A stretch of DNA of 64,000 nucleotides from Thermodesulfobacteriota bacterium. GTDB taxonomy: Bacteria; Desulfobacterota; Desulfarculia; JACQYL01. The DNA lies in NCBI GenBank assembly GCA_963675595.2, contig CAXXLZ010000002.1:1184001-1248000 (forward strand). The letters run 5' to 3'. Shown here piece by piece: positions 1 to 64,000 of this stretch. The translations under genes and the position numbers were made by a program. The notes under the pieces are model-generated. The model had not been told where the DNA came from and did no database searches. It worked only from the letters and a program-made list of their open reading frames with translations. How positions within the stretch are numbered: position 1 is the first letter of the stretch; the number at the start of each line of letters is the position of its first letter.

Positions 1-442
1 CGATATAATATACGGTTCGGTCGTATGAAGTGTACGCATTGGTGTTCCCGCCCAACTCCTCCAGGATTTTGTTGTTTTCCTTCTCGGAACGTTGGGTGGT
101 GGTGCCTCCGGAAACCACGTGCTCCAGAAAGTGAGTCAAGCCCGCTCCCACGTTCCGGCCTTCGTAGATGGACCCCGTTTTGATGAAAATCTGTGAGGAC
201 ACCAGGGGAGCATCGGGCATGCTCCGAAGGAGCACTTCCATCCCGTTTTTGAGCGTCACCCATAAATCCGACGCGAGGGTGGGGTGGACCATTTCGATGG
301 CCGCCGTTTCCTGCGGCGTCAGGTCGAGCACCGGAGTGCGGATTGCGCCCTCGGGACCCAGCCCGCCCACGGCGGCCGGAACCATCCATGCAAGCAGGAA
401 CAGTGAAAGAAAAAGAGTTGCATAAGCGTTGCGACGCGGCAT
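1..442 (-). CDS. M16 (pitrilysin/insulinase) family zinc peptidase, N-terminal part; runs off the window start
   Basis: Manual translation from ATG 442 (AGGAGG RBS): signal peptide MPRRNAYATLFLSLFLLAW, then LKNGMEVLL, GSIYE, inverted zinc motif HFLEH and LGGNTNAYTSYDRTVYY. Not in the ORF track. Confidence 0.9.
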   Translation of the reverse strand, partial: MPRRNAYATLFLSLFLLAWMVPAAVGGLGPEGAIRTPVLDLTPQETAAIEMVHPTLASDLWVTLKNGMEVLLRSMPDAPLVSSQIFIKTGSIYEGRNVGAGLTHFLEHVVSGGTTTQRSEKENNKILEELGGNTNAYTSYDRTVYYI

Positions 443-585
443 GAAAGCCTCCTAGATGATCGTGTACGGCACTCGGCCGTTGCCAACGGAACTCCGAATT
501 ACGAAACGGCCGGTTCACTCTATTCGTTAGTCGTTCGGAAACCGTCGGGAGGGATTCGTTTAGTGGAGAAAAGGCAACGATCCCC

Positions 586-1227
586 CTACATCACCGTGGC
601 CACGTCCTTTTCCCCTGCGGCCTGCCGCAGGAAGTCCGCCAACAGCCAGGCTTCAATGGCCAGGCACTCCATGTCCAGGTAGCGTTCCGCCCGCCGCTGG
701 AAGAGCACCAGGCACTGGGCGGGAAATTCCTCGTCCACGTCGTTGAACAGCAGCAGCATGGGCACCCGCGACAGCGCGTCGAACCGGAAACGCAGCTGAT
801 AGTTCCAATCCAACCCAGGGTCCGTTCCATCGAGACGCACACAGGCCCCGCGCAGTTCTTCCAGTCGGTCGCTGAACCGCCGGGCCAGGGAACGCTCCGA
901 ATTGGTCTGAAACCCACCCACAAAGGGGGCCGCATCCTTGAAGTCCCGGTAGGCCACCCAGTCCTCCTCCCCCAAAGGTTCCGGATCGGGAAACATCAGC
1001 AGGTACTTGCACAGAACCACCTTGACGGCGTGCAGAGGCTCCGCGCCCCGAGGGTCCTTGATGCCCTCGGGAGCAACGCGGTAGAGGCGGGAGAAGAAGG
1101 GAACCACGACGCTTCCCTCCGAGAACTCGCACCCCATGCGACGCGCCAGGGCTTCCAGGTCCAACTCCCCAATCTGCTTTAAATAATCACGATAAACCTT
1201 CTCGAAAATCGGGGCCTGTTTATCCAT
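586..1227 (-). CDS. DUF3786 domain protein
   Basis: Family-like C-terminus ALSRVPMLLLFNDVDEEFPAQCLVLFQRRAERYLDMECL; starts 1 nt after the repressor stop; paralogous to 58391-59233. Confidence 0.8.
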   Translation of the reverse strand: MDKQAPIFEKVYRDYLKQIGELDLEALARRMGCEFSEGSVVVPFFSRLYRVAPEGIKDPRGAEPLHAVKVVLCKYLLMFPDPEPLGEEDWVAYRDFKDAAPFVGGFQTNSERSLARRFSDRLEELRGACVRLDGTDPGLDWNYQLRFRFDALSRVPMLLLFNDVDEEFPAQCLVLFQRRAERYLDMECLAIEAWLLADFLRQAAGEKDVATVM

Positions 1228-1228
1228 C

Positions 1229-2005
1229 CTAATCGATCTCCTTACCCACCCAACGGATTCTGCCCAACACGTAATAAGGCACGCCCTTGTCCGCTTCGAT
1301 CTCGATGGCGAAAGGCTGGAAGGATGGGTTGTCCGACATGCAGACCAGGGAAGGTCTCGTCGGGTTTTCGTTCAATACCAAACGCTTCACCGCCACGCCG
1401 CCGTCGGGCTGCCGCACCAGATAGATTTTTCCCGGCCGCACCTTCGTCCGTTCCGCTTCGCCGGTGTCCACCAGGGCCATTTCCCCGGGATTGATGGTGG
1501 GGGTCATGGAATCTCCCCGAATGCGCACCAGACGGAGACTCTCCTGGCGGTGGGGGTCCTTGCCCACCAGCCTCTCGATCCACCAGTGCTGGAACGGATA
1601 GGAATCGGAGACGTTTTCACAGAGAAGTTCCCCCTCGGGTCCCGCCGTCACCCGTGATTCCAATACCGGAACGAAAAAGAAACGGGCGTCCTTTCCGGGG
1701 CCTCCGGACACCGCCGATCCCCGGCCCAGAAGCAGCCAGGACGGACTGACATCAAAAGAATTACACAAACGAACAATAAATTCCACGCTTGGCCGTCGTT
1801 TCCGCAGAAGATAATTGCTCAGAGTGGAAAGGTTCACGCCCAGCTTCGCGGCGAATTTCTCCTGAGTAAGACCGGACTCCCGGAAAATCTCCCCAATACG
1901 ATTTGTTAATTCAATCGGAAGGTTATCTTCCATATCCTCCATTCCGACCTCTTCGGACCCGAGCACGGAAGACGCCGAAGGATCAGGCGTGGTTTCGGAT
2001 TTCAT
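1229..2005 (-). CDS. CI/LexA-like repressor: XRE HTH plus S24 peptidase
   Basis: HTH LTQEKFAAKLGVNLSTLSNY; VTAG cleavage site; catalytic GDSMTPTI and VAVKRL. Start moved to ATG 2005, which has a G-rich RBS. Confidence 0.9.
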   Translation of the reverse strand: MKSETTPDPSASSVLGSEEVGMEDMEDNLPIELTNRIGEIFRESGLTQEKFAAKLGVNLSTLSNYLLRKRRPSVEFIVRLCNSFDVSPSWLLLGRGSAVSGGPGKDARFFFVPVLESRVTAGPEGELLCENVSDSYPFQHWWIERLVGKDPHRQESLRLVRIRGDSMTPTINPGEMALVDTGEAERTKVRPGKIYLVRQPDGGVAVKRLVLNENPTRPSLVCMSDNPSFQPFAIEIEADKGVPYYVLGRIRWVGKEID

Positions 2006-2055
2006 GTTCCCCCCCTCAAGATCACCCCTGCGAAGTTTCTCCAAACGGCTAAACA

Positions 2056-2088
2056 ACGATTGACAATTATCGTCATTTGGGTAATAAT
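2056..2088 (+). promoter_or_regulatory. sigma70 promoter of the gam operon with an overlapping imperfect palindrome (putative repressor operator)
   Basis: TTGACA (2060-2065), 17 bp spacer, AATAAT (2083-2088); ACGAT-TGACAATT-ATCGT spans the -35. Confidence 0.65.
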
Positions 2089-2169
2089 GGACCCACAAAT
2101 GAGGAAGCGTTCGCCGAACGTTTCCACCTGACCCTTGAAGACGCGAGCCGTCAACATCCCAAGGAGGCC

Positions 2170-2697
2170 GTGATGATCCGAAAGAAATCCGCACCACCCG
2201 TGGCCGTCACCTCCGTGGCGGAAGCCGACCGGACCCTTCGGGAAATGGGAAGGCTTCAACTGGCCCTTGACGAGCTGGATCGCAAAGCCCGCGACCGGAT
2301 TCACGAAATCAAGACCCGGACGGTGAAGGACTCCGCTCCCTTGGCGGAACGGTTAAAGGAACTGGAAGCCGGTCTCAACGCCTTCGCCGACTCCCATCGG
2401 GAAACCCTCTTCGCCGAGAGGCGCAGCATCGCCCTGGTGTTCGGCGCTTTCGGGTGGCGCAAATCCACTTTGATCAAGCCCGCGCCCAAAGGAACCTGGG
2501 CGGACATCCTGTCCCGCATCAAGGAGTCCGGTCTAACCAGGGCCGTGCGCATACGGGAGGACGTGGATCGCGACGAACTTCACCGCTGGTCCGACGAAGA
2601 GCTCCGTCTCGTGGGAGCGCGACGCATGGTCAAGGAATCCTTCTGGTACGAATTGGCCCGTGAGGGCGTTACCGAAAAGGCGGTGTCCCATGGCTGA
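2170..2697 (+). CDS. gam: Mu-like host-nuclease inhibitor Gam family protein
   Basis: AAGGAGG RBS then GTG/ATG; long helical N-terminus, RSIALVFGAFGWRKST, VRIREDVDRDEL and KESFWYE are typical of Mu Gam; divergent from the CI-like repressor. Confidence 0.85.
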   Translation: MMIRKKSAPPVAVTSVAEADRTLREMGRLQLALDELDRKARDRIHEIKTRTVKDSAPLAERLKELEAGLNAFADSHRETLFAERRSIALVFGAFGWRKSTLIKPAPKGTWADILSRIKESGLTRAVRIREDVDRDELHRWSDEELRLVGARRMVKESFWYELAREGVTEKAVSHG

Positions 2698-3037
2698 AGC
2701 GATGACCATGCCCATTCTTCGAAAAGAAGGAGGGAACCCCGAAGCGGCGCGGGACTCCTTTACCCCCGCGTTCCGGGAACGGAACATCCCCCGACCCGCC
2801 ACGTCGTGGGACTCCCTCGAAGGTTCCGACTTCATGCGTTGCCGGCGCATGCGATGCGTCCTACGCAAGAGCGTATGCATACGGCGGCAGGAAATCAAGG
2901 ACTGGGACGGTACGCCCGGGTATCTCGAATGCCATGGGTGTCGGGACGGACTGCGGATCCGTGCCGAGTTCCTGAGAAATCGAGAGCGCCCGTCCTTCCG
3001 GCGAAAACGCTCACGATGGCAAACCAACCCTGCTTGA
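2690..3037 (+). CDS. hypothetical Cys-containing phage-like protein (possible Zn finger)
   Basis: Overlaps the gam stop; CRRMRC...C...CHGC pattern. Confidence 0.55.
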   Translation: MAEAMTMPILRKEGGNPEAARDSFTPAFRERNIPRPATSWDSLEGSDFMRCRRMRCVLRKSVCIRRQEIKDWDGTPGYLECHGCRDGLRIRAEFLRNRERPSFRRKRSRWQTNPA

Positions 3038-3498
3038 ACCTCGAAAGGCCTCCCATGAAATCCCCCAAAAGACCTGCGGGCCGCAAGGGAACGACCCGGA
3101 CGGCCCGACGACCCGGCAAAGCCCCCATGGAGCCGTTCTTTGAAATCGACCCTTTTCAGTGGGTCATCGACATGCAGCTTCAATCCCTGTGCGGATTGCT
3201 GGAACGAGCCGCCGCCCCGCCTAAGCCCGGTGAAGGACAGCGCAGAGCACCCTACGTCCAGGTGGTTTCCGTCACCCGCACCTACGATGCATACGCCCGA
3301 AAGGAAGCCGTGGAGAACGCCCTGATCGGGGCCTATGACCGGAAGTACCGCCCCCGAAAAAAATCCGTGGAGGAACGCGTCGTGGAACTCCTGCTTCAGG
3401 GCCATACGGACCGTGAAATCGCCCGATTGCTCGCTCTGGGCAAAGGAACCGTTCATCGCATCAAGAAGGTTCTGCGGGATCGCGAAAGAGCCGCCTGA
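3016..3498 (+). CDS. protein with a C-terminal helix-turn-helix (phage-like regulator)
   Basis: VVELLLQGHTDREIARLLALGKGTVHRIKK HTH; start uncertain (3016 or 3055). Confidence 0.65.
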   Translation: MANQPCLNLERPPMKSPKRPAGRKGTTRTARRPGKAPMEPFFEIDPFQWVIDMQLQSLCGLLERAAAPPKPGEGQRRAPYVQVVSVTRTYDAYARKEAVENALIGAYDRKYRPRKKSVEERVVELLLQGHTDREIARLLALGKGTVHRIKKVLRDRERAA

Positions 3499-3577
3499 AC
3501 CCTTCGCACGCATGTCCGCGTCATGAGTCCGTGCCGTCGTCCCACCGCCGCACTTCGGACGGCTTCACCCACCGACC

Positions 3578-3799
3578 TTGGGAGAATCCATATTGAAACG
3601 TCTCCATCGATATGTACCTTTGGAGGATCTGGTGCGCTACTGCATGGAGGAAGGCGCGAGTCCGGAAGAAGCCCAAACCCGGGCCGTGACCATCCATCGG
3701 GCCATGAACACTTTGGCCGTGGCCGAAAAACGCCGGGAGGCCAAACAAAGAAGGGTGATGGCCGCCTTGAGGCAAACCGCCGGCGGCCTTGAGCCCTGA
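3578..3799 (+). CDS. hypothetical helical protein, last gene of the phage-relic operon
   Basis: Co-oriented, protein-like composition; TTG start uncertain. Confidence 0.4.
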   Translation: MGESILKRLHRYVPLEDLVRYCMEEGASPEEAQTRAVTIHRAMNTLAVAEKRREAKQRRVMAALRQTAGGLEP

Positions 3800-3857
3800 T
3801 CCATAACCGCGTTAGACTGAATGCCTCGCGGCCCAATCGTATCGCCGTAAGCATTTG

Positions 3858-4085
3858 GAGGGGTATCCGGGACAACTTTTAAAAAAGTTCCCCCGTGAGC
3901 GCCTACTCTGAGGGAATCCTTTGTGAAAAAAGGGCTCCATCGAGCTCCTTCCACAAAGTATAGACGTTTCACTATGTGGGACGGCAGATGCTGCTCGTTT
4001 TGCGAATCGCGTACGCGATTCGCAAAAGCGCAACGGGGGTGCGGGGGGACGGCGTTCCCCTGCGGCACGCCCCTTGAATAGATAC
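3858..4085 (+). repeat. dispersed palindromic intergenic repeat, copy 1
   Basis: Perfect 30-bp palindrome TTTTGCGAATCGCGTACGCGATTCGCAAAA (3998-4027); flanks shared with 4992-5190 and 57570-57657. Boundaries approximate. Confidence 0.8.
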
Positions 4086-4110
4086 GCATCGCCGACCTCA
4101 GGCCCTATGG

Positions 4111-4644
4111 ATGGAAGACATGGCCGTCGCGGGATTATTGAACGATTCCCTCTACCTCTTTCGAAACGCCCTGATTGAGGGTCCGGTGCTGGACCTGGCG
4201 TGCGGGGACGGACAAAACGGTCTCGCCGTGGCCGCATTGGGCTATCAAGTGATCGGAATGGACGTATCTCCTCGAGCGTTGGACCGGGCACGGAAGGCGG
4301 CCGCGGAGGCCGAAATTCGGGCCGAATATCTGCAAACGGACCTGGAGGCGGAAGGCGTCAACCCCTTGCCGGAAGACGCCTACGGAGCCGTCTTGGTCTT
4401 CCGTTATCTGCATCGGCCCTTGATGCCGTGCATCCGGAAGGCCTTGAAGCCCGGCGGTGTGCTCATCTACGAAACCTTCACCACGGAACAACGCCGGTAC
4501 GGAAAACCCAAGAATCCCGACTTCCTGCTGCGGCCCGGTGAGCTGAGAGCCTGGTTTGCGGACTGGGAAATCCTGCATGACTTCGAGGGTATTCTACCGG
4601 ACCCGGAACGCGCCGCGGCCCAACTCGTGGCCCGCAAGCCCTGA
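4111..4644 (+). CDS. class I SAM-dependent methyltransferase (TehB-like)
   Basis: VLDLACGDGQN motif I; FRYLHR, LKPGGVLIYETF, NPDFLLRPGEL. Confidence 0.85.
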   Translation: MEDMAVAGLLNDSLYLFRNALIEGPVLDLACGDGQNGLAVAALGYQVIGMDVSPRALDRARKAAAEAEIRAEYLQTDLEAEGVNPLPEDAYGAVLVFRYLHRPLMPCIRKALKPGGVLIYETFTTEQRRYGKPKNPDFLLRPGELRAWFADWEILHDFEGILPDPERAAAQLVARKP

Positions 4645-4706
4645 TCCCGTGTTCGGCGGCTTTTTGGAAGGGCCCGGCCGCCCCGGGCTGCCCGGCTTCG
4701 GATAAC

Positions 4707-4952
4707 TCAACCCGCTGCGCGGATATATTCGTCCAGCACCCGGCGGACGTCCGGGAGGCATCACCCCCCCTTGGGATTCGTGGTCCCGCACCGACAGGCT
4801 CCCGCCCGCTTTTCCATCACAATGCGCTCCAATATGGTGGAACGGCCCGCCTCGGCCCAATCCTTTTCAATGTCCCCGCGCGTATAACCGAAACAGAAGC
4901 AAACCGTGTCCCCCGCACGCGGCAGGATCGGTGTATGGGAAAGCACGTCCAT
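4707..4952 (-). CDS. small Cys-rich BFD-like/CopZ-N-type Fe-S or metal-binding protein; probable selenoprotein (UGA at 4761-4763 read as Sec)
   Basis: VCFCFGYT...CRCGTTNPKGG-UGA-CLPDVRRVLDEYIRAAG*. The family motif as I recall it is NPxGxCC. A SECIS-like hairpin starts 11 nt after the UGA. Confidence 0.8.
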
Positions 4953-4991
4953 GGTTGTACACCCTTCGGCAAAAACTTTGTTCGCATTCAC

Positions 4992-5190
4992 GGGGGGGAT
5001 TTTTCAAAAAGTCTCTCCCCCCCCGGTACTCCCTTTCAAACTTAAAGGAATTTAATACGTTGGACGGCACATGCAGCTCGTTTTGCGGATCGCCTACGCG
5101 ATTCGCAAAAGCGCAACGGGGGGCCATGGGTCCCCCGGCAGGGGGTGCGGGGGGACGGCGTCCCTCTGCGCCACGCCCCGTGAATGGATA
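4992..5190 (+). repeat. dispersed palindromic intergenic repeat, copy 2
   Basis: GGACGGCACATGCAGCTCGTTTTGCGGATCGCCTACGCGATTCGCAAAAGCGCAACGGGGG matches copy 1, as does the downstream GGGGGTGCGGGGGGACGGCGT...CACGCCCC. Confidence 0.8.
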
Positions 5191-5305
5191 TCCCTGGCCG
5201 GTGCGGCCATGTTCAAAGAGCTTATCGGCGGCCGGGGATTACTTCTCGCCCCCCGCTACTTTTGACTCACGCACTTAGACGGCCTGTTGGAAAAGGCCGG
5301 TTGGC

Positions 5306-5430
5306 GTGGGCTGCTGAAAAACGATGAGATGCAAGGCGCGCAAGTCCCAAGGAGTGAGACGTACTAAGAGTACGTCGCAATGACGAGGGACGAAGCGCAA
5401 CGCCGCAGGTCGCGTTTTTCTGCAGACCAC
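5306..5430. mobile_element. MITE-like element, ~125 bp
   Basis: Imperfect terminal inverted repeats GTGGGCTGCTGAAAAACG / CGTTTTTCTGCAGACCAC; internal hairpin GACGTACT-AAG-AGTACGTC; abuts the VWA gene stop; no ORF. Confidence 0.6.
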
Positions 5431-6899
5431 TAAAGCCCGGTCTCCAGGCGAAGCAATTCCCCGTGCTTGATTTCCAGCCCTTGAGCCGCAGGAAGCGGCT
5501 CTTCCATACCTTCCACGTAGCAATTCAAATCATATGCGCCCGGAGGCACGGCGTAGGGTTTCCATAGAGGGTAATCCCCGTTGGAGGCCTGAACGACCTT
5601 CAGCACGATTTTCCCGTTTCCGGTTGCGAGCAGTTCCCAGGAGGCGACTTGGGAGTCTTGGGGTTTCACCAGCACGATGCCGGAATCCACGGTCACCGTG
5701 GCGACCTTACCCTCCTCGATGCGCACGTCTTCTGCGAGGACCACCGGGTCTTCCGGAGTCTTCCGATACAGGTAGGAACGTTTGTAGTGGACGGCGAACT
5801 GATACAACCCCGCCGGAAGGGGCTTGGTCTTATAGAAGTAGTAATCGTTGCCCGTATACGGGAGAACCAGGGAGAACTCGGGGTCGTCCGCCTTGAGCAC
5901 CATCACCGCTCCCACGGGTGCATCTTTCAGAGAGTCCGCCACGTTCAGGGCCATGCCGCCCAAGGACACTTCAGCGGTTTCGCCGCCCTCCACCGTCCAA
6001 TCACCGAAAGACACCTCGGAATCGGGTTTGTAATTGGAGTTGGCGAAGCCCGCGATCAGCTCATATTCCCCGCTCAGCAGTGGATGAGTCGAATCCTTGC
6101 CCGGGTCTTCGATGGTCTTGATGAGCTTGCCGTCGCTCTTGCGAACAAGTTTCAGCACATGCAGACTCACGGTCGTTTCCGGAGGCATGGTGATGTGGAG
6201 CTTGCCCAGCTTGCTCGTCGCCCGTTTGGTGGTGGTTTTGGCCTTTTCCACCTTTTCAGCCACTTCCCGCCCCACCAGCTGGAACGCGTCCAGCAATCCC
6301 GCGGCGTCCGCGGCGGAAAAGTAGCGGCCGCCGCCGGCTTCGGCGAAACACGTAAGCTGCCGCTTCTGCGCTTCATTCACATCGAACCCGATGACATGAA
6401 GGATGAAACGGGCACCGCTTTTTTTGAGCGCTCCAATGGTCCCGCACGGGTCCGGGTCGCAGGTCTCCTCCCCGTCGCTCACCAGAACGATGATGGTTTC
6501 AGCGTCCCGGCTCCCCAAAGACTCGGCGGCCTTTTTCACCGATGCCGCCATGGGGGTCTTGCCGTGAGGCTGAATGTTCTCCACACGGCCTAACAGGGCC
6601 TGCCGATCGTTGCTCCCCGCCGGCACCAAGATTTCGATGTCGTCGCAGGAGCTTTCCCGAGAATGCCCGTACACGGTCAATCCCGTGAGGACTTCCGGCG
6701 GCAGTTCCGGAATCGTTTGGCGCATCACTTCCTTGGCGGCGTCGATTTTGGTCCGCCCCTGCACCTTGCCCCACATGCTCCCCGAGGCGTCCAAAATGAA
6801 CATGATTTCAGGATAAGATTGGGCTTCCGAAGGAGTGCTGATCAAGAACACCGGAAACAACAAGATGAATATCCACGGAATGGGAAAACGTTTCGCCAT
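5430..6899 (-). CDS. exported VWA domain protein
   Basis: Signal peptide; MIDAS DASGSM, TPMA, VSDGEETC; beta-rich C-terminal repeats. Confidence 0.9.
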   Translation of the reverse strand: MAKRFPIPWIFILLFPVFLISTPSEAQSYPEIMFILDASGSMWGKVQGRTKIDAAKEVMRQTIPELPPEVLTGLTVYGHSRESSCDDIEILVPAGSNDRQALLGRVENIQPHGKTPMAASVKKAAESLGSRDAETIIVLVSDGEETCDPDPCGTIGALKKSGARFILHVIGFDVNEAQKRQLTCFAEAGGGRYFSAADAAGLLDAFQLVGREVAEKVEKAKTTTKRATSKLGKLHITMPPETTVSLHVLKLVRKSDGKLIKTIEDPGKDSTHPLLSGEYELIAGFANSNYKPDSEVSFGDWTVEGGETAEVSLGGMALNVADSLKDAPVGAVMVLKADDPEFSLVLPYTGNDYYFYKTKPLPAGLYQFAVHYKRSYLYRKTPEDPVVLAEDVRIEEGKVATVTVDSGIVLVKPQDSQVASWELLATGNGKIVLKVVQASNGDYPLWKPYAVPPGAYDLNCYVEGMEEPLPAAQGLEIKHGELLRLETGL

Positions 6900-7336
6900 G
6901 CGGTCCCCCTCTCATCGCTATAATTGTTTGAACGACCGGGCCGAATTCGTCGGGCCCATGCTTCCTTGAACATCGGTCCACGCGGATGATTTCCCGGAGA
7001 CACGCAGGTGCCCCCTGTCGAACGAAATCGGATTTCATCGGCTTTCGGAATGATGATTCATCATAAAGCACAATCAAAGGCCAGCTCAAGGGGCATCCGA
7101 GAACCGATGACAAATTCCTCCGGCTTCTCCGCCGAAAAAGGTGAGGACTTTTTCAGGAGCCAAGCCGTAAATCCCTGCCGAAATTCCTTTCTGATCGGAA
7201 GCTTTCCGCCGGCATGTGTTTTTCTGGACTTGCACACCCTCCTCTCTTATGATCCGAAGTCCGACAGGCACGGTTTGGCCGGACTCGTGTCCTTTCGAAC
7301 CGACGCCGCGGATCAAACTCATTCCGGAGACCTGTT

Positions 7337-7738
7337 TTGGATTCCCTGACATTCGCAAAAGAAGTAGTGGCCCGAGACCCCATGGCGCGGTTTCTGGGCA
7401 TTGTATTGGAGGAAGCGCGTGAAGGCTTCGCCAGGCTGTCCCTGCACATCAAACCGGAGTACACCAACGCCCTGGACCGGGTCCACGGCATGGCGGTATG
7501 TTCCCTGGCCGACCAAGCCGTAGCGGTGGCGTCCAACAGCGTGAACAACCCGGCTTTGGTCCTCGAAACGAAGATCAACTATCTCGCGGGAACGAAGAGC
7601 GGTCGGACTCTGTACGCGGAGGCGGAATCGGTGGACGTGAAGCGAAAGATCAGTCTTTGGCGGGTGAGGGTCACCGACGACGAAGGCGTGCTCGTGGCGT
7701 CCGCCGAAAGCCTGGCGTACCACAAGGGCGAATCATGA
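7337..7738 (+). CDS. PaaI-family hotdog-fold thioesterase
   Basis: DPMARFLGI, NALDRVHGMAVCSLAD, KINYL; TTG start with GGAG RBS. Confidence 0.88.
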   Translation: MDSLTFAKEVVARDPMARFLGIVLEEAREGFARLSLHIKPEYTNALDRVHGMAVCSLADQAVAVASNSVNNPALVLETKINYLAGTKSGRTLYAEAESVDVKRKISLWRVRVTDDEGVLVASAESLAYHKGES

Positions 7739-7978
7739 CGGAAGTCGCGATGCCGCGATTTCCCCTTAACCGGATGATTGCAGACCGGCAAAGAACGAGG
7801 TAGGCATTCATGGGAGTCCGGGGGAACATGGGTCCCCCGGCGACCCTGTGATTCAATACAAAACGAGGACGGCAGGGCGCGAAAATCCCGAAGCATGAAG
7901 ACTACATGGAAGTGCGTCGCATCAACGAGGGATGAAACGCACCGCCGCAAATCGCGTTTTACACCGGCCCGTCAAGCC

Positions 7979-8479
7979 TTATTCCACGCGCATGAATCGA
8001 GAGGCCGGAGCTCCACACACCGGACACTTTTCAGGCGCGGACATTTCGTGCGTGTAGCCACAGGCGCCGCATACATAGTAGTCGTAGGCTTGGCCCGCTT
8101 CCTTGCCCAGGTTGTCGAGGGTCTTACGGTAAAGCGCCTCGTGCACCTTTTCCACCTCGAAAGCCCAGCGGAACGTGCTCACGGCCGCCTTGTTCCCTTC
8201 CTCTTCGGCATCTTTGATGAATCCGGGATACATGCTGACGACCTCGAAGTTTTCCCCCTCCACGGCCGCTTTGAGGTTGTCTTGGGTGCTCTGCACCCCG
8301 CCCATGGCCCTGAGATGATTATGAGCATGCACGGTTTCCGCGGCCGCGGCGGCGCGGAACAGCTTGGCCGCCTGAATGAATCCCTCGTCGTCGGCCTTCT
8401 TGGCAAAGGCGAGATAGCGCCGGTTGGCCTGGGACTCACCGGCAAAAGCTTCTTTCAGGTCCTCGATCGTCTTTCCCAT
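7979..8479 (-). CDS. rbr: rubrerythrin
   Basis: AFAGESQANRRY, ETVHAHNH, EKVH and C-terminal rubredoxin CGACG...CPVCG; AGGAGG RBS. Confidence 0.95.
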   Translation of the reverse strand: MGKTIEDLKEAFAGESQANRRYLAFAKKADDEGFIQAAKLFRAAAAAETVHAHNHLRAMGGVQSTQDNLKAAVEGENFEVVSMYPGFIKDAEEEGNKAAVSTFRWAFEVEKVHEALYRKTLDNLGKEAGQAYDYYVCGACGYTHEMSAPEKCPVCGAPASRFMRVE

Positions 8480-8668
8480 TACAGTAGTCCTCCCTTCATT
8501 GCTTACGAACGTTGTTGATTGACGGAATAGAGATTCCGGAAAGCCTCGATGGGGCGTTCCGGCGCGTTGCCATGATTTTTCTTCGCACCCCGCTACGCTA
8601 TGGATCCCAAGGTCCGCCGGCGAAACGCCGCCGGAGCGTGCGAAGGGGTCTACATAAAACGTTTATTT

Positions 8669-8690
8669 TTTAAGAACAATTATCCTCAAA
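8669..8690. promoter_or_regulatory. AT-rich imperfect palindrome upstream of rbr (possible Fur/PerR-family operator)
   Basis: TTTAAGAACAATTATCCTCAAA is 16/22 self-complementary; rubrerythrins are often PerR-controlled. Regulator identity is inference. Confidence 0.35.
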
Positions 8691-8753
8691 CAATAGCACA
8701 GCAGTTACACCCTGTCCACCGGGTTCGGACCCATCTAAACCGTATGAAGAACC

Positions 8754-10277
8754 TTACTGAATCGAACCCGCGGTATCTCCCGCCTTTTTCCAGGAATCCT
8801 CTCGCTCCCGGCTCCGTTCCACGGGACGCGCGCATTCTCTAAGCACGTCATCCACGTAGGCATCCCGGCGCATGCCCACCAGTACGGAAGTGACGCCCGG
8901 AGTGGAGCGCAAGGCACGCACCGCCATTCCGCTCAGCGTTTCCGCAGAGGCCCAATCCGCATCCACAGCGCCGAGCCATGTCTTGAGCTTCGCGCACTGT
9001 TTCGCCGCTTCGGCCTGGTATACGGTGGTAACGGCGAAAAGCGCCTCCTGGACCCGTTGTACATGGGTCTCGATTCGCTCGATGTTTTCGTCCGACAGTT
9101 CCTGGCCCGCCAGAAACTGAACCACGCTTTGAACCTTGGGAATAATGAATTGAGTTTGGATTTCCTGCCAGCGGAACAAGTCTCCGTAACGTTTCCAGTG
9201 ATCGGCCAAGAAACCGCCCACGGCTACGGTGTCGGCGAGCTGTTTTTGAAGGGAGGGTTTGAAGTTCATTTCCGGCAAGAGTTCGTTGGTTAACCGTTCT
9301 TCCGAAGCCTTGAGATCGCGAATCTTGGTTTTCACCATGACTTCGCCGGCGGAAATCACGGGTGCCACGTCGGCCAGACGGACGAGCCGACGCTCCGCCA
9401 ACGCATTGAGGGGCCGATTGATCAGCACCGCCAAGCCGTGTTCCCGGGCGAAATCCATCGCGCTCACCCCTTCGGACTGATTTTTCTCCGTAATCGCGCC
9501 GGTTTCCAACAGGTTCAGGGGAAGCTCGACAACCCGAAAATGATGGGACGGAACCATGGATTCCGCAAGATTCCATATCGCTTCAACGGAACTGAACTCA
9601 GGATGCTCTTGGGGATAGGGGAAGGTGTTCGAGCTGATGCCGTAGCATCCGATGCGACCTTTCTCCACCTCGGTTTCCAGGTGGCGGAATGCGACGCCGA
9701 TCCTGCGATAGTACTCGGTGCGCGCTTCCGTAAGGGGAACCTCGGACCTGGAGGCCCATTCCAGATAGTATTCCGGATTATGCAGAAGAAACACGTCGAT
9801 GGTTTCCAAGCCCAAACGATCCAGGCTCGCGGAAATCTGGTCTTCCAGAAAGGAGGGGTGAATACAGTGTTCGAGCCCCTGCCCCAGCTCCACCAGCTCA
9901 GGGTAGGGATTGCCCTCTCGCTTGCGTTCCTGGCTGAGCCGATAGTTCCCGACTTGCAGATAACCCGCTTTGGTAACCACCACGACGGACTCTCTTGAAA
10001 GTTGATTCTCCGCCGTAAGTTTGGCGAGAACGGCTCCCACCAGCTTCTCAGACCCGCCGTCCGCGTAATTGGTGCTGGTGTCGATGATGTTGACCCCCTC
10101 CAATAAGGCTTTGGACAGGGCTTCTTGATGTTCTTCCACCGACACGTCCACCCGGTAACAACCGAATCCCACTTCACTGACCTTTAGGTCCGCACCGGGA
10201 ATTTCATGGTAGGTGAGCCGATCGTGTTTCCTCTCGGCTTCCAGCGTGGCTTTCGGTTGGGCTCTGCCGGGCAACAA
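8754..10277 (-). CDS. aldo/keto reductase with a C-terminal helical insertion
   Basis: VSEVGFGCYR, IDTSTNYADGGSE, VVTKAGY, IDVFLLHNPE. Confidence 0.88.
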   Translation of the reverse strand: MLPGRAQPKATLEAERKHDRLTYHEIPGADLKVSEVGFGCYRVDVSVEEHQEALSKALLEGVNIIDTSTNYADGGSEKLVGAVLAKLTAENQLSRESVVVVTKAGYLQVGNYRLSQERKREGNPYPELVELGQGLEHCIHPSFLEDQISASLDRLGLETIDVFLLHNPEYYLEWASRSEVPLTEARTEYYRRIGVAFRHLETEVEKGRIGCYGISSNTFPYPQEHPEFSSVEAIWNLAESMVPSHHFRVVELPLNLLETGAITEKNQSEGVSAMDFAREHGLAVLINRPLNALAERRLVRLADVAPVISAGEVMVKTKIRDLKASEERLTNELLPEMNFKPSLQKQLADTVAVGGFLADHWKRYGDLFRWQEIQTQFIIPKVQSVVQFLAGQELSDENIERIETHVQRVQEALFAVTTVYQAEAAKQCAKLKTWLGAVDADWASAETLSGMAVRALRSTPGVTSVLVGMRRDAYVDDVLRECARPVERSREREDSWKKAGDTAGSIQ

Positions 10278-10659
10278 AACGAACTCCTTTTCTTTTTCGG
10301 CGGGGAGATATCGGATATGAGGCTCTTCCTCAGTCGCATGAACGGCGTTCGGGAACGCACCTTGTTCAGTCGATCTTGAAAAACGATTAGACCTGGAAGG
10401 AGCTTTGTCAAGGTATGAAGACCAATTTTGTCCGACTTCAGTGGATCCGGCGGAAACTCGATACCCGGAGCCACGCGGGCGGGCCGGTCCGTAGGCGATT
10501 CAGTCCGGCTACCAGGCTGCGGCTCGGGGCCGTACGTCCAAGGCGACTATGGAGGCCGTATTGGTGGGATTCGCGACGAGCTCCGGAGGAAACCCGCCTG
10601 CGGCGGATATCCCCCGGAATGTTCGGTTCATGCGAGTGTCAAAAGGATGGAATGTCCGG

Positions 10660-12993
10660 TTATTGGATGACCGGGGCCGTACTGCATCCCTGATAGGTTA
10701 CCGTGGTCGGCGACGATCCCGAACACTGGAACGAAATCACACCGCTCTCAGGATAGTCGCATTCCTGTGTGGTGGAAATGGTCACGTCGTCCATGATCAT
10801 CGTAGCGTTGCCCAACGTACTCGTGTGTCCGGCGGTGGTATTCAACACCACGTTGCTTGCGGACTGAACCATGGTGATATACGCGTTTAGCTGCTTCGTG
10901 CCGATGGGGCCGGTTACCGTGGCCGTGACCGTCATGTCCATCGTACTCGAAGTAGACCCCAACGTACCTTCCAAGGTCCCCGTGCCGTTGATCATCATGC
11001 CGGGCACGCCGAAGTTGTTGAAGTTCAGGTCCAGATCGATGCTCCGCTCATTCTCGGACAATTCCTCCATGGAGCCGCTGAATCCGAGGCTCCCGGATAC
11101 CGCCTGACCGTCGAAGGTCAAAGTGGACGGAGTGAGCAAACCCGAGAAATCTCCCTCGCCGGAGATAGACTCCAGCGTGGCGGAAAGGGAGGCGGCCCCG
11201 GTCACCGTATGGCTCCCGAAACTCAGGTTGGACGAGGTGAGGTTGATCAGGGCCGAGACGCTGCCGCCGCTCAGGCTCTGAGCCTCCATTTGCAGGTTTC
11301 CGGCCAGGGTCCCGTCCAACTCGGTGGACGTGCTGCCGGCTTTCAGGTTGTTGAAGGTCGCGGAAAAACCGCCCGTGATCTCAAGGGTGGGCGCGGACTG
11401 AATGGAAAGCCCGGTGATTTCCATGTCCAGGGAGCCGGAGTACGTCTCCCCTTCGAAATCACACCCGGACCCGAAGTCCGCCGAAATGCTGATATTGGAA
11501 GGAGGACTGCTCAGCCAGGCGAGACTGAAAGGCGGATCCACGGTCACCGTGGGGCACGTGGGTGCATCCTCACCCCCTACAAGCCCCTGGACCACCGCCT
11601 GGACCATATCCAGCACGCTGTCCACCGGAACCCCGGTCACCAGATCGAAGAGGAACTCCACGCTCTCGGACATCTGCTGAGCCGTAGTCGCGTCCACGTC
11701 GCATTCGCCGGAGACTGTTTCAGTGAGGGACGCATACCCGCTCACGTCGGCCGAAGTCGTTCCTTCCGGCGCGGCAACGCATCGGGCCATGGCCGTGGCG
11801 TTCCCCGGAACAGACCCGCCGAACCCCAGCATCAAATTGAACGGCTTGCCGGACAATTCCGACGCACTGAACCCGGAAGCCGCATCCGAGTCGAGAAACA
11901 CCATGAAATTCTGTAGGTCGTCGGTAACGATGGCAATGGCGGAACCCGCTCCGTAGGTCTGGTAATAGTAGTTCCGCGTGGGGGATTCGCACGAGGGAGA
12001 CTTCCAGATTCCGTCGTACAGGGGGTCCGTGGCGCCGCCGAACTCTTTGGTGATGGCGTACGTCTTGGGGGAGGAACCCGCCAGGGTCATGGTCGCCGAA
12101 GCGGCGGTTTCGGAGCTGAAGTTCAGAGTCAAGTGATGGCCGGCGCCCGCCAGATCGGACACATCCACCCCGTCGGACACGTCGGAGTCCAGAAATACAT
12201 AGAAATCGGTCAGATTCGGCGTGGCGATCACGATGACCGATCCCGGAGCATAGGTCTGCACGTAGAAGTTCATGGTCGGGCCCGCGTCCTTCCAGATCCC
12301 GTCATACCCGTCCCCGGATGGACTGGATCCGCCCACGGGTTCGGCGCACACATTGTCGAAATTCATGCTCAAACCCCCGCCCGCCCCCATGATCCACAAA
12401 ATGTCGAAGAGCGAGGCCGCGCCGGTGAAGTCTCCCGCAAACTTGGCCGTGGTATTCTGTTTGTTCAAGCGGAGAATCAATTCCGTATCGGATACGGAAA
12501 ACCCGATGGAGGTCAGCGGGTCGGGAACGGGCAGATACTCCGAATCAACCCAAATCTCATTACCCACATCCCACACGGAAACTGAGGCATCCCCCGAATC
12601 GCCGTAATAGACCGGCCAGACGAACACCGCCACACCGTCGGCGGAGGAGCCGTCCACGTTGAAGAACACGTCCCCCGAGGTCCACGTGTACATGGCGAAA
12701 TAGCACTCGGTCGGATCCCCGGAGCACACGATGTCGTCCACGTCCACATCGATCACAAAAGGTTCGCCCGCGGCAAAGGCCGTATCTGCCACGGCGAAGT
12801 CGGAAGCATTGCTCAGAACAAGCTTCCCGTCCTGAATGGAGAAGGAATCATCCGAAAAATCCCAAGTATGGGCCGAAAGTCCGGAAAAGTCTTCATAAAA
12901 AGACTCGCAATCCACCGCAAAAGCGGCCGGCGAGGAAAGGCAGAAAAGGGTCAGAACTCCCACCAGAAACACGAGAACACCCCGGTTCCCCAT
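10660..12993 (-). CDS. large exported Ser/Gly/Thr-rich surface protein with two tandem 'GIWK' domains
   Basis: Signal peptide, AGGAGG RBS; repeats YDGIWK...Y.QTY..GS.I.I.T..L..F.VFLDSD; homologous repeats in 36402-39143. Confidence 0.8.
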   Translation of the reverse strand: MGNRGVLVFLVGVLTLFCLSSPAAFAVDCESFYEDFSGLSAHTWDFSDDSFSIQDGKLVLSNASDFAVADTAFAAGEPFVIDVDVDDIVCSGDPTECYFAMYTWTSGDVFFNVDGSSADGVAVFVWPVYYGDSGDASVSVWDVGNEIWVDSEYLPVPDPLTSIGFSVSDTELILRLNKQNTTAKFAGDFTGAASLFDILWIMGAGGGLSMNFDNVCAEPVGGSSPSGDGYDGIWKDAGPTMNFYVQTYAPGSVIVIATPNLTDFYVFLDSDVSDGVDVSDLAGAGHHLTLNFSSETAASATMTLAGSSPKTYAITKEFGGATDPLYDGIWKSPSCESPTRNYYYQTYGAGSAIAIVTDDLQNFMVFLDSDAASGFSASELSGKPFNLMLGFGGSVPGNATAMARCVAAPEGTTSADVSGYASLTETVSGECDVDATTAQQMSESVEFLFDLVTGVPVDSVLDMVQAVVQGLVGGEDAPTCPTVTVDPPFSLAWLSSPPSNISISADFGSGCDFEGETYSGSLDMEITGLSIQSAPTLEITGGFSATFNNLKAGSTSTELDGTLAGNLQMEAQSLSGGSVSALINLTSSNLSFGSHTVTGAASLSATLESISGEGDFSGLLTPSTLTFDGQAVSGSLGFSGSMEELSENERSIDLDLNFNNFGVPGMMINGTGTLEGTLGSTSSTMDMTVTATVTGPIGTKQLNAYITMVQSASNVVLNTTAGHTSTLGNATMIMDDVTISTTQECDYPESGVISFQCSGSSPTTVTYQGCSTAPVIQ

Positions 12994-13120
12994 CTCGAAC
13001 CTCCTTCATGAAATAGGATTGATCGGACCTTTTCGCGCAACGCGAGGATTACCCTCAACCGCCGCCGCTTTCCCACGGTTCCCCATACCATCGGCCCGAC
13101 ATTTGTACGGAATCGCTTCC

Positions 13121-13150
13121 AGAATAGCCGAGGGGGTTTCGAACTGTCAA
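13121..13150 (-). promoter_or_regulatory. sigma70 promoter for the 12993 gene
   Basis: Minus strand TTGACA-18 bp-TATTCT. Confidence 0.55.
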
Positions 13151-13229
13151 CCGGGGAGCCACCACGAGGCAAATTCCAAGACCGTCGCCGGCCTACGAAG
13201 ATTCCTTCGGATGGGACTCGACGAAAAGT

Positions 13230-15253
<2,024 letters not shown>

Positions 15254-15756
15254 AGGCATTCACGCGGAGGATTTTAATAAAGTCCCTCCCGAGCACCCCG
15301 TCAAGACACCTCAGACAGGCCCCACCGACTTGGGCGGAGAGGCTGAGGAGAAATCAGGATTCCTCACTAATTCCCACCGGTCCTTACCTTTGCTGAATCG
15401 GCGGGAATACGCTCAAGTTCGGCTTCGTCCCCCTAATGACGGGGCACGCACAAGAGGATCCGGGGTGATGTCGTTCCCCGTTTATCCTGTGAATAAGAAC
15501 GACGAAAAAGGTTTCAGCATGCCCTTGCCGCGCGTAGAATACATGCTCGGGAAACATGACCCACAGGGGACTCCCCTTGCTAAACAAGCATCGTCTGTCA
15601 CTGTTCACAGGGTGGGTGGGGAGACCGATTGCCGGACGCATTGGTACGGAGCCTTCGACAAGGGCGCCCGAATCCGGAAATCCACTCATGGCATGAAGCC
15701 TCTCCGCCGGAGGCGGTGAGGAACGCTTTCAACCTTTCCGAGTCAGTGGGAGTCCC

Positions 15757-16680
15757 ATGCCCCCCGGCCCGCAATCACAACGAACCCTGGGCACCCTTTC
15801 CGTGGTGGGAGCGGCGGTTCTCTGGGCTCTGTCCGGAACGGCGTCCAAGTTTCTCTTTCACAACGGGGTTTCGCCCTTCCAGTTGGTACAACTCAGGACC
15901 ACCATCGCCGCGGCGGTCCTGGCGCTCTGGTTCCTTGTCCGCGCTCCCAAACTCCTGCGCGTTTCCCTTAAGGACGTGCCGGCTTTCCTCGCCCTGGGCC
16001 TGGGTCTGGCCGCGGCGCAATTCACCTACCTCTACGCCATCAGCAAGGTGCACGTGGCCGCGGCCATTATGCTCCAATACCAGGCCCCCATGCTCATCGC
16101 CGCCCATGCCTTGATCACTTCCAGGGAAAGACTGACCCCCTTCACCCTCGTGGCCCTGGCTGGTTCCGCCTTGGGGTGCTACCTGGTGGTGGGCGCCTAC
16201 AGCCTGGACCTGCTCGCCATGAACCGGGCGGGAATCATCTCCGGCCTGGCTTCCGCCGTCACTTTCGGCTGGTATGCCGTGGCCAGCGAAGACCGCATGC
16301 GGTCCTATCCCCCCTGGACCGTGCTGTGCTTTGCTCTGATCTTCGCCGCCCTCGCCTGGAACGTGCTTCATCCGCCGCTGGAGTCCTTCCTGACGCCCCG
16401 CTCCGGGCGAATCTGGGCCTGGATTTTGTACGTGTGCACCTTCGGCACCATTCTTCCCTTCGGTCTGTACAACGAAGGCATCCGCCGCATACGCCCCACG
16501 CGGGCGAGCATCACCGCCACCCTGGAGCCCATGACCGCCGCGGTCCTGGCTTACGTGTTCCTCCACGAGTTTCTCGAAATTCCCCAGATGGCGGGCGCCC
16601 TGCTGGTCGTCGGGTCCATCGTGCTGTTGCAGGCGGGAAAGGAGAAACAACGGGTGGAGAACGAGGTCTCCGAACCGTGA
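15757..16680 (+). CDS. EamA/DMT family transporter
   Basis: About 10 hydrophobic segments in two repeats; ASITATLEP motif. Confidence 0.9.
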   Translation: MPPGPQSQRTLGTLSVVGAAVLWALSGTASKFLFHNGVSPFQLVQLRTTIAAAVLALWFLVRAPKLLRVSLKDVPAFLALGLGLAAAQFTYLYAISKVHVAAAIMLQYQAPMLIAAHALITSRERLTPFTLVALAGSALGCYLVVGAYSLDLLAMNRAGIISGLASAVTFGWYAVASEDRMRSYPPWTVLCFALIFAALAWNVLHPPLESFLTPRSGRIWAWILYVCTFGTILPFGLYNEGIRRIRPTRASITATLEPMTAAVLAYVFLHEFLEIPQMAGALLVVGSIVLLQAGKEKQRVENEVSEP

Positions 16681-16780
16681 GAAGCCTCGCATGAGAGGGC
16701 GGAATTCAGTCCGGAAGCCTTTCGGCAAAGGTTTCCACAACCCCCCTCCAAAGCGGTCGGAATCGGCCCTATCGACCGAT

Positions 16781-16860
16781 CCACCGGTTTTCGGATGTTT
16801 CCCGTAGGGGCGGTTCGCGAACCGCCCCTACGAAGTGTGATGATCAACACACCGTTCGGG
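16781..16860 (-). repeat. GTAG-type REP palindrome inside a short RAYT-derived remnant
   Basis: Perfect 30-bp palindrome CGTAGGGGCGGTTCGCGAACCGCCCCTACG (16803-16832); flanks match 28300-28381 in inverted orientation; minus frame reads NGVLIITLRRGGSRTAPT..RKP. Confidence 0.7.
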
Positions 16861-17123
16861 CGGCGAGACTCACGGAGAGAAGGCATACCGGGCCCGTATG
16901 ATTTCGAACGGACGGTTGCCTCGCGCCAACCCTCTTATGACCCTGCGAACAACCAGGGCGCGAAGTCGCGGTCGTCCTTAGGGAGACCGGCCCGGCCGAC
17001 GGTTCGCTCCGCTTCTCACCGTTCATCCCCGTGACCCGGGTTTCCCGTAGGATTCCCGGCCTCACCCCTTGCTTTTGACTTGAAAAACCCGCCCCATCGG
17101 AGTTACACAGTAGGTTCCTCAGC

Positions 17124-17200
17124 GCGCCCGTAGCTCAGCTGGATAGAGCAGCGGACTTCTAATCCGCAGGTCACAGGTTCGAATCCTGTCGGGCGTGCCA
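17124..17200 (+). tRNA. tRNA-Arg(TCT)
   Basis: Acceptor GCGCCCG/CGGGCGT, D arm AGCTCAGCTGGATAGAGC, anticodon arm GCGGA-CTTCTAA-TCCGC, T loop GTTCGAATC, encoded CCA. Confidence 0.97.
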
Positions 17201-17215
17201 GTCTTTTTTGTTCCG

Positions 17216-17248
17216 GGTCGGGCGCGGTGGCTCGACCTTTTGTTTTTT
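17216..17248 (+). terminator. intrinsic terminator after the tRNA
   Basis: GGTCGGGC-gcggtg-GCTCGACC followed by TTTTGTTTTTT. Confidence 0.75.
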
Positions 17249-17509
17249 GCGGCGCCACACCGTCTCGCCCGGCGCCACGAATTCCGGAGACGTTATGCCC
17301 GTTTCCGATCAAGCCTCGGCGCGGAAGAGAATACTTCGCTTATTCATACGTATGCCGTCTCCCGATTCCGCAAATGATTACTGCACAAACGATACTTATC
17401 ACGGAAAACAGGGCAAACCTGGTAGTATATGCCTATGCGTCGATTATTTCGAGATGCAATAAGGCACGCTTTTTAAATTGTTGGATAGCAAGGGAACCGG
17501 GATATCAGC

Positions 17510-19417
17510 ATGAACGCACTGAAACCCGCAATGGGCGGCTTGAAAAGAGGTTTATCCTTGGTTTTCAACAGGACGGCCGTCACTATTCTGGTAATTTGTT
17601 TGCTTACAACGAGTTGCGCTCTGTTTAAGTTAAGGAAAGAGACTGCCGAAGGTCTGGCCTCCACCGTTCTGGTCGGGCGTATTTCGACCGCCTTTCCAGG
17701 CAATGGGCCCATTGTGGTGGCTGCCTACGCCATGAATCAGGGCAAAAGAGAGGTTGTCGATTATACGGTTCTGCATGATTTTGGTGAGTATGAAATCTTG
17801 GTTGCCAAAGGAAATTATTACGTATTTGCGTATTGGGATAAAAACGGTAACTTGATTTATGACGACGGCGAACCGGCAGGGCAGTACGGTGACCCGAAAA
17901 TGGTTGTTGCACCGGCTGGAGGCGTTGTCGGGGATATCAATATCTCCATTCCGGAAAAAACACGGAATATTGAAGTACCCACTGGATTTGAAATTACATC
18001 GGATAAACCTCATGAGCTTCATAGTCGGCTTGCGGGCGCAATAGTTGATTTGGATGACGAACTGTTTTCAGAGGAAAATGGCAGGAAAGGCTACTGGGAA
18101 CCGATTTCATTTTTTAAGGAGATTGGAGGCAATATCTACTTTCTTGAGGAATATGATCCTCAAAAAATACCGATACTCTTTATACACGGTGCCGCAGGCA
18201 CGCCAAAACAATGGAAGTATTTCGTAGAAAATATCGATAGAACACGTTTCCAGCCTTGGTTTTTTTATTATGCAAGTGGGGCCCCCATCAAAAGCATGTC
18301 CTATCTATTGCTATGGAAATTAGAAAACCTGAAATTAAAGTATAACTTTGACCAACTATATATTACGGCGCACAGTATGGGCGGACTGCTGGCAAGGTCA
18401 TTTATTATGGATCATCGTGACCGTTTTCCCTATGTAACACTTTTTGTTTCCATGGCCACCCCATGGGGGGGCGATAGTATGGCCGTATACGGTGTCAAAC
18501 AATCTCCGGCTGTAGTACCGTGCTGGATCGATATGCAGCCGGAAAGTCCGTTTATCCAATCGCTATACAGAACCAAGATGCCGGAGACCGTCAGCTTTTA
18601 TATGTTTTACGGCCACCGGGGAAGCCGTAACCCATTTCGATCGAATAACGATAGAACGATTGCTTTTTCCAGCCTCTTGGACCGCAGAGCTCAGTCAGAA
18701 GCGAAAATGAATTATGCCTTTAATGAGGACCATGCAAGCATTATCCACAGCAAGGCCGTGGTCGACCAGTACAATGCGATTATTAACAACTTTTCCCATC
18801 CATCCGGCGGATACCTCAAGATCCACTTTTCCTATCACCACCCTTTCGCCGGCGAAAGGCCTGAGCCGATACTTATACTACAGCCCATCGGCAAAAAGCA
18901 TGCGGAAATGGAAGTCAGGCTAAGTGCCAATGATAATGGCAGAATTCTTGGCCCTTTCCCTGCCGGTGATTATTCAGCAACCTTTGTCGCTTTAACCGCC
19001 GTCGGCAAAGGAAACGTGCCTGTGACGATTGAGAACAATGAAACAAGCGAACTCAAATATGTGTTGACCCCTGACCATGTAATTTGTGGGACACTAATAT
19101 CCGCTTTGCAGTCTGAGGACTGGGGCGCCGGAATGCCGTATCATGAGAACTTTTCGATGCAATCAATTACATTGAAAGGCACCGGGATTCATCGAAAACT
19201 CCATCTGCTCGAAGGTGAAGATGTCAATATATTAGACTATTTTGTTCCACGTACTGATTACTACTACAAAGGAAATTTCATCTTCTTTGGACTACCCGCC
19301 GGTGAATTCGAGCTCATTATTCGTGCGGAAGGCTATAAGCCCTTCGTGAAAAAGTGTTTTATCAAGGCCGGCAAACAAAATGATCCGTTGCTTATTGAAT
19401 TAACACCGGAAGAATAG
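17510..19417 (+). CDS. alpha/beta-hydrolase lipoprotein (lipase/esterase-like) with beta-sandwich accessory domains; AT-rich gene
   Basis: Lipobox LTTSC; FIHGAAG oxyanion region, AHSMGG nucleophile elbow, NDRTI, EDH; visibly lower GC than the flanks. Confidence 0.85.
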   Translation: MNALKPAMGGLKRGLSLVFNRTAVTILVICLLTTSCALFKLRKETAEGLASTVLVGRISTAFPGNGPIVVAAYAMNQGKREVVDYTVLHDFGEYEILVAKGNYYVFAYWDKNGNLIYDDGEPAGQYGDPKMVVAPAGGVVGDINISIPEKTRNIEVPTGFEITSDKPHELHSRLAGAIVDLDDELFSEENGRKGYWEPISFFKEIGGNIYFLEEYDPQKIPILFIHGAAGTPKQWKYFVENIDRTRFQPWFFYYASGAPIKSMSYLLLWKLENLKLKYNFDQLYITAHSMGGLLARSFIMDHRDRFPYVTLFVSMATPWGGDSMAVYGVKQSPAVVPCWIDMQPESPFIQSLYRTKMPETVSFYMFYGHRGSRNPFRSNNDRTIAFSSLLDRRAQSEAKMNYAFNEDHASIIHSKAVVDQYNAIINNFSHPSGGYLKIHFSYHHPFAGERPEPILILQPIGKKHAEMEVRLSANDNGRILGPFPAGDYSATFVALTAVGKGNVPVTIENNETSELKYVLTPDHVICGTLISALQSEDWGAGMPYHENFSMQSITLKGTGIHRKLHLLEGEDVNILDYFVPRTDYYYKGNFIFFGLPAGEFELIIRAEGYKPFVKKCFIKAGKQNDPLLIELTPEE

Positions 19418-19827
19418 TCCATTGGGGACGTTGTTGACTAACATGACAAACTGTGAGATATGTCTAATGGAGGGACACCCGGGACACCTTACCGCTTCCG
19501 TCTGTCCTCGACATTGGCTTCCCCGCCTTCCTTCAGAAGCGGCAAACTCAACCCAACGTACGCCGTGACGGGTCGCGCAGACCCTTCATGCCCATTTGAT
19601 CATCTTGAGCGATTCCTGAGATATGGCGGTGCTCATTTTGCATGGCCGTTCTTTCTTATAACCCGTGCAGGAAGGCCCCCGTCAATTGGGAATTCCCGTC
19701 ATTTTTTCGGGATCATGGTCTCGAATGGGTGGATGGTCGGACGGACTCAGGAACGGCCGAAAAAGGCCGGCCGGTCTTCAACAGGCCGAGAAGTGCGTGA
19801 TCCTCACCTTCACGGCGGCAGGCCCCA

Positions 19828-19975
19828 TCACAGCCCGATCTGAGCCATAACGGCTCGAATATCCGTATAATCCTTGATGCATGGTTCATGTCCGAGACCG
19901 TTCCCCTCCGGGAGGAAGTGGTAGCCGAGCGTTGCCGCAGCCTGCCGATCCCGGGCCGCATCACCAAAGTAGGTT
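19828..19975 (-). pseudogene. C-terminal remnant of a HAD-family hydrolase
   Basis: YFGDAARDRQAAATLGYHF resembles HAD motif IV (GDxxxD-xAA); no N-terminal part visible. Confidence 0.45.
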
Positions 19976-20812
19976 TTGGAGCTGTAGTTTGTAGGTAATC
20001 GGGGGGGGGACATCATAATAGAAGCCGAAAAGTCAAGAAACAAGACTTGACCACACTCCACTTACGATCCTTCGGGACTTCCACGCCCGAGCCATCACGG
20101 CCGACCTCGCCGCCGTCATCGTTCATCCGGTCCAGGATCGCCTCGAACAAGAAGATAAAGACCCTCCTCCCAAACGCGCCAAGCAATTCAACCTCATCTA
20201 TGCCCTCCCAACCATGAAAAACAACACAGTCTCCCTACTCACAGGAACCGCCGTCTTGGAACTTCTACGGGCACTCTTCCGGCTCTTGCGAAAGACCCGG
20301 CTCCTCATCCGCCCGGGTCGAAGAAACCCGGGAAAGAAAGGACCGAAGCTGAAGCTCTTCGCAATGGCTTGGGAACCCATCGCCCAAGCCAATCATGTTG
20401 GGTCTTTGTTAAAAGAAAACAAAATGTTGTGCGGATTTCCTCACACCTCTGCAATGAAATGGACATAGTTCAATTCTATTAGAAAAGCGGTCTCGAACCA
20501 CCGTAATCACGAAGTGAAAACGCGAATCATACTTTCCGGGAGGGTCATGGGTACAGCTCCTTTGCGCGGTTGGCCGTACGGAGGAAGACGGTCGCCGAAA
20601 CGCGTACTGGCCCGACTCGGGGTGGATGTTTCGTCTCCGGAAAAGGCGGCCTGCACGCTCCCGTTCTCTCCCGAAGACGCCACTTGCGGGATCGAAAACG
20701 AGATGCAGGCCGTGGTTATAGGGCCCCGAGACAGTGTCGACCTGCCGCGAACCATCGAAGAATCGAACTACTTTCAAAACATAATGAAGCGTCACCATAG
20801 GGGGGAACTCCC

Positions 20813-22197
20813 CATAAGCGCTAACTTAAGCATTGTTTGCTATGCTTCTTTCCGTCTGAGGAATCAGCCGCTGAAGTGCTCGTTTCCTTGGCGGTTCTCG
20901 CAAATAAAAAGATATGTTATCCCAGCCGGCAATGCATTCGGCCAAGCCGAGTTTAGGGTTCACGGCTTGTTTCAGCAGGTGTAACATAAACATGGTCTCT
21001 CTCCAGAAGCATCGATTTCTACGGTGGTTCTTTTTGGAGTGGGTATCCCCAGGGAAAAAAAGATTCGCCTGCGGCGATCATGGCCTCCACTAAGAAAGCC
21101 ACCAGTAGTTTCCCATGGATCCAGGCCTTGGCTCCTTCGATGTCGGTCTTTCTAAGATGGCCTAAACCGAGAATGGACTTTAGACGCTTGAAAGCGAGTT
21201 CAATTTGCCATCGACCTCGGTACATCTCGAGGACCTGAGAGGGCGAGATTTCACGGCCCAATGTTGTGAAAACAAATATGTAGGCCGCCGCTTCGAGGGT
21301 GTCCGGAGTAACTTGGCGACCTTTTTTCCTCGCCTCTTTTTCTATCGCTTTACGAGCTTTTTCAGTGGCGTCTTTGCTCTTCTTGATGGCACAGATTCTA
21401 CCTGCAACCAAGCGTTGTTCAAATGGAACGAATGCATCCCAGTCGCCAAGCTTATTTACACGTAACGTCCTTAGATGAGGGAGTAATTGGAATCGTTCCC
21501 CTTGCTTGTCCACCATGGCGACACGGTGTTTCATTCGAACCAGGACGTCGCCGCCGTTGTCTATGACATGGTGAATTCCTCTTGGTGTGCAATAGGCTCT
21601 ATCCGCTACAAGAAGTTCACCGCCATGGACTTTGAAATTGGTGAAGGATTCTCCGATCTTGGGGTCTGTTACATAGACTTCGTCGCAGCGCAGCGAAGGC
21701 AATTGTATGGAATAATGGACCCTCCAAGTCGTTCCGGTACTTCCAGGTTCTTGAATGGTGGAGGCATCGATCAACCTGATGCGTGAATTCTCTCCAAAAA
21801 CAACGGCGGGCAGCTTTCGAAACCATTTCTCCATGACCCCTAAGGCCATCCACCGAAACCACTCTCCGCATTTATTCAGTCGTTTTAGGAGAGCTACGTC
21901 GGAAATCGACGTAATGTTGCCGAACCTGGCTTTGGCCGCCGTCAGCCGAAGTGAGCAACCTTCCGCCAGATGGATCAGAAGCGTTCGCAACAGACCTTCG
22001 GCGTCCACGAACTTACGGTATCTGACAACGGCACCAAGTTCCCTTGCTTTGGATTGCCAGCCATCGGGAAGAAAACCCTGGAGAACTTCCCAGTCTTCCA
22101 TTTCCTCGGAAAAAACGAGACGCTCCATTGCCACCTCCTTTGGCGGCAACGGTACCATAAACCTCACCAAAACAAAAGGCTTAAGTTAGCGCTTATG
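20813..22197 (-). mobile_element. IS4-family insertion sequence
   Basis: Perfect 19-bp terminal inverted repeats CATAAGCGCTAACTTAAGC; 11-bp target duplication GGGGAACTCCC (20802-20812 and 22198-22208). Confidence 0.95.
21019..22128 (-). CDS. IS4-family DDE transposase
   Basis: LIDAST, VADRAY, YRGRWQIELAFKRLKS (YREK signature); AAGGAGG RBS before ATG 22128. Confidence 0.93.
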   Translation of the reverse strand: MERLVFSEEMEDWEVLQGFLPDGWQSKARELGAVVRYRKFVDAEGLLRTLLIHLAEGCSLRLTAAKARFGNITSISDVALLKRLNKCGEWFRWMALGVMEKWFRKLPAVVFGENSRIRLIDASTIQEPGSTGTTWRVHYSIQLPSLRCDEVYVTDPKIGESFTNFKVHGGELLVADRAYCTPRGIHHVIDNGGDVLVRMKHRVAMVDKQGERFQLLPHLRTLRVNKLGDWDAFVPFEQRLVAGRICAIKKSKDATEKARKAIEKEARKKGRQVTPDTLEAAAYIFVFTTLGREISPSQVLEMYRGRWQIELAFKRLKSILGLGHLRKTDIEGAKAWIHGKLLVAFLVEAMIAAGESFFPWGYPLQKEPP

Positions 22198-24370
22198 GGG
22201 GAACTCCCCCGTAAGGTGATCAGCGATCTTGAATCCTGGTTGTCCGAAAATCCGGACAAAGTGTGGGAAAACAGTTGGGTGCGGTTTCGCCCGCACGCCT
22301 TGTCCCCTCTGGCCTCGAGGGTGCTGGATGAAGACCTTCGATGCGACAAAAGAGATCCTGATTCCGGCCTGCGCGGCGACGTGGGACGGTTTCATCTTTT
22401 CAGCAACGGAGAGGCACACCTGCGCGTACCGGTGAGCTATCTGCTTAAGCTGGCTCTGGCGGATGTAGCGGGGGTCCAGGCAGACGGACCTCCTTTGATC
22501 GGAAGCATCGCAACGCGGCTGATGGGTCATTTTCAGAGTGATAACACTTCCCCGGAGACCTTCTCGTTTTACGTGACCCCTTCGAGTACCGGTCAAGGGA
22601 TGGGAGAGGGCGTGGCTGCGGAGACGGCGCTGAGATTTCTGCTGACCCAGCTCCTGGTCCAATACGCAGGGAGAAGATTCGGCCTCCTTGAATCGGGACA
22701 GCGTGTTCTGGTGTACTTCTCCCCTCATCCGCCCGTCCGTCAAAAGGCCCTGAACGACATCATCACCGATTCCTTTTATAGGGAACTGTTCATGAACCCG
22801 TGCCTTTCAGGATGGGACCGGGGCGAGGACAAGCACAGGTACATGCATTTATGTCACCAGGTCCTCTCACGGGCCCAATTGAACGCCCTGGGCAGATTGA
22901 AGGAAGCGGGGATCATCAACAGCAACCTGGTGGTATTGCCCAGCTCCTCCAACAGCAGTCTATTGAACAACGGCGTCCACATCAGCTTGGGAAGCCGCAT
23001 GCTTACGCACGCCTTGTCCGACGCCTTCTCCGGCTTCCTGCCCGCGCATGAAAAGTATTTCGGCGACCTGGTCATCAAGTTTATGGAACATTTCCTGCCC
23101 CTTTTTGTGGGCACCTACAGCGCAGCGCCCTACCGCCTTGATTTTGGGGACTTCCATCCGGAGCGGGTCCTTTCCTTCCTGCCCTATCAGTTGGACTACA
23201 CCCATCTGCGCATGATCTGGCGCCGCTGGAAGAAAAAGGCGCACATCCAGGTTCGTCCCTTCGGTTTTAGGCTCACCCCTTTCGGTCCCCCCTTGGTGGA
23301 CGGCATGCTGAGCCGTTTTCTGCGTCTCAAAGGAGATTTTGTACCGGATTTCAGACTGCTGGACTATCTGGTGGGTGTCATGAGCACGGATCGCTCCCCC
23401 GCCTTGGACGGCCGGCTCGGTAATGAAGAACGGCTGAAGCGCGACTTGGTGGAGCTTGGGGTATTCGACTCTCAGATGCCCGTCTATCTTCTTTATCGGC
23501 TCCGTGAATTCCTCCGTAGAGGGTTTTCGGGCTTCGAGGGGCGCATATACAGCCAGTTCGCCGGATTCAACAGGGATCTGGCCCCAGCCGTGGACCTGCA
23601 GAATCTGTTGACCTGTTTGGCTTTTCAACTCATCGCAAACGGACGCCTCGTCCATCACCACATACCGGACAACCCGGAAGTCGAAAGCGAGAGAAGGCAG
23701 GTCTTTTTCGCCGCAGCCATTGGTCTGCCTACGTTCTACGTAAGAAAGAACACGGAGAACCTGATGCTGCGCAGTCTGTTGAAAAAGGTTCCCGAAGTGC
23801 GTCACAGCAGAAGATACCCGGGCTTTCTCAGGGTCAAACTGGAGGCGTACCGCAGGACGCTGGTGCAATGGGTGATGGAGGAGGGTGCGAACTTGATCGA
23901 ATCCTCGGGATTGAAAGAAACCATGGAGGATATTCAACTGCGATTGGAGCAGCCCGACAGCCGGTCGGCCGGCGGACGGCTCACCAAAGGTTCCATGGGC
24001 ACGTCCAAAACGCCTGATCCCATGGACATGAAGGCGGCGGAATTTAACCGTGCCACGGAAGCGTATTACCGGCAGAGCCTTCGGCTGCGGCATACGGAGG
24101 AGGCCCTGAGCGTCCTCGAACAATCCTTGGGCTGCGCGGTAACCCATGCTGGATTCAGGGATTCAGGGTTGCGGGAGACGCTGAACCGAGTTCTCGATGG
24201 AACAGCCTGCCTGGATTTCGTCCGATCGGTGACCAAGGACGTGGTCTCCGAGACCGCGTCCGAGGAAAACCTGATCCGATTGATCGACCTGGTGCTCATC
24301 GTCATCCATCAGGCAGGGATTCAGTCGTCCCGAGACGTAACCTCCGCACCGCATAGAGGAGAAGAGACGT

Positions 24371-25411
24371 ATGCGGACGCCCGCGCATCAGTATATTGAT
24401 GGACGTACCGGTAGAATCCGTTCCGAGCGTCCCATGGGGGACAGGTTCGTAAACTTCCTTTATTCGGAAGTCCGTGAAAGTGCGCCCTTGGTTTTCAGGG
24501 CCCTCACCAGCTCCAGGAGCTCGAGTATCCTGGGGTATCTGAACTTCGAACCCTTTCTATCGCTCCACCTCCGATCCGCCGGGAAATTGATGCATCACTG
24601 GGGCGTGGATCCCAGCCAGTGCCTGGAAGAACCGGACCGCCTCGACACCCCCTACAAACTGTTCACTCGAAAGATCCGGTACTGGGAATGCCGCCCCATG
24701 AACAAGGATCGCCGTGGGGTGGTTTCGCCCGCGGATTCACGGGTCCTGATCGGATCCCTCGAGAAGACGTCCGCTCTGTATGTGAAAGGGAAGTTCTTTC
24801 ACTATCCCGAACTTCTGGGAAACGACAAGGTCCGGTGGCTGCAAGCCTTCGCAGGGGGCGATTTTGCCATTTTTCGGCTCACACCGGACAAGTATCATTA
24901 TAACCATACCCCGGTGGCCGGCCGGGTGGAGGATATTTACGAACTCGACGGAGATCATCACTCGTGCAACCCCGGAAGCGTGGTCCGGATGGTCACTCCT
25001 TATTCCAAGAACAGACGGGTAATCACCATATTCGATACGGAGCCGGCCGGTGCAAGCGGAGTGGGCCTGGTGGCCATGATTGAAGTGGTGGCGTTGATGG
25101 TGGGCAAGATCCGGCAGTGCTACAGCCGCCACAAATATGAAGACCCGGCGCCCGTAAAGCCGGGCATGTTCCTCGAGAAGGGGCGCCCGAAAAGCCTTTT
25201 CCTGCCTGGAAGCAGCACCGTGATGCTCCTGTTTCAACGCCGGCGGATCCAATGGGACGAGGAACTGCTCCGTAATCGATCGTTACCGGGCGTATCGAGC
25301 AGGTTCAGCTCTCTGTTTCGAGAACCCATGGTGGAAACCGATCTCGATGTCCGTTCGCAAATAGGGCGAGCGGCTGATGAAGTACGGAGTCATACGGGGA
25401 ACAACTTTTGA
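24371..25411 (+). CDS. psd: phosphatidylserine decarboxylase family protein
   Basis: FTRKIR, VVSPADSR, FRLTPDKYHYNHTPV, self-cleavage motif PGSSTV. Confidence 0.88.
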   Translation: MRTPAHQYIDGRTGRIRSERPMGDRFVNFLYSEVRESAPLVFRALTSSRSSSILGYLNFEPFLSLHLRSAGKLMHHWGVDPSQCLEEPDRLDTPYKLFTRKIRYWECRPMNKDRRGVVSPADSRVLIGSLEKTSALYVKGKFFHYPELLGNDKVRWLQAFAGGDFAIFRLTPDKYHYNHTPVAGRVEDIYELDGDHHSCNPGSVVRMVTPYSKNRRVITIFDTEPAGASGVGLVAMIEVVALMVGKIRQCYSRHKYEDPAPVKPGMFLEKGRPKSLFLPGSSTVMLLFQRRRIQWDEELLRNRSLPGVSSRFSSLFREPMVETDLDVRSQIGRAADEVRSHTGNNF

Positions 25412-25629
25412 AAAATTTCCCCCGTACCCCTTTTCAAAACTTTTCGCGCATGCGCAGCCCTTTGGGAGGCGCTTAGAGGAGAAGCTCGCGTGGGGGAGGT
25501 CTCTTGACCAGACTCCAAAGACTGTATAGTGGTTTTCAGGCCTTTCTCGGGCTGAGGTGCGCTGCGAAAGGTTCGAGTGCGGCGCCGTTAGCGGACTTGA
25601 AAGCTCTTCCTCCTCGCGAACCGATTTGA

Positions 25630-27460
25630 CTGATCTTTGACAGTTCAAAAAAACTAATGCATTAATTTCAGCTGCTTATACGAAAAAGAAAGGTTTATGG
25701 CACTACGTTTTGGTGCTCCTGGAGAGTCTGCAAAGTGGGCGGCGGTTTGAGGCCGACGGCTTGGAAGATGTGGTAGGCGCGGCCCTGGAATTCCGTTCTG
25801 AGGAGGTAGGACTTCTCCGTGACCTGTAGATGGATGGCTTTGAAGGCTTCGAGGTCCAGGAGAACTTGGTCCCAGGGGATGTCGATTTCTTTGGTCTTGA
25901 GCTGTTTCTGCAGCGCGATCTTCAGGTATAGGGCCAGGAAATTGCAGAAGATGTGACCTTGAACGCGTTGACACCGTTGGTGGAACACGGGCCTGACTTC
26001 CAGGGCCGATTTGAGGTCCCGGAAGGCTCTTTCCACCTGCCACAGGCGTTTGTAGGTGACCGCGACTTCATCGGCGGGAATGTCGGTACTGGTGAGGAGA
26101 ACATACTTGCCGTCGAAGCGGGCGTCGTCCTTGACCTTGGCGGGATCGATGCGCACGGTTTCCCGGTCGAGCTTGATGAATTTCCTGAAGCCCTTGTTTC
26201 CCACCAGAGACTGGGGCCCCTGTTTTTTCAGGGTGGTTTTCAGTTTTTCCACAAGGGCCGATCGGGTGGCCTCGTCTTTGGCCGCTTGGTCTTGGTTGTA
26301 ACAGAGGACGTAACGGCATCCGTTCAGATGAATCTCCTTGAACCACAAGGTGGGAGTGAGCGCTTGGTAGTAGCCCGGAGTGTCCACCACTTGGCCTCGG
26401 ACATCCTGGTAACGGCGCATGGGGATGCCCACGATGTAGTCGATACCGGCACGCTCCAGTTCCACCAGATTGTCGACGCCGACCATGCCGCGGTCCGAGA
26501 CCAGGACCACGTTGTTCAGGGAGAACCGACGCTTGACCAGGGCGATGATGCGTTTGATGGTGGTGACGTCCGCCGTGTTCCCTTCCCAGAACTGACAGGA
26601 AAGGGGATATCCTTTTCGGGACATGACCACACCCACCAACACCTGTTTGCGGTCTGGACGATGGTCCTTGGAGAACCCGTACCGAGCCAACTCGGCAGGC
26701 CCCCGGCCCTCGAAGTAGACCGAGGTGGTGTCGAAGAAAACGAGATCCACCCCGTAATCGAAGAGGTCGCGCCCCCGACGGAAAAGTTCCTTCTCGATTT
26801 CGGGCTGATATTCGGCCAGGAAATCCATGGATCGATAGAGGTGCTGAAGTTCCAGGTCGTCGAAGCCTTCACCGTGGACGTTCTGAATCCAACGGCTCGC
26901 GGCGAGATCGGATCCCGGACGGACCAAGCGTTGGCAGACACAGGCAAAGACCGCGCGCTCCAGATCGAAGCGATAATCGGAGCGAGAAGCGAGAGATCGG
27001 AGTACCACATCGAGCCCCAAGGTCTTCCAGAGTTTCTCGATCACCAGAACGGTTCCCCAGGACTTGGCCCAGTCTGCCTTGACACTACCTTCCTTATAAA
27101 GATTGATGACTTGATTCCGGGTGGAGAACTTGGCGAGACTGGTAAGAACCCCGTCCAAGGCACCCGATTCACGGAGCTTGTCGAGACGACCCAGTGTACA
27201 TATAACTTTCTGTTTTACCTTCTTATCCTGGCGATAGTTCTCCACGATCTGAAGATATTCATGCTCGGATCCGCCGCTTTTGACCTTTTTGACGCGTGCA
27301 AACATGAAACAAATTGTACGGAATACAGGTCGGCGGAGTCAAGGAAAAAATCGGACATATTGGCACTACGTTTGGAGCCTCGGAAAAAGGCCAGCCTAAT
27401 CATTTCGGTAAGTTAGGCGGGAGAGGCCCACTTTTTCACCCTCCAACTGTCAAAGATGAG
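25630..27460 (-). mobile_element. IS1634-family insertion sequence
   Basis: Imperfect terminal inverted repeats CTGATCTTTGACAGTTC / CAACTGTCAAAGATGAG; internal repeat TGGCACTACGTTT near both ends; flanks TTTGA and TCTGA are not an exact duplication. Confidence 0.85.
25695..27305 (-). CDS. IS1634-family transposase
   Basis: YLQIVENYR, FFDTTSVYFEG, GFSKDHRPD, SDRGM, YKRLWQVERAFRDLKS. Confidence 0.93.
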   Translation of the reverse strand: MFARVKKVKSGGSEHEYLQIVENYRQDKKVKQKVICTLGRLDKLRESGALDGVLTSLAKFSTRNQVINLYKEGSVKADWAKSWGTVLVIEKLWKTLGLDVVLRSLASRSDYRFDLERAVFACVCQRLVRPGSDLAASRWIQNVHGEGFDDLELQHLYRSMDFLAEYQPEIEKELFRRGRDLFDYGVDLVFFDTTSVYFEGRGPAELARYGFSKDHRPDRKQVLVGVVMSRKGYPLSCQFWEGNTADVTTIKRIIALVKRRFSLNNVVLVSDRGMVGVDNLVELERAGIDYIVGIPMRRYQDVRGQVVDTPGYYQALTPTLWFKEIHLNGCRYVLCYNQDQAAKDEATRSALVEKLKTTLKKQGPQSLVGNKGFRKFIKLDRETVRIDPAKVKDDARFDGKYVLLTSTDIPADEVAVTYKRLWQVERAFRDLKSALEVRPVFHQRCQRVQGHIFCNFLALYLKIALQKQLKTKEIDIPWDQVLLDLEAFKAIHLQVTEKSYLLRTEFQGRAYHIFQAVGLKPPPTLQTLQEHQNVVP

Positions 27461-27636
27461 TCTGATGTATGGATCGCCAGCCAAATCATATCGCCGGATT
27501 CCTCACCGTGCCAGGTTCCGGTGAGACCTCCACATACGGGTGGTGGAACGGGTTTCTTCGCCAACGCAGTACCACATATTAACGTGATCATCATTACTGA
27601 CGACAATAAAATGGTCAAACGTAGCGCTTTTTTCAT
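27461..27636 (-). pseudogene. 5' fragment of an exported-protein gene truncated by IS1634
   Basis: AAGGAG RBS, signal peptide MKKALRLTILLSSVMMITLICGTALA; the frame runs into the IS end after IHTSD. Confidence 0.65.
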
Positions 27637-28194
27637 TGTTTTTGTCTCCTTTAGCTTACTCTACCATTCTATTTTATGAACATCGTACGCGAAATAAAGA
27701 ACATACTTAGCATATCAAACAGTATTCGTGACTACGCTTTTCACTTGCTATAAAAGGGTAATTTAGGCATAATTCCTATATTGTACAAATCACATGGATT
27801 TACGATCCTAACATGCTGCATCATATTGTTACGAAATACATTCGTTATCCGTCAATAGTCCGCCCTTCATATACGCAGCAACCAAATTTGCCGCAAAATA
27901 ACCCGAAAGGTTCAATTCGATCCGCCGTCATTAACTATTCGTAGGAGATGGTGTTCGGCAGAACGTTCGGACCCCTCCCAGAATCGCCAATGCAATATTA
28001 TAAATGTACGGAAGGCTCGCCCCGTAAGCTTTCGGTTATAGCTTCTTCACTATGGAGTTTAGCAGGGAGCGGCAATTCTGTATGTACCGGGATCTACTTA
28101 CATGCTTGAGCGATAGAATCCCTACGCGCCTGCAAGGGAATTCCCCCGCATGGAAGCAGTGGGAAAAATCAGGGCATACGGGTTCCGCATTGCG

Positions 28195-28385
28195 AAGACC
28201 TGTACTGAGTGCCATCGGACGGATGTTGTTGAATTCGTGGCTGGGGTTGGCGACGCAATAGGATCCTGTGGAATTGGATGAATACGTCGTCGCGCCCAAG
28301 CACCTGCACGGTGTTTAATCGCCACGCGCCGTAGAGGCGGTTCGCGAACCTCCCCTACGGGAAAGGTCCGGAAACCGGTGGGTAA
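28195..28385 (+). pseudogene. degraded REP-associated tyrosine transposase (RAYT) fragment with an embedded REP
   Basis: VLSAIGRMLLNSWLGLATQ*DPVELDEYVVAPKHLHGV resembles RAYT 'ELDEFVVMPNHLHGI'; REP CGTAGAGGCGGTTCGCGAACCTCCCCTACG at 28330-28359. Confidence 0.7.
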
Positions 28386-28893
28386 AGCGTCCCGTGAATT
28401 CCCGTGTGGGGACGCCGGTCCACCGAATGGATCATCATGCGATTGTCCAAAGCCGGAGCAAGGATTGCCCGCCATGCCGGGTTTCGGCAAGTGCGTGGAG
28501 GCTCTCGTTTTCCTCGGCGACACCACTACCCGTCGGTATTCGGTCGGCGGCATTGAGAATGCATGATTTCAGAAGAGGGTTGCAGGATTCCGATAGGAGA
28601 GGTATTTCTATAAATATGCGGGAAAAGGGTTGCAAACGGATTTGGAGAGCGCATTCTCGGTTTCTTGTCCGGCTTTCCACCCTTTTCGCCCTTTAGAACC
28701 ATCCGAAGGACCTCGAAGACAGGGGAAAGGCGTGCGGAACCTCTGTTTGAGAGAGTAGCTCTACATAGGGCAGGCCGCGGAAGAACGGAGCGAACCGGAA
28801 GGCCATAATGAAGGCAACCTGCCTCCGCTTCCGTGAGTACCGCGCCGAAGGCCTGCCGTTCACAGACACCGATCCGATAAGAGGAGTCCCAAG

Positions 28894-29673
28894 ATGAGCT
28901 ATGAGGCCGTAATTGTTAAGAAAGACGAAATGCACGTTGGTGAAATCACCCTGAATCGTCCGGAAAACCTGAATACGTTCAGCAGCAAGATGGCCCAGGA
29001 GCTTGGTGAAGCGCTATTGGAGTTGGAAGCGGACAAGAACATTCGGGTGATTCTGATCAAGGGAGCGGGAAAAGCTTTCTGCGCGGGCATTGATGTAAAT
29101 GAGCTGGCCGGCAAGACACCGATGGAATATCGGGAATGGATCGAAAGAATGGAAAAACCGTTGGTAACCATATCAACAATGAAAAAGCCGGTGATTGCTC
29201 AACTGCATGGCGTTGCCGCCGCCAACGGGATGGGACTTATCGCCGCCGCGGATCTGGTTGTGGCCGCGGAGGATGCTCGTATGGGTCTTACGGCGATCAA
29301 CGTGGGCCTGAATTGTGTGGGTCCCGTGATCCCCGTTTCCAAGTGTGTCGGGCGGAAGAAAGCCCTGGAATTGCTGCTTTACGGTAATCTCATCGGCGCC
29401 GGGGAGGCACTCCATCTGGGGCTCGTCAACAAGATCGTTCCCAAGGATGAACTCGAAGCCGAAGCGCGCCGTTATGCCGAAGAATTAGCCCAAAAAAGCC
29501 CCATCGCCGTTCAGATTGCCAAGAGCGCATTCTACAAGTCCGAAGATATGGCCTACGAGGAGCAGTTCGCCTTCATGAACGAAGCTTTTGCCCGTTTGTG
29601 CACAACGGATGATGCAAAGGAGGGCGTGGCCGCCTTCTTCGAAAAGAGAAAACCTGTTTGGAAAGAAAAATAG
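28894..29673 (+). CDS. enoyl-CoA hydratase/isomerase (crotonase) family protein
   Basis: ITLNRPE, KAFCAGID, KPVIAQLHG, DAKEGVAAFFEKRKP; the usual catalytic Glu positions are not obviously conserved. Confidence 0.9.
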   Translation: MSYEAVIVKKDEMHVGEITLNRPENLNTFSSKMAQELGEALLELEADKNIRVILIKGAGKAFCAGIDVNELAGKTPMEYREWIERMEKPLVTISTMKKPVIAQLHGVAAANGMGLIAAADLVVAAEDARMGLTAINVGLNCVGPVIPVSKCVGRKKALELLLYGNLIGAGEALHLGLVNKIVPKDELEAEARRYAEELAQKSPIAVQIAKSAFYKSEDMAYEEQFAFMNEAFARLCTTDDAKEGVAAFFEKRKPVWKEK

Positions 29674-29969
29674 AATCACAAACAGGGGGCGATTCGCGAT
29701 TTTCCTGATGAAGATCATCAGTCCACCGACCGTGTGAGGCCCCCGGGTTGATCCGCCGGACAGAATGGTTCGCGGGGAACCGGTCCGCCTGCGCCATGTC
29801 CGACCATGCGGCTCCGGCTGTCATGATCTCGAAGACAGGGTCGCGAGGCCCGAAGGCATGGTTCCCGGAAGCCCACATCAGGCGGAGTACAAAGAGGTCC
29901 GGAGCGTGTCCTCTCTTCCATGAGAGGACACGCTCCGGCCGCGAATGGTAGCGGACGGCAAATCAGCTC

Positions 29970-30839
29970 TCAGGGCCGACGTCTTCTCCTGAGCCCCGCG
30001 AGCCCCAACAAACCCGAACCCAGGAGCCACACCGCGCCTGGAATGGGGACCGGGGCCACGTCGGCGAAGGCGTCCAGCTCACCTCCGGCAAAACCGCTGA
30101 TGCCTTCCACCTTGACATATTGAATCCAGTCGTAGCCCGATTCGGCAAGATCGAACCCGGTACCGCCGCCGGAACCGTTATAGAGGGCGATGGCATCGGC
30201 GGCGGACAGGCCGCCTGCAAGAAGCGTCGCGGCCAAGGAAGGATCCACCGGTTTGGTGAAGTCCGACTCCGTGTCCGTCCATTGGCCGTTTTCGCTGTCC
30301 CACAGATAGGCCTGCGTGGGAAAGGCGGTGTCGCAGTACGGACCGTTGTCATAGGTGTACCAGTTCTCCCCGTCCTGGCTCACCGACACGACGATCGGCT
30401 CGAACCAGGCGCCTCCCACGAGCATGTAGCTCTCCATGTCGCTGAGGTCGCTTACGAAACCGCTCCCCACATAGAAGCCGTTGCCGAAGACCAGCAGATC
30501 GACCCCATACGGGTTCAACGGATCGTCCTCGACCTGATGATCGAACGCCACCGTGACATACTGGCCGGTGTTGAGGGTGGTGATCAGCGTTTCGTCGTTC
30601 AACCCCACATTCCAGGCGGGTTCGACCAGCTTGACCCTCCCCGTCGCGGGCTCGAACCCTGTGTTCTTAAAGTTGGTCGCCGGTTTGCCCAGCACCGCAT
30701 AGGGATCGTTGTACTGGGTCGTTGCCGTCAGGCTGCTGCTGTAGTCCACCAGTTCCGTCGCATACTCGGAATAGCCGAAGGCCGGGGCGGCAAGCATCAA
30801 ATGGGCCATGCAAACAAGAAATATCTTTTTCGCTCTCAC
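29970..30839 (-). CDS. VPxP-CTERM (PEP-CTERM-like) surface protein, BtuH-like domain
   Basis: Signal peptide; C-terminal VPIPGAVWLLGSGLLGLAGLRRRRR; core GQYVTVAFDH..DLLVFGNGF..EP.VVSVSQDGENWY; paralog of 31572-32438. Confidence 0.85.
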   Translation of the reverse strand: MRAKKIFLVCMAHLMLAAPAFGYSEYATELVDYSSSLTATTQYNDPYAVLGKPATNFKNTGFEPATGRVKLVEPAWNVGLNDETLITTLNTGQYVTVAFDHQVEDDPLNPYGVDLLVFGNGFYVGSGFVSDLSDMESYMLVGGAWFEPIVVSVSQDGENWYTYDNGPYCDTAFPTQAYLWDSENGQWTDTESDFTKPVDPSLAATLLAGGLSAADAIALYNGSGGGTGFDLAESGYDWIQYVKVEGISGFAGGELDAFADVAPVPIPGAVWLLGSGLLGLAGLRRRRRP

Positions 30840-30896
30840 TGATTGGCTCTCCTCTTCGTTGCGGCATCGGAAATGATAACCGGGTCTCCTTCCACT

Positions 30897-31526
30897 CTAG
30901 CGAAGGGCTTTTCTGCGCCACCCCGCGAGCCCCAACAGACCCGAACCCAGGAGCCACACAGCTCCGGGGATCGGCACGGGCGCGGACGTGAACGGGATAT
31001 CCAACTGGTCATCCGCGTAATCCGGCAATGAAGCGAACCACATGATGGCATTGAGGCCTTCGTACTGACCGTCCGCGAGAAGCTCCTCGGTGATTCCGGC
31101 GGTGTTGAAATCCCACTCGCTGTCTCTCCAGGTCCCCCAACGGGCGTAGGGATCGCTGGTGCTCGCCAGGTTCCAACTGCCCTCCTCGACATGTAGGTGG
31201 ACCTCTTCTCCGTCGTCGTATCCGATGTTATAGACGAAGGCTCCTCCGTACCCGGTTGTCACCGTCAAAATGCCCGCATCGTTAAAAGCGGCGAGCATAT
31301 CCGATTCGTACTGATCTCCGTCCCAACGGTACCCGAAGGCATGTGACTCGGTAATGGTCGCTTCACCGTTGTCCAATCGGTTCCAGTCCACCACCAAAAT
31401 CGACTCGTTGGACCCGGAACCCGCCCAAGCGTCCACCTCCACCCAAGTTCCTTCGAAATTGTAAGGCGTTGCCTGAGCCGCCGTTGCGATCATGAGCAGA
31501 CAAATCATAACCAATAGCTTCCGCAC
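30897..31526 (-). CDS. VPxP-CTERM surface protein, DUF4430/transcobalamin-C-like domain
   Basis: GTG start with AAGGAG RBS; WAGSGSNESILVVDW..AFGYRWDG; CTERM tail; paralog of 33125-33856. Confidence 0.82.
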   Translation of the reverse strand: MRKLLVMICLLMIATAAQATPYNFEGTWVEVDAWAGSGSNESILVVDWNRLDNGEATITESHAFGYRWDGDQYESDMLAAFNDAGILTVTTGYGGAFVYNIGYDDGEEVHLHVEEGSWNLASTSDPYARWGTWRDSEWDFNTAGITEELLADGQYEGLNAIMWFASLPDYADDQLDIPFTSAPVPIPGAVWLLGSGLLGLAGWRRKALR

Positions 31527-31571
31527 GGCTTTTTCTCCTTTCATCTCCGGTCGTTTCACTTGCCGACGCGA

Positions 31572-32438
31572 TCAACGGCGTTTTCTTCTCCGAAGGCCCA
31601 CCAGTCCCAACAAGCCGCTCCCCAACAACCACACCGCGGCAGGCACGGGCACCGGCGCCACGTCGGCAAAAGCGTCGATTTCGCCGCCGGAGAATCCGTC
31701 AACGCCTTCCACCTTCACATACTGAATCCACTCGAACCCCGATTCGGCCAGGTCAAGCCCAACGCCGCCCGCGGAGCCGTCATACAAAAGCATGGCCTCA
31801 TAAGACGTGCCGGCCGCGGCGAAATCCGCCGCCGTCAGGTCCGGATTCACCGGTTTGGCGTAATCGTTTTCCTGATCCGTCCAGCCGTTCCCCGTGGCGT
31901 CATAAAGGTCCGGGTCCCAAACCCAGGGATTGGTCGGGTAATAGTCGTCCCCATAGGGGCCGTCGACATAGGTGTACCAGTCGATGCCGTTCTGACTTAC
32001 GGAGATCTGCAAAGGCTCCGCGAACACCCCACCTCCGATCCCATAGGCCCTGTGATCCGTGTCATCGTAGACAAATCCGCCGTATCCGGCGAAAAAGGAG
32101 TTCCCGTAGACAACGAGGTCCAATCCATACGGATTGTCGGCGTCGTCGGTGACCTGATGATCGAACTTGACCACGGCCCAGTCCCCCGTGCTGAAGGTGG
32201 TGATGGCATCGTCTCCCCAGGCCGCCTCCACAAGACTCACATGGCTCGTTCCCCCGCCCCACGCCGGAATGATCGTGGTGGGTTTTCCCAAAAGGTCGTT
32301 TGCATCGTTGTAAAGCCCGGAACCGTCCAGGCTCGCGGAACAATCCACCAACTCGGTGGCGAAAATCGAGGCGTGAGCCTGTCCGGCCGCCAAGATCAGC
32401 ACCGTGCAGAGCAGGACGAACCTACCTACCATTTTCAT
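31572..32438 (-). CDS. VPxP-CTERM surface protein, BtuH-like domain
   Basis: Signal peptide; GDWAVVKFDH..DLVVYGNSF..EPLQISVSQNGIDWY; VPVPAAVWLLGSGLLGLVGLRRRKRR. Confidence 0.85.
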   Translation of the reverse strand: MKMVGRFVLLCTVLILAAGQAHASIFATELVDCSASLDGSGLYNDANDLLGKPTTIIPAWGGGTSHVSLVEAAWGDDAITTFSTGDWAVVKFDHQVTDDADNPYGLDLVVYGNSFFAGYGGFVYDDTDHRAYGIGGGVFAEPLQISVSQNGIDWYTYVDGPYGDDYYPTNPWVWDPDLYDATGNGWTDQENDYAKPVNPDLTAADFAAAGTSYEAMLLYDGSAGGVGLDLAESGFEWIQYVKVEGVDGFSGGEIDAFADVAPVPVPAAVWLLGSGLLGLVGLRRRKRR

Positions 32439-32469
32439 TCGATTCTCCCTTTCCTCCTTTGCGCCCTCA

Positions 32470-33090
32470 TCATCCGACGGTCGTCCTGCGCCTTCTCCTG
32501 AGTCCCGCCAGACCGACCAACCCGCTGCCCAGCAGCCACACCGCGCCGGGTATGGGCACCGTGGAGCATTCTCTGACGATCCAGTTGTTGTTCACGATGC
32601 CGGCGGACTGGACCAAGCCCTGGTCTCCCGTTCTGCATTTCACGGTGCCCCCGAAGAAGTACACGCCGGCCACCTCGCCGGACCCGGTCACCCCGTACAT
32701 CCTGGGATAGCCCTTGAAATAATCGGTCGCCCCGAGGAAGCTCACCAGGTATTCGATCTCGTCCAGCGGCCAATCAGAGGGATCACCGCTCCTCCAGTAG
32801 CCGAGTTCAATGTCCGCGTTCACCAGAAGTTCAATCACTTCCGCCTTGGTGGCGTAGCGGAATCCCTCGAATTCTCCGCCATCCCCGAATTGGGTGGATA
32901 CATAGCTTCTCGTCATGCTCAGCCCGAAGGACATATCGAGCCATTCCAACCCGGTTTCCGTGTCCAAAGTGACGCTCCCAGTCCCGAAAACCGCATCGTC
33001 CCGTTCCAGCAGAGAAGCATGCGTTTGGGAAATCAGGAGCAGTGAAAGCACGAATAAAGACGCAAGTTGCACCCATCGTAATCTGCTCAT
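32470..33090 (-). CDS. VPxP-CTERM surface protein (DTETGLEWLD, Lcl/DUF1566-like domain)
   Basis: Signal peptide; TLDTETGLEWLD..FRYATKAEV; VPIPGAVWLLGSGLVGLAGLRRRRR. Confidence 0.85.
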   Translation of the reverse strand: MSRLRWVQLASLFVLSLLLISQTHASLLERDDAVFGTGSVTLDTETGLEWLDMSFGLSMTRSYVSTQFGDGGEFEGFRYATKAEVIELLVNADIELGYWRSGDPSDWPLDEIEYLVSFLGATDYFKGYPRMYGVTGSGEVAGVYFFGGTVKCRTGDQGLVQSAGIVNNNWIVRECSTVPIPGAVWLLGSGLVGLAGLRRRRRTTVG

Positions 33091-33124
33091 TTCTCAGCTT
33101 CCTTTTCTGTTTGATTTGTGCGCT

Positions 33125-33856
33125 TCAGCCGCGCATTCTGCGGCGAAAACCGATCAGACCCATCAAACCACTGCCCAGCAACCATATCGCGCCGGGAATG
33201 GGGACCACCGCCGCCTGTGCGGCCAAAGGAGTAATCGGCGCCGAACCGTCCCCGTATCCGGCAGTGCCGCTGAAACTCCAGCCGTCCCAGGAACCGTCCG
33301 ACAGATTGCGTGACGAAATCCCGTTTCCGGAATAGCCCCACTCGGAACCGCCGTCGCTTACCCAGTAACTCCAGTACCCGCTGTACCAGCCGTCCACGTA
33401 ATGATCGTCCGGGTCCTCGGGAGTCCCGTCTTCACCGTCCCATTCCCCCGGCACGTAACCGAACCCGTCATTGTCCAGGTCATAGCCGAAACCGGATACG
33501 GTGTAGGCGCCCCCGAACATGTCCCACCACTGCAGCCTGACGTACAGACGGGAATCGTCCCCGTCTAAGCCGCCCGCGTAGGGACCACCGCTCGCCGCAC
33601 CGTTTCCGAAAATAGCGGCGATCATATCGGCGCCGGTGGCCTCACCGTCCCATCGATAACCCCAAGCCAGACTCTCGGGTTCTTTGCCGTCGCGCCAGTC
33701 GATGACCATGGCGGCCTCATTGGAGCCTTCACCCACCCAGTAGGTAATGTCGTCAAAGCTGAAATCCACATACGGGTCCGCCGCGGCCGGCCCGCAGCAA
33801 ACCGCCGTCATCAGCAAAACCGCGGCGAATACCGTGGACAAATTCTTCATCTTCAT
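33125..33856 (-). CDS. VPxP-CTERM surface protein, DUF4430/transcobalamin-C-like domain; first gene of the operon
   Basis: Signal peptide from MKMKNL; DDITYWVGEGSNEAAMVIDW..LAWGYRWDG; GYWSYWV..WGYSGNGISSRNLSDGSWDGWSF; CTERM tail. Confidence 0.85.
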   Translation of the reverse strand: MKMKNLSTVFAAVLLMTAVCCGPAAADPYVDFSFDDITYWVGEGSNEAAMVIDWRDGKEPESLAWGYRWDGEATGADMIAAIFGNGAASGGPYAGGLDGDDSRLYVRLQWWDMFGGAYTVSGFGYDLDNDGFGYVPGEWDGEDGTPEDPDDHYVDGWYSGYWSYWVSDGGSEWGYSGNGISSRNLSDGSWDGWSFSGTAGYGDGSAPITPLAAQAAVVPIPGAIWLLGSGLMGLIGFRRRMRG

Positions 33857-34314
33857 TTTCAAGGCAACTCTCCTTGTGTGACGGAGCCTTCGCCATCGGA
33901 AGCGCTCCTCGTGCGCTATCACTTCTGTTCGTGCGTTCCTTCGCGTTCCGGCCCGGCGTTTTCGAAGGCCCACAAGCACGCTGCCCGGCGCCCACACGGC
34001 TTCCGGAAACGGACGCTTTATTCTTCGCATTGAATGCAGATTGGCTGATATCGCGAGGCGCGAGGGGAATCCGTGGAGAAAGTTCCCTTTCTCTTGGGAT
34101 TGACGGATACCGATGGATGGGTTATCCTAAGACTGTTCGTTCTCTCCTAGGAGAGGCGAACGGTACGCCCGGATTCGCGCCGGTGCGAAATTGGAAGGCC
34201 TGCATGGCGTCTTGGCGGAAGCGTGCGGGCCTTCTCCTTTTCTATCTTTTCTGTTCGAACGTTCTTCAGCACCTCCTTCCCATGGGCACGGCCCGTGCGT
34301 TTGCTTGTCCCCGC

Positions 34315-34466
34315 AAAAAAAAGGACAGCCGGGCTGCTGCAGAATGCGGCAACCCGGCTGTCCGGAGTCGAACCTGAAGCGTTTCCGGGAACACGCTTCC
34401 GTCCGAACGTCTTTAGGACCCGTGGCTTTCCGACCCCCGGTTTCCCGGGGTGTGGCTTTCTCTCAA
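34315..34466 (-). promoter_or_regulatory. c-di-GMP-I (GEMM-I) riboswitch with overlapping intrinsic terminator (predicted ON switch)
   Basis: Minus strand AAAG-CC-ACA-CCCCGG-GAAA-CCGGGG-GTC-GG-AAAGCC...GGTCCTAAAG...GGACAGCCGGGTTGCCG; terminator GGACAGCCGGGTTGC...GCAGCCCGGCTGTCC followed by a T run. P1 looks weak. Confidence 0.85.
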
Positions 34467-34621
34467 GTCGCGCCGAAAGATAATCAGATTATTCGGGAAC
34501 CTTCAGGTACTTCCCTCTGCGCCACCATCCGTCCTCACTCTGTTTTGGAGACTTTTTACAGGATGGTGGAGTCGGTCCCCTTCCCTGCGCCTTACTCTCT
34601 TTCCGGCACCTTGTTTACGAC

Positions 34622-34682
34622 CGTTTACACCAATACCGTCGGCAATGCTTGTCCGATATTGCTAAAAACTTGGACAATGTTG
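34622..34682 (-). promoter_or_regulatory. 38-bp regulon motif copy (CTERM operon promoter) plus -10-like TAAACG
   Basis: CAACATTGTCCAAGTTTTTAGCAATATCGGACAAGCAT (34682 to 34645), then 17 bp, then TAAACG. Confidence 0.7.
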
Positions 34683-35074
34683 GCATCGGGCAGATTTTCC
34701 GTCTTCGGGGACTGAACCTTGCCGAAGAAAAACCCGGACCGAGCGCTTCGCGCTCAATCCGGGTCGGTTGGAGGTAGGCCGCTTCCCAGGGTGAAAGGCG
34801 GCTGGAAGGAAACGAGTCGTTATCAGTCGGAGAGGTGTAAAACGCGATCTCCCACGCATCGCGCTTCATCCCTCGTTACCGCGACGTCCTCCATGTGCGC
34901 TTCGTACATCGGAAATTGCGCGCCTTGCCTGTCATTGTTCTTCCTCCGTCCGCAAGACTCGTTCAATCAAAACGGATCGCCCCGACTCCGCCCATACGGC
35001 CGGCCGACATGCGGTGTAATTTCTCCGCTCGCAAGTCGCTTCATCACGAAACCGCGAAGGACCGATGCTCATTC

Positions 35075-35911
35075 TTATCCCGCCTTTTGATTCCGGGATC
35101 CGAGCAGCTTCCTTTCCGCTTTCATATAGTAGGAAGGCGCCACCCCCATGAGTCTCTTGAATATTCGAGTGAAATACGAGACGTTGTTGAAACCCACCGC
35201 GAAGCAGGCCTCCGATACGTTCATCTTTTGTTCCAGCATGAGAAGCTTCGCCGCCTCGATCCTCCTTTTGTTCAGATACTCACTGAAGGTAAGGGAAGTT
35301 TCCGATTTGAACACACGGGAAAAATGATACTTACTCATGCCGTTGGCCTTCGCCACCTGTTCCAACGTGATGGGTTGCATATAGTTCTGTTCGAGGTACA
35401 GAATGGATTTCTCCAGGTTGCGGGGAATCTTCCAATGTTCCCTGCGCAGGGAGACGATTCGATTCGATGGGTTGGACCCCATGCCGCGGAAGACGTGTTT
35501 GATATGGCCGAAGGCCAGCCGGTAAAAAAAATCTCGGAGTTTCTCGTGATGTTGAAGCATCACCAGGAAATCCTCGCTCTCTTGAACGTAGCAGGTCACC
35601 GGCTCCAGGCACAACAGGAGTTTGATGGACGGGCTTTCGGAAAGCACCTCCACCAGACCGAACCAATCTCCACGGCGTATCGTGCCGCATAACGTGCTGC
35701 TCTGGCAGGGGACCTCCCAATGAGCCGACCCGGATGCCAACACCCCGATCTGTTTCACCTTCTCTCCGTTTCGAAGCAGCGTGGACCCGGTGGGAAACAA
35801 CACGGGGCGCAAACCCAAAACCACCGATTTCACGGCCCCCTCGTTCAGATCGTTCAAGGGGCACAGCTCGTTCATTTCGGTTTCGACCTCAGCCCGGCAC
35901 ATCTTAGACAC
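35075..35911 (-). CDS. AraC-family transcriptional regulator with an N-terminal cNMP-binding(CAP)-like domain
   Basis: C-terminal ITLEQVAKANGMSKYHFSRVFK...VSEACFAVGFNNVSYFTRIFK; N-terminal FPTGSTLLRNGE..VLASGSA..TIRRGDWFGLVE resembles the cNMP beta-roll. Confidence 0.88.
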   Translation of the reverse strand: MSKMCRAEVETEMNELCPLNDLNEGAVKSVVLGLRPVLFPTGSTLLRNGEKVKQIGVLASGSAHWEVPCQSSTLCGTIRRGDWFGLVEVLSESPSIKLLLCLEPVTCYVQESEDFLVMLQHHEKLRDFFYRLAFGHIKHVFRGMGSNPSNRIVSLRREHWKIPRNLEKSILYLEQNYMQPITLEQVAKANGMSKYHFSRVFKSETSLTFSEYLNKRRIEAAKLLMLEQKMNVSEACFAVGFNNVSYFTRIFKRLMGVAPSYYMKAERKLLGSRNQKAG

Positions 35912-36117
35912 CTCTTTCGTTCCAAAAAAAAGATCTCACCTCGGACAACCAAGGCAAGACCTGGAACTCGCCGGTGAAGGACAGGATACACGGGGGCCCG
36001 ACGTCGCGCTTAGGGCAACGACCTCATGACCGGGACCCGGCGCTTGCGCCCGGTCCGGCCCGCTCGATCCTTCTCGGCATTCCACCATGCCTTGATTCCC
36101 GAGGGCATACAGTGGAG

Positions 36118-36285
36118 ATCATCTCGGCAGGTCTCCTGGCTTGTGGTTCGTCCTACTCGCCGCACCTTCCCGGACCGAAACGTCCAGTGGTGAATAGCGG
36201 CTTTCGTCCCCACACACAGTGGCGATCCCGCAGCGGCTTCCGCCCCGCTTTCCCTATTATGCCCTTACCGGGCGCCTGAGATGAT
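36118..36285 (-). promoter_or_regulatory. cobalamin (B12) riboswitch upstream of the AraC gene
   Basis: Minus strand P1 ATCATCTC/GAGATGAT, AGGCGC, AATAGGGAA, GCCACTGTG, CCACTG, GGGAAGG, B12 box AGCCAGGAGACCTGCC. Confidence 0.92.
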
Positions 36286-36358
36286 AACGGATGTCATTAT
36301 GCTACTAGGTACACTTCTTGTATACCCTCAACAGCGGCGGTTGGCAAACACGACCCGC

Positions 36359-36406
36359 CTCTGCTCTCAGCTCTCAGCTCTCTGCTCTCTGCTCTCTGCT
36401 CTCAGG
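36359..36406. repeat. heptamer tandem repeat (CTCWGCT) x ~6.7
   Basis: CTCTGCT CTCAGCT CTCAGCT CTCTGCT CTCTGCT CTCTGCT CTCAGG, at the PKD-gene stop. Confidence 0.85.
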
Positions 36407-39143
36407 AAATATCGTCAAACATCAATTCCACGGTCGTCTCAACCGTCCCGAAGTTGGGAATCCGTGTTTCCACGGTTCCGCTGCCGGCATCAACGGCACT
36501 CAAATCAAATGTGTAGTCTCTACCGTGCAGGTCGTTGGATACGGATATCCCGTCGGTGTAGTCCGGGTCCAGGAACACGGTATACCCTCCGTCTCCCATG
36601 GTCGCCACCACCACACAGGAACCCGCGGAGTACTTCTGCAAATACAGGCTGAAAACCCCGTCGGCGCTTTTCCAGATCCCGTTTCGAGGATAAGTATCCT
36701 CGAAATCCACATCCGCGAACCTGAGTTCCACGGTCTTGATCACCTCGTCGAACCCCGGCAGAGAAGCCGTCACCGTGGCGCCGGTCGCGTCCGCGGCCGC
36801 CAGGCTCAGGCTGAATCCCTTGCCGTCGATATCCTGCCCCACGTTGATTCCGTCCCTGTAATCCGTATCCAGAAACACCGTGTACGCACCGTCGCCCATG
36901 GTGGCGATGACGATGCACGAGTTCGTGTCGTATTTCTGAAGATAGAGGCTGAGCACGTCGTCGGCGCTCTTCCAGATCCCGTTGGAGGGATACACGGCGG
37001 CGGAAGAGGTTACGGTAATATGGTCCGTAAAGGTTTTGGTCACGGTTCCATAGACGTTGGTCGCCGTCAGGGTCACCGTGTACTTGCCCGGCTGTGAGTA
37101 TACATGCACCGGATTCTGCTCCGCACCGGTGCCTCCGTCGCCGAAAATCCATGTCCAGGACGTGGGCCCGTTGGTGGATTCGTCGTCAAAGGTCACCGTA
37201 AGAGGCGCCGGACCGCTGGTGGGCGTGGCTGAGAACCCGGGAACGGGCGGTTGCTCGGAATCGATCACCGTGATGTAGTCCGTGCGAACCTTGAAGTCGC
37301 TTCCGCCGTCATTGGAAACGGTCAACTGCACGGAATAGGTTCCCGGTTCGGTATAGGTATGAGACGGGGCCTGGTAGTCGGCCGTTTCTCCATCGCCGAA
37401 ATCCCAACTCCACTGAGTGGGGTCGTCGGTGGATTCGTCTTTGAACATCACCTCCAAGGGCGCCTTGCCGCTGGTGGGAGCGGCGCTGAAAGCGCAGGTC
37501 GGAGCCGTGGTCGTCCCCCCGCCGTCGGTCACGGTAATGTAGTTCTGCCTCGTTTTCTCATCGGTTCCCGCACTGTTGGTAACCTCGAGGCCAACCGTGT
37601 ACGTGCCGGGAGTCGTATATTTGTGCGTGGGATTTTGGCTCCCGCTCTGGGAACCGTCTCCGAAATTCCACACCCAACCGGTTGGAACGCCCGTGGAGGC
37701 GTCCGTGAACGTCACCGAAAGAGGCGCCGATCCGTTCAAGGGCGCGGCCGTGAAGTCGCTCACCGGAGTGACCGGAGTAGCCGCTTCCGTTACCGTGATG
37801 TAGCCCGTTCGCGTCTTGCTGTCGGAATCGCCGCCGTTGGACACCGTCAACGTGACGGAGTAGGTCCCGGGATATTCGAAAGTATGAGGGGCATTCTGTG
37901 TGATGGCAGAGGGTGAATCGCTGAAATCCCACTGCCATTCCGTGGGCGATCCGTCGGATAGATCGGTGAAATGAACGGTCAAGGGAGCCGTACCGGTCGT
38001 GGGGTCCCCGGAAAAGTCGCACACCAGGTTTTCCACGGCCCCCGTTACGGTAATGTAGCCCACCTTGGTTTCGGTATCGTTCCCCCATTGATTCTTCGCA
38101 TAAAGTGATACCGTATATACCCCGGGCATTGAATAGACGTGAGATGGATTTTCCTGTCTTATGATCTTCCCATCCCCCAGATCCCATTTCCAACTGGTGG
38201 GGTCGTTTGAGGATTGGCTGGTGAATTGTACGGTGAGGGGCGCGGCGCCCGTGGTGGGGGTCGCTGAAAAAGCGGCCACAGGCGGATTGCCCTCCACCGT
38301 GATGAGCGCTTCCCTGGTTTTGCTGTGGCTGCCGAAGGCGTTGGTCACCGTAAGCACCACGGTGTACACCCCGTCGTTCTGATACACGTGCGCCGGATCG
38401 GACTGGGTGCTTGTGGACCCGTCTCCGAAATCCCAATCCCACTGGGTGGGGTCCCCCTCGGACAGGTCCGTGAAGGACACGGTCAACGGTTTTTCACCGC
38501 TGGTGGGCGCGGCCGAAAAGTCCGCCGAGGGAATCGCCTCCGTACCGTAATAGTCCGGTCCCCCGTCCCCCAGAAGCACGGTCTTGGAGGCGTCGGTATA
38601 CATATCCAGTTCGGAAGGACCGCCGGCTACAAGAAAGTCCCACCCGTCCTGCTCAATGAATTCGATCCACACATCCTCCCCGTTGGCAAGGCCTCCGTCA
38701 TATTGGAAGGTGGCCGTGAACAGAAGAAAATCCTCTCCTTCACTTATGTCTTGATGCGGCCCATAGCCGAGCAAACTCCATTTTCCGATATGCCGTATGG
38801 CGCCGGCGTCGGCCTCCGGATATTTCCGAGACCCCTTTTGCTCATACCAGGCATTAGGGTCGAAAGGATAATAAAGCATTTCCGTTGGGCCATAGGTCAG
38901 ATACTCAAATGTCAACTCGTCACCGTCCGCCTGAGTATCATCAAACCCCAGAGTAAGGCCCCAGGCGTGCAACTCGTCGTCGTGTTCCGCGTGGAGGTAC
39001 ACTTTCGCCTCGAAGGTTTCTCCGTTTTCGAGGGGCCCCCGGGAACCCACGGGCTGCATCCAGAGGAAGTGAGCAAAACCGGGAACAACGGACAGGAACC
39101 CGAACATCACTAGGACCACAAATCCGAGCGTCAACCTTCGCAT
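36402..39143 (-). CDS. exported scaffold-like protein: cohesin-like domain + 6 PKD domains + 2 'GIWK' domains
   Basis: AGGAG RBS, signal peptide from MRRLTL; six W.W.F/L.D PKD repeats; N-terminal domain closely similar to 41404-42087; C-terminal tandem NGIWKSAD repeats. Confidence 0.9.
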   Translation of the reverse strand: MRRLTLGFVVLVMFGFLSVVPGFAHFLWMQPVGSRGPLENGETFEAKVYLHAEHDDELHAWGLTLGFDDTQADGDELTFEYLTYGPTEMLYYPFDPNAWYEQKGSRKYPEADAGAIRHIGKWSLLGYGPHQDISEGEDFLLFTATFQYDGGLANGEDVWIEFIEQDGWDFLVAGGPSELDMYTDASKTVLLGDGGPDYYGTEAIPSADFSAAPTSGEKPLTVSFTDLSEGDPTQWDWDFGDGSTSTQSDPAHVYQNDGVYTVVLTVTNAFGSHSKTREALITVEGNPPVAAFSATPTTGAAPLTVQFTSQSSNDPTSWKWDLGDGKIIRQENPSHVYSMPGVYTVSLYAKNQWGNDTETKVGYITVTGAVENLVCDFSGDPTTGTAPLTVHFTDLSDGSPTEWQWDFSDSPSAITQNAPHTFEYPGTYSVTLTVSNGGDSDSKTRTGYITVTEAATPVTPVSDFTAAPLNGSAPLSVTFTDASTGVPTGWVWNFGDGSQSGSQNPTHKYTTPGTYTVGLEVTNSAGTDEKTRQNYITVTDGGGTTTAPTCAFSAAPTSGKAPLEVMFKDESTDDPTQWSWDFGDGETADYQAPSHTYTEPGTYSVQLTVSNDGGSDFKVRTDYITVIDSEQPPVPGFSATPTSGPAPLTVTFDDESTNGPTSWTWIFGDGGTGAEQNPVHVYSQPGKYTVTLTATNVYGTVTKTFTDHITVTSSAAVYPSNGIWKSADDVLSLYLQKYDTNSCIVIATMGDGAYTVFLDTDYRDGINVGQDIDGKGFSLSLAAADATGATVTASLPGFDEVIKTVELRFADVDFEDTYPRNGIWKSADGVFSLYLQKYSAGSCVVVATMGDGGYTVFLDPDYTDGISVSNDLHGRDYTFDLSAVDAGSGTVETRIPNFGTVETTVELMFDDIS

Positions 39144-39219
39144 TCGTTCTCTCCTGAAATCGGAGTTAGGGATTCGGAGCATGGTGTACAAATACGTAAC
39201 CTGCTTTACCTTGCTGAAC

Positions 39220-39280
39220 ATTATGGATGAAAAATTCGGCCCATTCTTGTCCGTTATTGCTCAAAATCAGCATTATCTTG
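39220..39280 (-). promoter_or_regulatory. 38-bp regulon motif copy (PKD gene promoter) plus -10 CATAAT
   Basis: CAAGATAATGCTGATTTTGAGCAATAACGGACAAGAAT (39280 to 39243), then 17 bp, then CATAAT. Confidence 0.72.
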
Positions 39281-39413
39281 CTGTCTCGCCTTTATGCCCC
39301 GATTCTCGAAACGGATTCCATGCGTCCCATTCGGCCGTTCAACTGTGGGGAATATATATAAGGGATCCTCCGGACGGAAACCGATCCGGACCTCGCAAAA
39401 AAAAGCATGACGG

Positions 39414-39474
39414 CAAGGAAGTCCATATTTTCCGCAATATAAGTCCAGCATCCTTCCCAAAGACCGGATATACC
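39414..39474 (+). promoter_or_regulatory. 38-bp regulon motif copy (dockerin/cohesin operon promoter) plus -10-like TATACC
   Basis: CAAGGAAGTCCATATTTTCCGCAATATAAGTCCAGCAT (39414-39451), then 17 bp, then TATACC. Confidence 0.7.
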
Positions 39475-39508
39475 TCTCTCCAATAGTACGCGTCCGACGC
39501 ACTTCCAC

Positions 39509-39607
39509 TTTCGAAAAAGCCACACCCGTCGTGAGGCGGGGCCGGAAAACTTCGGGTCTCCAGAGAGACGGCCGGGTTGCCGAAAGGCAGCCCGGCTTTT
39601 GTTTTTT
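39509..39607 (+). promoter_or_regulatory. c-di-GMP-I (GEMM-I) riboswitch with overlapping terminator (predicted ON switch)
   Basis: P1 TTTCG/CGAAA; AAAAG-CC-ACA-CCCGTC-GTGA-GGCGGG-GCC-GG-AAA; GGGTTGCCG; terminator GCCGGGTTGCC-GAAA-GGCAGCCCGGC-TTTTGTTTTTT. Confidence 0.88.
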
Positions 39608-39775
39608 CCGGGCCCATGCGCGGGGGACGTTTGGAATGGAAACCCGAACCCGAAACCCAACCCCCAAAGCCCGCCTCGGTACGGGACGGCCGGCGGGTCG
39701 GCAAGACCCACGGTTTCACTCCGGAGTTCAAATCGAAACCGGAGGCAAGAACCCATCGGAACAAGGAGAAAGATC

Positions 39776-41275
39776 ATGACAAGGAAACACGCACGAAACC
39801 TTTTCATCCTGCTCGCCGCCTGCCTGTGGTTGTCGGCTTTTCCCACCACCGGGGCGGCCCAGGACTGGGCCACGTACGGTCTGCCGGCCAATGCGGTGCC
39901 GTTTGATCTACCCACGGTGCAGGGCACCGGAGCCGGCCCCAGTTGGTTCACCGCCGCGGACTTCTTCCCCGCGGCCTCCACGGGCACCATAGACGGGGGC
40001 ACCAACGTGGGCGTCCTGGACCTCAAGGGCCGAATCATCGCGGCCACCGGGGATCAAATCCTGCTGCAGCGCAACTACGGGTCCAGCAAGTTCGACGTGG
40101 TGGCCACCGTGCCCGGGATCATGGACCCCGCCTTTATTCACGTCTCCCCAAGCGGCACCAAGATCGCATTAGGCGCGGGTTACGGAGCGCCATTGGTCAT
40201 CATCGACCCTTCGGTCCTGAGCATCCAGAACCCGCCCCTGCTCTGGACCGGGTCCACCCCCATCAACGGCGTGACCTTGTTCCCCGAGGTGAACTTCTAT
40301 GACGCGGATTGGGTCGACGATCAGTTTATCGTAGTCAACGGAGGCCAGTATCCCTTCGGGGATCCACCGCAGTACGCCAGCGGAGCCGGCGTGGTGGACA
40401 CCGACGACCCCGACCCGCTCAATCACGAAGGTACGCGCATCATCGACAGCATACCCGGGGCCTCCGGCGACGTGGAGGTGGACCAGTACGGCAACCTGTA
40501 CACGGGCATCGGGTACGGATCCTCATCCACCACGGGGCAGATCAAGGTTTGGGACGCATCCGAGTGGGACCCCACGGACCCGATTCCCATGGCGTACACC
40601 GCCAACACCAAGGTGTTGTTTGCCGGCAACGGCCTGCTCAGCGCGGCCCAGATGGGCACGGACCGAGACGGCAACCTGCATTTGGGCGGCGGCAACTACT
40701 TTGGTTCACCCCCGGACTACGGGTACGCGGCCCTCATCAACGTGAACGTCACCAACCGGGTGTTGTTGGGCGGAGCCGCGGCGGACCCTCTGAACACCAG
40801 CGAGTTTCAGGAGTTCCAACCCGATCCCTGCCGGAACGATTCGGCCACGGACGTCATGTACAGCGACTGGGGCGTGGGCCTCGCCGTGTACTGGAACCCC
40901 CTCACCCTGCCTCCCAGCTGCGCCTCCGGGGATGAGTGGCATCCAGGAGTCATCCCCCGGGTGAACATCTATCATCCCGCCGGTGCGCCCGACGATGACG
41001 CCGACGGGGTTCCCAACGTGTCGGACAACGCCTATCAGACTCCCAATGCGGGTACGGGACAGCAGGGCGCCGACGCGGATGGGGATGGATGGGCCAACAT
41101 AGCGGATGCCGATTTCGACAACAGCGGAAGCGTGGGCATTCCCGATTCGAACTATTTCCGCAACCACATCGGTACGTCGGACCCGGACGCGGACCTGGAC
41201 AGCAACGGAACTGTGGGTGTTCCCGACTCGGGGATATTTCGAGGTTTGATCGGCAAAAACGCACCATACTATTAA
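39776..41275 (+). CDS. exported beta-propeller-like protein with a TSP3-like Ca-binding segment and a C-terminal dockerin-like (twin EF-hand) domain
   Basis: AAGGAG RBS, signal peptide; DPAFIHVSPSG, GASGDVEVDQYGNLYTG blades; DDDADGVPNVSDN; DADFDNSGSVGIPD...DADLDSNGTVGVPD. Confidence 0.82.
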   Translation: MTRKHARNLFILLAACLWLSAFPTTGAAQDWATYGLPANAVPFDLPTVQGTGAGPSWFTAADFFPAASTGTIDGGTNVGVLDLKGRIIAATGDQILLQRNYGSSKFDVVATVPGIMDPAFIHVSPSGTKIALGAGYGAPLVIIDPSVLSIQNPPLLWTGSTPINGVTLFPEVNFYDADWVDDQFIVVNGGQYPFGDPPQYASGAGVVDTDDPDPLNHEGTRIIDSIPGASGDVEVDQYGNLYTGIGYGSSSTTGQIKVWDASEWDPTDPIPMAYTANTKVLFAGNGLLSAAQMGTDRDGNLHLGGGNYFGSPPDYGYAALINVNVTNRVLLGGAAADPLNTSEFQEFQPDPCRNDSATDVMYSDWGVGLAVYWNPLTLPPSCASGDEWHPGVIPRVNIYHPAGAPDDDADGVPNVSDNAYQTPNAGTGQQGADADGDGWANIADADFDNSGSVGIPDSNYFRNHIGTSDPDADLDSNGTVGVPDSGIFRGLIGKNAPYY

Positions 41276-41403
41276 GACGCGAAATTCCAGGATCAGCGGA
41301 CAAGACTAATCAGCTATGTGCGTCGAAGGAGTTCAGTCCCTTGCTGTGCGAACGAATGAAAGGTTCTTGAGCCGTCCAAACCCACTACTTAGGAGGATAC
41401 TTC

Positions 41404-42087
41404 GTGAAAAAGACAACATCTCTACTGACCTTTATGCTCTTCGTGGCGTTTTTTACCTGCACTCCCGTGTCGGCCCACTTCTTGTGGATGGATCCTATCG
41501 GCATCCAGGGGGCCAACGTCGGGGACCAAGTGAGCGTTTCCGTGTACCTCCACGCCGAGCAGGATGATGAACTACACGGATGGAGTGTTTCATTAGGCTT
41601 CGACGACACGTTGGTCGACGGCGGTGAACTGACCTTTCTGAGTCTTACTTACGGCGCTACCGACATGCTTTTCTCTCCCTACGACCCGAATGCCTACTAC
41701 GAAGAGGGGGCTTCTCAAAAGTATTCCGTGGAAAGCGCTATTCGGAGGATATCTAAATGGAGCCTGCTCGGATATGGCCCACATCAAGATATATCCGAAG
41801 GAGATGACTTTCTTCTCTTCACGGCCACCTTCCAGTTCAACGGGGGGGACTTCGACGGGGAAGACGTTTGGATTGAGCAGTTCCCGGAAGAGGGATGGGA
41901 TTTCGAGAATGCCGGCGCTCTTCTATCACTGGACATCTACACGGACAACACCAAGTCCCTCTTGCTGGGGGACGGGGGCCCGGATTACGGCTCCAATGTG
42001 CCCCTGCCCGCGGCCGCTTACCTGATGGGCTCGGGTCTGGTGGCTCTGGTGGGAATCAGAAGAAAAAGAAGGAAAGCGGCCCTGTAG
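41404..42087 (+). CDS. cohesin-like domain protein with a VPLPA-CTERM anchor
   Basis: AGGAGG RBS, signal peptide; VSVSVYL..GWSVSLGFDD..LTF..LFTATF; VPLPAAAYLMGSGLVALVGIRRKRRK. Confidence 0.82.
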   Translation: MKKTTSLLTFMLFVAFFTCTPVSAHFLWMDPIGIQGANVGDQVSVSVYLHAEQDDELHGWSVSLGFDDTLVDGGELTFLSLTYGATDMLFSPYDPNAYYEEGASQKYSVESAIRRISKWSLLGYGPHQDISEGDDFLLFTATFQFNGGDFDGEDVWIEQFPEEGWDFENAGALLSLDIYTDNTKSLLLGDGGPDYGSNVPLPAAAYLMGSGLVALVGIRRKRRKAAL

Positions 42088-42407
42088 ACGACAGGGCGCT
42101 GATAAGCCGCCGTGAGGCACGGCGACCCAACGCACTCGCTGAGGGGCCGGGGGAACGGCTTCACCTCCCACCACCCCCCAAGCCCTTCCCAACATAGGCT
42201 CACCTGATTCGTCGGCCCAAGCCGGGGCCGGCGAATCGGTTTTCCGGGGTCCGACGCAACGGCCCGCCCCGGACTTCCCGTGTACTCGCCATGCTTTGGG
42301 TCGGGTTTCGGAGAACCGGAGTCCGGGAATGGCCTTCGGGCCCTTTCACCGCGTAATCGCACACAGCCGAGGGGTAACGCACCCCCGAATTTTTCGCGAG
42401 GTATCCC

Positions 42408-42965
42408 ATGAAAAAACTCTGGATGATCGCCGTCTCTTTTCTCGTAATCGTGGTCGTGGTTGTCATGCTGACCTGGGATGCGGACCATCGCCGCGCGTCC
42501 GATAAGGAAAACGGCCCGGACATGTCCGCGGTTTCCGAGGAGGTTTCGATCCCCGAAAGCACGCAAACGAACCGGGACGATTCCGCCCCGGCCGAAGACA
42601 CTCCCTCGCTCCCTCCATCCGATTCCACGGTCACGGCACAAAAGCCCAAGCCCAAGTCGTACGAGTTCGACGAGGCGGAGTGGGAATACGCCGTAAACAA
42701 GGAGTTCGAGGCGGCGGCGTTGGAGATTTTTCCCGTGTATACCGTTCAGACGCATGATCCCAGGCATCCGGAGGAATTCGGTCCCAAGGAAGGCGAAATA
42801 TGGGTTCGCATCAAACCCGAGGCCGCCCTGACGTATCAGGACGTCATGGCCGAGACCGCCGAATTGTATCGGGAGCTGACCTATCGTCAGGGGCCCGTGA
42901 CGGTGATGCACTGGGTGGGCAATCGGCCGTACGCCAAGCTCTCGTTTTCCGGTGAATACGAGTGA
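42408..42965 (+). CDS. hypothetical membrane-anchored protein
   Basis: GAGG RBS, N-terminal TM helix, Pro/Ser/Thr linker, small globular C-terminal domain. Confidence 0.75.
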   Translation: MKKLWMIAVSFLVIVVVVVMLTWDADHRRASDKENGPDMSAVSEEVSIPESTQTNRDDSAPAEDTPSLPPSDSTVTAQKPKPKSYEFDEAEWEYAVNKEFEAAALEIFPVYTVQTHDPRHPEEFGPKEGEIWVRIKPEAALTYQDVMAETAELYRELTYRQGPVTVMHWVGNRPYAKLSFSGEYE

Positions 42966-43156
42966 TGCACCGCGGATCACTCGTCTCATCACCGCCCGGA
43001 TCACCGGCCGAGAAATCTCTATCGAGGCCTTTGATCCTCGGTAGACCGGAAGGCGTCAAGACAAGACCCCGAGAACCCGATGTTCCCGCGGGTTCCTCCT
43101 TTCCAAGTCACAAAGAGGATTCGGGTGTACCCACTGAACTTAAAGGATGCCAACTC

Positions 43157-44227
43157 ATGCTGAAGCAAACCTTTCGCATTCTCGTGATTCTCTCGGTGTT
43201 CTGCGGCACCGTGTGGAACTCCCCCCTCCATGCTGAGGACAATGGCGCCGGAACGCCTGTCATGGTGTTCGACGAGGCGGCCGGCGACCCTCCGACCGTG
43301 GTTCGAGGAGAAATCGCCACGCATGTGTTCACCTTTTCCAACAAAGGCTCGGCGCCGCTGATCCTGTCGGACGTATCTCCGGGCTGCCGTTGCACCGAAA
43401 CGGCCTACGACAAAACGGTCCTCCCCGGCCGCAAGGGAAGGATCACCCTTACCATGGACACCGAGGGCTTCACCGGCCGTACCGGTCTGGACGCCGTGGT
43501 GACTTCCAACGACCCCGAAACTCCAAGCCGGAAGATCGAGGTCGCGGTCATGGTTCTCCCTCTCATCGACCTGCAACCCGACCGCGTGATCCTCTCCGGT
43601 CCGGCGGGTAAGGTTCTTGAGAAAACGCTCGTGATTCGCAGCAACATCCAAGACCCCCTCCAACTGGGGATCGACGAGGAAACCGTTCCTCCTGAAATTA
43701 CCTGTGTTCTCAGTCCGAAGGAACCCGGCAAATCGTATCTCTTGACCGTTCGGAACAAGAACGAGACACCGAACGTGTATCGCAGGACCTTTCAGATCAA
43801 GACCAATTACGCGCGCCGGCCCACCCTCAAAGTGCCCGTTTTCGGGCGCATCCTATCCGAAGTGGAAGTGACGCCCAAGTCGGTCGACTTCGGTCAAATT
43901 CGCAGGAAACGCTATGCCGCCTTGATGAAGAACCCGGATGAAGATCCCGGCCCGGCCGAGCTGTCCTCACTGAGGGAAGAACTCGCGAAGGACGTTTTCG
44001 TACGAGGGAATCTCGACCAACCATTCGAAATCGAGAGGGTGGAAATCGACCAAACCCTTTTTCATACGGAAGTCAAATCCCTGGAGCTCGGAAAGCACTA
44101 CTGGATTCGCATCACACCCTTGCCGGCGCGATTGAAATCCGGGCTTACGGAAACCCGACTGAAAATCCACACCAATCATCCTCGGTTTTCCACCATGGTT
44201 GTGCCGTTGCGAGTCATGGCGAACTAG
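43157..44227 (+). CDS. DUF1573 (Ig-like) domain exported protein
   Basis: Signal peptide; HVFTFSNKGSAPLILSDVSPGCRCT..VLPGRKG, VTSNDP. Confidence 0.82.
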   Translation: MLKQTFRILVILSVFCGTVWNSPLHAEDNGAGTPVMVFDEAAGDPPTVVRGEIATHVFTFSNKGSAPLILSDVSPGCRCTETAYDKTVLPGRKGRITLTMDTEGFTGRTGLDAVVTSNDPETPSRKIEVAVMVLPLIDLQPDRVILSGPAGKVLEKTLVIRSNIQDPLQLGIDEETVPPEITCVLSPKEPGKSYLLTVRNKNETPNVYRRTFQIKTNYARRPTLKVPVFGRILSEVEVTPKSVDFGQIRRKRYAALMKNPDEDPGPAELSSLREELAKDVFVRGNLDQPFEIERVEIDQTLFHTEVKSLELGKHYWIRITPLPARLKSGLTETRLKIHTNHPRFSTMVVPLRVMAN

Positions 44228-44343
44228 CCTTGCCGTTAAATCGGCCAAACTCCATTCCGAAAAAATGGACCTTTCTCGTCAAGGAGGTGCGCCAAGTACA
44301 AAGTTGAAACAAGCGTCCATCGCAAAAAAAGCATAGCAAACAA

Positions 44344-44404
44344 CAAGAAAGTGCAAGTTTTGAGCAAGATAGTGCGATCATCCCTTTGAGACATCCATTA
44401 GAAT
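44344..44404 (+). promoter_or_regulatory. 38-bp regulon motif copy (flp/tad promoter) plus -10 TAGAAT
   Basis: CAAGAAAGTGCAAGTTTTGAGCAAGATAGTGCGATCAT (44344-44381; direct repeat CAAGAWAGTGC with 21-bp period), then 17 bp, then TAGAAT. Confidence 0.75.
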
Positions 44405-44482
44405 CCAGTCGCAGCGAATCGATCACACGAGATGAAACGGGGATAAAGATTCGCCTACTTAAATGTAAACAGGAGGTCGGCG

Positions 44483-44650
44483 ATGAAATTCCTCAAAAGA
44501 CTTTGGGAAGACGAATCCGGCGTAACCGCCATTGAGTACGCCTTGATCGCCTCCCTGGTGGCGATTGCGGCCATAGCGGCGCTTACCAATCTCGGTGACG
44601 CGATTACCGACAAATTCGAGAAGATTATTGAAAGCCTTCAGGGGGCGTAG
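44483..44650 (+). CDS. flp: Flp family type IV (Tad) pilin, 55 aa
   Basis: Manual translation MKFLKRLWEDESG|VTAIEYALIASLVAIAAIAALTNLGDAITDKFEKIIESLQGA; G/xxxxEY motif; AGGAGG RBS; below the ORF-track length cutoff. Confidence 0.95.
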   Translation: MKFLKRLWEDESGVTAIEYALIASLVAIAAIAALTNLGDAITDKFEKIIESLQGA

Positions 44651-44911
44651 TCGCCGCAGTGTCGGTCTATCACGGGGATATTCCCAAACACCCCCTCGCC
44701 CCTTTTCAGAGCCAACCCCAAAAGCACCCCCTCGGGGCGATGAGCACAGGGCGGGAATGCATGTTGGTTCTCGAAACGCCCCATCGAGACTGCGCCAAGG
44801 CCCATGCCTTTCGGCCGGAGGGAGGTGCCCCCGCCTGAGAAGTGTGGAAGGGATCGAAGAATCTCCCACTCAGAGGGATTCCATGATGGCCCGAACGGAT
44901 GAATTCCGAAT

Positions 44912-45325
44912 ATGACAGCTCATCAATCCAAGTGCAGGTCGAGGAAAAGACAAAAAGGGGTTTCCTGCATCGAGTTCGCCATGGTGCTTCCCGTCTTGCT
45001 CCTCATTCTTTTCGCCATCATGGAGTACGGGTGGCTGATGGTGCATCAGATCGTTCTGATCAACGCCGTATCCACGGGCGCACGAGCGGCCATCAGGGCC
45101 AACCCCGAGGAACTCGCCCCATACACGGCGAAAGACTACACCGTGAAGGCGTTCTGGATCGGAACGCTGACCCGGGATCAGGTGCTGGCGGAGATGCCGG
45201 CCGATAATCCCAAACGGGTTTACGTGTCCGTACCCGCTTGGGACTACGAACCGATCACGCACTTCCTCCCATCGGCGCTCCTTCCAAAATCCCTGAACGC
45301 CGCGTCGGTCATGGTGTTTCCGTGA
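44912..45325 (+). CDS. tadE: TadE-like minor pilin
   Basis: QKG|VSCIEFAMVLPVLLLILFAIMEYG..GARAA. Confidence 0.9.
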   Translation: MTAHQSKCRSRKRQKGVSCIEFAMVLPVLLLILFAIMEYGWLMVHQIVLINAVSTGARAAIRANPEELAPYTAKDYTVKAFWIGTLTRDQVLAEMPADNPKRVYVSVPAWDYEPITHFLPSALLPKSLNAASVMVFP

Positions 45326-46635
45326 GTCCCCAAGGCAAGAACACATCATTGGTGAAAACGAGGGGCGTCGTCATCCTGGCCCTGGGCCTTGTTTTCGCAA
45401 TACTCGCCTACAAAGCGGTTTCACGCCTCGTCGAGAAACCTGAGTCGCCTCCGGTTCGGGCGGTGATGGCCGTGGAGTCCACGGCCGCGGGCGAACCCCT
45501 GTTTCGAAGGAAGCTCGAAGTCGTGACCCGCCCTGCCGGGGAACTCCCCGCCGGCACGTTCTCCAAAACGGAACAGGTGGCTGGGAGAATCGCGGCACGT
45601 CCCATTGAAAAGGGAACTTTCGTCACCAACGATCATCTCGTTACGGAGACCACCCTTTCACAGCAAAGCATTTCCCGACGCCTCAGCCCCGGCCGGAGAG
45701 CCTACGCATTAAAAGTGGATGAAGCTTCCGGAATATCGGGTGAACTCGTTCCCGGAGACCTGGTGGACATCATCGCCACAAGCGCCTTGTCCGGCGCCCT
45801 CGAGAGTCGGGTATCGCGCGTGGTGCTCCGGAAAATTACGGTGCTGTCCGTGCGACAGGAAAAGAAGGGAGGACTCTTTCCGGGCGGCCCGGACAAGACC
45901 GGCCGCGTGACTGCGGTCACACTGGCCGTGAACCCGGACGAGGCGAACGTACTGGCCGCATCCGAGGGAGCCGGCCTCCGCCTGGTCGCCCGTTCCCGAG
46001 CCGGGGGCGAAGGAAGCGACGAAGAATTCGTCTACTCTCCCTTAACCGGACCCAAGACCGTTTCCGAGCTGCATCGGCTGTGGCAAGAGCGGGACCTCGC
46101 GCTCAACCGGCGTATTCCTCATGGCATGCGCGCCGTTACCGTCCAAGTATCCGTCGCGGACGGCATATGCGGCCGACTGGCCTCCGGTAACAAAGTGGAT
46201 GTCATCGCCGTGACTCAGACCGGAGACCTTTCCACCGAAGGAGACGGACCTGGAGCCATGGCCACACAACTGGCAACGGCCCGGATGGCCAAGACGATTT
46301 TTCAGAACGTGGAACTCATGGCCGTGGAGGACGAGCTTGAAGGCTTGCCCGGAGCTCCGGAGGGCGATGAGCGTCTCGTGGCCCTTCTCCTCTCGCCTCG
46401 GCAGGCGGAAGGTCTCATCTCCGTGTCGCAGGACCCCGCCTACAAACTTAAAATTGTGCGGAGGAACCCTGCCGACACCGAGATCGCCGACACGCAGGGA
46501 GAAAAGATCAGGGAACTCTTCTTTGAACCCGGCGAATTGGTCTATCAAGTGGAAGTACACCGAAGAGGCGGAGTGGAGATCGAAAATTTCAAGGACCCGC
46601 GGGTTCAACAAAGTGCGCACTCCTCGGTGCGCTAG
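45322..46635 (+). CDS. cpaB: Flp pilus assembly protein CpaB/RcpC with a duplicated RcpC domain
   Basis: TM + SAF + PGRRAYAL..LVPGDLVDII + second HGMRAVTV..LASGNKVDVI; GTG overlaps the tadE stop. Confidence 0.85.
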   Translation: MSPQGKNTSLVKTRGVVILALGLVFAILAYKAVSRLVEKPESPPVRAVMAVESTAAGEPLFRRKLEVVTRPAGELPAGTFSKTEQVAGRIAARPIEKGTFVTNDHLVTETTLSQQSISRRLSPGRRAYALKVDEASGISGELVPGDLVDIIATSALSGALESRVSRVVLRKITVLSVRQEKKGGLFPGGPDKTGRVTAVTLAVNPDEANVLAASEGAGLRLVARSRAGGEGSDEEFVYSPLTGPKTVSELHRLWQERDLALNRRIPHGMRAVTVQVSVADGICGRLASGNKVDVIAVTQTGDLSTEGDGPGAMATQLATARMAKTIFQNVELMAVEDELEGLPGAPEGDERLVALLLSPRQAEGLISVSQDPAYKLKIVRRNPADTEIADTQGEKIRELFFEPGELVYQVEVHRRGGVEIENFKDPRVQQSAHSSVR

Positions 46636-46748
46636 TAAGCGGAGGCTGCATGATACACCCCGAACCCGTCTCCCTGTACCGAAATGAGCCCGCCCATCAT
46701 CTCATGACGTCCCGTAACCGGCCTTTTTCAACGGACTAAGGTGCGCAT

Positions 46749-48128
46749 TTGATCTCCAAACGGAACATCCTCGTATTCTTCGTCCCGGCTGCGTTGTTGG
46801 CTTTCCTGATTGCGGGATTGGTGTCTTCGCGCCTCCACAAGCCCGCCGTCGAGAAGACACGGGTCGTGGTGGCCAAGGCGCCTCTCCTCAGAGGACAAGT
46901 TCTGACGCCTGAGAAGCTCGAGTTGATCGAATGGCCCGACCCAAGCCCCCCGGACGGATACTTTGGAAACGTGGAAACCCTTACCGGAAGAATTGCGGCC
47001 GACTCCATCAGCGCGAAAGACCCGATCCTGGAATCCGTTCTCATCCATACAAAGCCCGAATCCGAGTGGGGCCTCTCCGAGAAAATCCCCGAGGGGTACA
47101 TGGCCTTCACCTTGGCTGTGGACGAAGTGTCCGGCCTGCCCGGAAGCATCGTTCCGGGGGATGTGGTCGACGTGATCGCCACGAATCCGCTTCCGAACGA
47201 CAAGAGTCAACGAATCGCCAGGTTGCTCCTCCAAAAGGTCCGGGTCTATTCGGTTTCCGGTCACAGAGACGGCAGGATCAGGGCCGTGACTCTCATCGTG
47301 CGGCCAAGTGAGGCCAACATCTTGTCGGCGTCCGACGGCGCCACGCTCAGGCTGGTCGCTCGAAGCCGGGAGACGGATAGAAAAAAATCGAGTGACGATG
47401 TGGTGTTCTCCTCCGGAGTCGGAGCCCATACCCCCGCGGACATCGGCTCCCTCAAAAAGGAGAGGGATCGAATTTACCAGGAAAGCATTCGCGAGGGGCT
47501 TCGGGCCCTAACCATTTCCGTAAACGGCCTGGACGGTATCTGCGGTTTCTTGAAACAGGGAAACCGGGTGGACGTTGTGGGAGTTCATTCTTTCGTCTCA
47601 ACCACGCCCTATCAAGGCACGGACGCACCGGGACAAAAGGTCGTCATCGCGGGGGAGCCGACCTACGCCAAGATATTGCTTCAAGACATGGAAGTGCTCG
47701 CCGTGGCCGATGATGCGGAAACATCCGACAGGGTCGAGGACGTGGCGGCCAAACATCTTGAGTCGGCTAAACCCGGGGCAAACGGCTGCGAGGGCCCGGA
47801 TTGTCTCGACGCCGCAGGGGATCGGGAGAAGGCCTCCCCCGCGGGCGACGGCTCCGCCTCAAGGTCCGCCAAACGGGTAACCCTCCTCGCCGACCCGGCA
47901 CAAGCCGAACAACTGGCCCTCCTTTCGGATTCCTCGTCGTCCAGGCTCACCGCCGGGAATTCCGGAATAAGACTCATCATTAGGAATTATAACGACCGGG
48001 AAATCGTAAAAACCCGCGGGGGATCCAGCAAAGAGACGGTCTACGGCGTTGAGGAGGAACGCTACCGCTACGTAACGGTATTCAGGGGCGCCGCCAAATC
48101 AACACGGCAGTTTCCCATTGCCGACTGA
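46749..48128 (+). CDS. cpaB: second CpaB/RcpC with a duplicated RcpC domain
   Basis: TM + SAF + PEGYMAFTL..IVPGDVVDVI + second EGLRALTI..LKQGNRVDVV. Confidence 0.85.
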   Translation: MISKRNILVFFVPAALLAFLIAGLVSSRLHKPAVEKTRVVVAKAPLLRGQVLTPEKLELIEWPDPSPPDGYFGNVETLTGRIAADSISAKDPILESVLIHTKPESEWGLSEKIPEGYMAFTLAVDEVSGLPGSIVPGDVVDVIATNPLPNDKSQRIARLLLQKVRVYSVSGHRDGRIRAVTLIVRPSEANILSASDGATLRLVARSRETDRKKSSDDVVFSSGVGAHTPADIGSLKKERDRIYQESIREGLRALTISVNGLDGICGFLKQGNRVDVVGVHSFVSTTPYQGTDAPGQKVVIAGEPTYAKILLQDMEVLAVADDAETSDRVEDVAAKHLESAKPGANGCEGPDCLDAAGDREKASPAGDGSASRSAKRVTLLADPAQAEQLALLSDSSSSRLTAGNSGIRLIIRNYNDREIVKTRGGSSKETVYGVEEERYRYVTVFRGAAKSTRQFPIAD

Positions 48129-48270
48129 GGTGCTTCCAGCGGATCGGAGTACCACGGGCAATGAGGTTCCCTAAGGTCGAGCAATGGGTTTGCGGCTGAA
48201 ACGCAAGAGGAAAGGCTTCCACGGAAATGAGGGCCGTGACGCTCGTCACGGTCAGGCGGACAGGAAAGCT

Positions 48271-48663
48271 ATGAACATCATGATTCGGATCAGACTAGGT
48301 GCGGCGATTCTACTTCTCACGGCGGGGCTCGGGTATTCTCCGGTCCACAGCGAAACACCCGTCGGAAACTTCAGCCAAGGGAACATCCACGAAGTGGTCG
48401 TACCTCGCTTCGGAGCCCACTTGATCCAGACCCGACAACCGGTGAAGCGGGTCTCGGTGGCGGAACCGACCATCGCGGATGTGAAGGTCATCAGTCCCTT
48501 CGATCTGCTCATAGAAGGGCGAGGACAGGGGATCACCACGTGCGTCGTCTGGTACAAGACCGAGGGGGGAGAAATCTACCGGGTGAAGGTGAATCGAGGG
48601 GCCGAAGTGGAGACCCTGTTGGGAACGGAGCTCTCTCAGGATAAGTCGTTATGGGGATGGTAA
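48271..48663 (+). CDS. stand-alone secretin N-terminal (pilus formation N) domain protein
   Basis: Signal peptide; VKRVSVAEPTIADVKVISPFDLLIEGRGQGITTCVVW parallels the N-domain of the following secretin. Confidence 0.75.
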   Translation: MNIMIRIRLGAAILLLTAGLGYSPVHSETPVGNFSQGNIHEVVVPRFGAHLIQTRQPVKRVSVAEPTIADVKVISPFDLLIEGRGQGITTCVVWYKTEGGEIYRVKVNRGAEVETLLGTELSQDKSLWGW

Positions 48664-48668
48664 TCGGA

Positions 48669-50120
48669 ATGATGAAGGATCGTCGAGTCAAGTGTGCGCT
48701 GTTCCTGGTCTTGTGCTTTTGCATCACGGGATTCTCACCTCGAGTGTCGGCGGACGAGAAACTGGTGCCTTCCCGAAAACTCCGGCTGAGCCTGGGCACG
48801 TCTTTTGTTCTTGAGGTCGAGAGGAAGACCAAAAGAATCAGTGTGGGCGATCCCGAAATCATGGACATCAGAGCCATCACCCCGAAACAGATATTGTTGA
48901 ACGCGAAAGCGTTGGGGTCCACGAATCTCATCGTTTGGTTCCTCAACGGCGGCACCCGCGTGTATGCCCTGGAGGTCACGCTCGATCATGATGAGATTCT
49001 GAGTAATCTGAAAAAACTGGCGCCCGACGCGGACATTTCATTGTACACATTGAACCAGGAACTGGTCGTGAGCGGTTTCGTGGACGATCAGGATACCTTG
49101 GATCGGCTTCTCACCGTACTAGGCGCCTACACGCCTCTTACTTCCGGCAAGCTGCGAAATCTCATCAAGCTCAGGGGACCGCAACAGGTGCAGTTGGAGG
49201 CGAGAATCGCGGAAGTCTCCACCAGCGGCATCAAACGGCTGGGGCTCGGATTTCTTTTGGACAGGAGCGTGTTCGGCGAACACATGAATCTGGGCCTGTT
49301 CACATCCGGGACGACAAGCGGAACCATGTCCGGAGTCTCTTCCGGCGGTGAATCGGCGTCCGCCCTTTCGCACACGTCCGAGCTCTACTCACCCTTTGCC
49401 GATGCGTTCATGCTTGCTTTGGGATTGCCGGACCAAGGCATTTTCTCCATCCTGAACATCCTGAAAAGCCAGGGGCTCGCGCGCATTTTGGCCAGGCCCA
49501 CCTTGGTGGCCATGAGCGGGCAGCCGGCGAGCTTTCTCGTGGGAGGTGAATTCCCCGTGCCGGTGACGCAGTCCGGCGGGGGCGACGCCATAACCACCGA
49601 TTTCAAGGAATTCGGTGTACTGCTCAATTTCATCCCCACGGTCATCGGTAAGGAGACCATCAGCTTACAGGTCTCCACCAGTGTGAGCGACATCGACTTC
49701 TCCACGGCGGTATCCACTTCCGGAGTCTCCGTACCCGGAGTCGTGCAAAGAGGAGCGAACACTTCCGTACAACTTAAGGACGGACAGACTCTTGCCATTG
49801 CCGGTCTCTTGAGGGAAAACCTGTCTTCTTCCCACTCCAAGTTCCCCTTTCTCGGCGATATTCCTCTGTTGGGCACGCTGTTCAGTCAAAAAGAGTACCG
49901 AAAGGAAGAGACGGAACTCATCATCCTGGTGACGCCACGTTTGGTGAAGCCGCTGAACCCGGAAGATTTGCCCGCGGAACCTGAAGGGATGGGGCAACCC
50001 TATCCGAGCGATCTTGAATTCTTTCTCCTGGGAAAAGTCGACGGCACCCATTTTCATGCCCACGGCGCGGCCGACCGAGAAGAGCCCGGTTTTGCCGGAC
50101 CGGTGGGGTTCGTCAGATGA
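48669..50120 (+). CDS. cpaC: Tad secretin CpaC/RcpA
   Basis: RISVGDPEI N-domain, BON-like region, QVQLEARIAEV, ASFLVGGEFPVP, PFLGDIPLLGTLF, ETELIILVTP. Confidence 0.93.
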   Translation: MMKDRRVKCALFLVLCFCITGFSPRVSADEKLVPSRKLRLSLGTSFVLEVERKTKRISVGDPEIMDIRAITPKQILLNAKALGSTNLIVWFLNGGTRVYALEVTLDHDEILSNLKKLAPDADISLYTLNQELVVSGFVDDQDTLDRLLTVLGAYTPLTSGKLRNLIKLRGPQQVQLEARIAEVSTSGIKRLGLGFLLDRSVFGEHMNLGLFTSGTTSGTMSGVSSGGESASALSHTSELYSPFADAFMLALGLPDQGIFSILNILKSQGLARILARPTLVAMSGQPASFLVGGEFPVPVTQSGGGDAITTDFKEFGVLLNFIPTVIGKETISLQVSTSVSDIDFSTAVSTSGVSVPGVVQRGANTSVQLKDGQTLAIAGLLRENLSSSHSKFPFLGDIPLLGTLFSQKEYRKEETELIILVTPRLVKPLNPEDLPAEPEGMGQPYPSDLEFFLLGKVDGTHFHAHGAADREEPGFAGPVGFVR

Positions 50121-50150
50121 TTCCTAACGGATTTCCCCAAAGCGAGGACG

Positions 50151-51389
50151 ATGATGCCTGAGAAGTTGCGGGGTCTGCTGGTCAGCGACAGAACCGCCCT
50201 TGCGGCGGATATGCGGGACGAGATTGCCTCCAGAGTCAACCTGGAAGTGATCTTTACATCGTCCAATGCGGCTTATCCTCTGATCAAGGAAAAGGCGCCC
50301 AAGCTCCTTTTCATTGATGCGGTCCGGAATCCCGAGTCGGCCATGAGCCTCGCCGCACGAGTAAGACGGTTCCTCCCAGGCACTCTGGTGTTCGCCCTGT
50401 GCGAATCCAGGGATCCGGACCTCATCCTGCGCTTCCTGCGCGCCGGCGTCAGCGACTACCTCGCCTATCCGCCGGAGGCCTCGCACGTACTCATCTCCAT
50501 AGACACGGCCCTTGACGCGGAACGACGCAAACGAAGAGAGGGAGAAGTTCTCGCGGTGTTCAGCTGCAAAGGCGGACAGGGTGTGACGACCACGGCGGTG
50601 AATCTCGCCGATCATGTTCGGACCCTGACCGACGCCAAGGTCCTCCTCGTGGACTTCAATTTCCGATCCGGCGACGTGGGGCTGCAACTGGGCGGGCATA
50701 CTACATACGGTTTCACACGATTTATCCACGACATCGACAGACTGGACGAGAATCTTCTCTTCTCTTCCACGGAGCTACATCCCAACGGATTCTACCTCAT
50801 GTCCGCGAAACCGGATATGCGAGCCGAGGACGGAATCGCTCTGGAGCAGATCAGCCAGGGGTTTCACATATTGAAGGAGTTTATGGACTTTACCATCGTG
50901 GATCTGGGCAGCGACTTCAACGAGAGAACCGCAACCGTGTTGGATGTGGCGGATCGAATCCTTTTGGTGGCCCAACAATCCGTGCCCGCCGTGCGCGGCA
51001 TCGGCCGCGTGCTGTCGCTTTTCAGAGAAGCGGGATACGGCGACGAAAAAGTGAAGATCGTGATCAATCGGTTCGAAGGAAACCACATCGTGGGTCTTAA
51101 GGAAATCGAACGGGCCCTGCAGCGGAACGTCTGCGCAACGGTGGCCAACGATTACGCGGCGGTGTCGGATGCCGTGACCCAAGGGGACCTCCTCACCAAA
51201 GCCCATGACTCTTCTCGCGCGAACGCGGACCTGCGCCTCCTCGCGAGGACGCTCACCGGCATCCCGGAGAACGGCCACCGCCCCGACTCCAAATGGAAAC
51301 GGTTGCTCAAACGTTTTCCGTCTTCTCTGGGCATCCCCGCACGAACCCGCAAAGAGCCGCAGCCTGAAACGCATGAGGACGCATCATGA
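50151..51389 (+). CDS. cpaE: CpaE/TadZ (receiver-like domain + MinD-like ATPase)
   Basis: KGGQGVTTTAVNLA deviant Walker A; VLLVDFN; IVINR. Confidence 0.88.
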   Translation: MMPEKLRGLLVSDRTALAADMRDEIASRVNLEVIFTSSNAAYPLIKEKAPKLLFIDAVRNPESAMSLAARVRRFLPGTLVFALCESRDPDLILRFLRAGVSDYLAYPPEASHVLISIDTALDAERRKRREGEVLAVFSCKGGQGVTTTAVNLADHVRTLTDAKVLLVDFNFRSGDVGLQLGGHTTYGFTRFIHDIDRLDENLLFSSTELHPNGFYLMSAKPDMRAEDGIALEQISQGFHILKEFMDFTIVDLGSDFNERTATVLDVADRILLVAQQSVPAVRGIGRVLSLFREAGYGDEKVKIVINRFEGNHIVGLKEIERALQRNVCATVANDYAAVSDAVTQGDLLTKAHDSSRANADLRLLARTLTGIPENGHRPDSKWKRLLKRFPSSLGIPARTRKEPQPETHEDAS

Positions 51390-52744
51390 GTCTGGTCGAG
51401 CGACTCAAAGGGGGGATCAATGAGGGCAAGCCGCCTGATTGCAAGCTTCCCGGCGGCCGCCCGGACATGTCCGCCTACTACAAGCTTAAGAATAAAGTCC
51501 ATTCGAGACTCGTCGAAACACTGGATTTGGGAAGCATACCGGACCTCCCCAAAGAGACTCTCGAGGACTCCATCGGGGAAGCCGTCACGGAAGTCGCAAT
51601 CAAGGAGGGATTCCCGCTCAACAAAAACGAACAAGACGCCCTGGTCTCCGACGTATTGAACGAAATACGCGGTCTGGGACCCATCGAGCCTTTGATCCGG
51701 GACGATACGGTTCAGGATATTCTGGTGAACACCTTCGAGCACGTGTACGTCGAAAGAGAGGGGGTCCTGGAACTCACACCGATCCGTTTCCGAGACAATG
51801 AGCACCTAATGCAGATCATTGATAAGATCGTGTCTTCCGTGGGTAGAAGAATCGATGAGTCGTCTCCCATGGTGGATGCCAGACTATGGGACGGCTCCCG
51901 CGTCAACGCGATTATTCAGCCGGTGGCTCTCGACGGACCCATACTCTCGATCAGAAGATTCGGCTACCGGCCTTTGAGAATCGAAGATTTGGTGCAAAGA
52001 CGAAGCATCCCGGCCGAGATTGTCGAGTACCTGCAAGCCGCCATCCGGGCGAAACTCAACATGCTCATTTCAGGAGGAACCGGAAGCGGCAAGACCACGT
52101 TGCTCAACATCCTTTCCGCTTTTATTCCGAGTTCCGAGCGCGTGGTAACCATCGAGGACAGCGCGGAACTCCAACTGCAGCAAGCCCACGTCGCCCGACT
52201 GGAATCCAGACCTCCCAACGTCGAGGGGAGAGGCGAAATCACTCTGAGAAGCCTGGTCCGCAACAGCCTGAGAATGCGTCCCGATCGAATCATCGTGGGC
52301 GAGGTGAGGGGCGCCGAAGCCCTGGACATGCTCCAGGCCATGAATACCGGACACCAGGGTTCCATGAGCACCATTCACGCCAACACTCCTCGCGACGCCC
52401 TGTCCAGGCTGGAGATCATGGTGCGCATGGGCGCCCTGCAAATCTCCGAAGGAGCCCTGCGAAGCCTCATGGCGAGCGCGGTGAACATCGTCGTTCACTT
52501 GGAACGTCTGTCCGACGGCAAAAGAAGACTCCTTTCCGTGTCCGAAGTCGTGGGAATGGAGGGTGAGGTCATCGCCATGCAGGAGGTGTTCGTCTTTGAA
52601 CGGCGGGGCGTTTCCTCCTCCGGCCGCATACGGGGTGAGTTCAAAGCCACGGGTGCGCCTTCCATTTACGTCGAGCATATGAAGCAATACGGAATAACGA
52701 TCGACCCCGCAGTGTTCAAACTGCAAAAGCCTGTGGGGGATTAG
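51386..52744 (+). CDS. cpaF: Tad assembly ATPase CpaF/TadA
   Basis: GGTGSGKTT, TIEDSAEL, LRMRPDRIIVGEVRG, AMNTGH. Confidence 0.95.
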   Translation: MSLVERLKGGINEGKPPDCKLPGGRPDMSAYYKLKNKVHSRLVETLDLGSIPDLPKETLEDSIGEAVTEVAIKEGFPLNKNEQDALVSDVLNEIRGLGPIEPLIRDDTVQDILVNTFEHVYVEREGVLELTPIRFRDNEHLMQIIDKIVSSVGRRIDESSPMVDARLWDGSRVNAIIQPVALDGPILSIRRFGYRPLRIEDLVQRRSIPAEIVEYLQAAIRAKLNMLISGGTGSGKTTLLNILSAFIPSSERVVTIEDSAELQLQQAHVARLESRPPNVEGRGEITLRSLVRNSLRMRPDRIIVGEVRGAEALDMLQAMNTGHQGSMSTIHANTPRDALSRLEIMVRMGALQISEGALRSLMASAVNIVVHLERLSDGKRRLLSVSEVVGMEGEVIAMQEVFVFERRGVSSSGRIRGEFKATGAPSIYVEHMKQYGITIDPAVFKLQKPVGD

Positions 52745-52747
52745 AGC

Positions 52748-53707
52748 ATGCAATCAGTGGTGTTCATTCTGGTGTTTGCTTCGGTGCTGCTTTCGTTCGT
52801 GGGATTGTATCTTCTTTGGACAAACCGGCGCACCGTTTCCAAAGACTTCGTACTGGAACGAATGGTTCCGCGCGAAACGGGGGATGCCCTGGCGTCGGAG
52901 CAGCGTACGGCCCGCTTGAGAAACGCGGGTTGGGTGGAAACCGTGTGCGCCCCTTTCATCAGGCTCGATCTCCTGGCCCCCCTGCTCTCTTCCATCGGGA
53001 TTCCCTGTTCGGCCGCAACCTTTCTGTGGATTGTCCTCCTCTCCGGTGGGCTCCCATTCGCGCTGTGCCTCGCGGCCTCGGGTTCCCTAAGCGTGGGTTT
53101 TATCGCGGCCTCTATCGGCCTTTCCGTGCCCTTCGCCTACTTGACGTACCGAAGAAAGAGAACGGAGAGGAAGCTGGTGGAGCAATTTCCCGATGCCCTC
53201 GAATTTACCGTTCGCGCTCTTCGCGCCGGTCAGTCTTTGGACAAGGCCCTGCAGGGCCTCGCATCCAACCTCACGGAACCCATGTCCGGTCAAATCCGCT
53301 TCATTTACGATGAAATGTCCCTGGGACTTCCCTTCGCCGAAGCCTTCAGAAGGTTCGAATCGCGATTTCCCAAGGTAGCCGAAGTGAAGATATTCTGTAC
53401 CGCTCTGATCGTACACAGAGAAACCGGAGGAAATCTTGTCCGCATCCTCGAAGTATTGAGCGACAACATCAGGCAACGCATGCGACTGGACTCCCAGATA
53501 AAAGCGACAACAGCCGAAGTCAGGATCACGGGCATTATTTTGGGGCTGCTTCCCTTCGCCCTGCTGGGAGTCTTCTACCTTCTGAATCCCGAGTATATTC
53601 GGGTGCTGTTCATCCATCCGGTGGGACGGAAACTGCTCCTCTCCGCCGCGGGTCTCGAACTTATCGGTTTTTCGGTCATGCGTGCCATGACCAGGGTGGA
53701 GATGTGA
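52748..53707 (+). CDS. tadB: TadB inner-membrane platform protein
   Basis: QFPDALE..RALRAGQS, RETGGNL. Confidence 0.9.
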   Translation: MQSVVFILVFASVLLSFVGLYLLWTNRRTVSKDFVLERMVPRETGDALASEQRTARLRNAGWVETVCAPFIRLDLLAPLLSSIGIPCSAATFLWIVLLSGGLPFALCLAASGSLSVGFIAASIGLSVPFAYLTYRRKRTERKLVEQFPDALEFTVRALRAGQSLDKALQGLASNLTEPMSGQIRFIYDEMSLGLPFAEAFRRFESRFPKVAEVKIFCTALIVHRETGGNLVRILEVLSDNIRQRMRLDSQIKATTAEVRITGIILGLLPFALLGVFYLLNPEYIRVLFIHPVGRKLLLSAAGLELIGFSVMRAMTRVEM

Positions 53708-53710
53708 CCA

Positions 53711-54622
53711 ATGGATCGGCTTCTCCCTGCCGCCGCCTTTGTCGCCGTACTGGCGTTGTGTATGTCGGCGGTGTCGGCATACGAAAAACGAAAAAGAAGA
53801 GAGCAGTTGCTGCAACGTCTTTCCGTATCTTCGGACACGCAGGAATCCGGCTTAAAAGAACAGCTTCTGGAGTTCCTCGGGTCCATGGGACGTTTTGGTG
53901 TGCCCAAAAAAGAGGAGGAAGCCCTGCGGATTCGCAAGGACCTTCTCCACGCCGGTTTTCACGGCGAAGACATTCTTCTTCAATATTACGGTGCTCGTTT
54001 GTCCCTCGGCTTGGCATTCGCGATTCTGTTTCCCCTGTTCCTCGCGATGGTAGGCAAGTCCGTGTCACAGAACCTTTTCTACATTCCTTTCGCCCTGACT
54101 TTGGGCTACTACCTGCCCCCCTTGTTCGTCGCGAGAGCGAAGAAGATACGCGGACGAAGGATATTCCGTGAGCTCCCGGACACCATTGATTTGCTGGTCA
54201 TCGGTCTGGAAGCCGGTTTGAGCCTGGATGCCGCACTGTACCGGGTAAGCAGGGAAATGAAGAACATGGCGCCCACCGTGAGCAAGGAGTTTGGAAGGTA
54301 CTTCTTTGAAACACAGGGAGGAATTCCGAGAAATGAGGCGCTTTCCAACATCAAGAAGCGTTCTTCCGAAGAAGGACTCCGTTCCTTGGTGGACGTCTTG
54401 CTGCAGTCCGTCAAATTCGGAACGGACATGAGTGCCGCTTTGAGAGCATATGCGGAATCCATGCGTTTTCAACGAGTCGTTTTAGCGCAGGAGAAAGCGG
54501 CGAAGATAGCGCCCAAGCTCACCATACCCATGATCCTCTTCATCTTGCCGGCCCTTGTCATCGTCATCCTGGGTCCGGGGGCCATCCGCCTTCTGGAACG
54601 GCTGTCCGGGAGCTTCTTCTGA
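53711..54622 (+). CDS. tadC: TadC inner-membrane platform protein
   Basis: ELPDTIDLLVIGLEAGLSLDAA, QSVKFGT, KLTIPMILFILPAL..ILGP. Confidence 0.9.
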   Translation: MDRLLPAAAFVAVLALCMSAVSAYEKRKRREQLLQRLSVSSDTQESGLKEQLLEFLGSMGRFGVPKKEEEALRIRKDLLHAGFHGEDILLQYYGARLSLGLAFAILFPLFLAMVGKSVSQNLFYIPFALTLGYYLPPLFVARAKKIRGRRIFRELPDTIDLLVIGLEAGLSLDAALYRVSREMKNMAPTVSKEFGRYFFETQGGIPRNEALSNIKKRSSEEGLRSLVDVLLQSVKFGTDMSAALRAYAESMRFQRVVLAQEKAAKIAPKLTIPMILFILPALVIVILGPGAIRLLERLSGSFF

Positions 54623-55449
54623 TGGAATCTCAACGCTTGGCGACAACATCAAGAACCACCACCCGGGTTCGATTCCTTCTTGTTTCTATTTGTTTGGTTT
54701 GCTTGGTGCTTACCACGGGATGCCGGTCCCATCTGGAAAATACTCGGGGAGAATCAACGGAGGAGCTCAAAAAGGAGGCCCTGGAAAGGAAACAGGCTCT
54801 CGATGAGCTGGATTCCAAATGGCGGACCGAAGAACCGGACCACGTGGCCCTGGCTCGCATCATGGTGGACCGCAAGCTGTACGATGTTGCGTTGCGCCTT
54901 CTCCGGGAATCCGATGCACCGGACAGTGCGGAACGCTTTTACCTGGAAGGTGTGTGTCATCGGGAAAAGAGCCGTTATGAAACGGCGATTCTTCAATTCA
55001 AGAAAGCAATCGAGTTGTCCCCGCGTTACTCACAGGCCTACGAGGGAATCGCTCTTACGCACGACCTCATGGGACAGAGGGAAAGCGCACACGAGTACTA
55101 TGCAAAGGCCATCGAGGAGAATCCTTCCAGCTCTCGATTCTACAACAACTTCGGTGTGTCGTTGCTGGTGGCCGGCCGATACGAGGAAGCGGCGGAGCGC
55201 TTGGAGACCTGCGTACGGCTGGATCCGGAGTCTCTCCGCGCCTTCAACAACCTTGGCCTGGCCTACGGGCTGGCGGGCAGGGAGGAAGACGCCCTTAAAG
55301 CCTTCTTGAAGGCCGGAGATACGGAACATGCTTACAGGAACATGGCCTTCATGTACCGGGTCCGAGGAAACAAAGAAAAGAGTCGAGAAATGGTCCATAA
55401 GGCCCTGGAGCCGAAAGACATCAAGGATGAAGGTGCCAAGAAACCCTGA
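54622..55449 (+). CDS. tadD: TPR lipoprotein, TadD-like pilotin
   Basis: Lipobox LTTGC; multiple TPRs (YNNFG, FNNLGLAYG); position after tadC. Confidence 0.8.
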   Translation: MESQRLATTSRTTTRVRFLLVSICLVCLVLTTGCRSHLENTRGESTEELKKEALERKQALDELDSKWRTEEPDHVALARIMVDRKLYDVALRLLRESDAPDSAERFYLEGVCHREKSRYETAILQFKKAIELSPRYSQAYEGIALTHDLMGQRESAHEYYAKAIEENPSSSRFYNNFGVSLLVAGRYEEAAERLETCVRLDPESLRAFNNLGLAYGLAGREEDALKAFLKAGDTEHAYRNMAFMYRVRGNKEKSREMVHKALEPKDIKDEGAKKP

Positions 55450-55519
55450 ACCCGGCAGGCCTTTTCCGGCGGACTGAACCAGGGGTTCCGGCATCCCCTG
55501 CCCTGAGTCGGATACGGTA

Positions 55520-57037
55520 ATGACAAAGCGAGGAAAAGACATGGGACCCGCCGACGACCAAAAGCACCACCGGCGCACGTCCTGGACGGGAAACGAACAA
55601 GGTTCCGTGGTCCTCGTGGTGGCTGCGGGCATGCTGGTCATTCTCGGATTCCTGGCCCTCGTCCTGGACGGCGGCTACCTCTACGCAACGAGGAACAAAT
55701 ACCAAAACGCCGTCGAGGCCGCGGCAATGGCGGGCGCCATCCATTTGTGCGGGTCCGATCCCGAACTCACGGCTCGGGAAATCGCTCGGGAGAACGACGT
55801 CCCTTATTCCGAGGAGGAAGGTCTCGTTGTCGTTTTCGGTTTCTATGACGAGCACGACGACTACGGGGACTTCCCGGAATACAAGGACTTCGTTGAAGAC
55901 CCGTTTCCCGAAACGAGCAGAAACGAGGCGGTGCGCACCGGCGGCACCGATCCCGAGTATAACAACGCCGTGCTGGTTTCCCTGAACGGAAGCGTTGACA
56001 CCGCCCTGGCCGGCGTATTGGGATACCATGTGGTGCAGGTTTCCGCGGCCGCGGTGGCCTATCTGGAAAGGTACCTCATGGTCTCTTTGGAGGAGGACGG
56101 CGAAGGAATCACCACCGCTTCGAAATCCTGGGATTGGACCGACGGAGGAGGCAACAGCAACCATAACCAGCCTGAATTCCGCAACGGCAATCTTTACAGC
56201 AACGGAGACATTACCTTTTTCACGGGCACCACCTGCACCGGCCCGACCTTTGTCGATTCCAAGGCCTATGCGCATGGAACCGTGAGTCCGGAAGAACTCG
56301 GGACCAACCAGGCTTCGCTGCTGACTCCTCCCGGGACTGATTGGGAGGCCCTGCGGGAAGCGGCGGAAACCCACGGCAAGGTCATCGACTCGCTCTTCTT
56401 CCAGACTCTTCCTCAATACAACAAAGCCCTACGCAAAGGCGTGGATCGCTACGGAAACTGCTACCGATGCAATACGGACGGGTCAAACCCCTATTTCACC
56501 CCGCGTCCGGGCAATCACGACGGCAGAACCTATTACGTGAGTGAAGACGTGGGAGATTCCCTCTGGATCGGCGACGTTCAGTGCAGCGAACTGTACTCCG
56601 AAGAATACGACGTAACCAACCTTACCCTGGCGTTCGAATCGGACCACCTGGGATTCAATCACGACACTCCCGTCATCACGTGGGGAGGCGAGGAAGCGGA
56701 CGAAACGGTTCGGTTTTACGGGAGGGATTTGATGATGGGAGCCGTCTCCGATTACGAATACGCCAGTGACAGCGGCAATCTATTGGAGGGCGTGGTTTTC
56801 AATGCTGAAAGGGACTTCGGATACCGGCCCGCCGGCGGCGGCTTCGGGGATGCGGAGGATTTGCCCCCGGAGATTCGGAAGCTTCGGGTCTTTGCGGGGG
56901 AACGCATCATCATCGGAGGGTACGAAGGATACATAGCGCATCAGGACCGATACCCGGTCGGCTTTGACGCCAATTTCGGCCCGCCTTGCCCACCCTCCAT
57001 GGTGCGCCTGGGGATGCTCGAACACACAGACGACTGA
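55520..57037 (+). CDS. tadG: TadG-like pilin with a large C-terminal putative adhesin domain
   Basis: EQG|SVVLVVA..LALVLDGG..QNAVEAAAMAGA; unrecognised acidic, Cys-containing C-terminal region. Confidence 0.82.
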   Translation: MTKRGKDMGPADDQKHHRRTSWTGNEQGSVVLVVAAGMLVILGFLALVLDGGYLYATRNKYQNAVEAAAMAGAIHLCGSDPELTAREIARENDVPYSEEEGLVVVFGFYDEHDDYGDFPEYKDFVEDPFPETSRNEAVRTGGTDPEYNNAVLVSLNGSVDTALAGVLGYHVVQVSAAAVAYLERYLMVSLEEDGEGITTASKSWDWTDGGGNSNHNQPEFRNGNLYSNGDITFFTGTTCTGPTFVDSKAYAHGTVSPEELGTNQASLLTPPGTDWEALREAAETHGKVIDSLFFQTLPQYNKALRKGVDRYGNCYRCNTDGSNPYFTPRPGNHDGRTYYVSEDVGDSLWIGDVQCSELYSEEYDVTNLTLAFESDHLGFNHDTPVITWGGEEADETVRFYGRDLMMGAVSDYEYASDSGNLLEGVVFNAERDFGYRPAGGGFGDAEDLPPEIRKLRVFAGERIIIGGYEGYIAHQDRYPVGFDANFGPPCPPSMVRLGMLEHTDD

Positions 57038-57159
57038 GGACCGCGTTCGGAAGTTCCCCAGTCTATGACTGCGGAATATGATGCATTGACGTCTGATGCG
57101 CAACACTCTCGCCATGCGGCCGGCCCACATCAATGCCTGAAATGAAGGGAGAATGTCCC

Positions 57160-57507
57160 GTGAAGAGACTCGAGAACCGTGAAAGGAAGTCTGTTCGACG
57201 CAGGACCATGAGGACGCCTTGGCGCTGTTTGCTCCTGTGCGTGGGCCTCACCGCCTGCGCCTGTTCCGCGACGCCGGAACGCGCCGCCATGGAAACCAAC
57301 GCGGCCTTTCGAGGCTATTTCGAGGCTTCCTTCACCGCTCAGGTGATCAACCGGAATGCTCCGGCCGATGCAACACCGGTGGAAGGCTATCCCGGTGAGA
57401 TCGCGGCAAAGGCCTATCAGGACTTCAAGGATGGCTTCGGGGAAGCGAGTTTCGAAGAGCAGGTGGGACAAATGCAACTGGGAGATGAGGCTTTCGCCGA
57501 CAAATAG
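57160..57507 (+). CDS. small Tad-associated lipoprotein
   Basis: Lipobox LTAC/AC; AQVINRNAP..PVEG.PG..A..AYQ; start 57160 or 57208. Confidence 0.7.
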   Translation: MKRLENRERKSVRRRTMRTPWRCLLLCVGLTACACSATPERAAMETNAAFRGYFEASFTAQVINRNAPADATPVEGYPGEIAAKAYQDFKDGFGEASFEEQVGQMQLGDEAFADK

Positions 57508-57569
57508 CGCCGAGTGCCGGCGCCCGACCCCATCGGCACGGATTTCCCGGAACCACCCGAGCATCTCCT

Positions 57570-57657
57570 GCCGGGGGGCCAACGGCTCCCCGGACCCCCG
57601 TTGCGGTTCTGCGAATCGCGTACGCGATTCGAAAAGCGAGCAGCATATGACCGTCCA
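57570..57657 (-). repeat. dispersed palindromic intergenic repeat, copy 3 (inverted)
   Basis: Reverse complement GGACGGTCATATGCTGCTCGCTTTTCGAATCGCGTACGCGATTCGCAGAACCGCAACGGGGG matches copies 1 and 2. Confidence 0.8.
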
Positions 57658-57894
57658 AGGTAGTAGAATGCTCAAGATTTTGGGAGAGCGCCCGAGCCCC
57701 TCACCGTCCTTCCCCTCGGGGTCCACCCGGCCGTTCTTCCAGCTTCAACCACCCATGAACAACCGTCGGTTGAAAGAACGGCCAAGATTCCGCTATTTAA
57801 AGTGGGACTCCCCGGCCTGTGCCTTTTCGTAACCTTCGCACCGTCTTTTCCGCGGTGGATCCGAGTCTTCTGTTTGCCTCGGCCCGAGAAGCAT

Positions 57895-58314
57895 TTAGGT
57901 GGTCAGGGTCTTGCCGATGACCTCTTCGTTGTCGACTCCAATGGACGAGTGCCAAAGGACGATCTTCCAGCCGTCGGGCTCTTTCTCAAACACCACGGTC
58001 AAACGGATCTGCAATTCCGTTCCGTCCGGCAGCTTGAGCACGGGTCTGCCGGCCACCCAGCCCATTGAGCCCTCTTGGAATGCCAGGGGATCGTCGGCCA
58101 CCACCTGAAAACCGCTCACTTCCTTGAGTTGGGCCGTGAATACCTCGGTGACGGCATCATATCCGAGCCACCACTCGTCGGGGTCGGTGCCGATGGCCAA
58201 CAAGCCGTCCTTCCCTGAGAAGCGGCGAAGGAAAAACTCATGGTCGCCGTTGGTCTGGGCATCGCAGAGCTTCCGATACAGTTCCTTCAATTCGGCTGAT
58301 TCCTGCATCATCAA
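57895..58314 (-). CDS. SnoaL-like/NTF2-fold protein
   Basis: IGTDPDEWW.G, RLTVVFEKEPDGWKIVLWHSS. Confidence 0.85.
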   Translation of the reverse strand: MMMQESAELKELYRKLCDAQTNGDHEFFLRRFSGKDGLLAIGTDPDEWWLGYDAVTEVFTAQLKEVSGFQVVADDPLAFQEGSMGWVAGRPVLKLPDGTELQIRLTVVFEKEPDGWKIVLWHSSIGVDNEEVIGKTLTT

Positions 58315-58390
58315 TCCTTTCCGGGTCGGATCGGTTGTCCGGGCATGGGTTGTCCCGTTTCAGGCGCCATCCGCAAAGCCGAAGCATCGG

Positions 58391-59233
58391 CTACATGGAA
58401 GAGTCATCAAGCGCCGTATCACACAATAACTGCTTCAGACGTTCGCTCAAAAACATGATGGATTCAATATCCAAGTGATCGGTAACGGTTTCATCAAAAA
58501 GGAGTCCGGCTTCCGCTTCAAACCCGTCCTCCGGCTGCGCGTCCCAGAACATCAAGATCACCGGTACCCGGGGCAGGACTTGAAAATGGAAGGCCGCGTC
58601 GGCTGATCCGATCTCGTGGGTGACCTCCCGTGCTCCCAACTTCATCGCGGCGTTCCGCAGGTGTTCGATTCTCCCCTGGAAAGCCTCCTTGATCGGCGCT
58701 TCGACCCGACTCTTCATGGTTTTGATTTTCGACACCGTGTTGGGGAACTCCACCAGGCCTTTCCAGTTGCCCGGCGGCTCCGAACTCCCGCCCTGTGCCA
58801 CATGATTCAGAATAAACACCTGTTCCCATCGGGTAAGGGACGTACCGTCCCGATGCGTCACGGCGCCATCGGTGATGAGGATCGTGTCGTTGAAATAAGG
58901 AAGTTCAAGGCTCGATCGTCCGCCCTGATCCACGATCCGACCTTGAATTCGTTCGGCCACGTCGCGCACATCCATGGAAGCCGACCGTTGCTTGGCCCAC
59001 TCCAGGGCATCCTGGGCCATGTCTCTCTTGGTCCATTTGCCGGCCGCATACTGGGCCTGAAGTTCCGCGTTGCGGGCGGCCACAACCTCAGCCGAAAGAT
59101 GGGGACATTTCGCCAGGGACAGCTTCTCCGAAATCACCATGCTTGCGAAGGCCAGGCAGGTGGGAAACCCGCACTCTCCGCAATTGGTTTTGGGCAGAAC
59201 ATCACGATACAGGTCCAACGGAGAAAGCGGCAT
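58391..59233 (-). CDS. Fe-S domain (AcsC/RnfB N-terminal type) + DUF3786 protein
   Basis: LPKTNCGECGFPTCLAFA..CPHL; VLPRVPVILMFWD..FEAEAGLLFDETVTDHLDIES; start at MPLSPL. Confidence 0.85.
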   Translation of the reverse strand: MPLSPLDLYRDVLPKTNCGECGFPTCLAFASMVISEKLSLAKCPHLSAEVVAARNAELQAQYAAGKWTKRDMAQDALEWAKQRSASMDVRDVAERIQGRIVDQGGRSSLELPYFNDTILITDGAVTHRDGTSLTRWEQVFILNHVAQGGSSEPPGNWKGLVEFPNTVSKIKTMKSRVEAPIKEAFQGRIEHLRNAAMKLGAREVTHEIGSADAAFHFQVLPRVPVILMFWDAQPEDGFEAEAGLLFDETVTDHLDIESIMFLSERLKQLLCDTALDDSSM

Positions 59234-59608
59234 TTGCGTAAGCTCCAAACGACATTTTCTTGTACAAAGGACTTGAAGCCGAACCTTGACCCCTGCCGAC
59301 GGCTCTCCCGCCCCCGAATCCCGCGGATCGCCGTTCAAGCGGTTGCGCCTGGAGGATTCCGGGGAGACGATCCGACAACATACCAATTACACGGAATCAT
59401 TGCCACAGATACCGCACCGCGGCAACCTATGAGTCCCGCATGATCGGCTTTGCCCAACCATTCTCTGTCGTTGAACGATTTTAGCCGCCCGCCCTGACAA
59501 TGCCGATCCGCTTCCCTGTCTCGACCGATGGCATCGACAAGGCAATGATGCGCAGAAGGGGCGCTACAATCGCCCCTTCTGCTCTCAGAGACCACGTGAT
59601 CCGGTGTT

Positions 59609-60625
59609 TCAGCGAGCCGGCGATACCGCCGGCGTTTGCTTTGCGAGGGTTTCCACGGCCGTTTCGGGGGCGCCGAACAATCTGTCCGTGAACCTCACAT
59701 ACCAGGCTGCGGACTGCACCTGAATGATATAGGCCATGGCCACCACCAGTGCGGCGCTGGAGCCCTGTTCCCCGAAAGCGTTCATGGCGATGGCCAGAGC
59801 GATGGAAAGATTGCGCATCACCGTGCCGTAGACCAGGGCCACGGCGTCCCCTCTCGGCAGGAATCGGCGACCCACCAGGGTGCTCAGCAGGTAGTTCAGG
59901 GCGTAGATAACGGTGAGAGGCGCAAGAATGGTGAGCAGCATCTGGGGTGCGCCGGCAATGACTTTGGCCTTGAGCGCCATGGCCACGAACACGATCCCCA
60001 AGACGCCGATGGTGGATAAGCCCGGAAAACGGGGGCCGATACGCTTCTGGAAATCCGGTTGCCCGTACTTTTTGATCAGGATCTGCTGAGTGACGAATCC
60101 AAGAATCATGGGCAGAAAAACAATGACGGCGATCTGTTGCATGACGGCCAAGACATCGACCGCGATTTGCGCTCCCATGAGATAGCGCACATAAAACGGG
60201 GTGGCCAGGGAACCCAGGGTCAGGCCGATGACGGTCATCTTGATCGCCGTGGCCACGTTGCCCTTGGCGAACCCGGTCCAGGAAATGGTCATGCCGCTGG
60301 TGGGCACCAGTCCGGCCAGCAGTAGCCCTAGCGCCATGAAGGGATGATTCGGGAAGAAGACCGACCCCACACCCAGAGCCACGAAGGGGATGACGCCGAA
60401 GTTGATCAACTGACTCAACCATTGGGCCCTGGAATCTCCGCCCTGAAACACGGTCTTGACCTTGAGGGTGACCATCATGGGATACACCATCAGAAACGTC
60501 AGGGGAATAATGAGTTTTTTCAGCACGGCGGGATCGGTGCTCAAGCCGTAGACAAATCCCAAGACCATCATGACCGGTATGGCCGTTACCAGATTCTTGT
60601 TGATCTTCTGCAGCACGCTCCACAT
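59609..60625 (-). CDS. ACR3/bile acid:sodium symporter family membrane protein
   Basis: FLMVYPMM, LVPTSGMTISWTGFAKGN, MRNLSIALAIA; AAGGAG RBS. Confidence 0.88.
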   Translation of the reverse strand: MWSVLQKINKNLVTAIPVMMVLGFVYGLSTDPAVLKKLIIPLTFLMVYPMMVTLKVKTVFQGGDSRAQWLSQLINFGVIPFVALGVGSVFFPNHPFMALGLLLAGLVPTSGMTISWTGFAKGNVATAIKMTVIGLTLGSLATPFYVRYLMGAQIAVDVLAVMQQIAVIVFLPMILGFVTQQILIKKYGQPDFQKRIGPRFPGLSTIGVLGIVFVAMALKAKVIAGAPQMLLTILAPLTVIYALNYLLSTLVGRRFLPRGDAVALVYGTVMRNLSIALAIAMNAFGEQGSSAALVVAMAYIIQVQSAAWYVRFTDRLFGAPETAVETLAKQTPAVSPAR

Positions 60626-60669
60626 AGGTGGCTCCTTTCCTTTGCTCCAATCGGTTTGGATGAACCAAG

Positions 60670-60685
60670 ATCAATAAGCATGCCA
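60670..60685 (-). promoter_or_regulatory. sigma54 -24/-12 promoter of the ACR3-like gene
   Basis: Minus strand TGGCATGCTTATTGAT (GG-N10-GA variant); divergent enhancer-binding protein gene; GTAAAC/GTTTAC repeats at ~60787-60818 are candidate activator sites. Confidence 0.65.
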
Positions 60686-60847
60686 CACTCTCCGGCCTTC
60701 CATGTTGCCCAGCGCATCTATAACCTACTGTTTTTTGAGGATAAACCTATAAGACAGAACGATTTGACTCGTTGGAGAGTGCTACAGTAAACAGGAGTAA
60801 ACAATTTGTGAACGTTTACTATTAACACTCTAAAAGGGAATCATTCC

Positions 60848-62266
60848 ATGGCCGCCATCGCTCCGGCATTCGCCGACCTGCTCATCGACGCCATGGCCGA
60901 AGGCGTGTTCAGCCTCGACGACAAAGGTCGCATCACCTTGTGGAACCGCGCCATGAAACAGATCACCGGTTACAAGGCGGACGAGGTGTTGGGCCGATCC
61001 TGCAGCGTCTTGAATTTCAATCGTTGTCTGCACCGGGAATGCCCCTCGGGAATGCTCGACTGCGGCATCTTTGAACACGGCGGGGTGGACGCCAAGTCCT
61101 GTATGCTGAGGCATAAAGACGGCCACGACGTGCCGGTGGTCAAGAGCGCCCGGGTACTGAAAGACCGGGAGGGCCGAGTGATCGGCGTGGTTGAGACCGT
61201 CACCGACATGACCGCTCTGAGGGAGGCCGAACGGCGGATGGCGGAGGCCGCCCGCCGTCTGCGCGAGGTGCACCGCCTGGATAACATTTTGGGCAAAAGC
61301 CCCGGCATGCAGCAGGTGTTCCGGGCCATCGAGGCGGCCGCGGCCGGTGACGCGACCGTTCTCATCGAAGGAGAAAGCGGTACCGGCAAAGAACTGGTGG
61401 CCGGCGCCATTCATTACAACGGCGATCGCTCCGAAAAACCTTTGGTCACGGTCAACTGCAGCGCTTTGTCCGAATCCTTGCTGGAGAGCGAGTTGTTCGG
61501 CCATGTCTCCGGCGCTTTCACCGGTGCCACGCGCAATCGAATCGGCCGGTTTGAAGAGGCCCACGGGGGCACGGTGTTCCTGGATGAAATCGGAGAAGTG
61601 AGCCCCTTTATTCAGGTCAAACTGCTGAGGGTTCTGCAGCAGCGAACCATCGAACGAGTTGGGGAGTCCAAAACGCGGGCCGTGGATATCCGCGTCGTCG
61701 TGGCCACCAACAAACACCTGTTTGACTTGGTTCGAAGCGGGAAATTCCGAGAAGACCTTTACTACCGCCTGAAGGTGTTTCCCATACGAATCCCTCCCCT
61801 GCGCGACCGGCGTGAGGACATTCCCTTATTGATCGATCACTTCATCCATCGACAAAACAAAAAGACGGGCAAGCGGATTCAAGGCGTGACAGCCGAAGCC
61901 ATGCGGCTCCTCATGGAATACTCCTGGCCGGGCAATGTGCGCGAGCTCGAAAACGCGGTGGAACACGCCTTTGTCCTGGCCGCCGACCACTACATCGATG
62001 TGGCCGAACTGCCCGTGGAGATTCGTTGGCCGGCCGATTCCCTCATGTCGCCGAACGCGCATACCTACCCCTCGGTGGGAGGGCCACGCCCCAAGCTGGA
62101 TCGGAAACGTTTGACGGCCGAATTGGAGGCCTGCGGCTGGAACAAGAGCGAAGTGGCCCGAAAGACCGGGTACAGTCGTACCGCCGTCTGGAAGTACATG
62201 AAACGCTGGAACATTCCCCTTCAGCCGGAGGCGTCGTCCGATACGTCCGAGCCCAGTTCCGAATGA
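60848..62266 (+). CDS. PAS-domain sigma54-dependent Fis-family activator
   Basis: PAS with Cys cluster; [37 protein letters not shown]-terminal HTH. Confidence 0.95.
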
Positions 62267-63082
62267 CGGATGAGGAGACGGGGACCGGCCCACCACCTTT
62301 CCAGGCAAGCCCCGCGTTCCGAAGGGCTTATACCGAATTGCGTCCTCCCGAATGATACGGCAAACCGTGCCGCGAACCCAAGCGGGGCGCTGGGGAAAAC
62401 CCTCCCCCGGGTTTGTCCTCTTTTGTCGCCGGGTCGAACGAACCATGCTCCATGATCTCCTTCCCTCATCCCGCACTTACTCTTTGGACGACAATTTGCT
62501 CCATGAACCGCAGGGACCGTAACGACGTAAAGAGGCGCAACATAGGTCATCCGCACCGCATTCCTCCTTTTTCCCTTGACAGAAGGAGCCGGAGTTTTCT
62601 ACCGTTACATTATAGCTATTTTATAATTATCCTTTAAGTGTCGGAGGCGATCCTACGAGTCCCATCCGGCCCACAATCAGTGATCATGAAGAAGTCCGGA
62701 TGAGCGGGACCTCTTGTATGCACGGTTTCCAAAGAAACCTTTTTTTTGAGATTCGACTTATGTCGGTTTCGACATAAGGTACGAGGTCGGCTTGCAACGA
62801 AAGGGTCCGGCGGCCACGAAGACCATCTTCCATTGTTTTTCCGGGAGTCGCCGGTGAGTTCCTTTGCGGACGGGAAACATTCGGAGCACGACGCCCCGTT
62901 GCACGTTCCGGTTGTTTGGAGCCGGTCGCCTGTTCACTAAAAGCCTCCGGTCCCGGCTGCAACGCGGGCGGGCAACCCGCTCAAAAAGTTTTCGAAAGTG
63001 TCCGGGAAACCTTTTTCAAAAGGTTGTCCCGGATACCTGGTAAATAAAACCCATCTTCCTTGGATTCACAAAGGGGAAGTGA

Positions 63083-64000
63083 ATGAGATACGGGGAAACG
63101 GGCTACAATCTGGAAATAGATTTGGCCACGGGAAACATCGAACGGGTGGAAACGGACCCGAAGTTGACCGAGCTTCACCTCGGAGGTCTGGGAACCAACG
63201 TCAAAATGCTGTGGGATCGAGTGCCTCCCGGAACCAAGGCCTTCGACCCTCAAAATCTGCTCATTTTCGCCTCCGGTCTTCTGTGCGGCACGCCCGCATT
63301 CAGCTGCAACCGCACCGTGGTTTCCACGGTTTCACCTCAAAACGACTTGATCGCCTATCCCATGATGGGCGGGTTCTGGGCCGCGGAACTCAAGTACGCG
63401 GGTTACGACAAAGTGGTCCTTCGCAACAAATCGCCACATCCGGTATACGTCTGGATTCACAACGACAAGGTGGAACTGCGCGATGCCTCTCATTTGAAGG
63501 GCAAAGGCGCGGTGGAAACGCAAGACCTGATTCGCAACGAGTTGAACCAGCCCAACGCCCAGGTGGCCGCCATCGGCCTGGCCGGAGAAAATAGAGTGTT
63601 CACGGCTTCCATCGAGCAGGGTCGGTCGAGCGCCAGCAGGCTCGGCGGGGGCGCGGTCATGGGAGACAAGAACGTAAAAGCCGTGGCCGTGCGCGGCACC
63701 AAGGACCTGTACCTCGCCCGAGGCGCCGAATTCATGGAGCACATGAGAGAGATCACGGCGTACATCAAGTACCGAAACGAGAATCCCATACCCGGAGTCA
63801 TGACCATCCTGGCGGGCATCGGGTCCCCTCAGGAAATGAAGCACACGGACGAAAAGTGGCACACCGAAAATTTCGCCTGGGGCAACGCCCGCGCTCGGAG
63901 GAAAGGTTTCTGGACCGAGGAAATCGAAGAGGACTGGACCAGGACCCAACTGAGCGCCATCAAGCGGTTGATCAGTTGCTTCAACTGCCCTCAGCAGTGC
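63083..64000 (+). CDS. bamB: tungsten AOR-family protein, BamB-like (class II benzoyl-CoA reductase catalytic subunit); runs off the window end
   Basis: Manual translation MRYGETGYNLEIDLATGNIERVETDP..LGGLGTN..MMGGFWAAELKYAGYDK..SIEQGRSSASR..GSPQEMKHTDEKWHTENFAWGNAR..LISCFNCP closely follows Geobacter BamB as I recall it. Not in the ORF track. Confidence 0.85.
   Translation, partial: MRYGETGYNLEIDLATGNIERVETDPKLTELHLGGLGTNVKMLWDRVPPGTKAFDPQNLLIFASGLLCGTPAFSCNRTVVSTVSPQNDLIAYPMMGGFWAAELKYAGYDKVVLRNKSPHPVYVWIHNDKVELRDASHLKGKGAVETQDLIRNELNQPNAQVAAIGLAGENRVFTASIEQGRSSASRLGGGAVMGDKNVKAVAVRGTKDLYLARGAEFMEHMREITAYIKYRNENPIPGVMTILAGIGSPQEMKHTDEKWHTENFAWGNARARRKGFWTEEIEEDWTRTQLSAIKRLISCFNCPQQC

Follow-up and report, generated by a model that had tools for sequence, protein, structure and literature searches.

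Genes and surface proteins of the locus

The window, i.e., the whole 64-kb stretch of DNA that was analysed, has a cobalamin (AdoCbl-type) riboswitch aptamer at 36110-36294 on the minus strand, ahead of an AraC-family regulator gene (35075..35902, minus strand; product of 275 aa). Since the match to RF00174 in Rfam is full-length, covering model positions 1-189 of 189 at 103.2 bits (gathering score 31.5; E 9.9e-25), the original prediction of such a riboswitch in front of araC was correct. A sigma-70-like promoter (TATACA-17-CATAAT, 9 of 12 matches; 36296..36324, minus strand) lies directly upstream of the aptamer, and the hairpin scan reported no terminator-like site between this promoter and the stop of the PKD gene at 36402. 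The ATG of araC (35902) is about 208 nt downstream of the riboswitch. In the leader, a terminator-like hairpin of 14 pairs followed by T8 (35931..35962, minus strand) lies right before the araC ribosome-binding site, and it is presumed to be an OFF platform. A second terminator-like hairpin 3′ of araC (34731..34765, minus strand; 16 pairs, 10 GC) sets the gene apart from the next unit. The regulator scores 82.9 bits with HTH_18 and 77 bits with HTH_AraC. It was also found that its N-terminus is a cNMP-binding-like domain (cNMP_binding, 33.6 bits; cut-off 27.5), which had previously been missed. Few homologues of the regulator were found (5 proteins at E<=1e-10).

On the minus strand, a five-gene operon encodes CTERM surface proteins. 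The first gene (33125..33862) encodes a member of family F2, which has a WGYRWDG motif. It is followed by a protein whose ectodomain was assigned to no family (32470..33090), an F1 protein (31572..32438), an F2 paralogue (30897..31559; 31% identical to the first protein, E 6e-23), and another F1 protein (29970..30839; 51% identical to the other F1 protein). A terminator-like hairpin (29899..29938, minus strand; 17 pairs, 12 GC) closes the operon. Five anchored proteins had been proposed; the anchoring holds, but the count rises to six VPLPA/PEP-CTERM proteins when the anchor protein described below is included. TIGR03370 is above the cut-off in two of the six and below it in four, and the anchor segments are mutually 56-82% identical. 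As in PEP-CTERM/exosortase systems, the C-terminal sorting signal consists of a motif, a TM helix, and a basic cluster, but no exosortase gene is present in the window. The AF2 model of the first F2 protein (pLDDT 90.8) gave 183 matches in the PDB at E<=10 and none at E<=0.001.

The second group consists of a PKD protein, a beta-propeller, and an anchored protein. The secreted PKD protein (36402..39143, minus strand) has an F4 domain with the mature N-terminus HFLWM, six PKD stretches, and two C-terminal repeats of about 100 aa, without a CTERM anchor. The secreted beta-propeller (39776..41275, plus strand) has a dockerin-like C-terminal tail composed of two Ca-loop/helix segments. Its fold, a generic 7-blade propeller, was confirmed by an AlphaFold2 model (pLDDT 91.7) and Foldseek, and Dockerin_1 matches 16 of 50 propeller relatives, which supports the dockerin-like tail and thus the proposed dockerin-like propeller. 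The next gene (41404..42087, plus strand) encodes a VPLPA-CTERM-anchored protein whose F4 domain is possibly cohesin-like. The term cohesin-like, which had been applied both to the PKD stalk and to this anchor, is a weak lead from matches in two of 12 F4 relatives (best E 0.024), while the PKD stretches and the CTERM anchor were found as proposed. The arrangement resembles cellulosome-type cohesin-dockerin pairs in that a propeller with a Ca-loop tail is followed by an anchored domain for which the cohesin leads are weak; the pairing is putative, and in contrast to the known pairs, none of the dockerin-like and cohesin-like sequences of the window itself exceeds the Pfam threshold. The propeller transcript may extend into two more genes (42408..44227, plus strand), one for a membrane or secreted protein of 185 aa and one for an Ig-like protein with DUF1573; the hairpin scan reported no plus-strand terminator between 42087 and 42408.

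Further downstream on the plus strand lies an Flp pilin gene (44483..44650; PF04964, 65 bits), followed by genes for Tad machinery (44912..57037): tadE-like, two cpaB, a pilN-domain protein, a secretin, cpaE/tadZ-like, the tadA ATPase, tadB, tadC, a TPR protein, and tadG-like. Thus, the predicted Flp/Tad machine does exist, and the locus looks complete in its gene set, as in c-di-GMP-controlled Tad pili, with no prepilin peptidase seen at the locus. A small ORF without a family match (57133..57507, plus strand), with which the interval first proposed ends, is a candidate member of uncertain membership.

A shared promoter element and two c-di-GMP-I-type riboswitches

It was revealed that a promoter element of about 47 nt occurs in exactly four copies in the 64 kb. 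The copies lie upstream of the CTERM operon (34644-34690, minus strand; half-sites 34682-34671 and 34662-34651; -10-like TAAACG at 34627-34622), the PKD gene (39242-39288, minus strand; CATAAT, 39225-39220), the propeller operon (39406-39452, plus strand; TATACC, 39469-39474), and flp (44336-44382, plus strand; TAGAAT, 44399-44404). In all four promoters, the -10-like hexamer is in a fixed register with the element. In a leave-one-out PWM test over 127,908 positions, each left-out copy scored 28.8-35.5 bits and ranked right after the three training copies, while the background maximum was 4.6 bits or less. A motif common to four units had been noted as 38 bp long; the four copies stand, but column conservation in their alignment (95 columns, 22 invariant and 29 with three of four in agreement) indicates a conserved core nearer 47 nt.

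The element has a pair of GCAA half-sites with a spacing of 21 bp, one at about -61.5 and the other at about -41.5, and the pair abuts a poor -35 (AAGCAT-like). The self-similarity of the element is highest at offset 21 (0.397, as compared with mostly 0.16-0.29 at other offsets). In class II activation by AraC/XylS proteins (AraC I1-I2, RhaS, XylS), direct repeats with 21-bp spacing reach and overlap the -35 of a weak promoter. Judged from the sequence, the layout of the element is this classic AraC-type activator arrangement. The regulator of the window resembles the class II activators in its C-terminal double HTH, its N-terminal sensor/dimerisation domain, and its predicted direct repeats, but it differs in the cNMP-binding-like fold of the N-terminal domain and in that its own synthesis is under a cobalamin riboswitch. 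From the position of the gene in the middle of the four element-bearing units and from this architecture, I infer that the AraC protein under riboswitch control binds the element and acts as its activator. B12 would therefore be sensed once and relayed in trans.

Two of the units were also said to carry c-di-GMP-I riboswitches, and two aptamers of this clan were indeed matched. RS1 (34344-34465, minus strand; 60.9 bits) precedes the CTERM operon and RS2 (39510-39585, plus strand; 68.8 bits) precedes the propeller gene. For both, the best Rfam model is the GGC variant RF03167 of the c-di-GMP-I clan, whose gathering score of 59 is just exceeded. c-di-GMP is the putative ligand, as I assigned it by mapping the nucleotides of the pocket. 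In RS1, the 3′ strand of the aptamer also forms the 5′ arm of a terminator hairpin with a downstream T run (34315..34363, minus strand; hairpin scan), and a terminator with a T run likewise overlaps the 3′ strand of the RS2 aptamer (39570..39607, plus strand; hairpin scan). Since the 3′ strand of the aptamer doubles as the 5′ arm of the terminator, RS1 and RS2 are predicted ON switches, in which the ligand should prevent termination.

Related loci and known gene-control systems

Is this arrangement found elsewhere? An independent comparison locus on the contig of a Desulfobacteraceae MAG (L001) encodes a homologue of the AraC protein that shares 44% identity with it over residues 122-275. Next to it are two tandems, each composed of a cobalamin riboswitch and a c-di-GMP-I riboswitch, and both c-di-GMP aptamers have the same ON-switch design as those of the window. 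The tandems precede VPLPA/PEP-CTERM proteins, one of which carries a DUF4465 domain (E 2.2e-54). Thus, a B12 riboswitch, an AraC homologue, and CTERM proteins occur together again, as the original prediction had suggested looking for. An Rfam control gave no match at all in 8 of 79 other AraC-HTH loci (134 kb). The clear likeness between the surface proteins of the window and those of L001 is limited to the CTERM anchor; F1 and L001:5040 match weakly (E 0.0013, probability 18%). Homologues of AraC (P0002, 67%), F2 (P0018), and F4 (P0278) are each on an 11,255-nt contig, probably one and the same. Desulfobacca acetoxidans has a homologue of the F2 family (P0030, 47% identical).

In D. acetoxidans, rare tandem riboswitches of the AdoCbl/c-di-GMP-I and AdoCbl/c-AMP-GMP types are described as NOT A AND B gates, and the genes downstream are left unexplained in that description, with conductive pili as a speculation (Sherlock et al. 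2022, RNA Biol, PMC9481103). As these tandems are described there, they share with the window the phylum, the two signals, the predicted truth table (NOT AdoCbl AND c-di-GMP), and a c-di-GMP aptamer that has a terminator to itself and acts as an ON switch. They differ in that the two aptamer types of the window are never in one leader, that its AdoCbl riboswitch is on a transcription factor so that four promoters would receive the signal in trans, and that its Tad pilus and PKD promoters lack a c-di-GMP riboswitch. The tandems are in cis in D. acetoxidans and, beside an AraC homologue and CTERM genes, in L001. The window appears to re-wire this scheme, with B12 sensed a single time, at the regulator, and the signal passed on in trans. 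The system had been called undescribed; the logic gate is in print (PMC9481103), but the link to surface proteins and the relay through a regulator appear to be new within the literature searched, none of which joins PEP-CTERM, B12, riboswitch, and surface.

DUF4465 proteins bind B12 (PMC13398666). The Bacteroides proteins BtuG, BtuH, and BtuJ1/J2 (DUF4465) of riboswitch-controlled btuB loci, as presented in that paper, are surface-exposed and induced by B12 limitation. The window resembles them in its beta-propeller and in surface proteins whose predicted induction at low B12 depends on a B12 riboswitch, and the related L001 in its DUF4465 member. In contrast, the window has no match to DUF4465 or PF16819 and no adjoining BtuB or BtuFCD. 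Instead of a lipoprotein anchor, its proteins have either an exosortase-type VPLPA/PEP-CTERM signal or a tail that is dockerin-like. The window further has a c-di-GMP gate and a Tad pilus that is predicted to be under the same control.

Possible roles of the regulon

The reading that I favor for this sulfate-reducer-like bacterium, at about even chances, is a four-promoter regulon that is on at low AdoCbl and makes a surface apparatus aiding corrinoid acquisition. Low intracellular adenosylcobalamin would let the riboswitch permit synthesis of the AraC regulator, which would turn on the element-bearing promoters of the Tad pilus, the PKD protein, the five-gene CTERM operon, and the propeller/anchor operon. 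The latter two would further need high c-di-GMP. The trans relay would thus give the same gate, NOT AdoCbl AND c-di-GMP, as the tandem riboswitches of relatives give in cis. The output would be a cell-surface apparatus of sessile, B12-poor life, and corrinoids might be gained by surface binding and/or by attachment, in which the Tad pilus and the adhesin-like proteins would tie the cell to surfaces or neighbours that offer corrinoids. The terminator leader, the ON switches, the AraC-style repeats, and L001 agree with the chain from low B12 to four units proposed at the outset, in which the link between AraC and the element is putative. A transport role of Tad is excluded from the proposal; no support was found for the suggested Tad export of proteins or import of corrinoids. 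Corrinoid synthesis is known among relatives of this organism, and a scavenging rationale would lose weight accordingly. With the B12 riboswitch on the regulator gene and not on the surface genes, the locus may reflect, outside Bacteroidetes, a device for B12 foraging or for attachment to partners.

Corrinoid capture by the surface proteins of the window themselves is putative. DUF4465 matches none of 11 window proteins or segments at E<=10, and the family scans gave no match of the window proteins to any known B12-binding family. BtuG-type PF16819 matches none of the 50 propeller relatives, no BtuG entry is among the 50 Foldseek matches listed for the propeller, and the transcobalamin-like matches of one AlphaFold model are non-significant. 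As expected from the original prediction, neither a TonB-dependent receptor nor a BtuFCD-type family was found in the 47 ORFs scanned (those outside the feature were chosen by a simple GC3 script).

The absence of known B12-binding families also suits a less probable, though quite possible, alternative: the regulon encodes only biofilm-matrix or attachment factors for adhesion and aggregation, with B12 as a physiological cue of metabolic state or community context. c-di-GMP ON switches, PEP-CTERM proteins, and Tad pili are typical of sessile life, the nearest Atlas clusters to F1 are unnamed PEP-CTERM proteins, and NCBIfam gives weak matches, confined to the anchor segment, to PepA, a protein associated with flocculation. 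However, B12 riboswitches as a rule control B12 supply genes or B12-independent bypass enzymes. Moreover, the L001 operon of like kind has the B12-binding DUF4465 domain (PMC13398666) right behind its AdoCbl riboswitch.

It is improbable that the genes are neighbours by coincidence, with the element serving a regulator whose gene lies elsewhere and the AraC protein under B12 control acting on other targets. The PWM scan of the window found no copy of the element ahead of the B12 riboswitch and araC, nor was the element found on the L001 contig (best PWM score -12), and AraC-family genes are very common (423 confirmed relatives in the wider search, mostly generic HTH matches). Against coincidence stand the direct repeats at AraC-type positions, the place of araC amid the four units, the adjacent AraC homologue in L001, and the AraC, F2, and F4 homologues that probably share one contig.

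The metal ligand of DUF4198 is a histidine at its N-terminus. It is very improbable that the F4 proteins (the PKD protein and the anchor) capture cobalt or another metal for B12 synthesis, rather than corrinoids, through their mature N-terminal histidine: cobalt homeostasis genes are known under B12 riboswitch control (PMC9481103) and the H and W of the N-terminal H-F/Y-L/I/V-W are invariant in 12 of 12 F4 sequences, but the DUF4198 match is sub-threshold and found in one of the 12 members (E 0.053), and cohesin matches as weakly in two.

A riboswitch-controlled regulator gene and the promoter element of four units

The Rfam scan of the whole window found a single cobalamin riboswitch. It lies at 36110-36294(-), matches RF00174 with 103.2 bits against a gathering score of 31.5, and covers model positions 1-189 of 189. 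The gene behind the aptamer (35075-35902(-)) encodes a protein with a C-terminal double helix-turn-helix, which Pfam recognizes as HTH_18 (82.9 bits) and HTH_AraC (77 bits, in 2 stretches). Thus, the original prediction of a cobalamin riboswitch in front of an AraC gene was borne out. An N-terminal cNMP-binding-like domain, absent from that prediction, was also found by Pfam in the AraC protein. The aptamer appears to be of the AdoCbl type, with predicted ligand binding. A consensus scan placed a sigma-70-like promoter directly upstream of the aptamer (36324-36296(-)) and, on the other side of the aptamer, a hairpin of 14 pairs with a T8 run (35962-35931(-)) before the ribosome-binding site of araC. 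Strong terminator-like hairpins follow both araC (34765-34731(-)) and the CTERM operon (29938-29899(-)), the five-gene operon for surface proteins with an exosortase-type anchor. As consensus matches, these promoters and terminators are predicted sites only. Since araC has its own promoter, a leader hairpin, and a terminator-like hairpin 3′ of the gene, it probably forms a separate transcription unit. Its leader looks like a transcription-termination platform, and the OFF logic of the cobalamin riboswitch is assumed from its class.

The same scan found no terminator-like site between the stop codon of the PKD gene and the araC promoter. Transcripts from the PKD promoter could therefore extend into araC and give a positive feedback, which the riboswitch would still gate. 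A tandem repeat of the heptamer CTCTGCT (36359-36403; 6.4 copies, 94% matches) sits precisely in the gap that separates the stop codon of the PKD gene from the araC promoter and is possibly a slippage-prone spacer.

The upstream regions of the CTERM operon, the PKD gene, the propeller operon, and flp can be aligned. In a leave-one-out test with a position weight matrix on both strands of the window (127,908 positions), the left-out copies scored 28.8-35.5 bits, each ranking right after the three training copies, whereas the best unrelated position reached at most 4.6 bits. These scores confirm that one promoter motif is common to the four units, as had been proposed. The matrix scan counted exactly four elements in the window and none before the B12 riboswitch. 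All four copies have a −10-like hexamer in the same column (TAGAAT, CATAAT, TATACC, and TAAACG) and, 17 bases upstream of it, a poor −35 hexamer that is similar among the copies (GATCAT, AAGAAT, CAGCAT, and AAGCAT). Upstream of the −35 hexamer, every copy has two half-sites that begin with GCAA and are 21 bp apart. When the element is compared with itself, the similarity is highest at offset 21 (0.397) and mostly 0.16-0.29 at the others, offsets 10 (0.35) and 29 (0.357) coming next. The half-sites are centered at about −61.5 and −41.5, presupposing a transcription start about 7 nt past the −10 hexamer. Half-sites at these positions of weak promoters are the textbook layout for AraC/XylS-type activators. 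The layout of the element fits direct-repeat binding by such a regulator, as a predicted target only. A sigma-54 or ECF promoter was rejected, because the element has by eye no likeness to a −24/−12 or an ECF-type promoter.

c-di-GMP aptamers and tandem riboswitches in related loci

In addition, Rfam recognized two c-di-GMP-I-clan aptamers (CL00126) in the window, one before the CTERM operon (34344-34465(-), 60.9 bits) and the other before the propeller operon (39510-39585(+), 68.8 bits). The best model for both is the 'GGC' variant RF03167, whose cut-off of 59 bits lies just below their scores. Both pass this gathering score, and the claim that two of the units carry c-di-GMP-I riboswitches stands. 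In the cmscan alignments, both aptamers have a G at model position 10 and an A at position 37, and the C after AG/GG is retained. In the numbering of the Vc2 structure, I take the pocket nucleotides to be G20, A47, and C92. Thus read, the pocket would be the canonical one for c-di-GMP and would differ both from that of the 'GGC' variant and from the A20 pocket of the c-AMP-GMP variants. The 3′ strand GACAGCCGGGUUGCC of both aptamers doubles as the 5′ arm of a hairpin that is followed by a U run. Since a ligand-stabilized aptamer would exclude the terminator, both are probably ON switches, in which aptamer and terminator are mutually exclusive and c-di-GMP binding is predicted.

Is this arrangement found in other genomes? 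The AraC/cNMP regulator is rare. Only 5 proteins were found at E<=1e-10; only two of them have the cNMP-plus-AraC architecture (99% and 67% identical), and a third is 33% identical. When genome contigs were scanned with the AraC alignment, 80 loci were obtained, 79 of which are generic AraC-HTH loci, mostly of Ruminococcus; the window's own genome and the 67% relative were not among the 80. As a control, 8 of these other 79 loci (134 kb) were without any Rfam match. The only informative locus was L001, a 5.8-kb contig of a Desulfobacteraceae metagenome-assembled genome, which opens within the gene of an AraC homologue (44% identical), so that only its C-terminal 159 residues are encoded. Rfam matches revealed that the AraC homologue is followed by a cobalamin aptamer (618-845) and then by a c-di-GMP-I aptamer (946-1091), after which three VPLPA/PEP-CTERM proteins are encoded. 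The third protein of L001 (2794-3618) is a DUF4465 domain (PF14717, E 2.2e-54) with a CTERM anchor. A second tandem (cobalamin aptamer at 4226-4440 and c-di-GMP-I aptamer at 4554-4722) lies before a further secreted protein. The NCBIfam scan of the L001 proteins found anchors only. In core sequence and in the design of the terminator, the c-di-GMP aptamers of L001 are nearly identical to the window's; Rfam assigns them to RF01051, the plain c-di-GMP-I family. In all four aptamers, two from the window and two from L001, the 5′ arm of the terminator is the 3′ strand of the aptamer.

The promoter element of the window was not found in a search of L001. At 583-607 and 4190-4214, before both cobalamin aptamers of L001, there is a GCAATAT...N...GCAA sequence whose GCAAs are 21 bp apart, which recalls the half-sites of the window. 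These pairs are too near the aptamer for an activator site of the window type. Since both copies lie within a 160-nt duplicated segment, they are not independent.

Homologues of AraC (P0002) and of the surface-protein ectodomain families F2 (P0018) and F4 (P0278) are each encoded on an 11,255-nt contig, while those of AraC (P0001, 99% identical) and F4 (P0277, 75% identical) are each on a 51,033-nt contig. Presuming the same contig in each case, this suggests a conserved linkage of AraC with F2 and F4 homologues. On what is apparently a single 51,033-nt contig of a close relative, identity is 99% for AraC but only 75% for the F4 anchor protein. The regulator may evolve far more slowly than the surface proteins do.

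Two AdoCbl/c-di-GMP-I tandems and one AdoCbl/c-AMP-GMP tandem have been described in Desulfobacca acetoxidans, all three within a cluster of seven riboswitches in 7 kb (Sherlock et al. 2022, PMC9481103). The authors predicted 'NOT A AND B' gates and confirmed c-di-GMP binding by in-line probing; in the accessible portion of that paper, conductive pili are speculated on, and the regulated genes and the biological meaning are left unexplained. In the published gate, both aptamers are in one 5′ leader, each with its own terminator, and L001 has this arrangement twice. In the window, by contrast, the cobalamin aptamer is about 1.6 kb away from the c-di-GMP aptamer of the CTERM operon, with araC, a terminator, and a promoter between them. 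A search of the leader of this c-di-GMP aptamer found no cobalamin-aptamer remnant.

Surface proteins and the Tad locus

Five consecutive VPLPA/PEP-CTERM-type proteins are encoded at 29970-34030(-) and a sixth at 41404-42087(+), as judged from Pfam and NCBIfam. TIGR03370 matches all six at E<=0.01 and two of them above the cut-off, and PF07589 matches one of the six above the cut-off. The C-terminal motif, a transmembrane helix, and a basic cluster at the extreme C-terminus are present. The original prediction of five anchored proteins holds for the operon, and the sixth is the protein that it listed separately as a cohesin-like anchor. No exosortase was found among the ORFs of the window in the Pfam and NCBIfam scans.

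The F2 family comprises two proteins of the operon (33125-33862 and 30897-31559) with a WGYRWDG motif and has 172 homologues at E<=0.001. Among the matches listed are those of Desulfosarcina ovata (two genes, tags 71040 and 71100), D. cetonica, and Desulfobacca acetoxidans (47% identical), while further homologues occur in Syntrophobacteraceae, Planctomycetota, Hydrogenedentota, Armatimonadota, and others. The F2 alignment consists of 55 of the 120 listed homologues, hand-picked for length and coverage, and the two window paralogues; PEP-CTERM is present on 43 of these 57 sequences and Dockerin_1 on 2. Several listed homologues carry the precomputed label PF18962, and two of them (P0009 and P0093) carry PF28005.1; because of the latter label, the F2 domain may already have a family entry. 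The AlphaFold2 model of F2 (pLDDT 90.8) gave 183 Foldseek matches to the PDB at E<=10 and none at E<=0.001, the best having an E-value of 0.64. The weak matches include 3u7z_B (E 0.91, TM 0.60 on the target), presumably a DUF4430, transcobalamin-like protein, and five transcobalamin chains (E 1.5-4.2), one of which is the isolated beta domain 5no0. This recurrence of transcobalamin and 3u7z among the matches of a predicted model is a lead only. Neither the F2 profile nor the F4 profile gave anything below E 0.1 against PDB sequences.

The nearest Atlas clusters of F1, another ectodomain family of the operon (29970-30839 and 31572-32438), are unnamed PEP-CTERM clusters only. In profile comparisons, F1 and L001:5040-5822 showed an ambiguous similarity, with an E-value of 0.0013 and a probability of 18%, and the Lcl_C-like pair of L001 matched 32470-33090 in the anchor only. 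The anchor-coding repeats include a 76-nt repeat family, D1. At 33863-34030(-), downstream of the c-di-GMP terminator and ahead of the first intact gene, lies a decayed coding remnant of a CTERM anchor (...PFPEAVWAPGSVLVGLRKRR...) whose reading frame is that of the F2 gene. In L001, a well-preserved anchor without an ectodomain or a start codon occupies the same relative place (4924-5034(+)). These sequences suggest that the units were assembled by recombination at the repeated anchor-coding sequence.

The PKD protein (36402-39143) is a secreted protein of 914 amino acids with six PKD domains (Pfam). Its N-terminus and the ectodomain of the anchored protein at 41404-42087 are 55% identical and constitute F4, which has only 10 non-self homologues. 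In the alignment of all 10 with the two window members, the mature N-terminus begins with H-F/Y-x-W right after the signal peptide, and H-x-x-W is invariant in 12 of 12 members. It is conceivable that the histidine binds a metal. Sub-threshold Pfam leads for F4 are Cohesin in 2 of the 12 members (E>=0.024) and DUF4198 in 1.

The 499-amino-acid protein of the propeller operon is modeled as a beta-propeller (AlphaFold2 pLDDT 91.7), with at least 500 Foldseek matches at E<=0.001, headed by G-beta and luciferin-regenerating enzyme. The family has 1519 representatives at E<=0.001. Fifty sequences (the query and 49 of the 150 listed matches, chosen for coverage) were aligned, 16 of which carry Dockerin_1, 13 TSP_3, and 5 PEP-CTERM. 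Judging from these domains, the same propeller is tethered by alternative means in the relatives, and the tail of the window's propeller is called dockerin-like from this family context. The window's own proteins gave no Dockerin_1 or Cohesin match in Pfam. In the Atlas, the cohesin lead for the anchored F4 domain stood at rank 10 with a score of 0.82. The complex prediction for the F4 domain with the dockerin-like tail scored 0.07 against a mark of 0.32, which weighs neither for nor against binding. A BtuG-like propeller was rejected: none of the 50 aligned sequences matches PF16819, the number of the BtuG-type family as cited in the accessible portion of PMC13398666, and BtuG is absent from the 50 fold matches listed.

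The Tad locus encodes flp, a tadE-like gene, two cpaB, a secretin, cpaE/tadZ, tadA, tadB, tadC, a TPR protein, and a tadG-like gene (Pfam and NCBIfam). It thus has a Flp pilin, TadA ATPase, TadB/C platform, CpaB/RcpC, secretin, TadZ/CpaE, and pseudopilins. No prepilin peptidase (TadV/CpaA) was found among the ORFs scanned in the window; its gene may be located elsewhere. The two tandem cpaB paralogues (45238-48128) each have two RcpC-domain stretches and about twice the usual length. The suggestion that the Tad apparatus exports the surface proteins or imports corrinoids was dropped, as no evidence for either role was found.

A proposed trans-wired gate and its possible purpose

The model that needs the fewest assumptions is a version of the published gate wired in trans. 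At low AdoCbl, the araC transcript would run through, and the AraC/cNMP protein would activate the four weak promoters. At two of the four, transcription would proceed into the genes only if c-di-GMP holds the aptamer closed. The genes so switched on would supply a Tad pilus as well as an array of surface proteins, anchored or docked, and the purpose might be corrinoid acquisition via capture, attachment, or both.

As a general rule, B12 riboswitches govern B12 supply. This rule and the DUF4465 protein in the cis-wired operon of L001 suggest the corrinoid-acquisition purpose. Eight divergent DUF4465 proteins bind B12, and members of the family usually occur in linkage with genes for TonB-dependent and ABC transport (Clarke et al. 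2026, PMC13398666, accessible portion). A serious rival is that the regulon is for adhesion only, the pilus and the surface proteins serving no corrinoid uptake. PF14717 (DUF4465/BtuJ) had no match at E<=10 among the 11 window proteins or segments scanned. None of the 47 ORFs scanned in the window, of which those outside the finding were picked by a crude GC3 script, is a TonB-dependent receptor, a BtuF-like binding protein, or an ABC importer, and the predicted lack of BtuB and BtuFCD in the window was thereby upheld. In my estimate, the chances are even that the regulatory model holds together with a role in B12 acquisition. That one of the window's proteins binds corrinoids is rather doubtful. 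Slightly more doubtful is the broader reading that sulfate-reducing Desulfobacterota have an unrecognized apparatus for foraging corrinoids or attaching to partners, which B12 starvation would induce and c-di-GMP would license and which would combine exosortase-anchored and dockerin-tethered proteins, a Tad pilus, new corrinoid-binding folds, and two interchangeable wirings of the gate. In that broader reading, the wiring would be in cis with tandem riboswitches (L001 and D. acetoxidans) or in trans with a riboswitch-controlled AraC/cNMP activator (the window), and the F2 'WGYRWDG' domain, with its faint transcobalamin-beta-like matches, would be the first candidate for corrinoid binding.

The logic gate and the B12-binding surface proteins of Bacteroidetes are already known. 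In the literature searched, no publication was found that joins PEP-CTERM, B12, riboswitch, and surface, and nothing on point was found for a cobalamin riboswitch with AraC or PEP-CTERM; the accessible text of PMC13398666 lacks PEP-CTERM, c-di-GMP, exosortase, and Desulfo-. Within this literature, neither the link between the gate and surface proteins nor the relay via a regulator has been published.

Many microbes require B12, few produce it, and to my knowledge its surface acquisition outside Bacteroidetes is largely uncharted. If the corrinoid-acquisition model is true, the orphan AdoCbl/c-di-GMP gate would be explained, its regulated genes being surface proteins for a B12-poor, sessile life. 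Surface B12 capture would extend from the lipoproteins of gut Bacteroidetes to exosortase-sorted proteins of anaerobic sediment bacteria, and candidate new B12-binding domains would be at hand. The locus would also exemplify how a gate with two inputs is re-wired in nature, since the gate can be built in cis from two riboswitches or in trans from one riboswitch on the transcription factor plus others on its targets; such an example is of interest to students of regulatory evolution and to synthetic biologists alike. If the regulon serves adhesion only, it would still clearly exemplify the control of pilus and matrix genes by a vitamin signal.

DUF3786 proteins are encoded on both sides of the finding (586-1227(-) and 58391-59386(-)), and the latter has an N-terminal Fe-S domain like that of the gamma subunit (corrinoid protein) of acetyl-CoA decarbonylase/synthase. 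These proteins hint at a corrinoid-dependent metabolism in the organism. The finding has a G+C content of 0.57-0.60, the same as its flanks, and thus no compositional sign of recent transfer. The region directly upstream (16001-28000) has a lower G+C content (0.53-0.54 vs 0.57-0.60 elsewhere) and contains a tRNA gene (17124-17197), several ORFs without a family match, and a DDE transposase gene (25695-27305). A group II intron (RF02003 and RF00029) lies at 13230-15226(-), with a reverse transcriptase/maturase ORF at 13386-14837.

Follow-up and report, generated by a model that had tools for sequence, protein, structure and literature searches.

A 38-bp direct-repeat motif links surface-protein and pilus promoters to a putative riboswitch-controlled AraC-type activator

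Within a 64,000-nucleotide stretch of Thermodesulfobacteriota DNA (hereafter the window), four copies of a 38-bp motif precede a PEP-CTERM operon, a PKD-domain gene, a dockerin-like operon and a tad pilus locus. The motif is probably the class II operator of the AraC-type activator encoded at 35075..35911, acting in a surface programme gated by B12 and cyclic dinucleotides; binding, activation and the transcription starts are inferred. The candidate operators, with their leave-one-out scores, and the associated hexamers are as follows:

34645..34682, minus strand: site s1, promoter of the PEP-CTERM operon (36.3 bits; rank 4 among 13.59 M positions)
34622..34627, minus strand: -10-like hexamer TAAACG, 17 bp 3' of s1
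39243..39280, minus strand: site s2, promoter of the PKD-domain gene (31.6 bits, rank 4)
39220..39225, minus strand: -10-like hexamer CATAAT, 17 bp 3' of s2
39414..39451, plus strand: site s3, promoter of the dockerin-like operon (29.1 bits, rank 4)
39469..39474, plus strand: -10-like hexamer TATACC, 17 bp 3' of s3
44344..44381, plus strand: site s4, promoter of the flp/tad pilus locus (32.4 bits, rank 4)
44399..44404, plus strand: -10-like hexamer TAGAAT, 17 bp 3' of s4

The sequences, coordinates and 17-bp distances given in the original prediction were all exact on re-check, and its placing of the motif at the -35 position, as in class II AraC-type activation, is supported by a motif that ends 17 bp 5' of a conserved TA.A hexamer. 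The motif consists of two half-sites of roughly 18 bp in tandem direct repeat, the pattern GCAA..T.C.AG.AT occurring twice with a period of 21 bp. Across 14 aligned sites, GCAA at positions 21-24 is invariant, G/CAA at positions 0-3 is conserved in 10, 12, 13 and 13 sites, and the pairs 21 bp apart agree (C11 = C32, A13/G14 = A34/G35, T17 = T38); the site of one relative, G046, is a near-perfect duplication. CAA(G) boxes stand at positions 1, 11-12, 22 and 32-33, one approximately every 10.5 bp. The first T of the hexamer is found in 13 of the 14 sites and the second A in all of them, the usual final T being present in five only.

Both plus-strand copies had also been described as preceded by TCGC-A7/8-GCAT, and these elements are present:

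39393..39408, plus strand: TCGC-A8-GCAT, upstream of s3
44320..44343, plus strand: TCGC-A7-GCAT (the element itself at 44320-44334) and the bases following it, upstream of s4

The pattern TCGCA{7,8}GCAT has these two matches only in the whole genome. At 44323-44360, a position equal to s4 displaced by 21 bp, the position weight matrix (PWM) gives 21.1 bits, and the element there reads as a putative third half-site, weaker than the other two and in phase with them at 21 bp 5' of s4. The element at s3 is out of phase, as it lies 18 bp and not 21 bp from the motif. No such element was found at the orthologue of s3 (o3) in the relative G002 or at the other sites, 12 of the 14 being without it.

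We scanned both strands of the 6.79-Mb genome (13,588,386 positions) with PWMs built from any three of the four sites. The held-out fourth site scored 29-36 bits and in each case ranked fourth genome-wide, first after the three training sites; the position after it scored about 24-26 bits, followed by about 20 bits. With a six-site PWM, only six positions in the whole genome reached at least 25 bits, and the seventh at or above 20 bits was s4 displaced by 21 bp. The proposal that the four promoters form one regulon is supported computationally, with the correction that the genome holds six sites and not four, the two further copies both lying 5' of c-di-GMP-I-type riboswitches and PEP-CTERM genes. 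The genes of s1 and s6 are paralogues, each with a riboswitch. A scan had been expected to recover other B12-related genes; this failed in the window's own genome (G000), where the extra sites are those two, and held in relatives, where copies of the motif lie 5' of cobalamin riboswitches and of DUF4465 genes.

The cell-surface and pilus genes downstream of the four sites are these:

29970..34030, minus strand: s1 target operon, five secreted proteins with PEP-CTERM-type tails
36402..39221, minus strand: s2 target, secreted protein with six PKD domains (Pfam PKD_4, E 7e-108)
39599..44227, plus strand: s3 target operon, a dockerin-like 558-aa protein, a PEP-CTERM protein, a 185-aa protein and a DUF1573 protein
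44483..57037, plus strand: s4 target, flp pilin and tad pilus assembly locus (Flp, TadE, RcpC x2, secretin, ATPases, TadB/C, TPR, TadG)

The PEP-CTERM matches of the s1 operon are mostly under the Pfam cut-off, the tails being visible in the translations, and the dockerin/NHL matches (Atlas) score 0.88 and serve as leads only. The true start of the PKD gene is probably the ATG at 39143, given the signal peptide and the G002 orthologue. This protein shares an N-terminal domain with the PEP-CTERM protein of the s3 operon, whose gene order is the same in G002.

Riboswitches and terminator-like hairpins occur on both the regulator and the target leaders:

36110..36294, minus strand: cobalamin riboswitch aptamer, AraC-gene leader (RF00174, 103.2 bits; gathering score 31.5)
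35931..35962, minus strand: terminator-like hairpin and T run, 3' of the cobalamin aptamer and 5' of the AraC start (14 pairs, then TTTTTTTT)
36296..36324, minus strand: sigma-70-like match TATACA-17-CATAAT directly 5' of the cobalamin aptamer (consensus match only)
34731..34765, minus strand: strong terminator-like hairpin 3' of the AraC gene (16 pairs, 10 of them G-C)
34344..34465, minus strand: c-di-GMP-I-type (GGC variant) riboswitch aptamer, s1 leader (RF03167, 60.9 bits; gathering score 59)
39510..39585, plus strand: c-di-GMP-I-type (GGC variant) riboswitch aptamer, s3 leader (RF03167, 68.8 bits)
39570-39597: terminator-like hairpin overlapping the 3' end of the s3-leader aptamer

The hairpin at 35931..35962 is likely the expression platform of an OFF switch, the sign that we infer for the cobalamin riboswitch, and the sigma-70-like match 5' of the aptamer may be the regulator's own promoter; the region holds three such matches, where shuffled sequence gives an expectation of 4.0. 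The s2 promoter possibly also reads through into the riboswitch-AraC unit. Downstream, the hairpin at 34731..34765 sits between the AraC gene and the s1 promoter and separates them. The link to B12 is the riboswitch on the regulator's own leader (present in five of six genomes: G000, G002, L005, G425 and G419) and, in relatives, on target leaders, where cobalamin riboswitches join the c-di-GMP-I-type ones. The genes behind riboswitch-bearing target leaders encode PEP-CTERM, DUF4465 (B12-binding), dockerin-like and tad proteins.

The candidate binder and the other DNA-binding proteins found in the window are:

35075..35911, minus strand: AraC-type regulator (Pfam PF00027, PF12833, PF00165)
1229-2197: HTH_3/S24 protein
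60848-62266: sigma-54 activator

Of the 46 window ORFs scanned, none besides the candidate and the last two encodes a DNA-binding protein, and no other suitable regulator was found near the sites. The regulator consists of an N-terminal sensor with a cNMP-binding fold (Pfam cNMP_binding, E 3.8e-8), a long helix, a flexible linker and a C-terminal AraC domain with two helix-turn-helix (HTH) units; the AF2 model (pLDDT 83.5) has the same order, with a cyclic-nucleotide-binding (CNB) barrel and a disordered linker at residues 145-161. The canonical phosphate-binding cassette of CNB domains carries an arginine, and none is conserved at that place in the family alignment as read by eye; a cyclic mononucleotide bound in the canonical manner is therefore improbable as the ligand. 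The family is small, with approximately 19 detectable members among 5.8 billion proteins, none of which reaches a named NCBIfam model. In 18 members the recognition helices of the DNA-binding domain hardly vary, in keeping with the conservation of the motif.

Homologues of the regulator, with a cNMP-like sensor and an AraC DNA-binding domain, were found in five other Thermodesulfobacteriota genomes, three of which represent other families within the phylum. In G046 the homologue has been reduced to its DNA-binding domain (114 aa), and the sensor is thus not required for keeping the site. In G002, whose regulator is 67% identical to that of G000, motif identity is 31/38, 27/38 and 29/38 (71-82%) for o1, o2 and o3, and identity is 16, 20 and 9 of 60 nt (15-33%) in the upstream flanks and 8, 10 and 6 of 17 in the spacers. 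With a PWM from G000 only, the best match in each of the five other loci fell just 3' of the homologue's stop codon, on the same strand and 17 bp from a hexamer starting with TA (G002 36.2 bits, G046 45.9, G419 20.8, G425 14.2, L005 14.1). At the scores of G425 and L005, about 0.1-0.6 matches per locus are expected by chance, and their sites are weak alone: that of G425 (10.7 bits with model R1, 14.2 with the PWM) ties with a second match at 7601-7638, and in L005 the scores are 14.1 and 10.7 bits. L005 has a second site directly 5' of the regulator's own riboswitch.

We also searched whole genomes with model R1, trained on 11 sites from G000, G002 and L005. Among 41 related genomes, matches at E<=1e-5 were confined to G000 (six) and G002 (three), which contributed 9 of the 11 training sites and, like L005, match by construction; the regulator itself, at E<=1e-20, was found in the same two only. 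The sole match in G046 is the site adjoining the homologue, and the best in G419 lies on the homologue's contig, followed by riboswitches of the cobalamin and c-di-GMP classes and by a DUF4465 gene; G425 has no genome-level match at E<=0.05. The homologue adjoins tad genes in two genomes (G419, G046) and PEP-CTERM genes in two others (L005, G425). In G001, regulator, motif and dockerin-like gene are all missing. As motif and regulator travel with the whole island, co-occurrence in close kin does not separate the regulator from another island-encoded factor. The suggestion that the neighbouring AraC protein is the likely binder is supported by the motif adjoining its homologues in the four more distant genomes.

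The regulator could alternatively bind the motif as a repressor or dual regulator, blocking RNA polymerase over the -35 position until ligand release. Operators overlapping core promoter elements are typical of repressors, and the motif does cover the place of a -35 element. However, the sequence at that position (..AGCAT) is part of the conserved motif and unlike TTGACA, so these promoters should be poor without an activator; the sigma-70 consensus scan gave no full promoter among them, the only nearby match being that 5' of the B12 riboswitch, and AraC/XylS activators are arranged on tandem direct repeats that end near -30/-35. We regard repression as unlikely. It is also quite unlikely that the motif serves a protein encoded elsewhere, such as an OmpR/PhoB-type response regulator, with the AraC gene nearby through island membership only. 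The spacing of the CAA(G) boxes would suit such a protein, and in close kin motif and regulator are gained or lost with the island; yet the best site directly follows the homologue's stop in five further genomes with differing neighbour genes, no winged-helix regulator is encoded among the 46 window ORFs scanned, and the 21-bp unit is made of two dissimilar boxes (GCAA and T.C.AG), which is the pattern to expect for a two-HTH AraC domain.

Very improbable, finally, is an origin without a dedicated factor, through copying of a promoter segment within the island or an alternative sigma factor promoter. Since the s1 and s6 paralogues are both riboswitch-led, at least that promoter-leader-gene unit may be duplicated, but similarity ends at the motif edges with unrelated flanks and spacers, the motif precedes unrelated genes (PKD, flp, dockerin-like), and it is kept across genera with flanks randomised. 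Copying would leave the internal 21-bp repeat unexplained, and a 38-bp conserved block 5' of an ordinary TA.A -10 matches no known layout of sigma promoters.

The reading as a class II AraC-type operator has its models in AraC at araBAD, XylS at Pm and RhaS. Shared with the present case are two directly repeated half-sites (about 17-18 bp each, period 21 bp), a proximal half-site reaching -35, a recognisable -10 without a -35, and a two-HTH AraC domain flexibly linked to a sensor. Here, in contrast, the sensor is a cNMP-binding fold and not a cupin-type or other usual AraC sensor, and the regulator mRNA is predicted to be riboswitch controlled. The barrel and long helix match CNB domains, with GlxR/CRP among the top Foldseek matches (E 1e-10, probability 1.00), but unlike CRP/FNR proteins the output domain is AraC-type rather than a winged helix and the operator is a direct repeat rather than a palindrome. 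By sequence, the closest solved DNA-binding domains are those of MarA/SoxS/Rob (E 1e-10 to 1e-8), and the G046 homologue resembles MarA and SoxS in standing alone; these proteins bind one asymmetric box as monomers, whereas two tandem boxes are found here. For the RNAs, tandem AdoCbl/c-di-GMP-I riboswitches of Desulfobacca acetoxidans, from the same phylum, form "NOT A AND B" gates (Sherlock et al. 2022, PMC9481103). The likeness lies in the clustering of cobalamin and c-di-GMP-I-type riboswitches within a few kb and in the tandem order of cobalamin then c-di-GMP in L005, G425 and G419; in its accessible text the paper treats RNAs alone and mentions no AraC regulator or shared promoter motif, and the window's cobalamin riboswitch is on the regulator leader and not in tandem on target leaders.

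Under the activator reading, two DNA-binding domains, probably of a dimer, would fill the two half-sites, and the proximal end of the operator, exactly 17 bp from the -10, would replace the -35 element. The bound regulator would then recruit sigma-70 RNA polymerase and switch on six promoters, those of the PEP-CTERM operon, the PKD gene, the dockerin-like operon, the tad locus and two unlinked PEP-CTERM genes. The cobalamin riboswitch and terminator in the leader would gate synthesis of the regulator, with B12 probably lowering its level, and c-di-GMP-I-type riboswitches would gate four of the six target transcripts a second time.

The four copies of the 38-bp motif and their hexamers were found exactly where the original prediction had placed them (s1, 34645-34682, minus strand; s2, 39243-39280, minus; s3, 39414-39451, plus; s4, 44344-44381, plus). 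We scanned the whole source genome (G000; 6.79 Mb, three contigs, 56% G+C), in which the window is C2:1184001-1248000, with weight matrices. With a matrix built from any three of the sites, the fourth scored 29.1-36.3 bits and ranked fourth among 13,588,386 positions, right after the three training sites, while the next position reached about 24-26 bits and the remainder about 20 or below. As the held-out sites top the nontraining ranks, chance is not an explanation for the motif. The top-ranked position after s1-s4 was C2:4131389-4131426 (s5), and a further high scorer was C2:179511-179548 (s6). A six-site matrix reached 25 bits or more at s1-s6 only; the seventh-best position, at 21.1 bits, is s4 shifted 21 bp upstream. 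The matrix matches also included an unrelated identical 38-mer, present at no fewer than 14 places on all three contigs, that is probably part of a mobile element in multiple copies.

Features around s1-s4 in the window, annotated with Pfam and Rfam
34030-29970, minus strand: five PEP-CTERM-tailed proteins, the s1 target, downstream of the s1 aptamer
34465-34344, minus strand: c-di-GMP-I-type aptamer in the s1 leader (Rfam)
34765-34731, minus strand: strong terminator-like hairpin, 3' of the regulator gene and just before s1
35911-35075, minus strand: regulator gene, with cNMP_binding (E 3.8e-8) and AraC HTH domains
35962-35931, minus strand: terminator-like hairpin between the cobalamin riboswitch and the regulator gene
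36294-36110, minus strand: cobalamin riboswitch after the PKD gene (RF00174, 103.2 bits against a gathering threshold of 31.5, full model, positions 1-189)
39143 (likely start), minus strand: six-PKD-domain protein, the s2 target, starting about 70 nt past the predicted transcription start
39510-39585, plus strand: c-di-GMP-I-type aptamer in the s3 leader (Rfam)
39570-39597, plus strand: terminator-like hairpin overlapping the s3-leader aptamer
s3 operon, plus strand, in order: dockerin-like 558-aa protein, PEP-CTERM protein, 185-aa protein, DUF1573 protein
44483 (flp) to 57037, plus strand: flp and tad locus, the s4 target

The ungapped alignment comprised 11 and later 14 sites. GCAA at positions 21-24 was invariant in all 14, and conservation extended to positions 0-3 (G0 in 10/14, C1 in 12/14, A2 and A3 in 13/14 each), T9 and C11 (12/14 each), T17 (11/14), T18 (12/14), C32, G35, and A37 (13/14 each), A34 (14/14), and T38 (11/14). 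Matching columns recur 21 bp apart (GCAA at 0-3 and 21-24, C11/C32, A13-G14/A34-G35, and T17/T38), and the element is therefore a direct repeat of two half-sites of about 18 bp; the 14-site profile thus has the two direct-repeat half-sites, about 21 bp apart, of AraC/XylS class II operators. The site of the distant genome G046 is a near-perfect internal duplication, which makes it a clean case for AraC half-site recognition. The claimed fixed gap of 17 bp to a -10-like hexamer held in all 14 sites; the spacer itself showed little conservation. The hexamer had T at its first position in 13 sites, A at its second in all 14 and A at its fourth in 10, whereas its last position was T, as in the sigma-70 -10 element, in just five. 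Given a 17-bp spacer and then the hexamer, the end of the motif would coincide with the position of a -35 element, and its final bases (..AGCAT) are unlike one. The TCGC-A7/8-GCAT element described before the two plus-strand sites is real, these being its sole two matches in the whole genome; it keeps the repeat phase at s4, as a third half-site would, but not at s3, and showed no conservation in G002, a relative of the same family.

Among 40 related genomes, the regulator was found at E ≤ 1e-20 only in G002, which belongs to another genus, with 67% identity. There the locus occupies an 11.2-kb contig with the gene order of the source genome: a motif site of 33.1 bits and a c-di-GMP-I-GGC riboswitch precede the dockerin-like, PEP-CTERM, 185-aa, and DUF1573 genes, a site of 16.5 bits leads to the PKD gene and then the cobalamin riboswitch and the regulator, and a site of 36.2 bits leads to a c-di-GMP-I riboswitch and PEP-CTERM genes. 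The hexamers 17 bp after the three sites read TAGACA, TATACT, or TATGAA. G000 and G002 have identical bases at 31/38, 27/38, and 29/38 positions of the motifs, in comparison with 16/60, 20/60, and 9/60 in the 60 nt upstream and 8/17, 10/17, and 6/17 in the spacers; judged from these alignments, a motif conserved over diverged flanks is a phylogenetic footprint. We also built a sequence-only model (R1; 61 positions, 11 sites). Across 41 genomes (the source and its 40 relatives), R1 matched at E ≤ 1e-5 only in G000 (six) and G002 (three), with four partial matches at E 0.014-0.098 in G036, G020, G000, and G005. The same-family genome G001, 95% complete, had no R1 match and has neither the regulator nor the dockerin-like gene. 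As nine of the 11 training sites came from G000 and G002, the search tests absence elsewhere and not presence in these two, and the close relatives are few and kin.

Distant homologues were sought in public genomes and in 400 sampled genomes of the phylum, giving four further loci: L005 from a Desulfobacterales MAG (36% identical), G425 (35%), G419 (32%), and G046, whose 114-aa ORF is 51-52% identical over the DNA-binding domain only and for which tblastn detected no sensor domain. With a matrix from G000 sites only, the best match of each locus lay just 3' of the homologue's stop codon, on the same strand, with a hexamer starting with TA 17 bp on. The scores were 45.9 bits in G046, 20.8 in G419, 14.2 in G425 (tied with a second match), and 14.1 in L005, those of G425 and L005 being weak by score alone. 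The second G425 match (L026, contig C87, 7601-7638; 14.2 bits) was judged a chance hit because it overlaps the riboswitch aptamer. From the source genome, about 0.13 matches of 14 bits or more are expected by chance per 26.5 kb of positions, and the weaker sites thus count through position and spacing alone. The homologue of G046 (L028, contig C296, 11056-11400, plus strand) lies downstream of tad genes, and the operator copy that follows it is the best of all those found; in a whole-genome search of G046, the site adjoining the homologue was the sole R1 match (E 1.4e-6). In G419, the best R1 match (E 4.3e-5) was a new site on the same contig, 17.5 kb from the homologue, leading to cobalamin and c-di-GMP-I-GGC riboswitches and then the genes of a DUF4465-PEP-CTERM protein (E 3.7e-55), a further PEP-CTERM protein, and one that is TSP3/dockerin-like. 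No genome-level R1 match was found in G425 at E ≤ 0.05. In L005, the second-best match (10.7 bits) is placed immediately 5' of the cobalamin riboswitch preceding the regulator gene, which points to autoregulation of the regulator; in G000 and G002, the PKD gene separates the corresponding site from the riboswitch. A metagenome scan gave one contig (L008, 2.4 kb) with a 38% identical homologue and no motif match above 7.6 bits, the contig being perhaps too short to hold the promoter.

The adjoining protein has the features of a two-HTH regulator. Its C-terminal domain of about 100 residues matches PF12833 (E 2e-23) and PF00165 (E 1e-21), as required of the AraC/XylS family, and in the AlphaFold model (pLDDT 83.5) it forms seven helices (residues 164-277). 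N-terminal to this AraC domain, the model has a beta-barrel (35-111) and a long helix (123-145), followed by a linker predicted to be disordered (145-161). The nearest solved DNA-binding domains by sequence in the PDB are a response-regulator AraC domain, MarA, SoxS, RamA, and Rob, and the two recognition-helix regions are almost invariant across 18 family members. The N-terminal part has the eight-stranded beta-barrel and long helix of a CNB domain according to Pfam (PF00027, 33.6 bits against a cut-off of 27.5), the model, and Foldseek, which returned the cyclic-nucleotide-binding domains of GlxR/CRP, PKA, PKG, and HCN. The phosphate-binding cassette of CNB domains carries a conserved Arg. 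In the 18-member alignment, the sensor turn G-D-(F/W)-F-G is kept, with G81 invariant and D82 in at least 90%, but there is no conserved Arg column within 20 residues after it, and the family thus differs from CRP/FNR-type domains in missing the Arg of the cassette. Proteins of this architecture are few, 19 at E ≤ 1e-33 among 5.8 billion clustered proteins, and the most precise name that their sources give is "AraC-like DNA-binding protein"; no NCBIfam equivalog reached its cut-off for the regulator. A homodimer prediction scored 0.15 against a mark of 0.42, which counts neither for nor against dimerization.

Class II AraC/XylS activators bind a tandem repeat at a fixed distance from the -10 element of promoters with no -35 element, through a protein with two HTH motifs. 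The 21-bp direct repeat of two unlike boxes, the fixed -10 distance, the missing -35 element, and the adjoining two-HTH protein lead us to read the motif as the operator of the regulator, in a class II arrangement, and a two-HTH protein with a flexible linker is encoded beside the best site in six genomes. Were the motif instead an OmpR/PhoB-type operator, a winged-helix response regulator would be expected to be encoded with the sites, but a Pfam scan of 46 ORFs of the window gave none. Two other candidate binders of the window, a sigma-54 activator (60848-62266) and an HTH_3/S24 protein (1229-2197), were set aside as distant and not conserved beside the sites. The genomic association fits the motif being the predicted operator of the regulator, and the regulon would then consist of the PEP-CTERM, PKD, dockerin-like, and tad units.

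The leaders add riboswitches to these promoters. The c-di-GMP-I clan matches in the window (RF03167/RF01051) score 68.8 and 60.9 bits against a gathering threshold of 59, the latter being marginal. A search of the source genome with RF03167 gave 11 c-di-GMP-I-GGC riboswitches, four of which have the motif 58-179 nt 5' of the aptamer (s1, s3, s5, and s6); the remaining seven have no match above 3.1 bits within 350 nt upstream. Three riboswitches of this class lie on one strand within 4.5 kb (C2:1933850-1938286), with the motif upstream of none. Both s5 and s6 lead to a riboswitch and a PEP-CTERM protein, the s6 gene being a paralogue of window genes 30897-31559 and 33125-34030. No cobalamin aptamer was detected at the s5 and s6 loci at E ≤ 0.01, nor a degenerate one in the long s1 leader at E ≤ 1. 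The tandem arrangement of a cobalamin and then a c-di-GMP-I aptamer, the logic gate of Sherlock et al. (2022), is thus absent from the window leaders and present in the relatives L005, G425, and G419. In the stretch directly before the cobalamin riboswitch of the window (36295-36401), no motif reached 7 bits, and a match to the sigma-70-like consensus was all that we found.

Several window features stand beside this layout. About 490 nt (33857-34343, minus strand) separate the end of the s1 aptamer (34344) from the likely first PEP-CTERM start (33856); the stretch has no notable ORF and, at E ≤ 1, no Rfam match except a subthreshold ctRNA match on the opposite strand, and its G002 orthologue is about 217 nt long. 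The PEP-CTERM protein 33125-33856 matched only unnamed or PEP-CTERM clusters in the Atlas and only sorting-tail models, below cut-offs, in NCBIfam. The dockerin-like protein had no Pfam match at E ≤ 0.1, and its Atlas matches to dockerin/NHL clusters (score 0.88) serve as leads only. The 227-aa PEP-CTERM protein 41404-42087 (plus) shares 55% identity, across 209 residues, with the non-PKD domain at the N terminus of the PKD protein (36402-39221, minus); this domain has no Pfam match, and the same pair occurs in G002. Two consecutive RcpC/CpaB genes in the tad locus (45238-46635 and 46749-48128, plus) each encode SAF and RcpC domains. Farther away are a group II intron (13230-15226, minus) with Rfam domains at both ends and a reverse-transcriptase/maturase ORF (13386-14837), two DDE transposase genes (21019-22170 and 25695-27305, both minus), and, at a distance on either side, two DUF3786 proteins (586-1227 and 58391-59386, both minus), one fused to an Fe-S cluster motif.

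In five of the six genomes (G000, G002, L005, G425, and G419), a cobalamin riboswitch lies immediately 5' of the regulator gene. The motif promoter downstream of the regulator leads in L005 and G425 to a cobalamin aptamer, a c-di-GMP-I aptamer, and PEP-CTERM genes, in G046 to a cobalamin aptamer at the contig end, and in G419 directly to a prepilin peptidase and the tad locus. Among the products of the G425 operon are a PEP-CTERM-tailed DUF4465 protein (E 1.6e-56) and a TonB-dependent receptor. In G419, the gene directly 5' of the riboswitch-AraC unit encodes a TonB-dependent receptor and follows a second cobalamin riboswitch (L027, contig C3, 9485-11875, minus). DUF4465 domains with PEP-CTERM sorting tails were seen at L026 10519-13546 (G425, contig C87) and L032 106-981 (G419, contig C3), one of them followed by the TonB-dependent receptor of G425, and this domain combination points to exosortase-anchored corrinoid binders in Thermodesulfobacteriota. 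B12 binding by the DUF4465 domain has been reported (PMC13398666), in a paper whose text contains neither "PEP-CTERM" nor "Desulf".

A terminator separates the cobalamin aptamer from the regulator start codon, which suggests an OFF switch, as Sherlock et al. proposed for cobalamin riboswitches in Desulfobacca acetoxidans (PMC9481103). The dinucleotide aptamer has a terminator across its 3' end, and this suggests an ON switch. With these predicted signs, the surface programme would be expressed at low B12, in the presence of the regulator's own signal and high dinucleotide. A broader reading, which we consider rather improbable and put forward tentatively, is that the regulon is a B12-starvation programme for attachment and scavenging, run by a two-layer circuit with cobalamin, a cyclic dinucleotide, and a third ligand as inputs. 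Cobalamin would then act on the activator mRNA and, in the relatives, on the target leaders, forming a coherent feed-forward loop, while the dinucleotide would enter via the leader riboswitches and the third ligand via the noncanonical CNB domain of the activator. The output would be exosortase-sorted surface proteins and Tad pili, in relatives together with B12-binding DUF4465 proteins and a TonB receptor, with possible roles in adhesion to surfaces or partner cells and in corrinoid capture.

Transcription factors are rarely under riboswitch control. Our literature searches gave no description of this regulator family, its operator, or control of an AraC regulator by a cobalamin riboswitch. 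In Thermodesulfobacteriota, a link of B12 riboswitches to those for cyclic dinucleotides is reported only as an unexplained oddity in a study of RNA clusters whose main text names no protein regulator or promoter motif and whose supplements may list gene contexts (PMC9481103). The locus adds a missing layer to it, a small unnamed AraC family with a CNB-fold sensor, preceded in five of six genomes by a cobalamin riboswitch and tied by a conserved predicted operator to the same leaders and genes. A reason why B12 matters is suggested by the DUF4465 proteins and the TonB receptor held by the regulon of the relatives. The result is a defined, testable circuit, combining one protein, a 38-bp site, and six promoters with riboswitches of three kinds and predicted to govern pili and exosortase-sorted surface proteins in relatives of sulfate reducers; if the B12-starvation programme is true, corrinoid capture or partner adhesion would gain new players in the uncharacterized PEP-CTERM, PKD, and dockerin-like proteins of the window.
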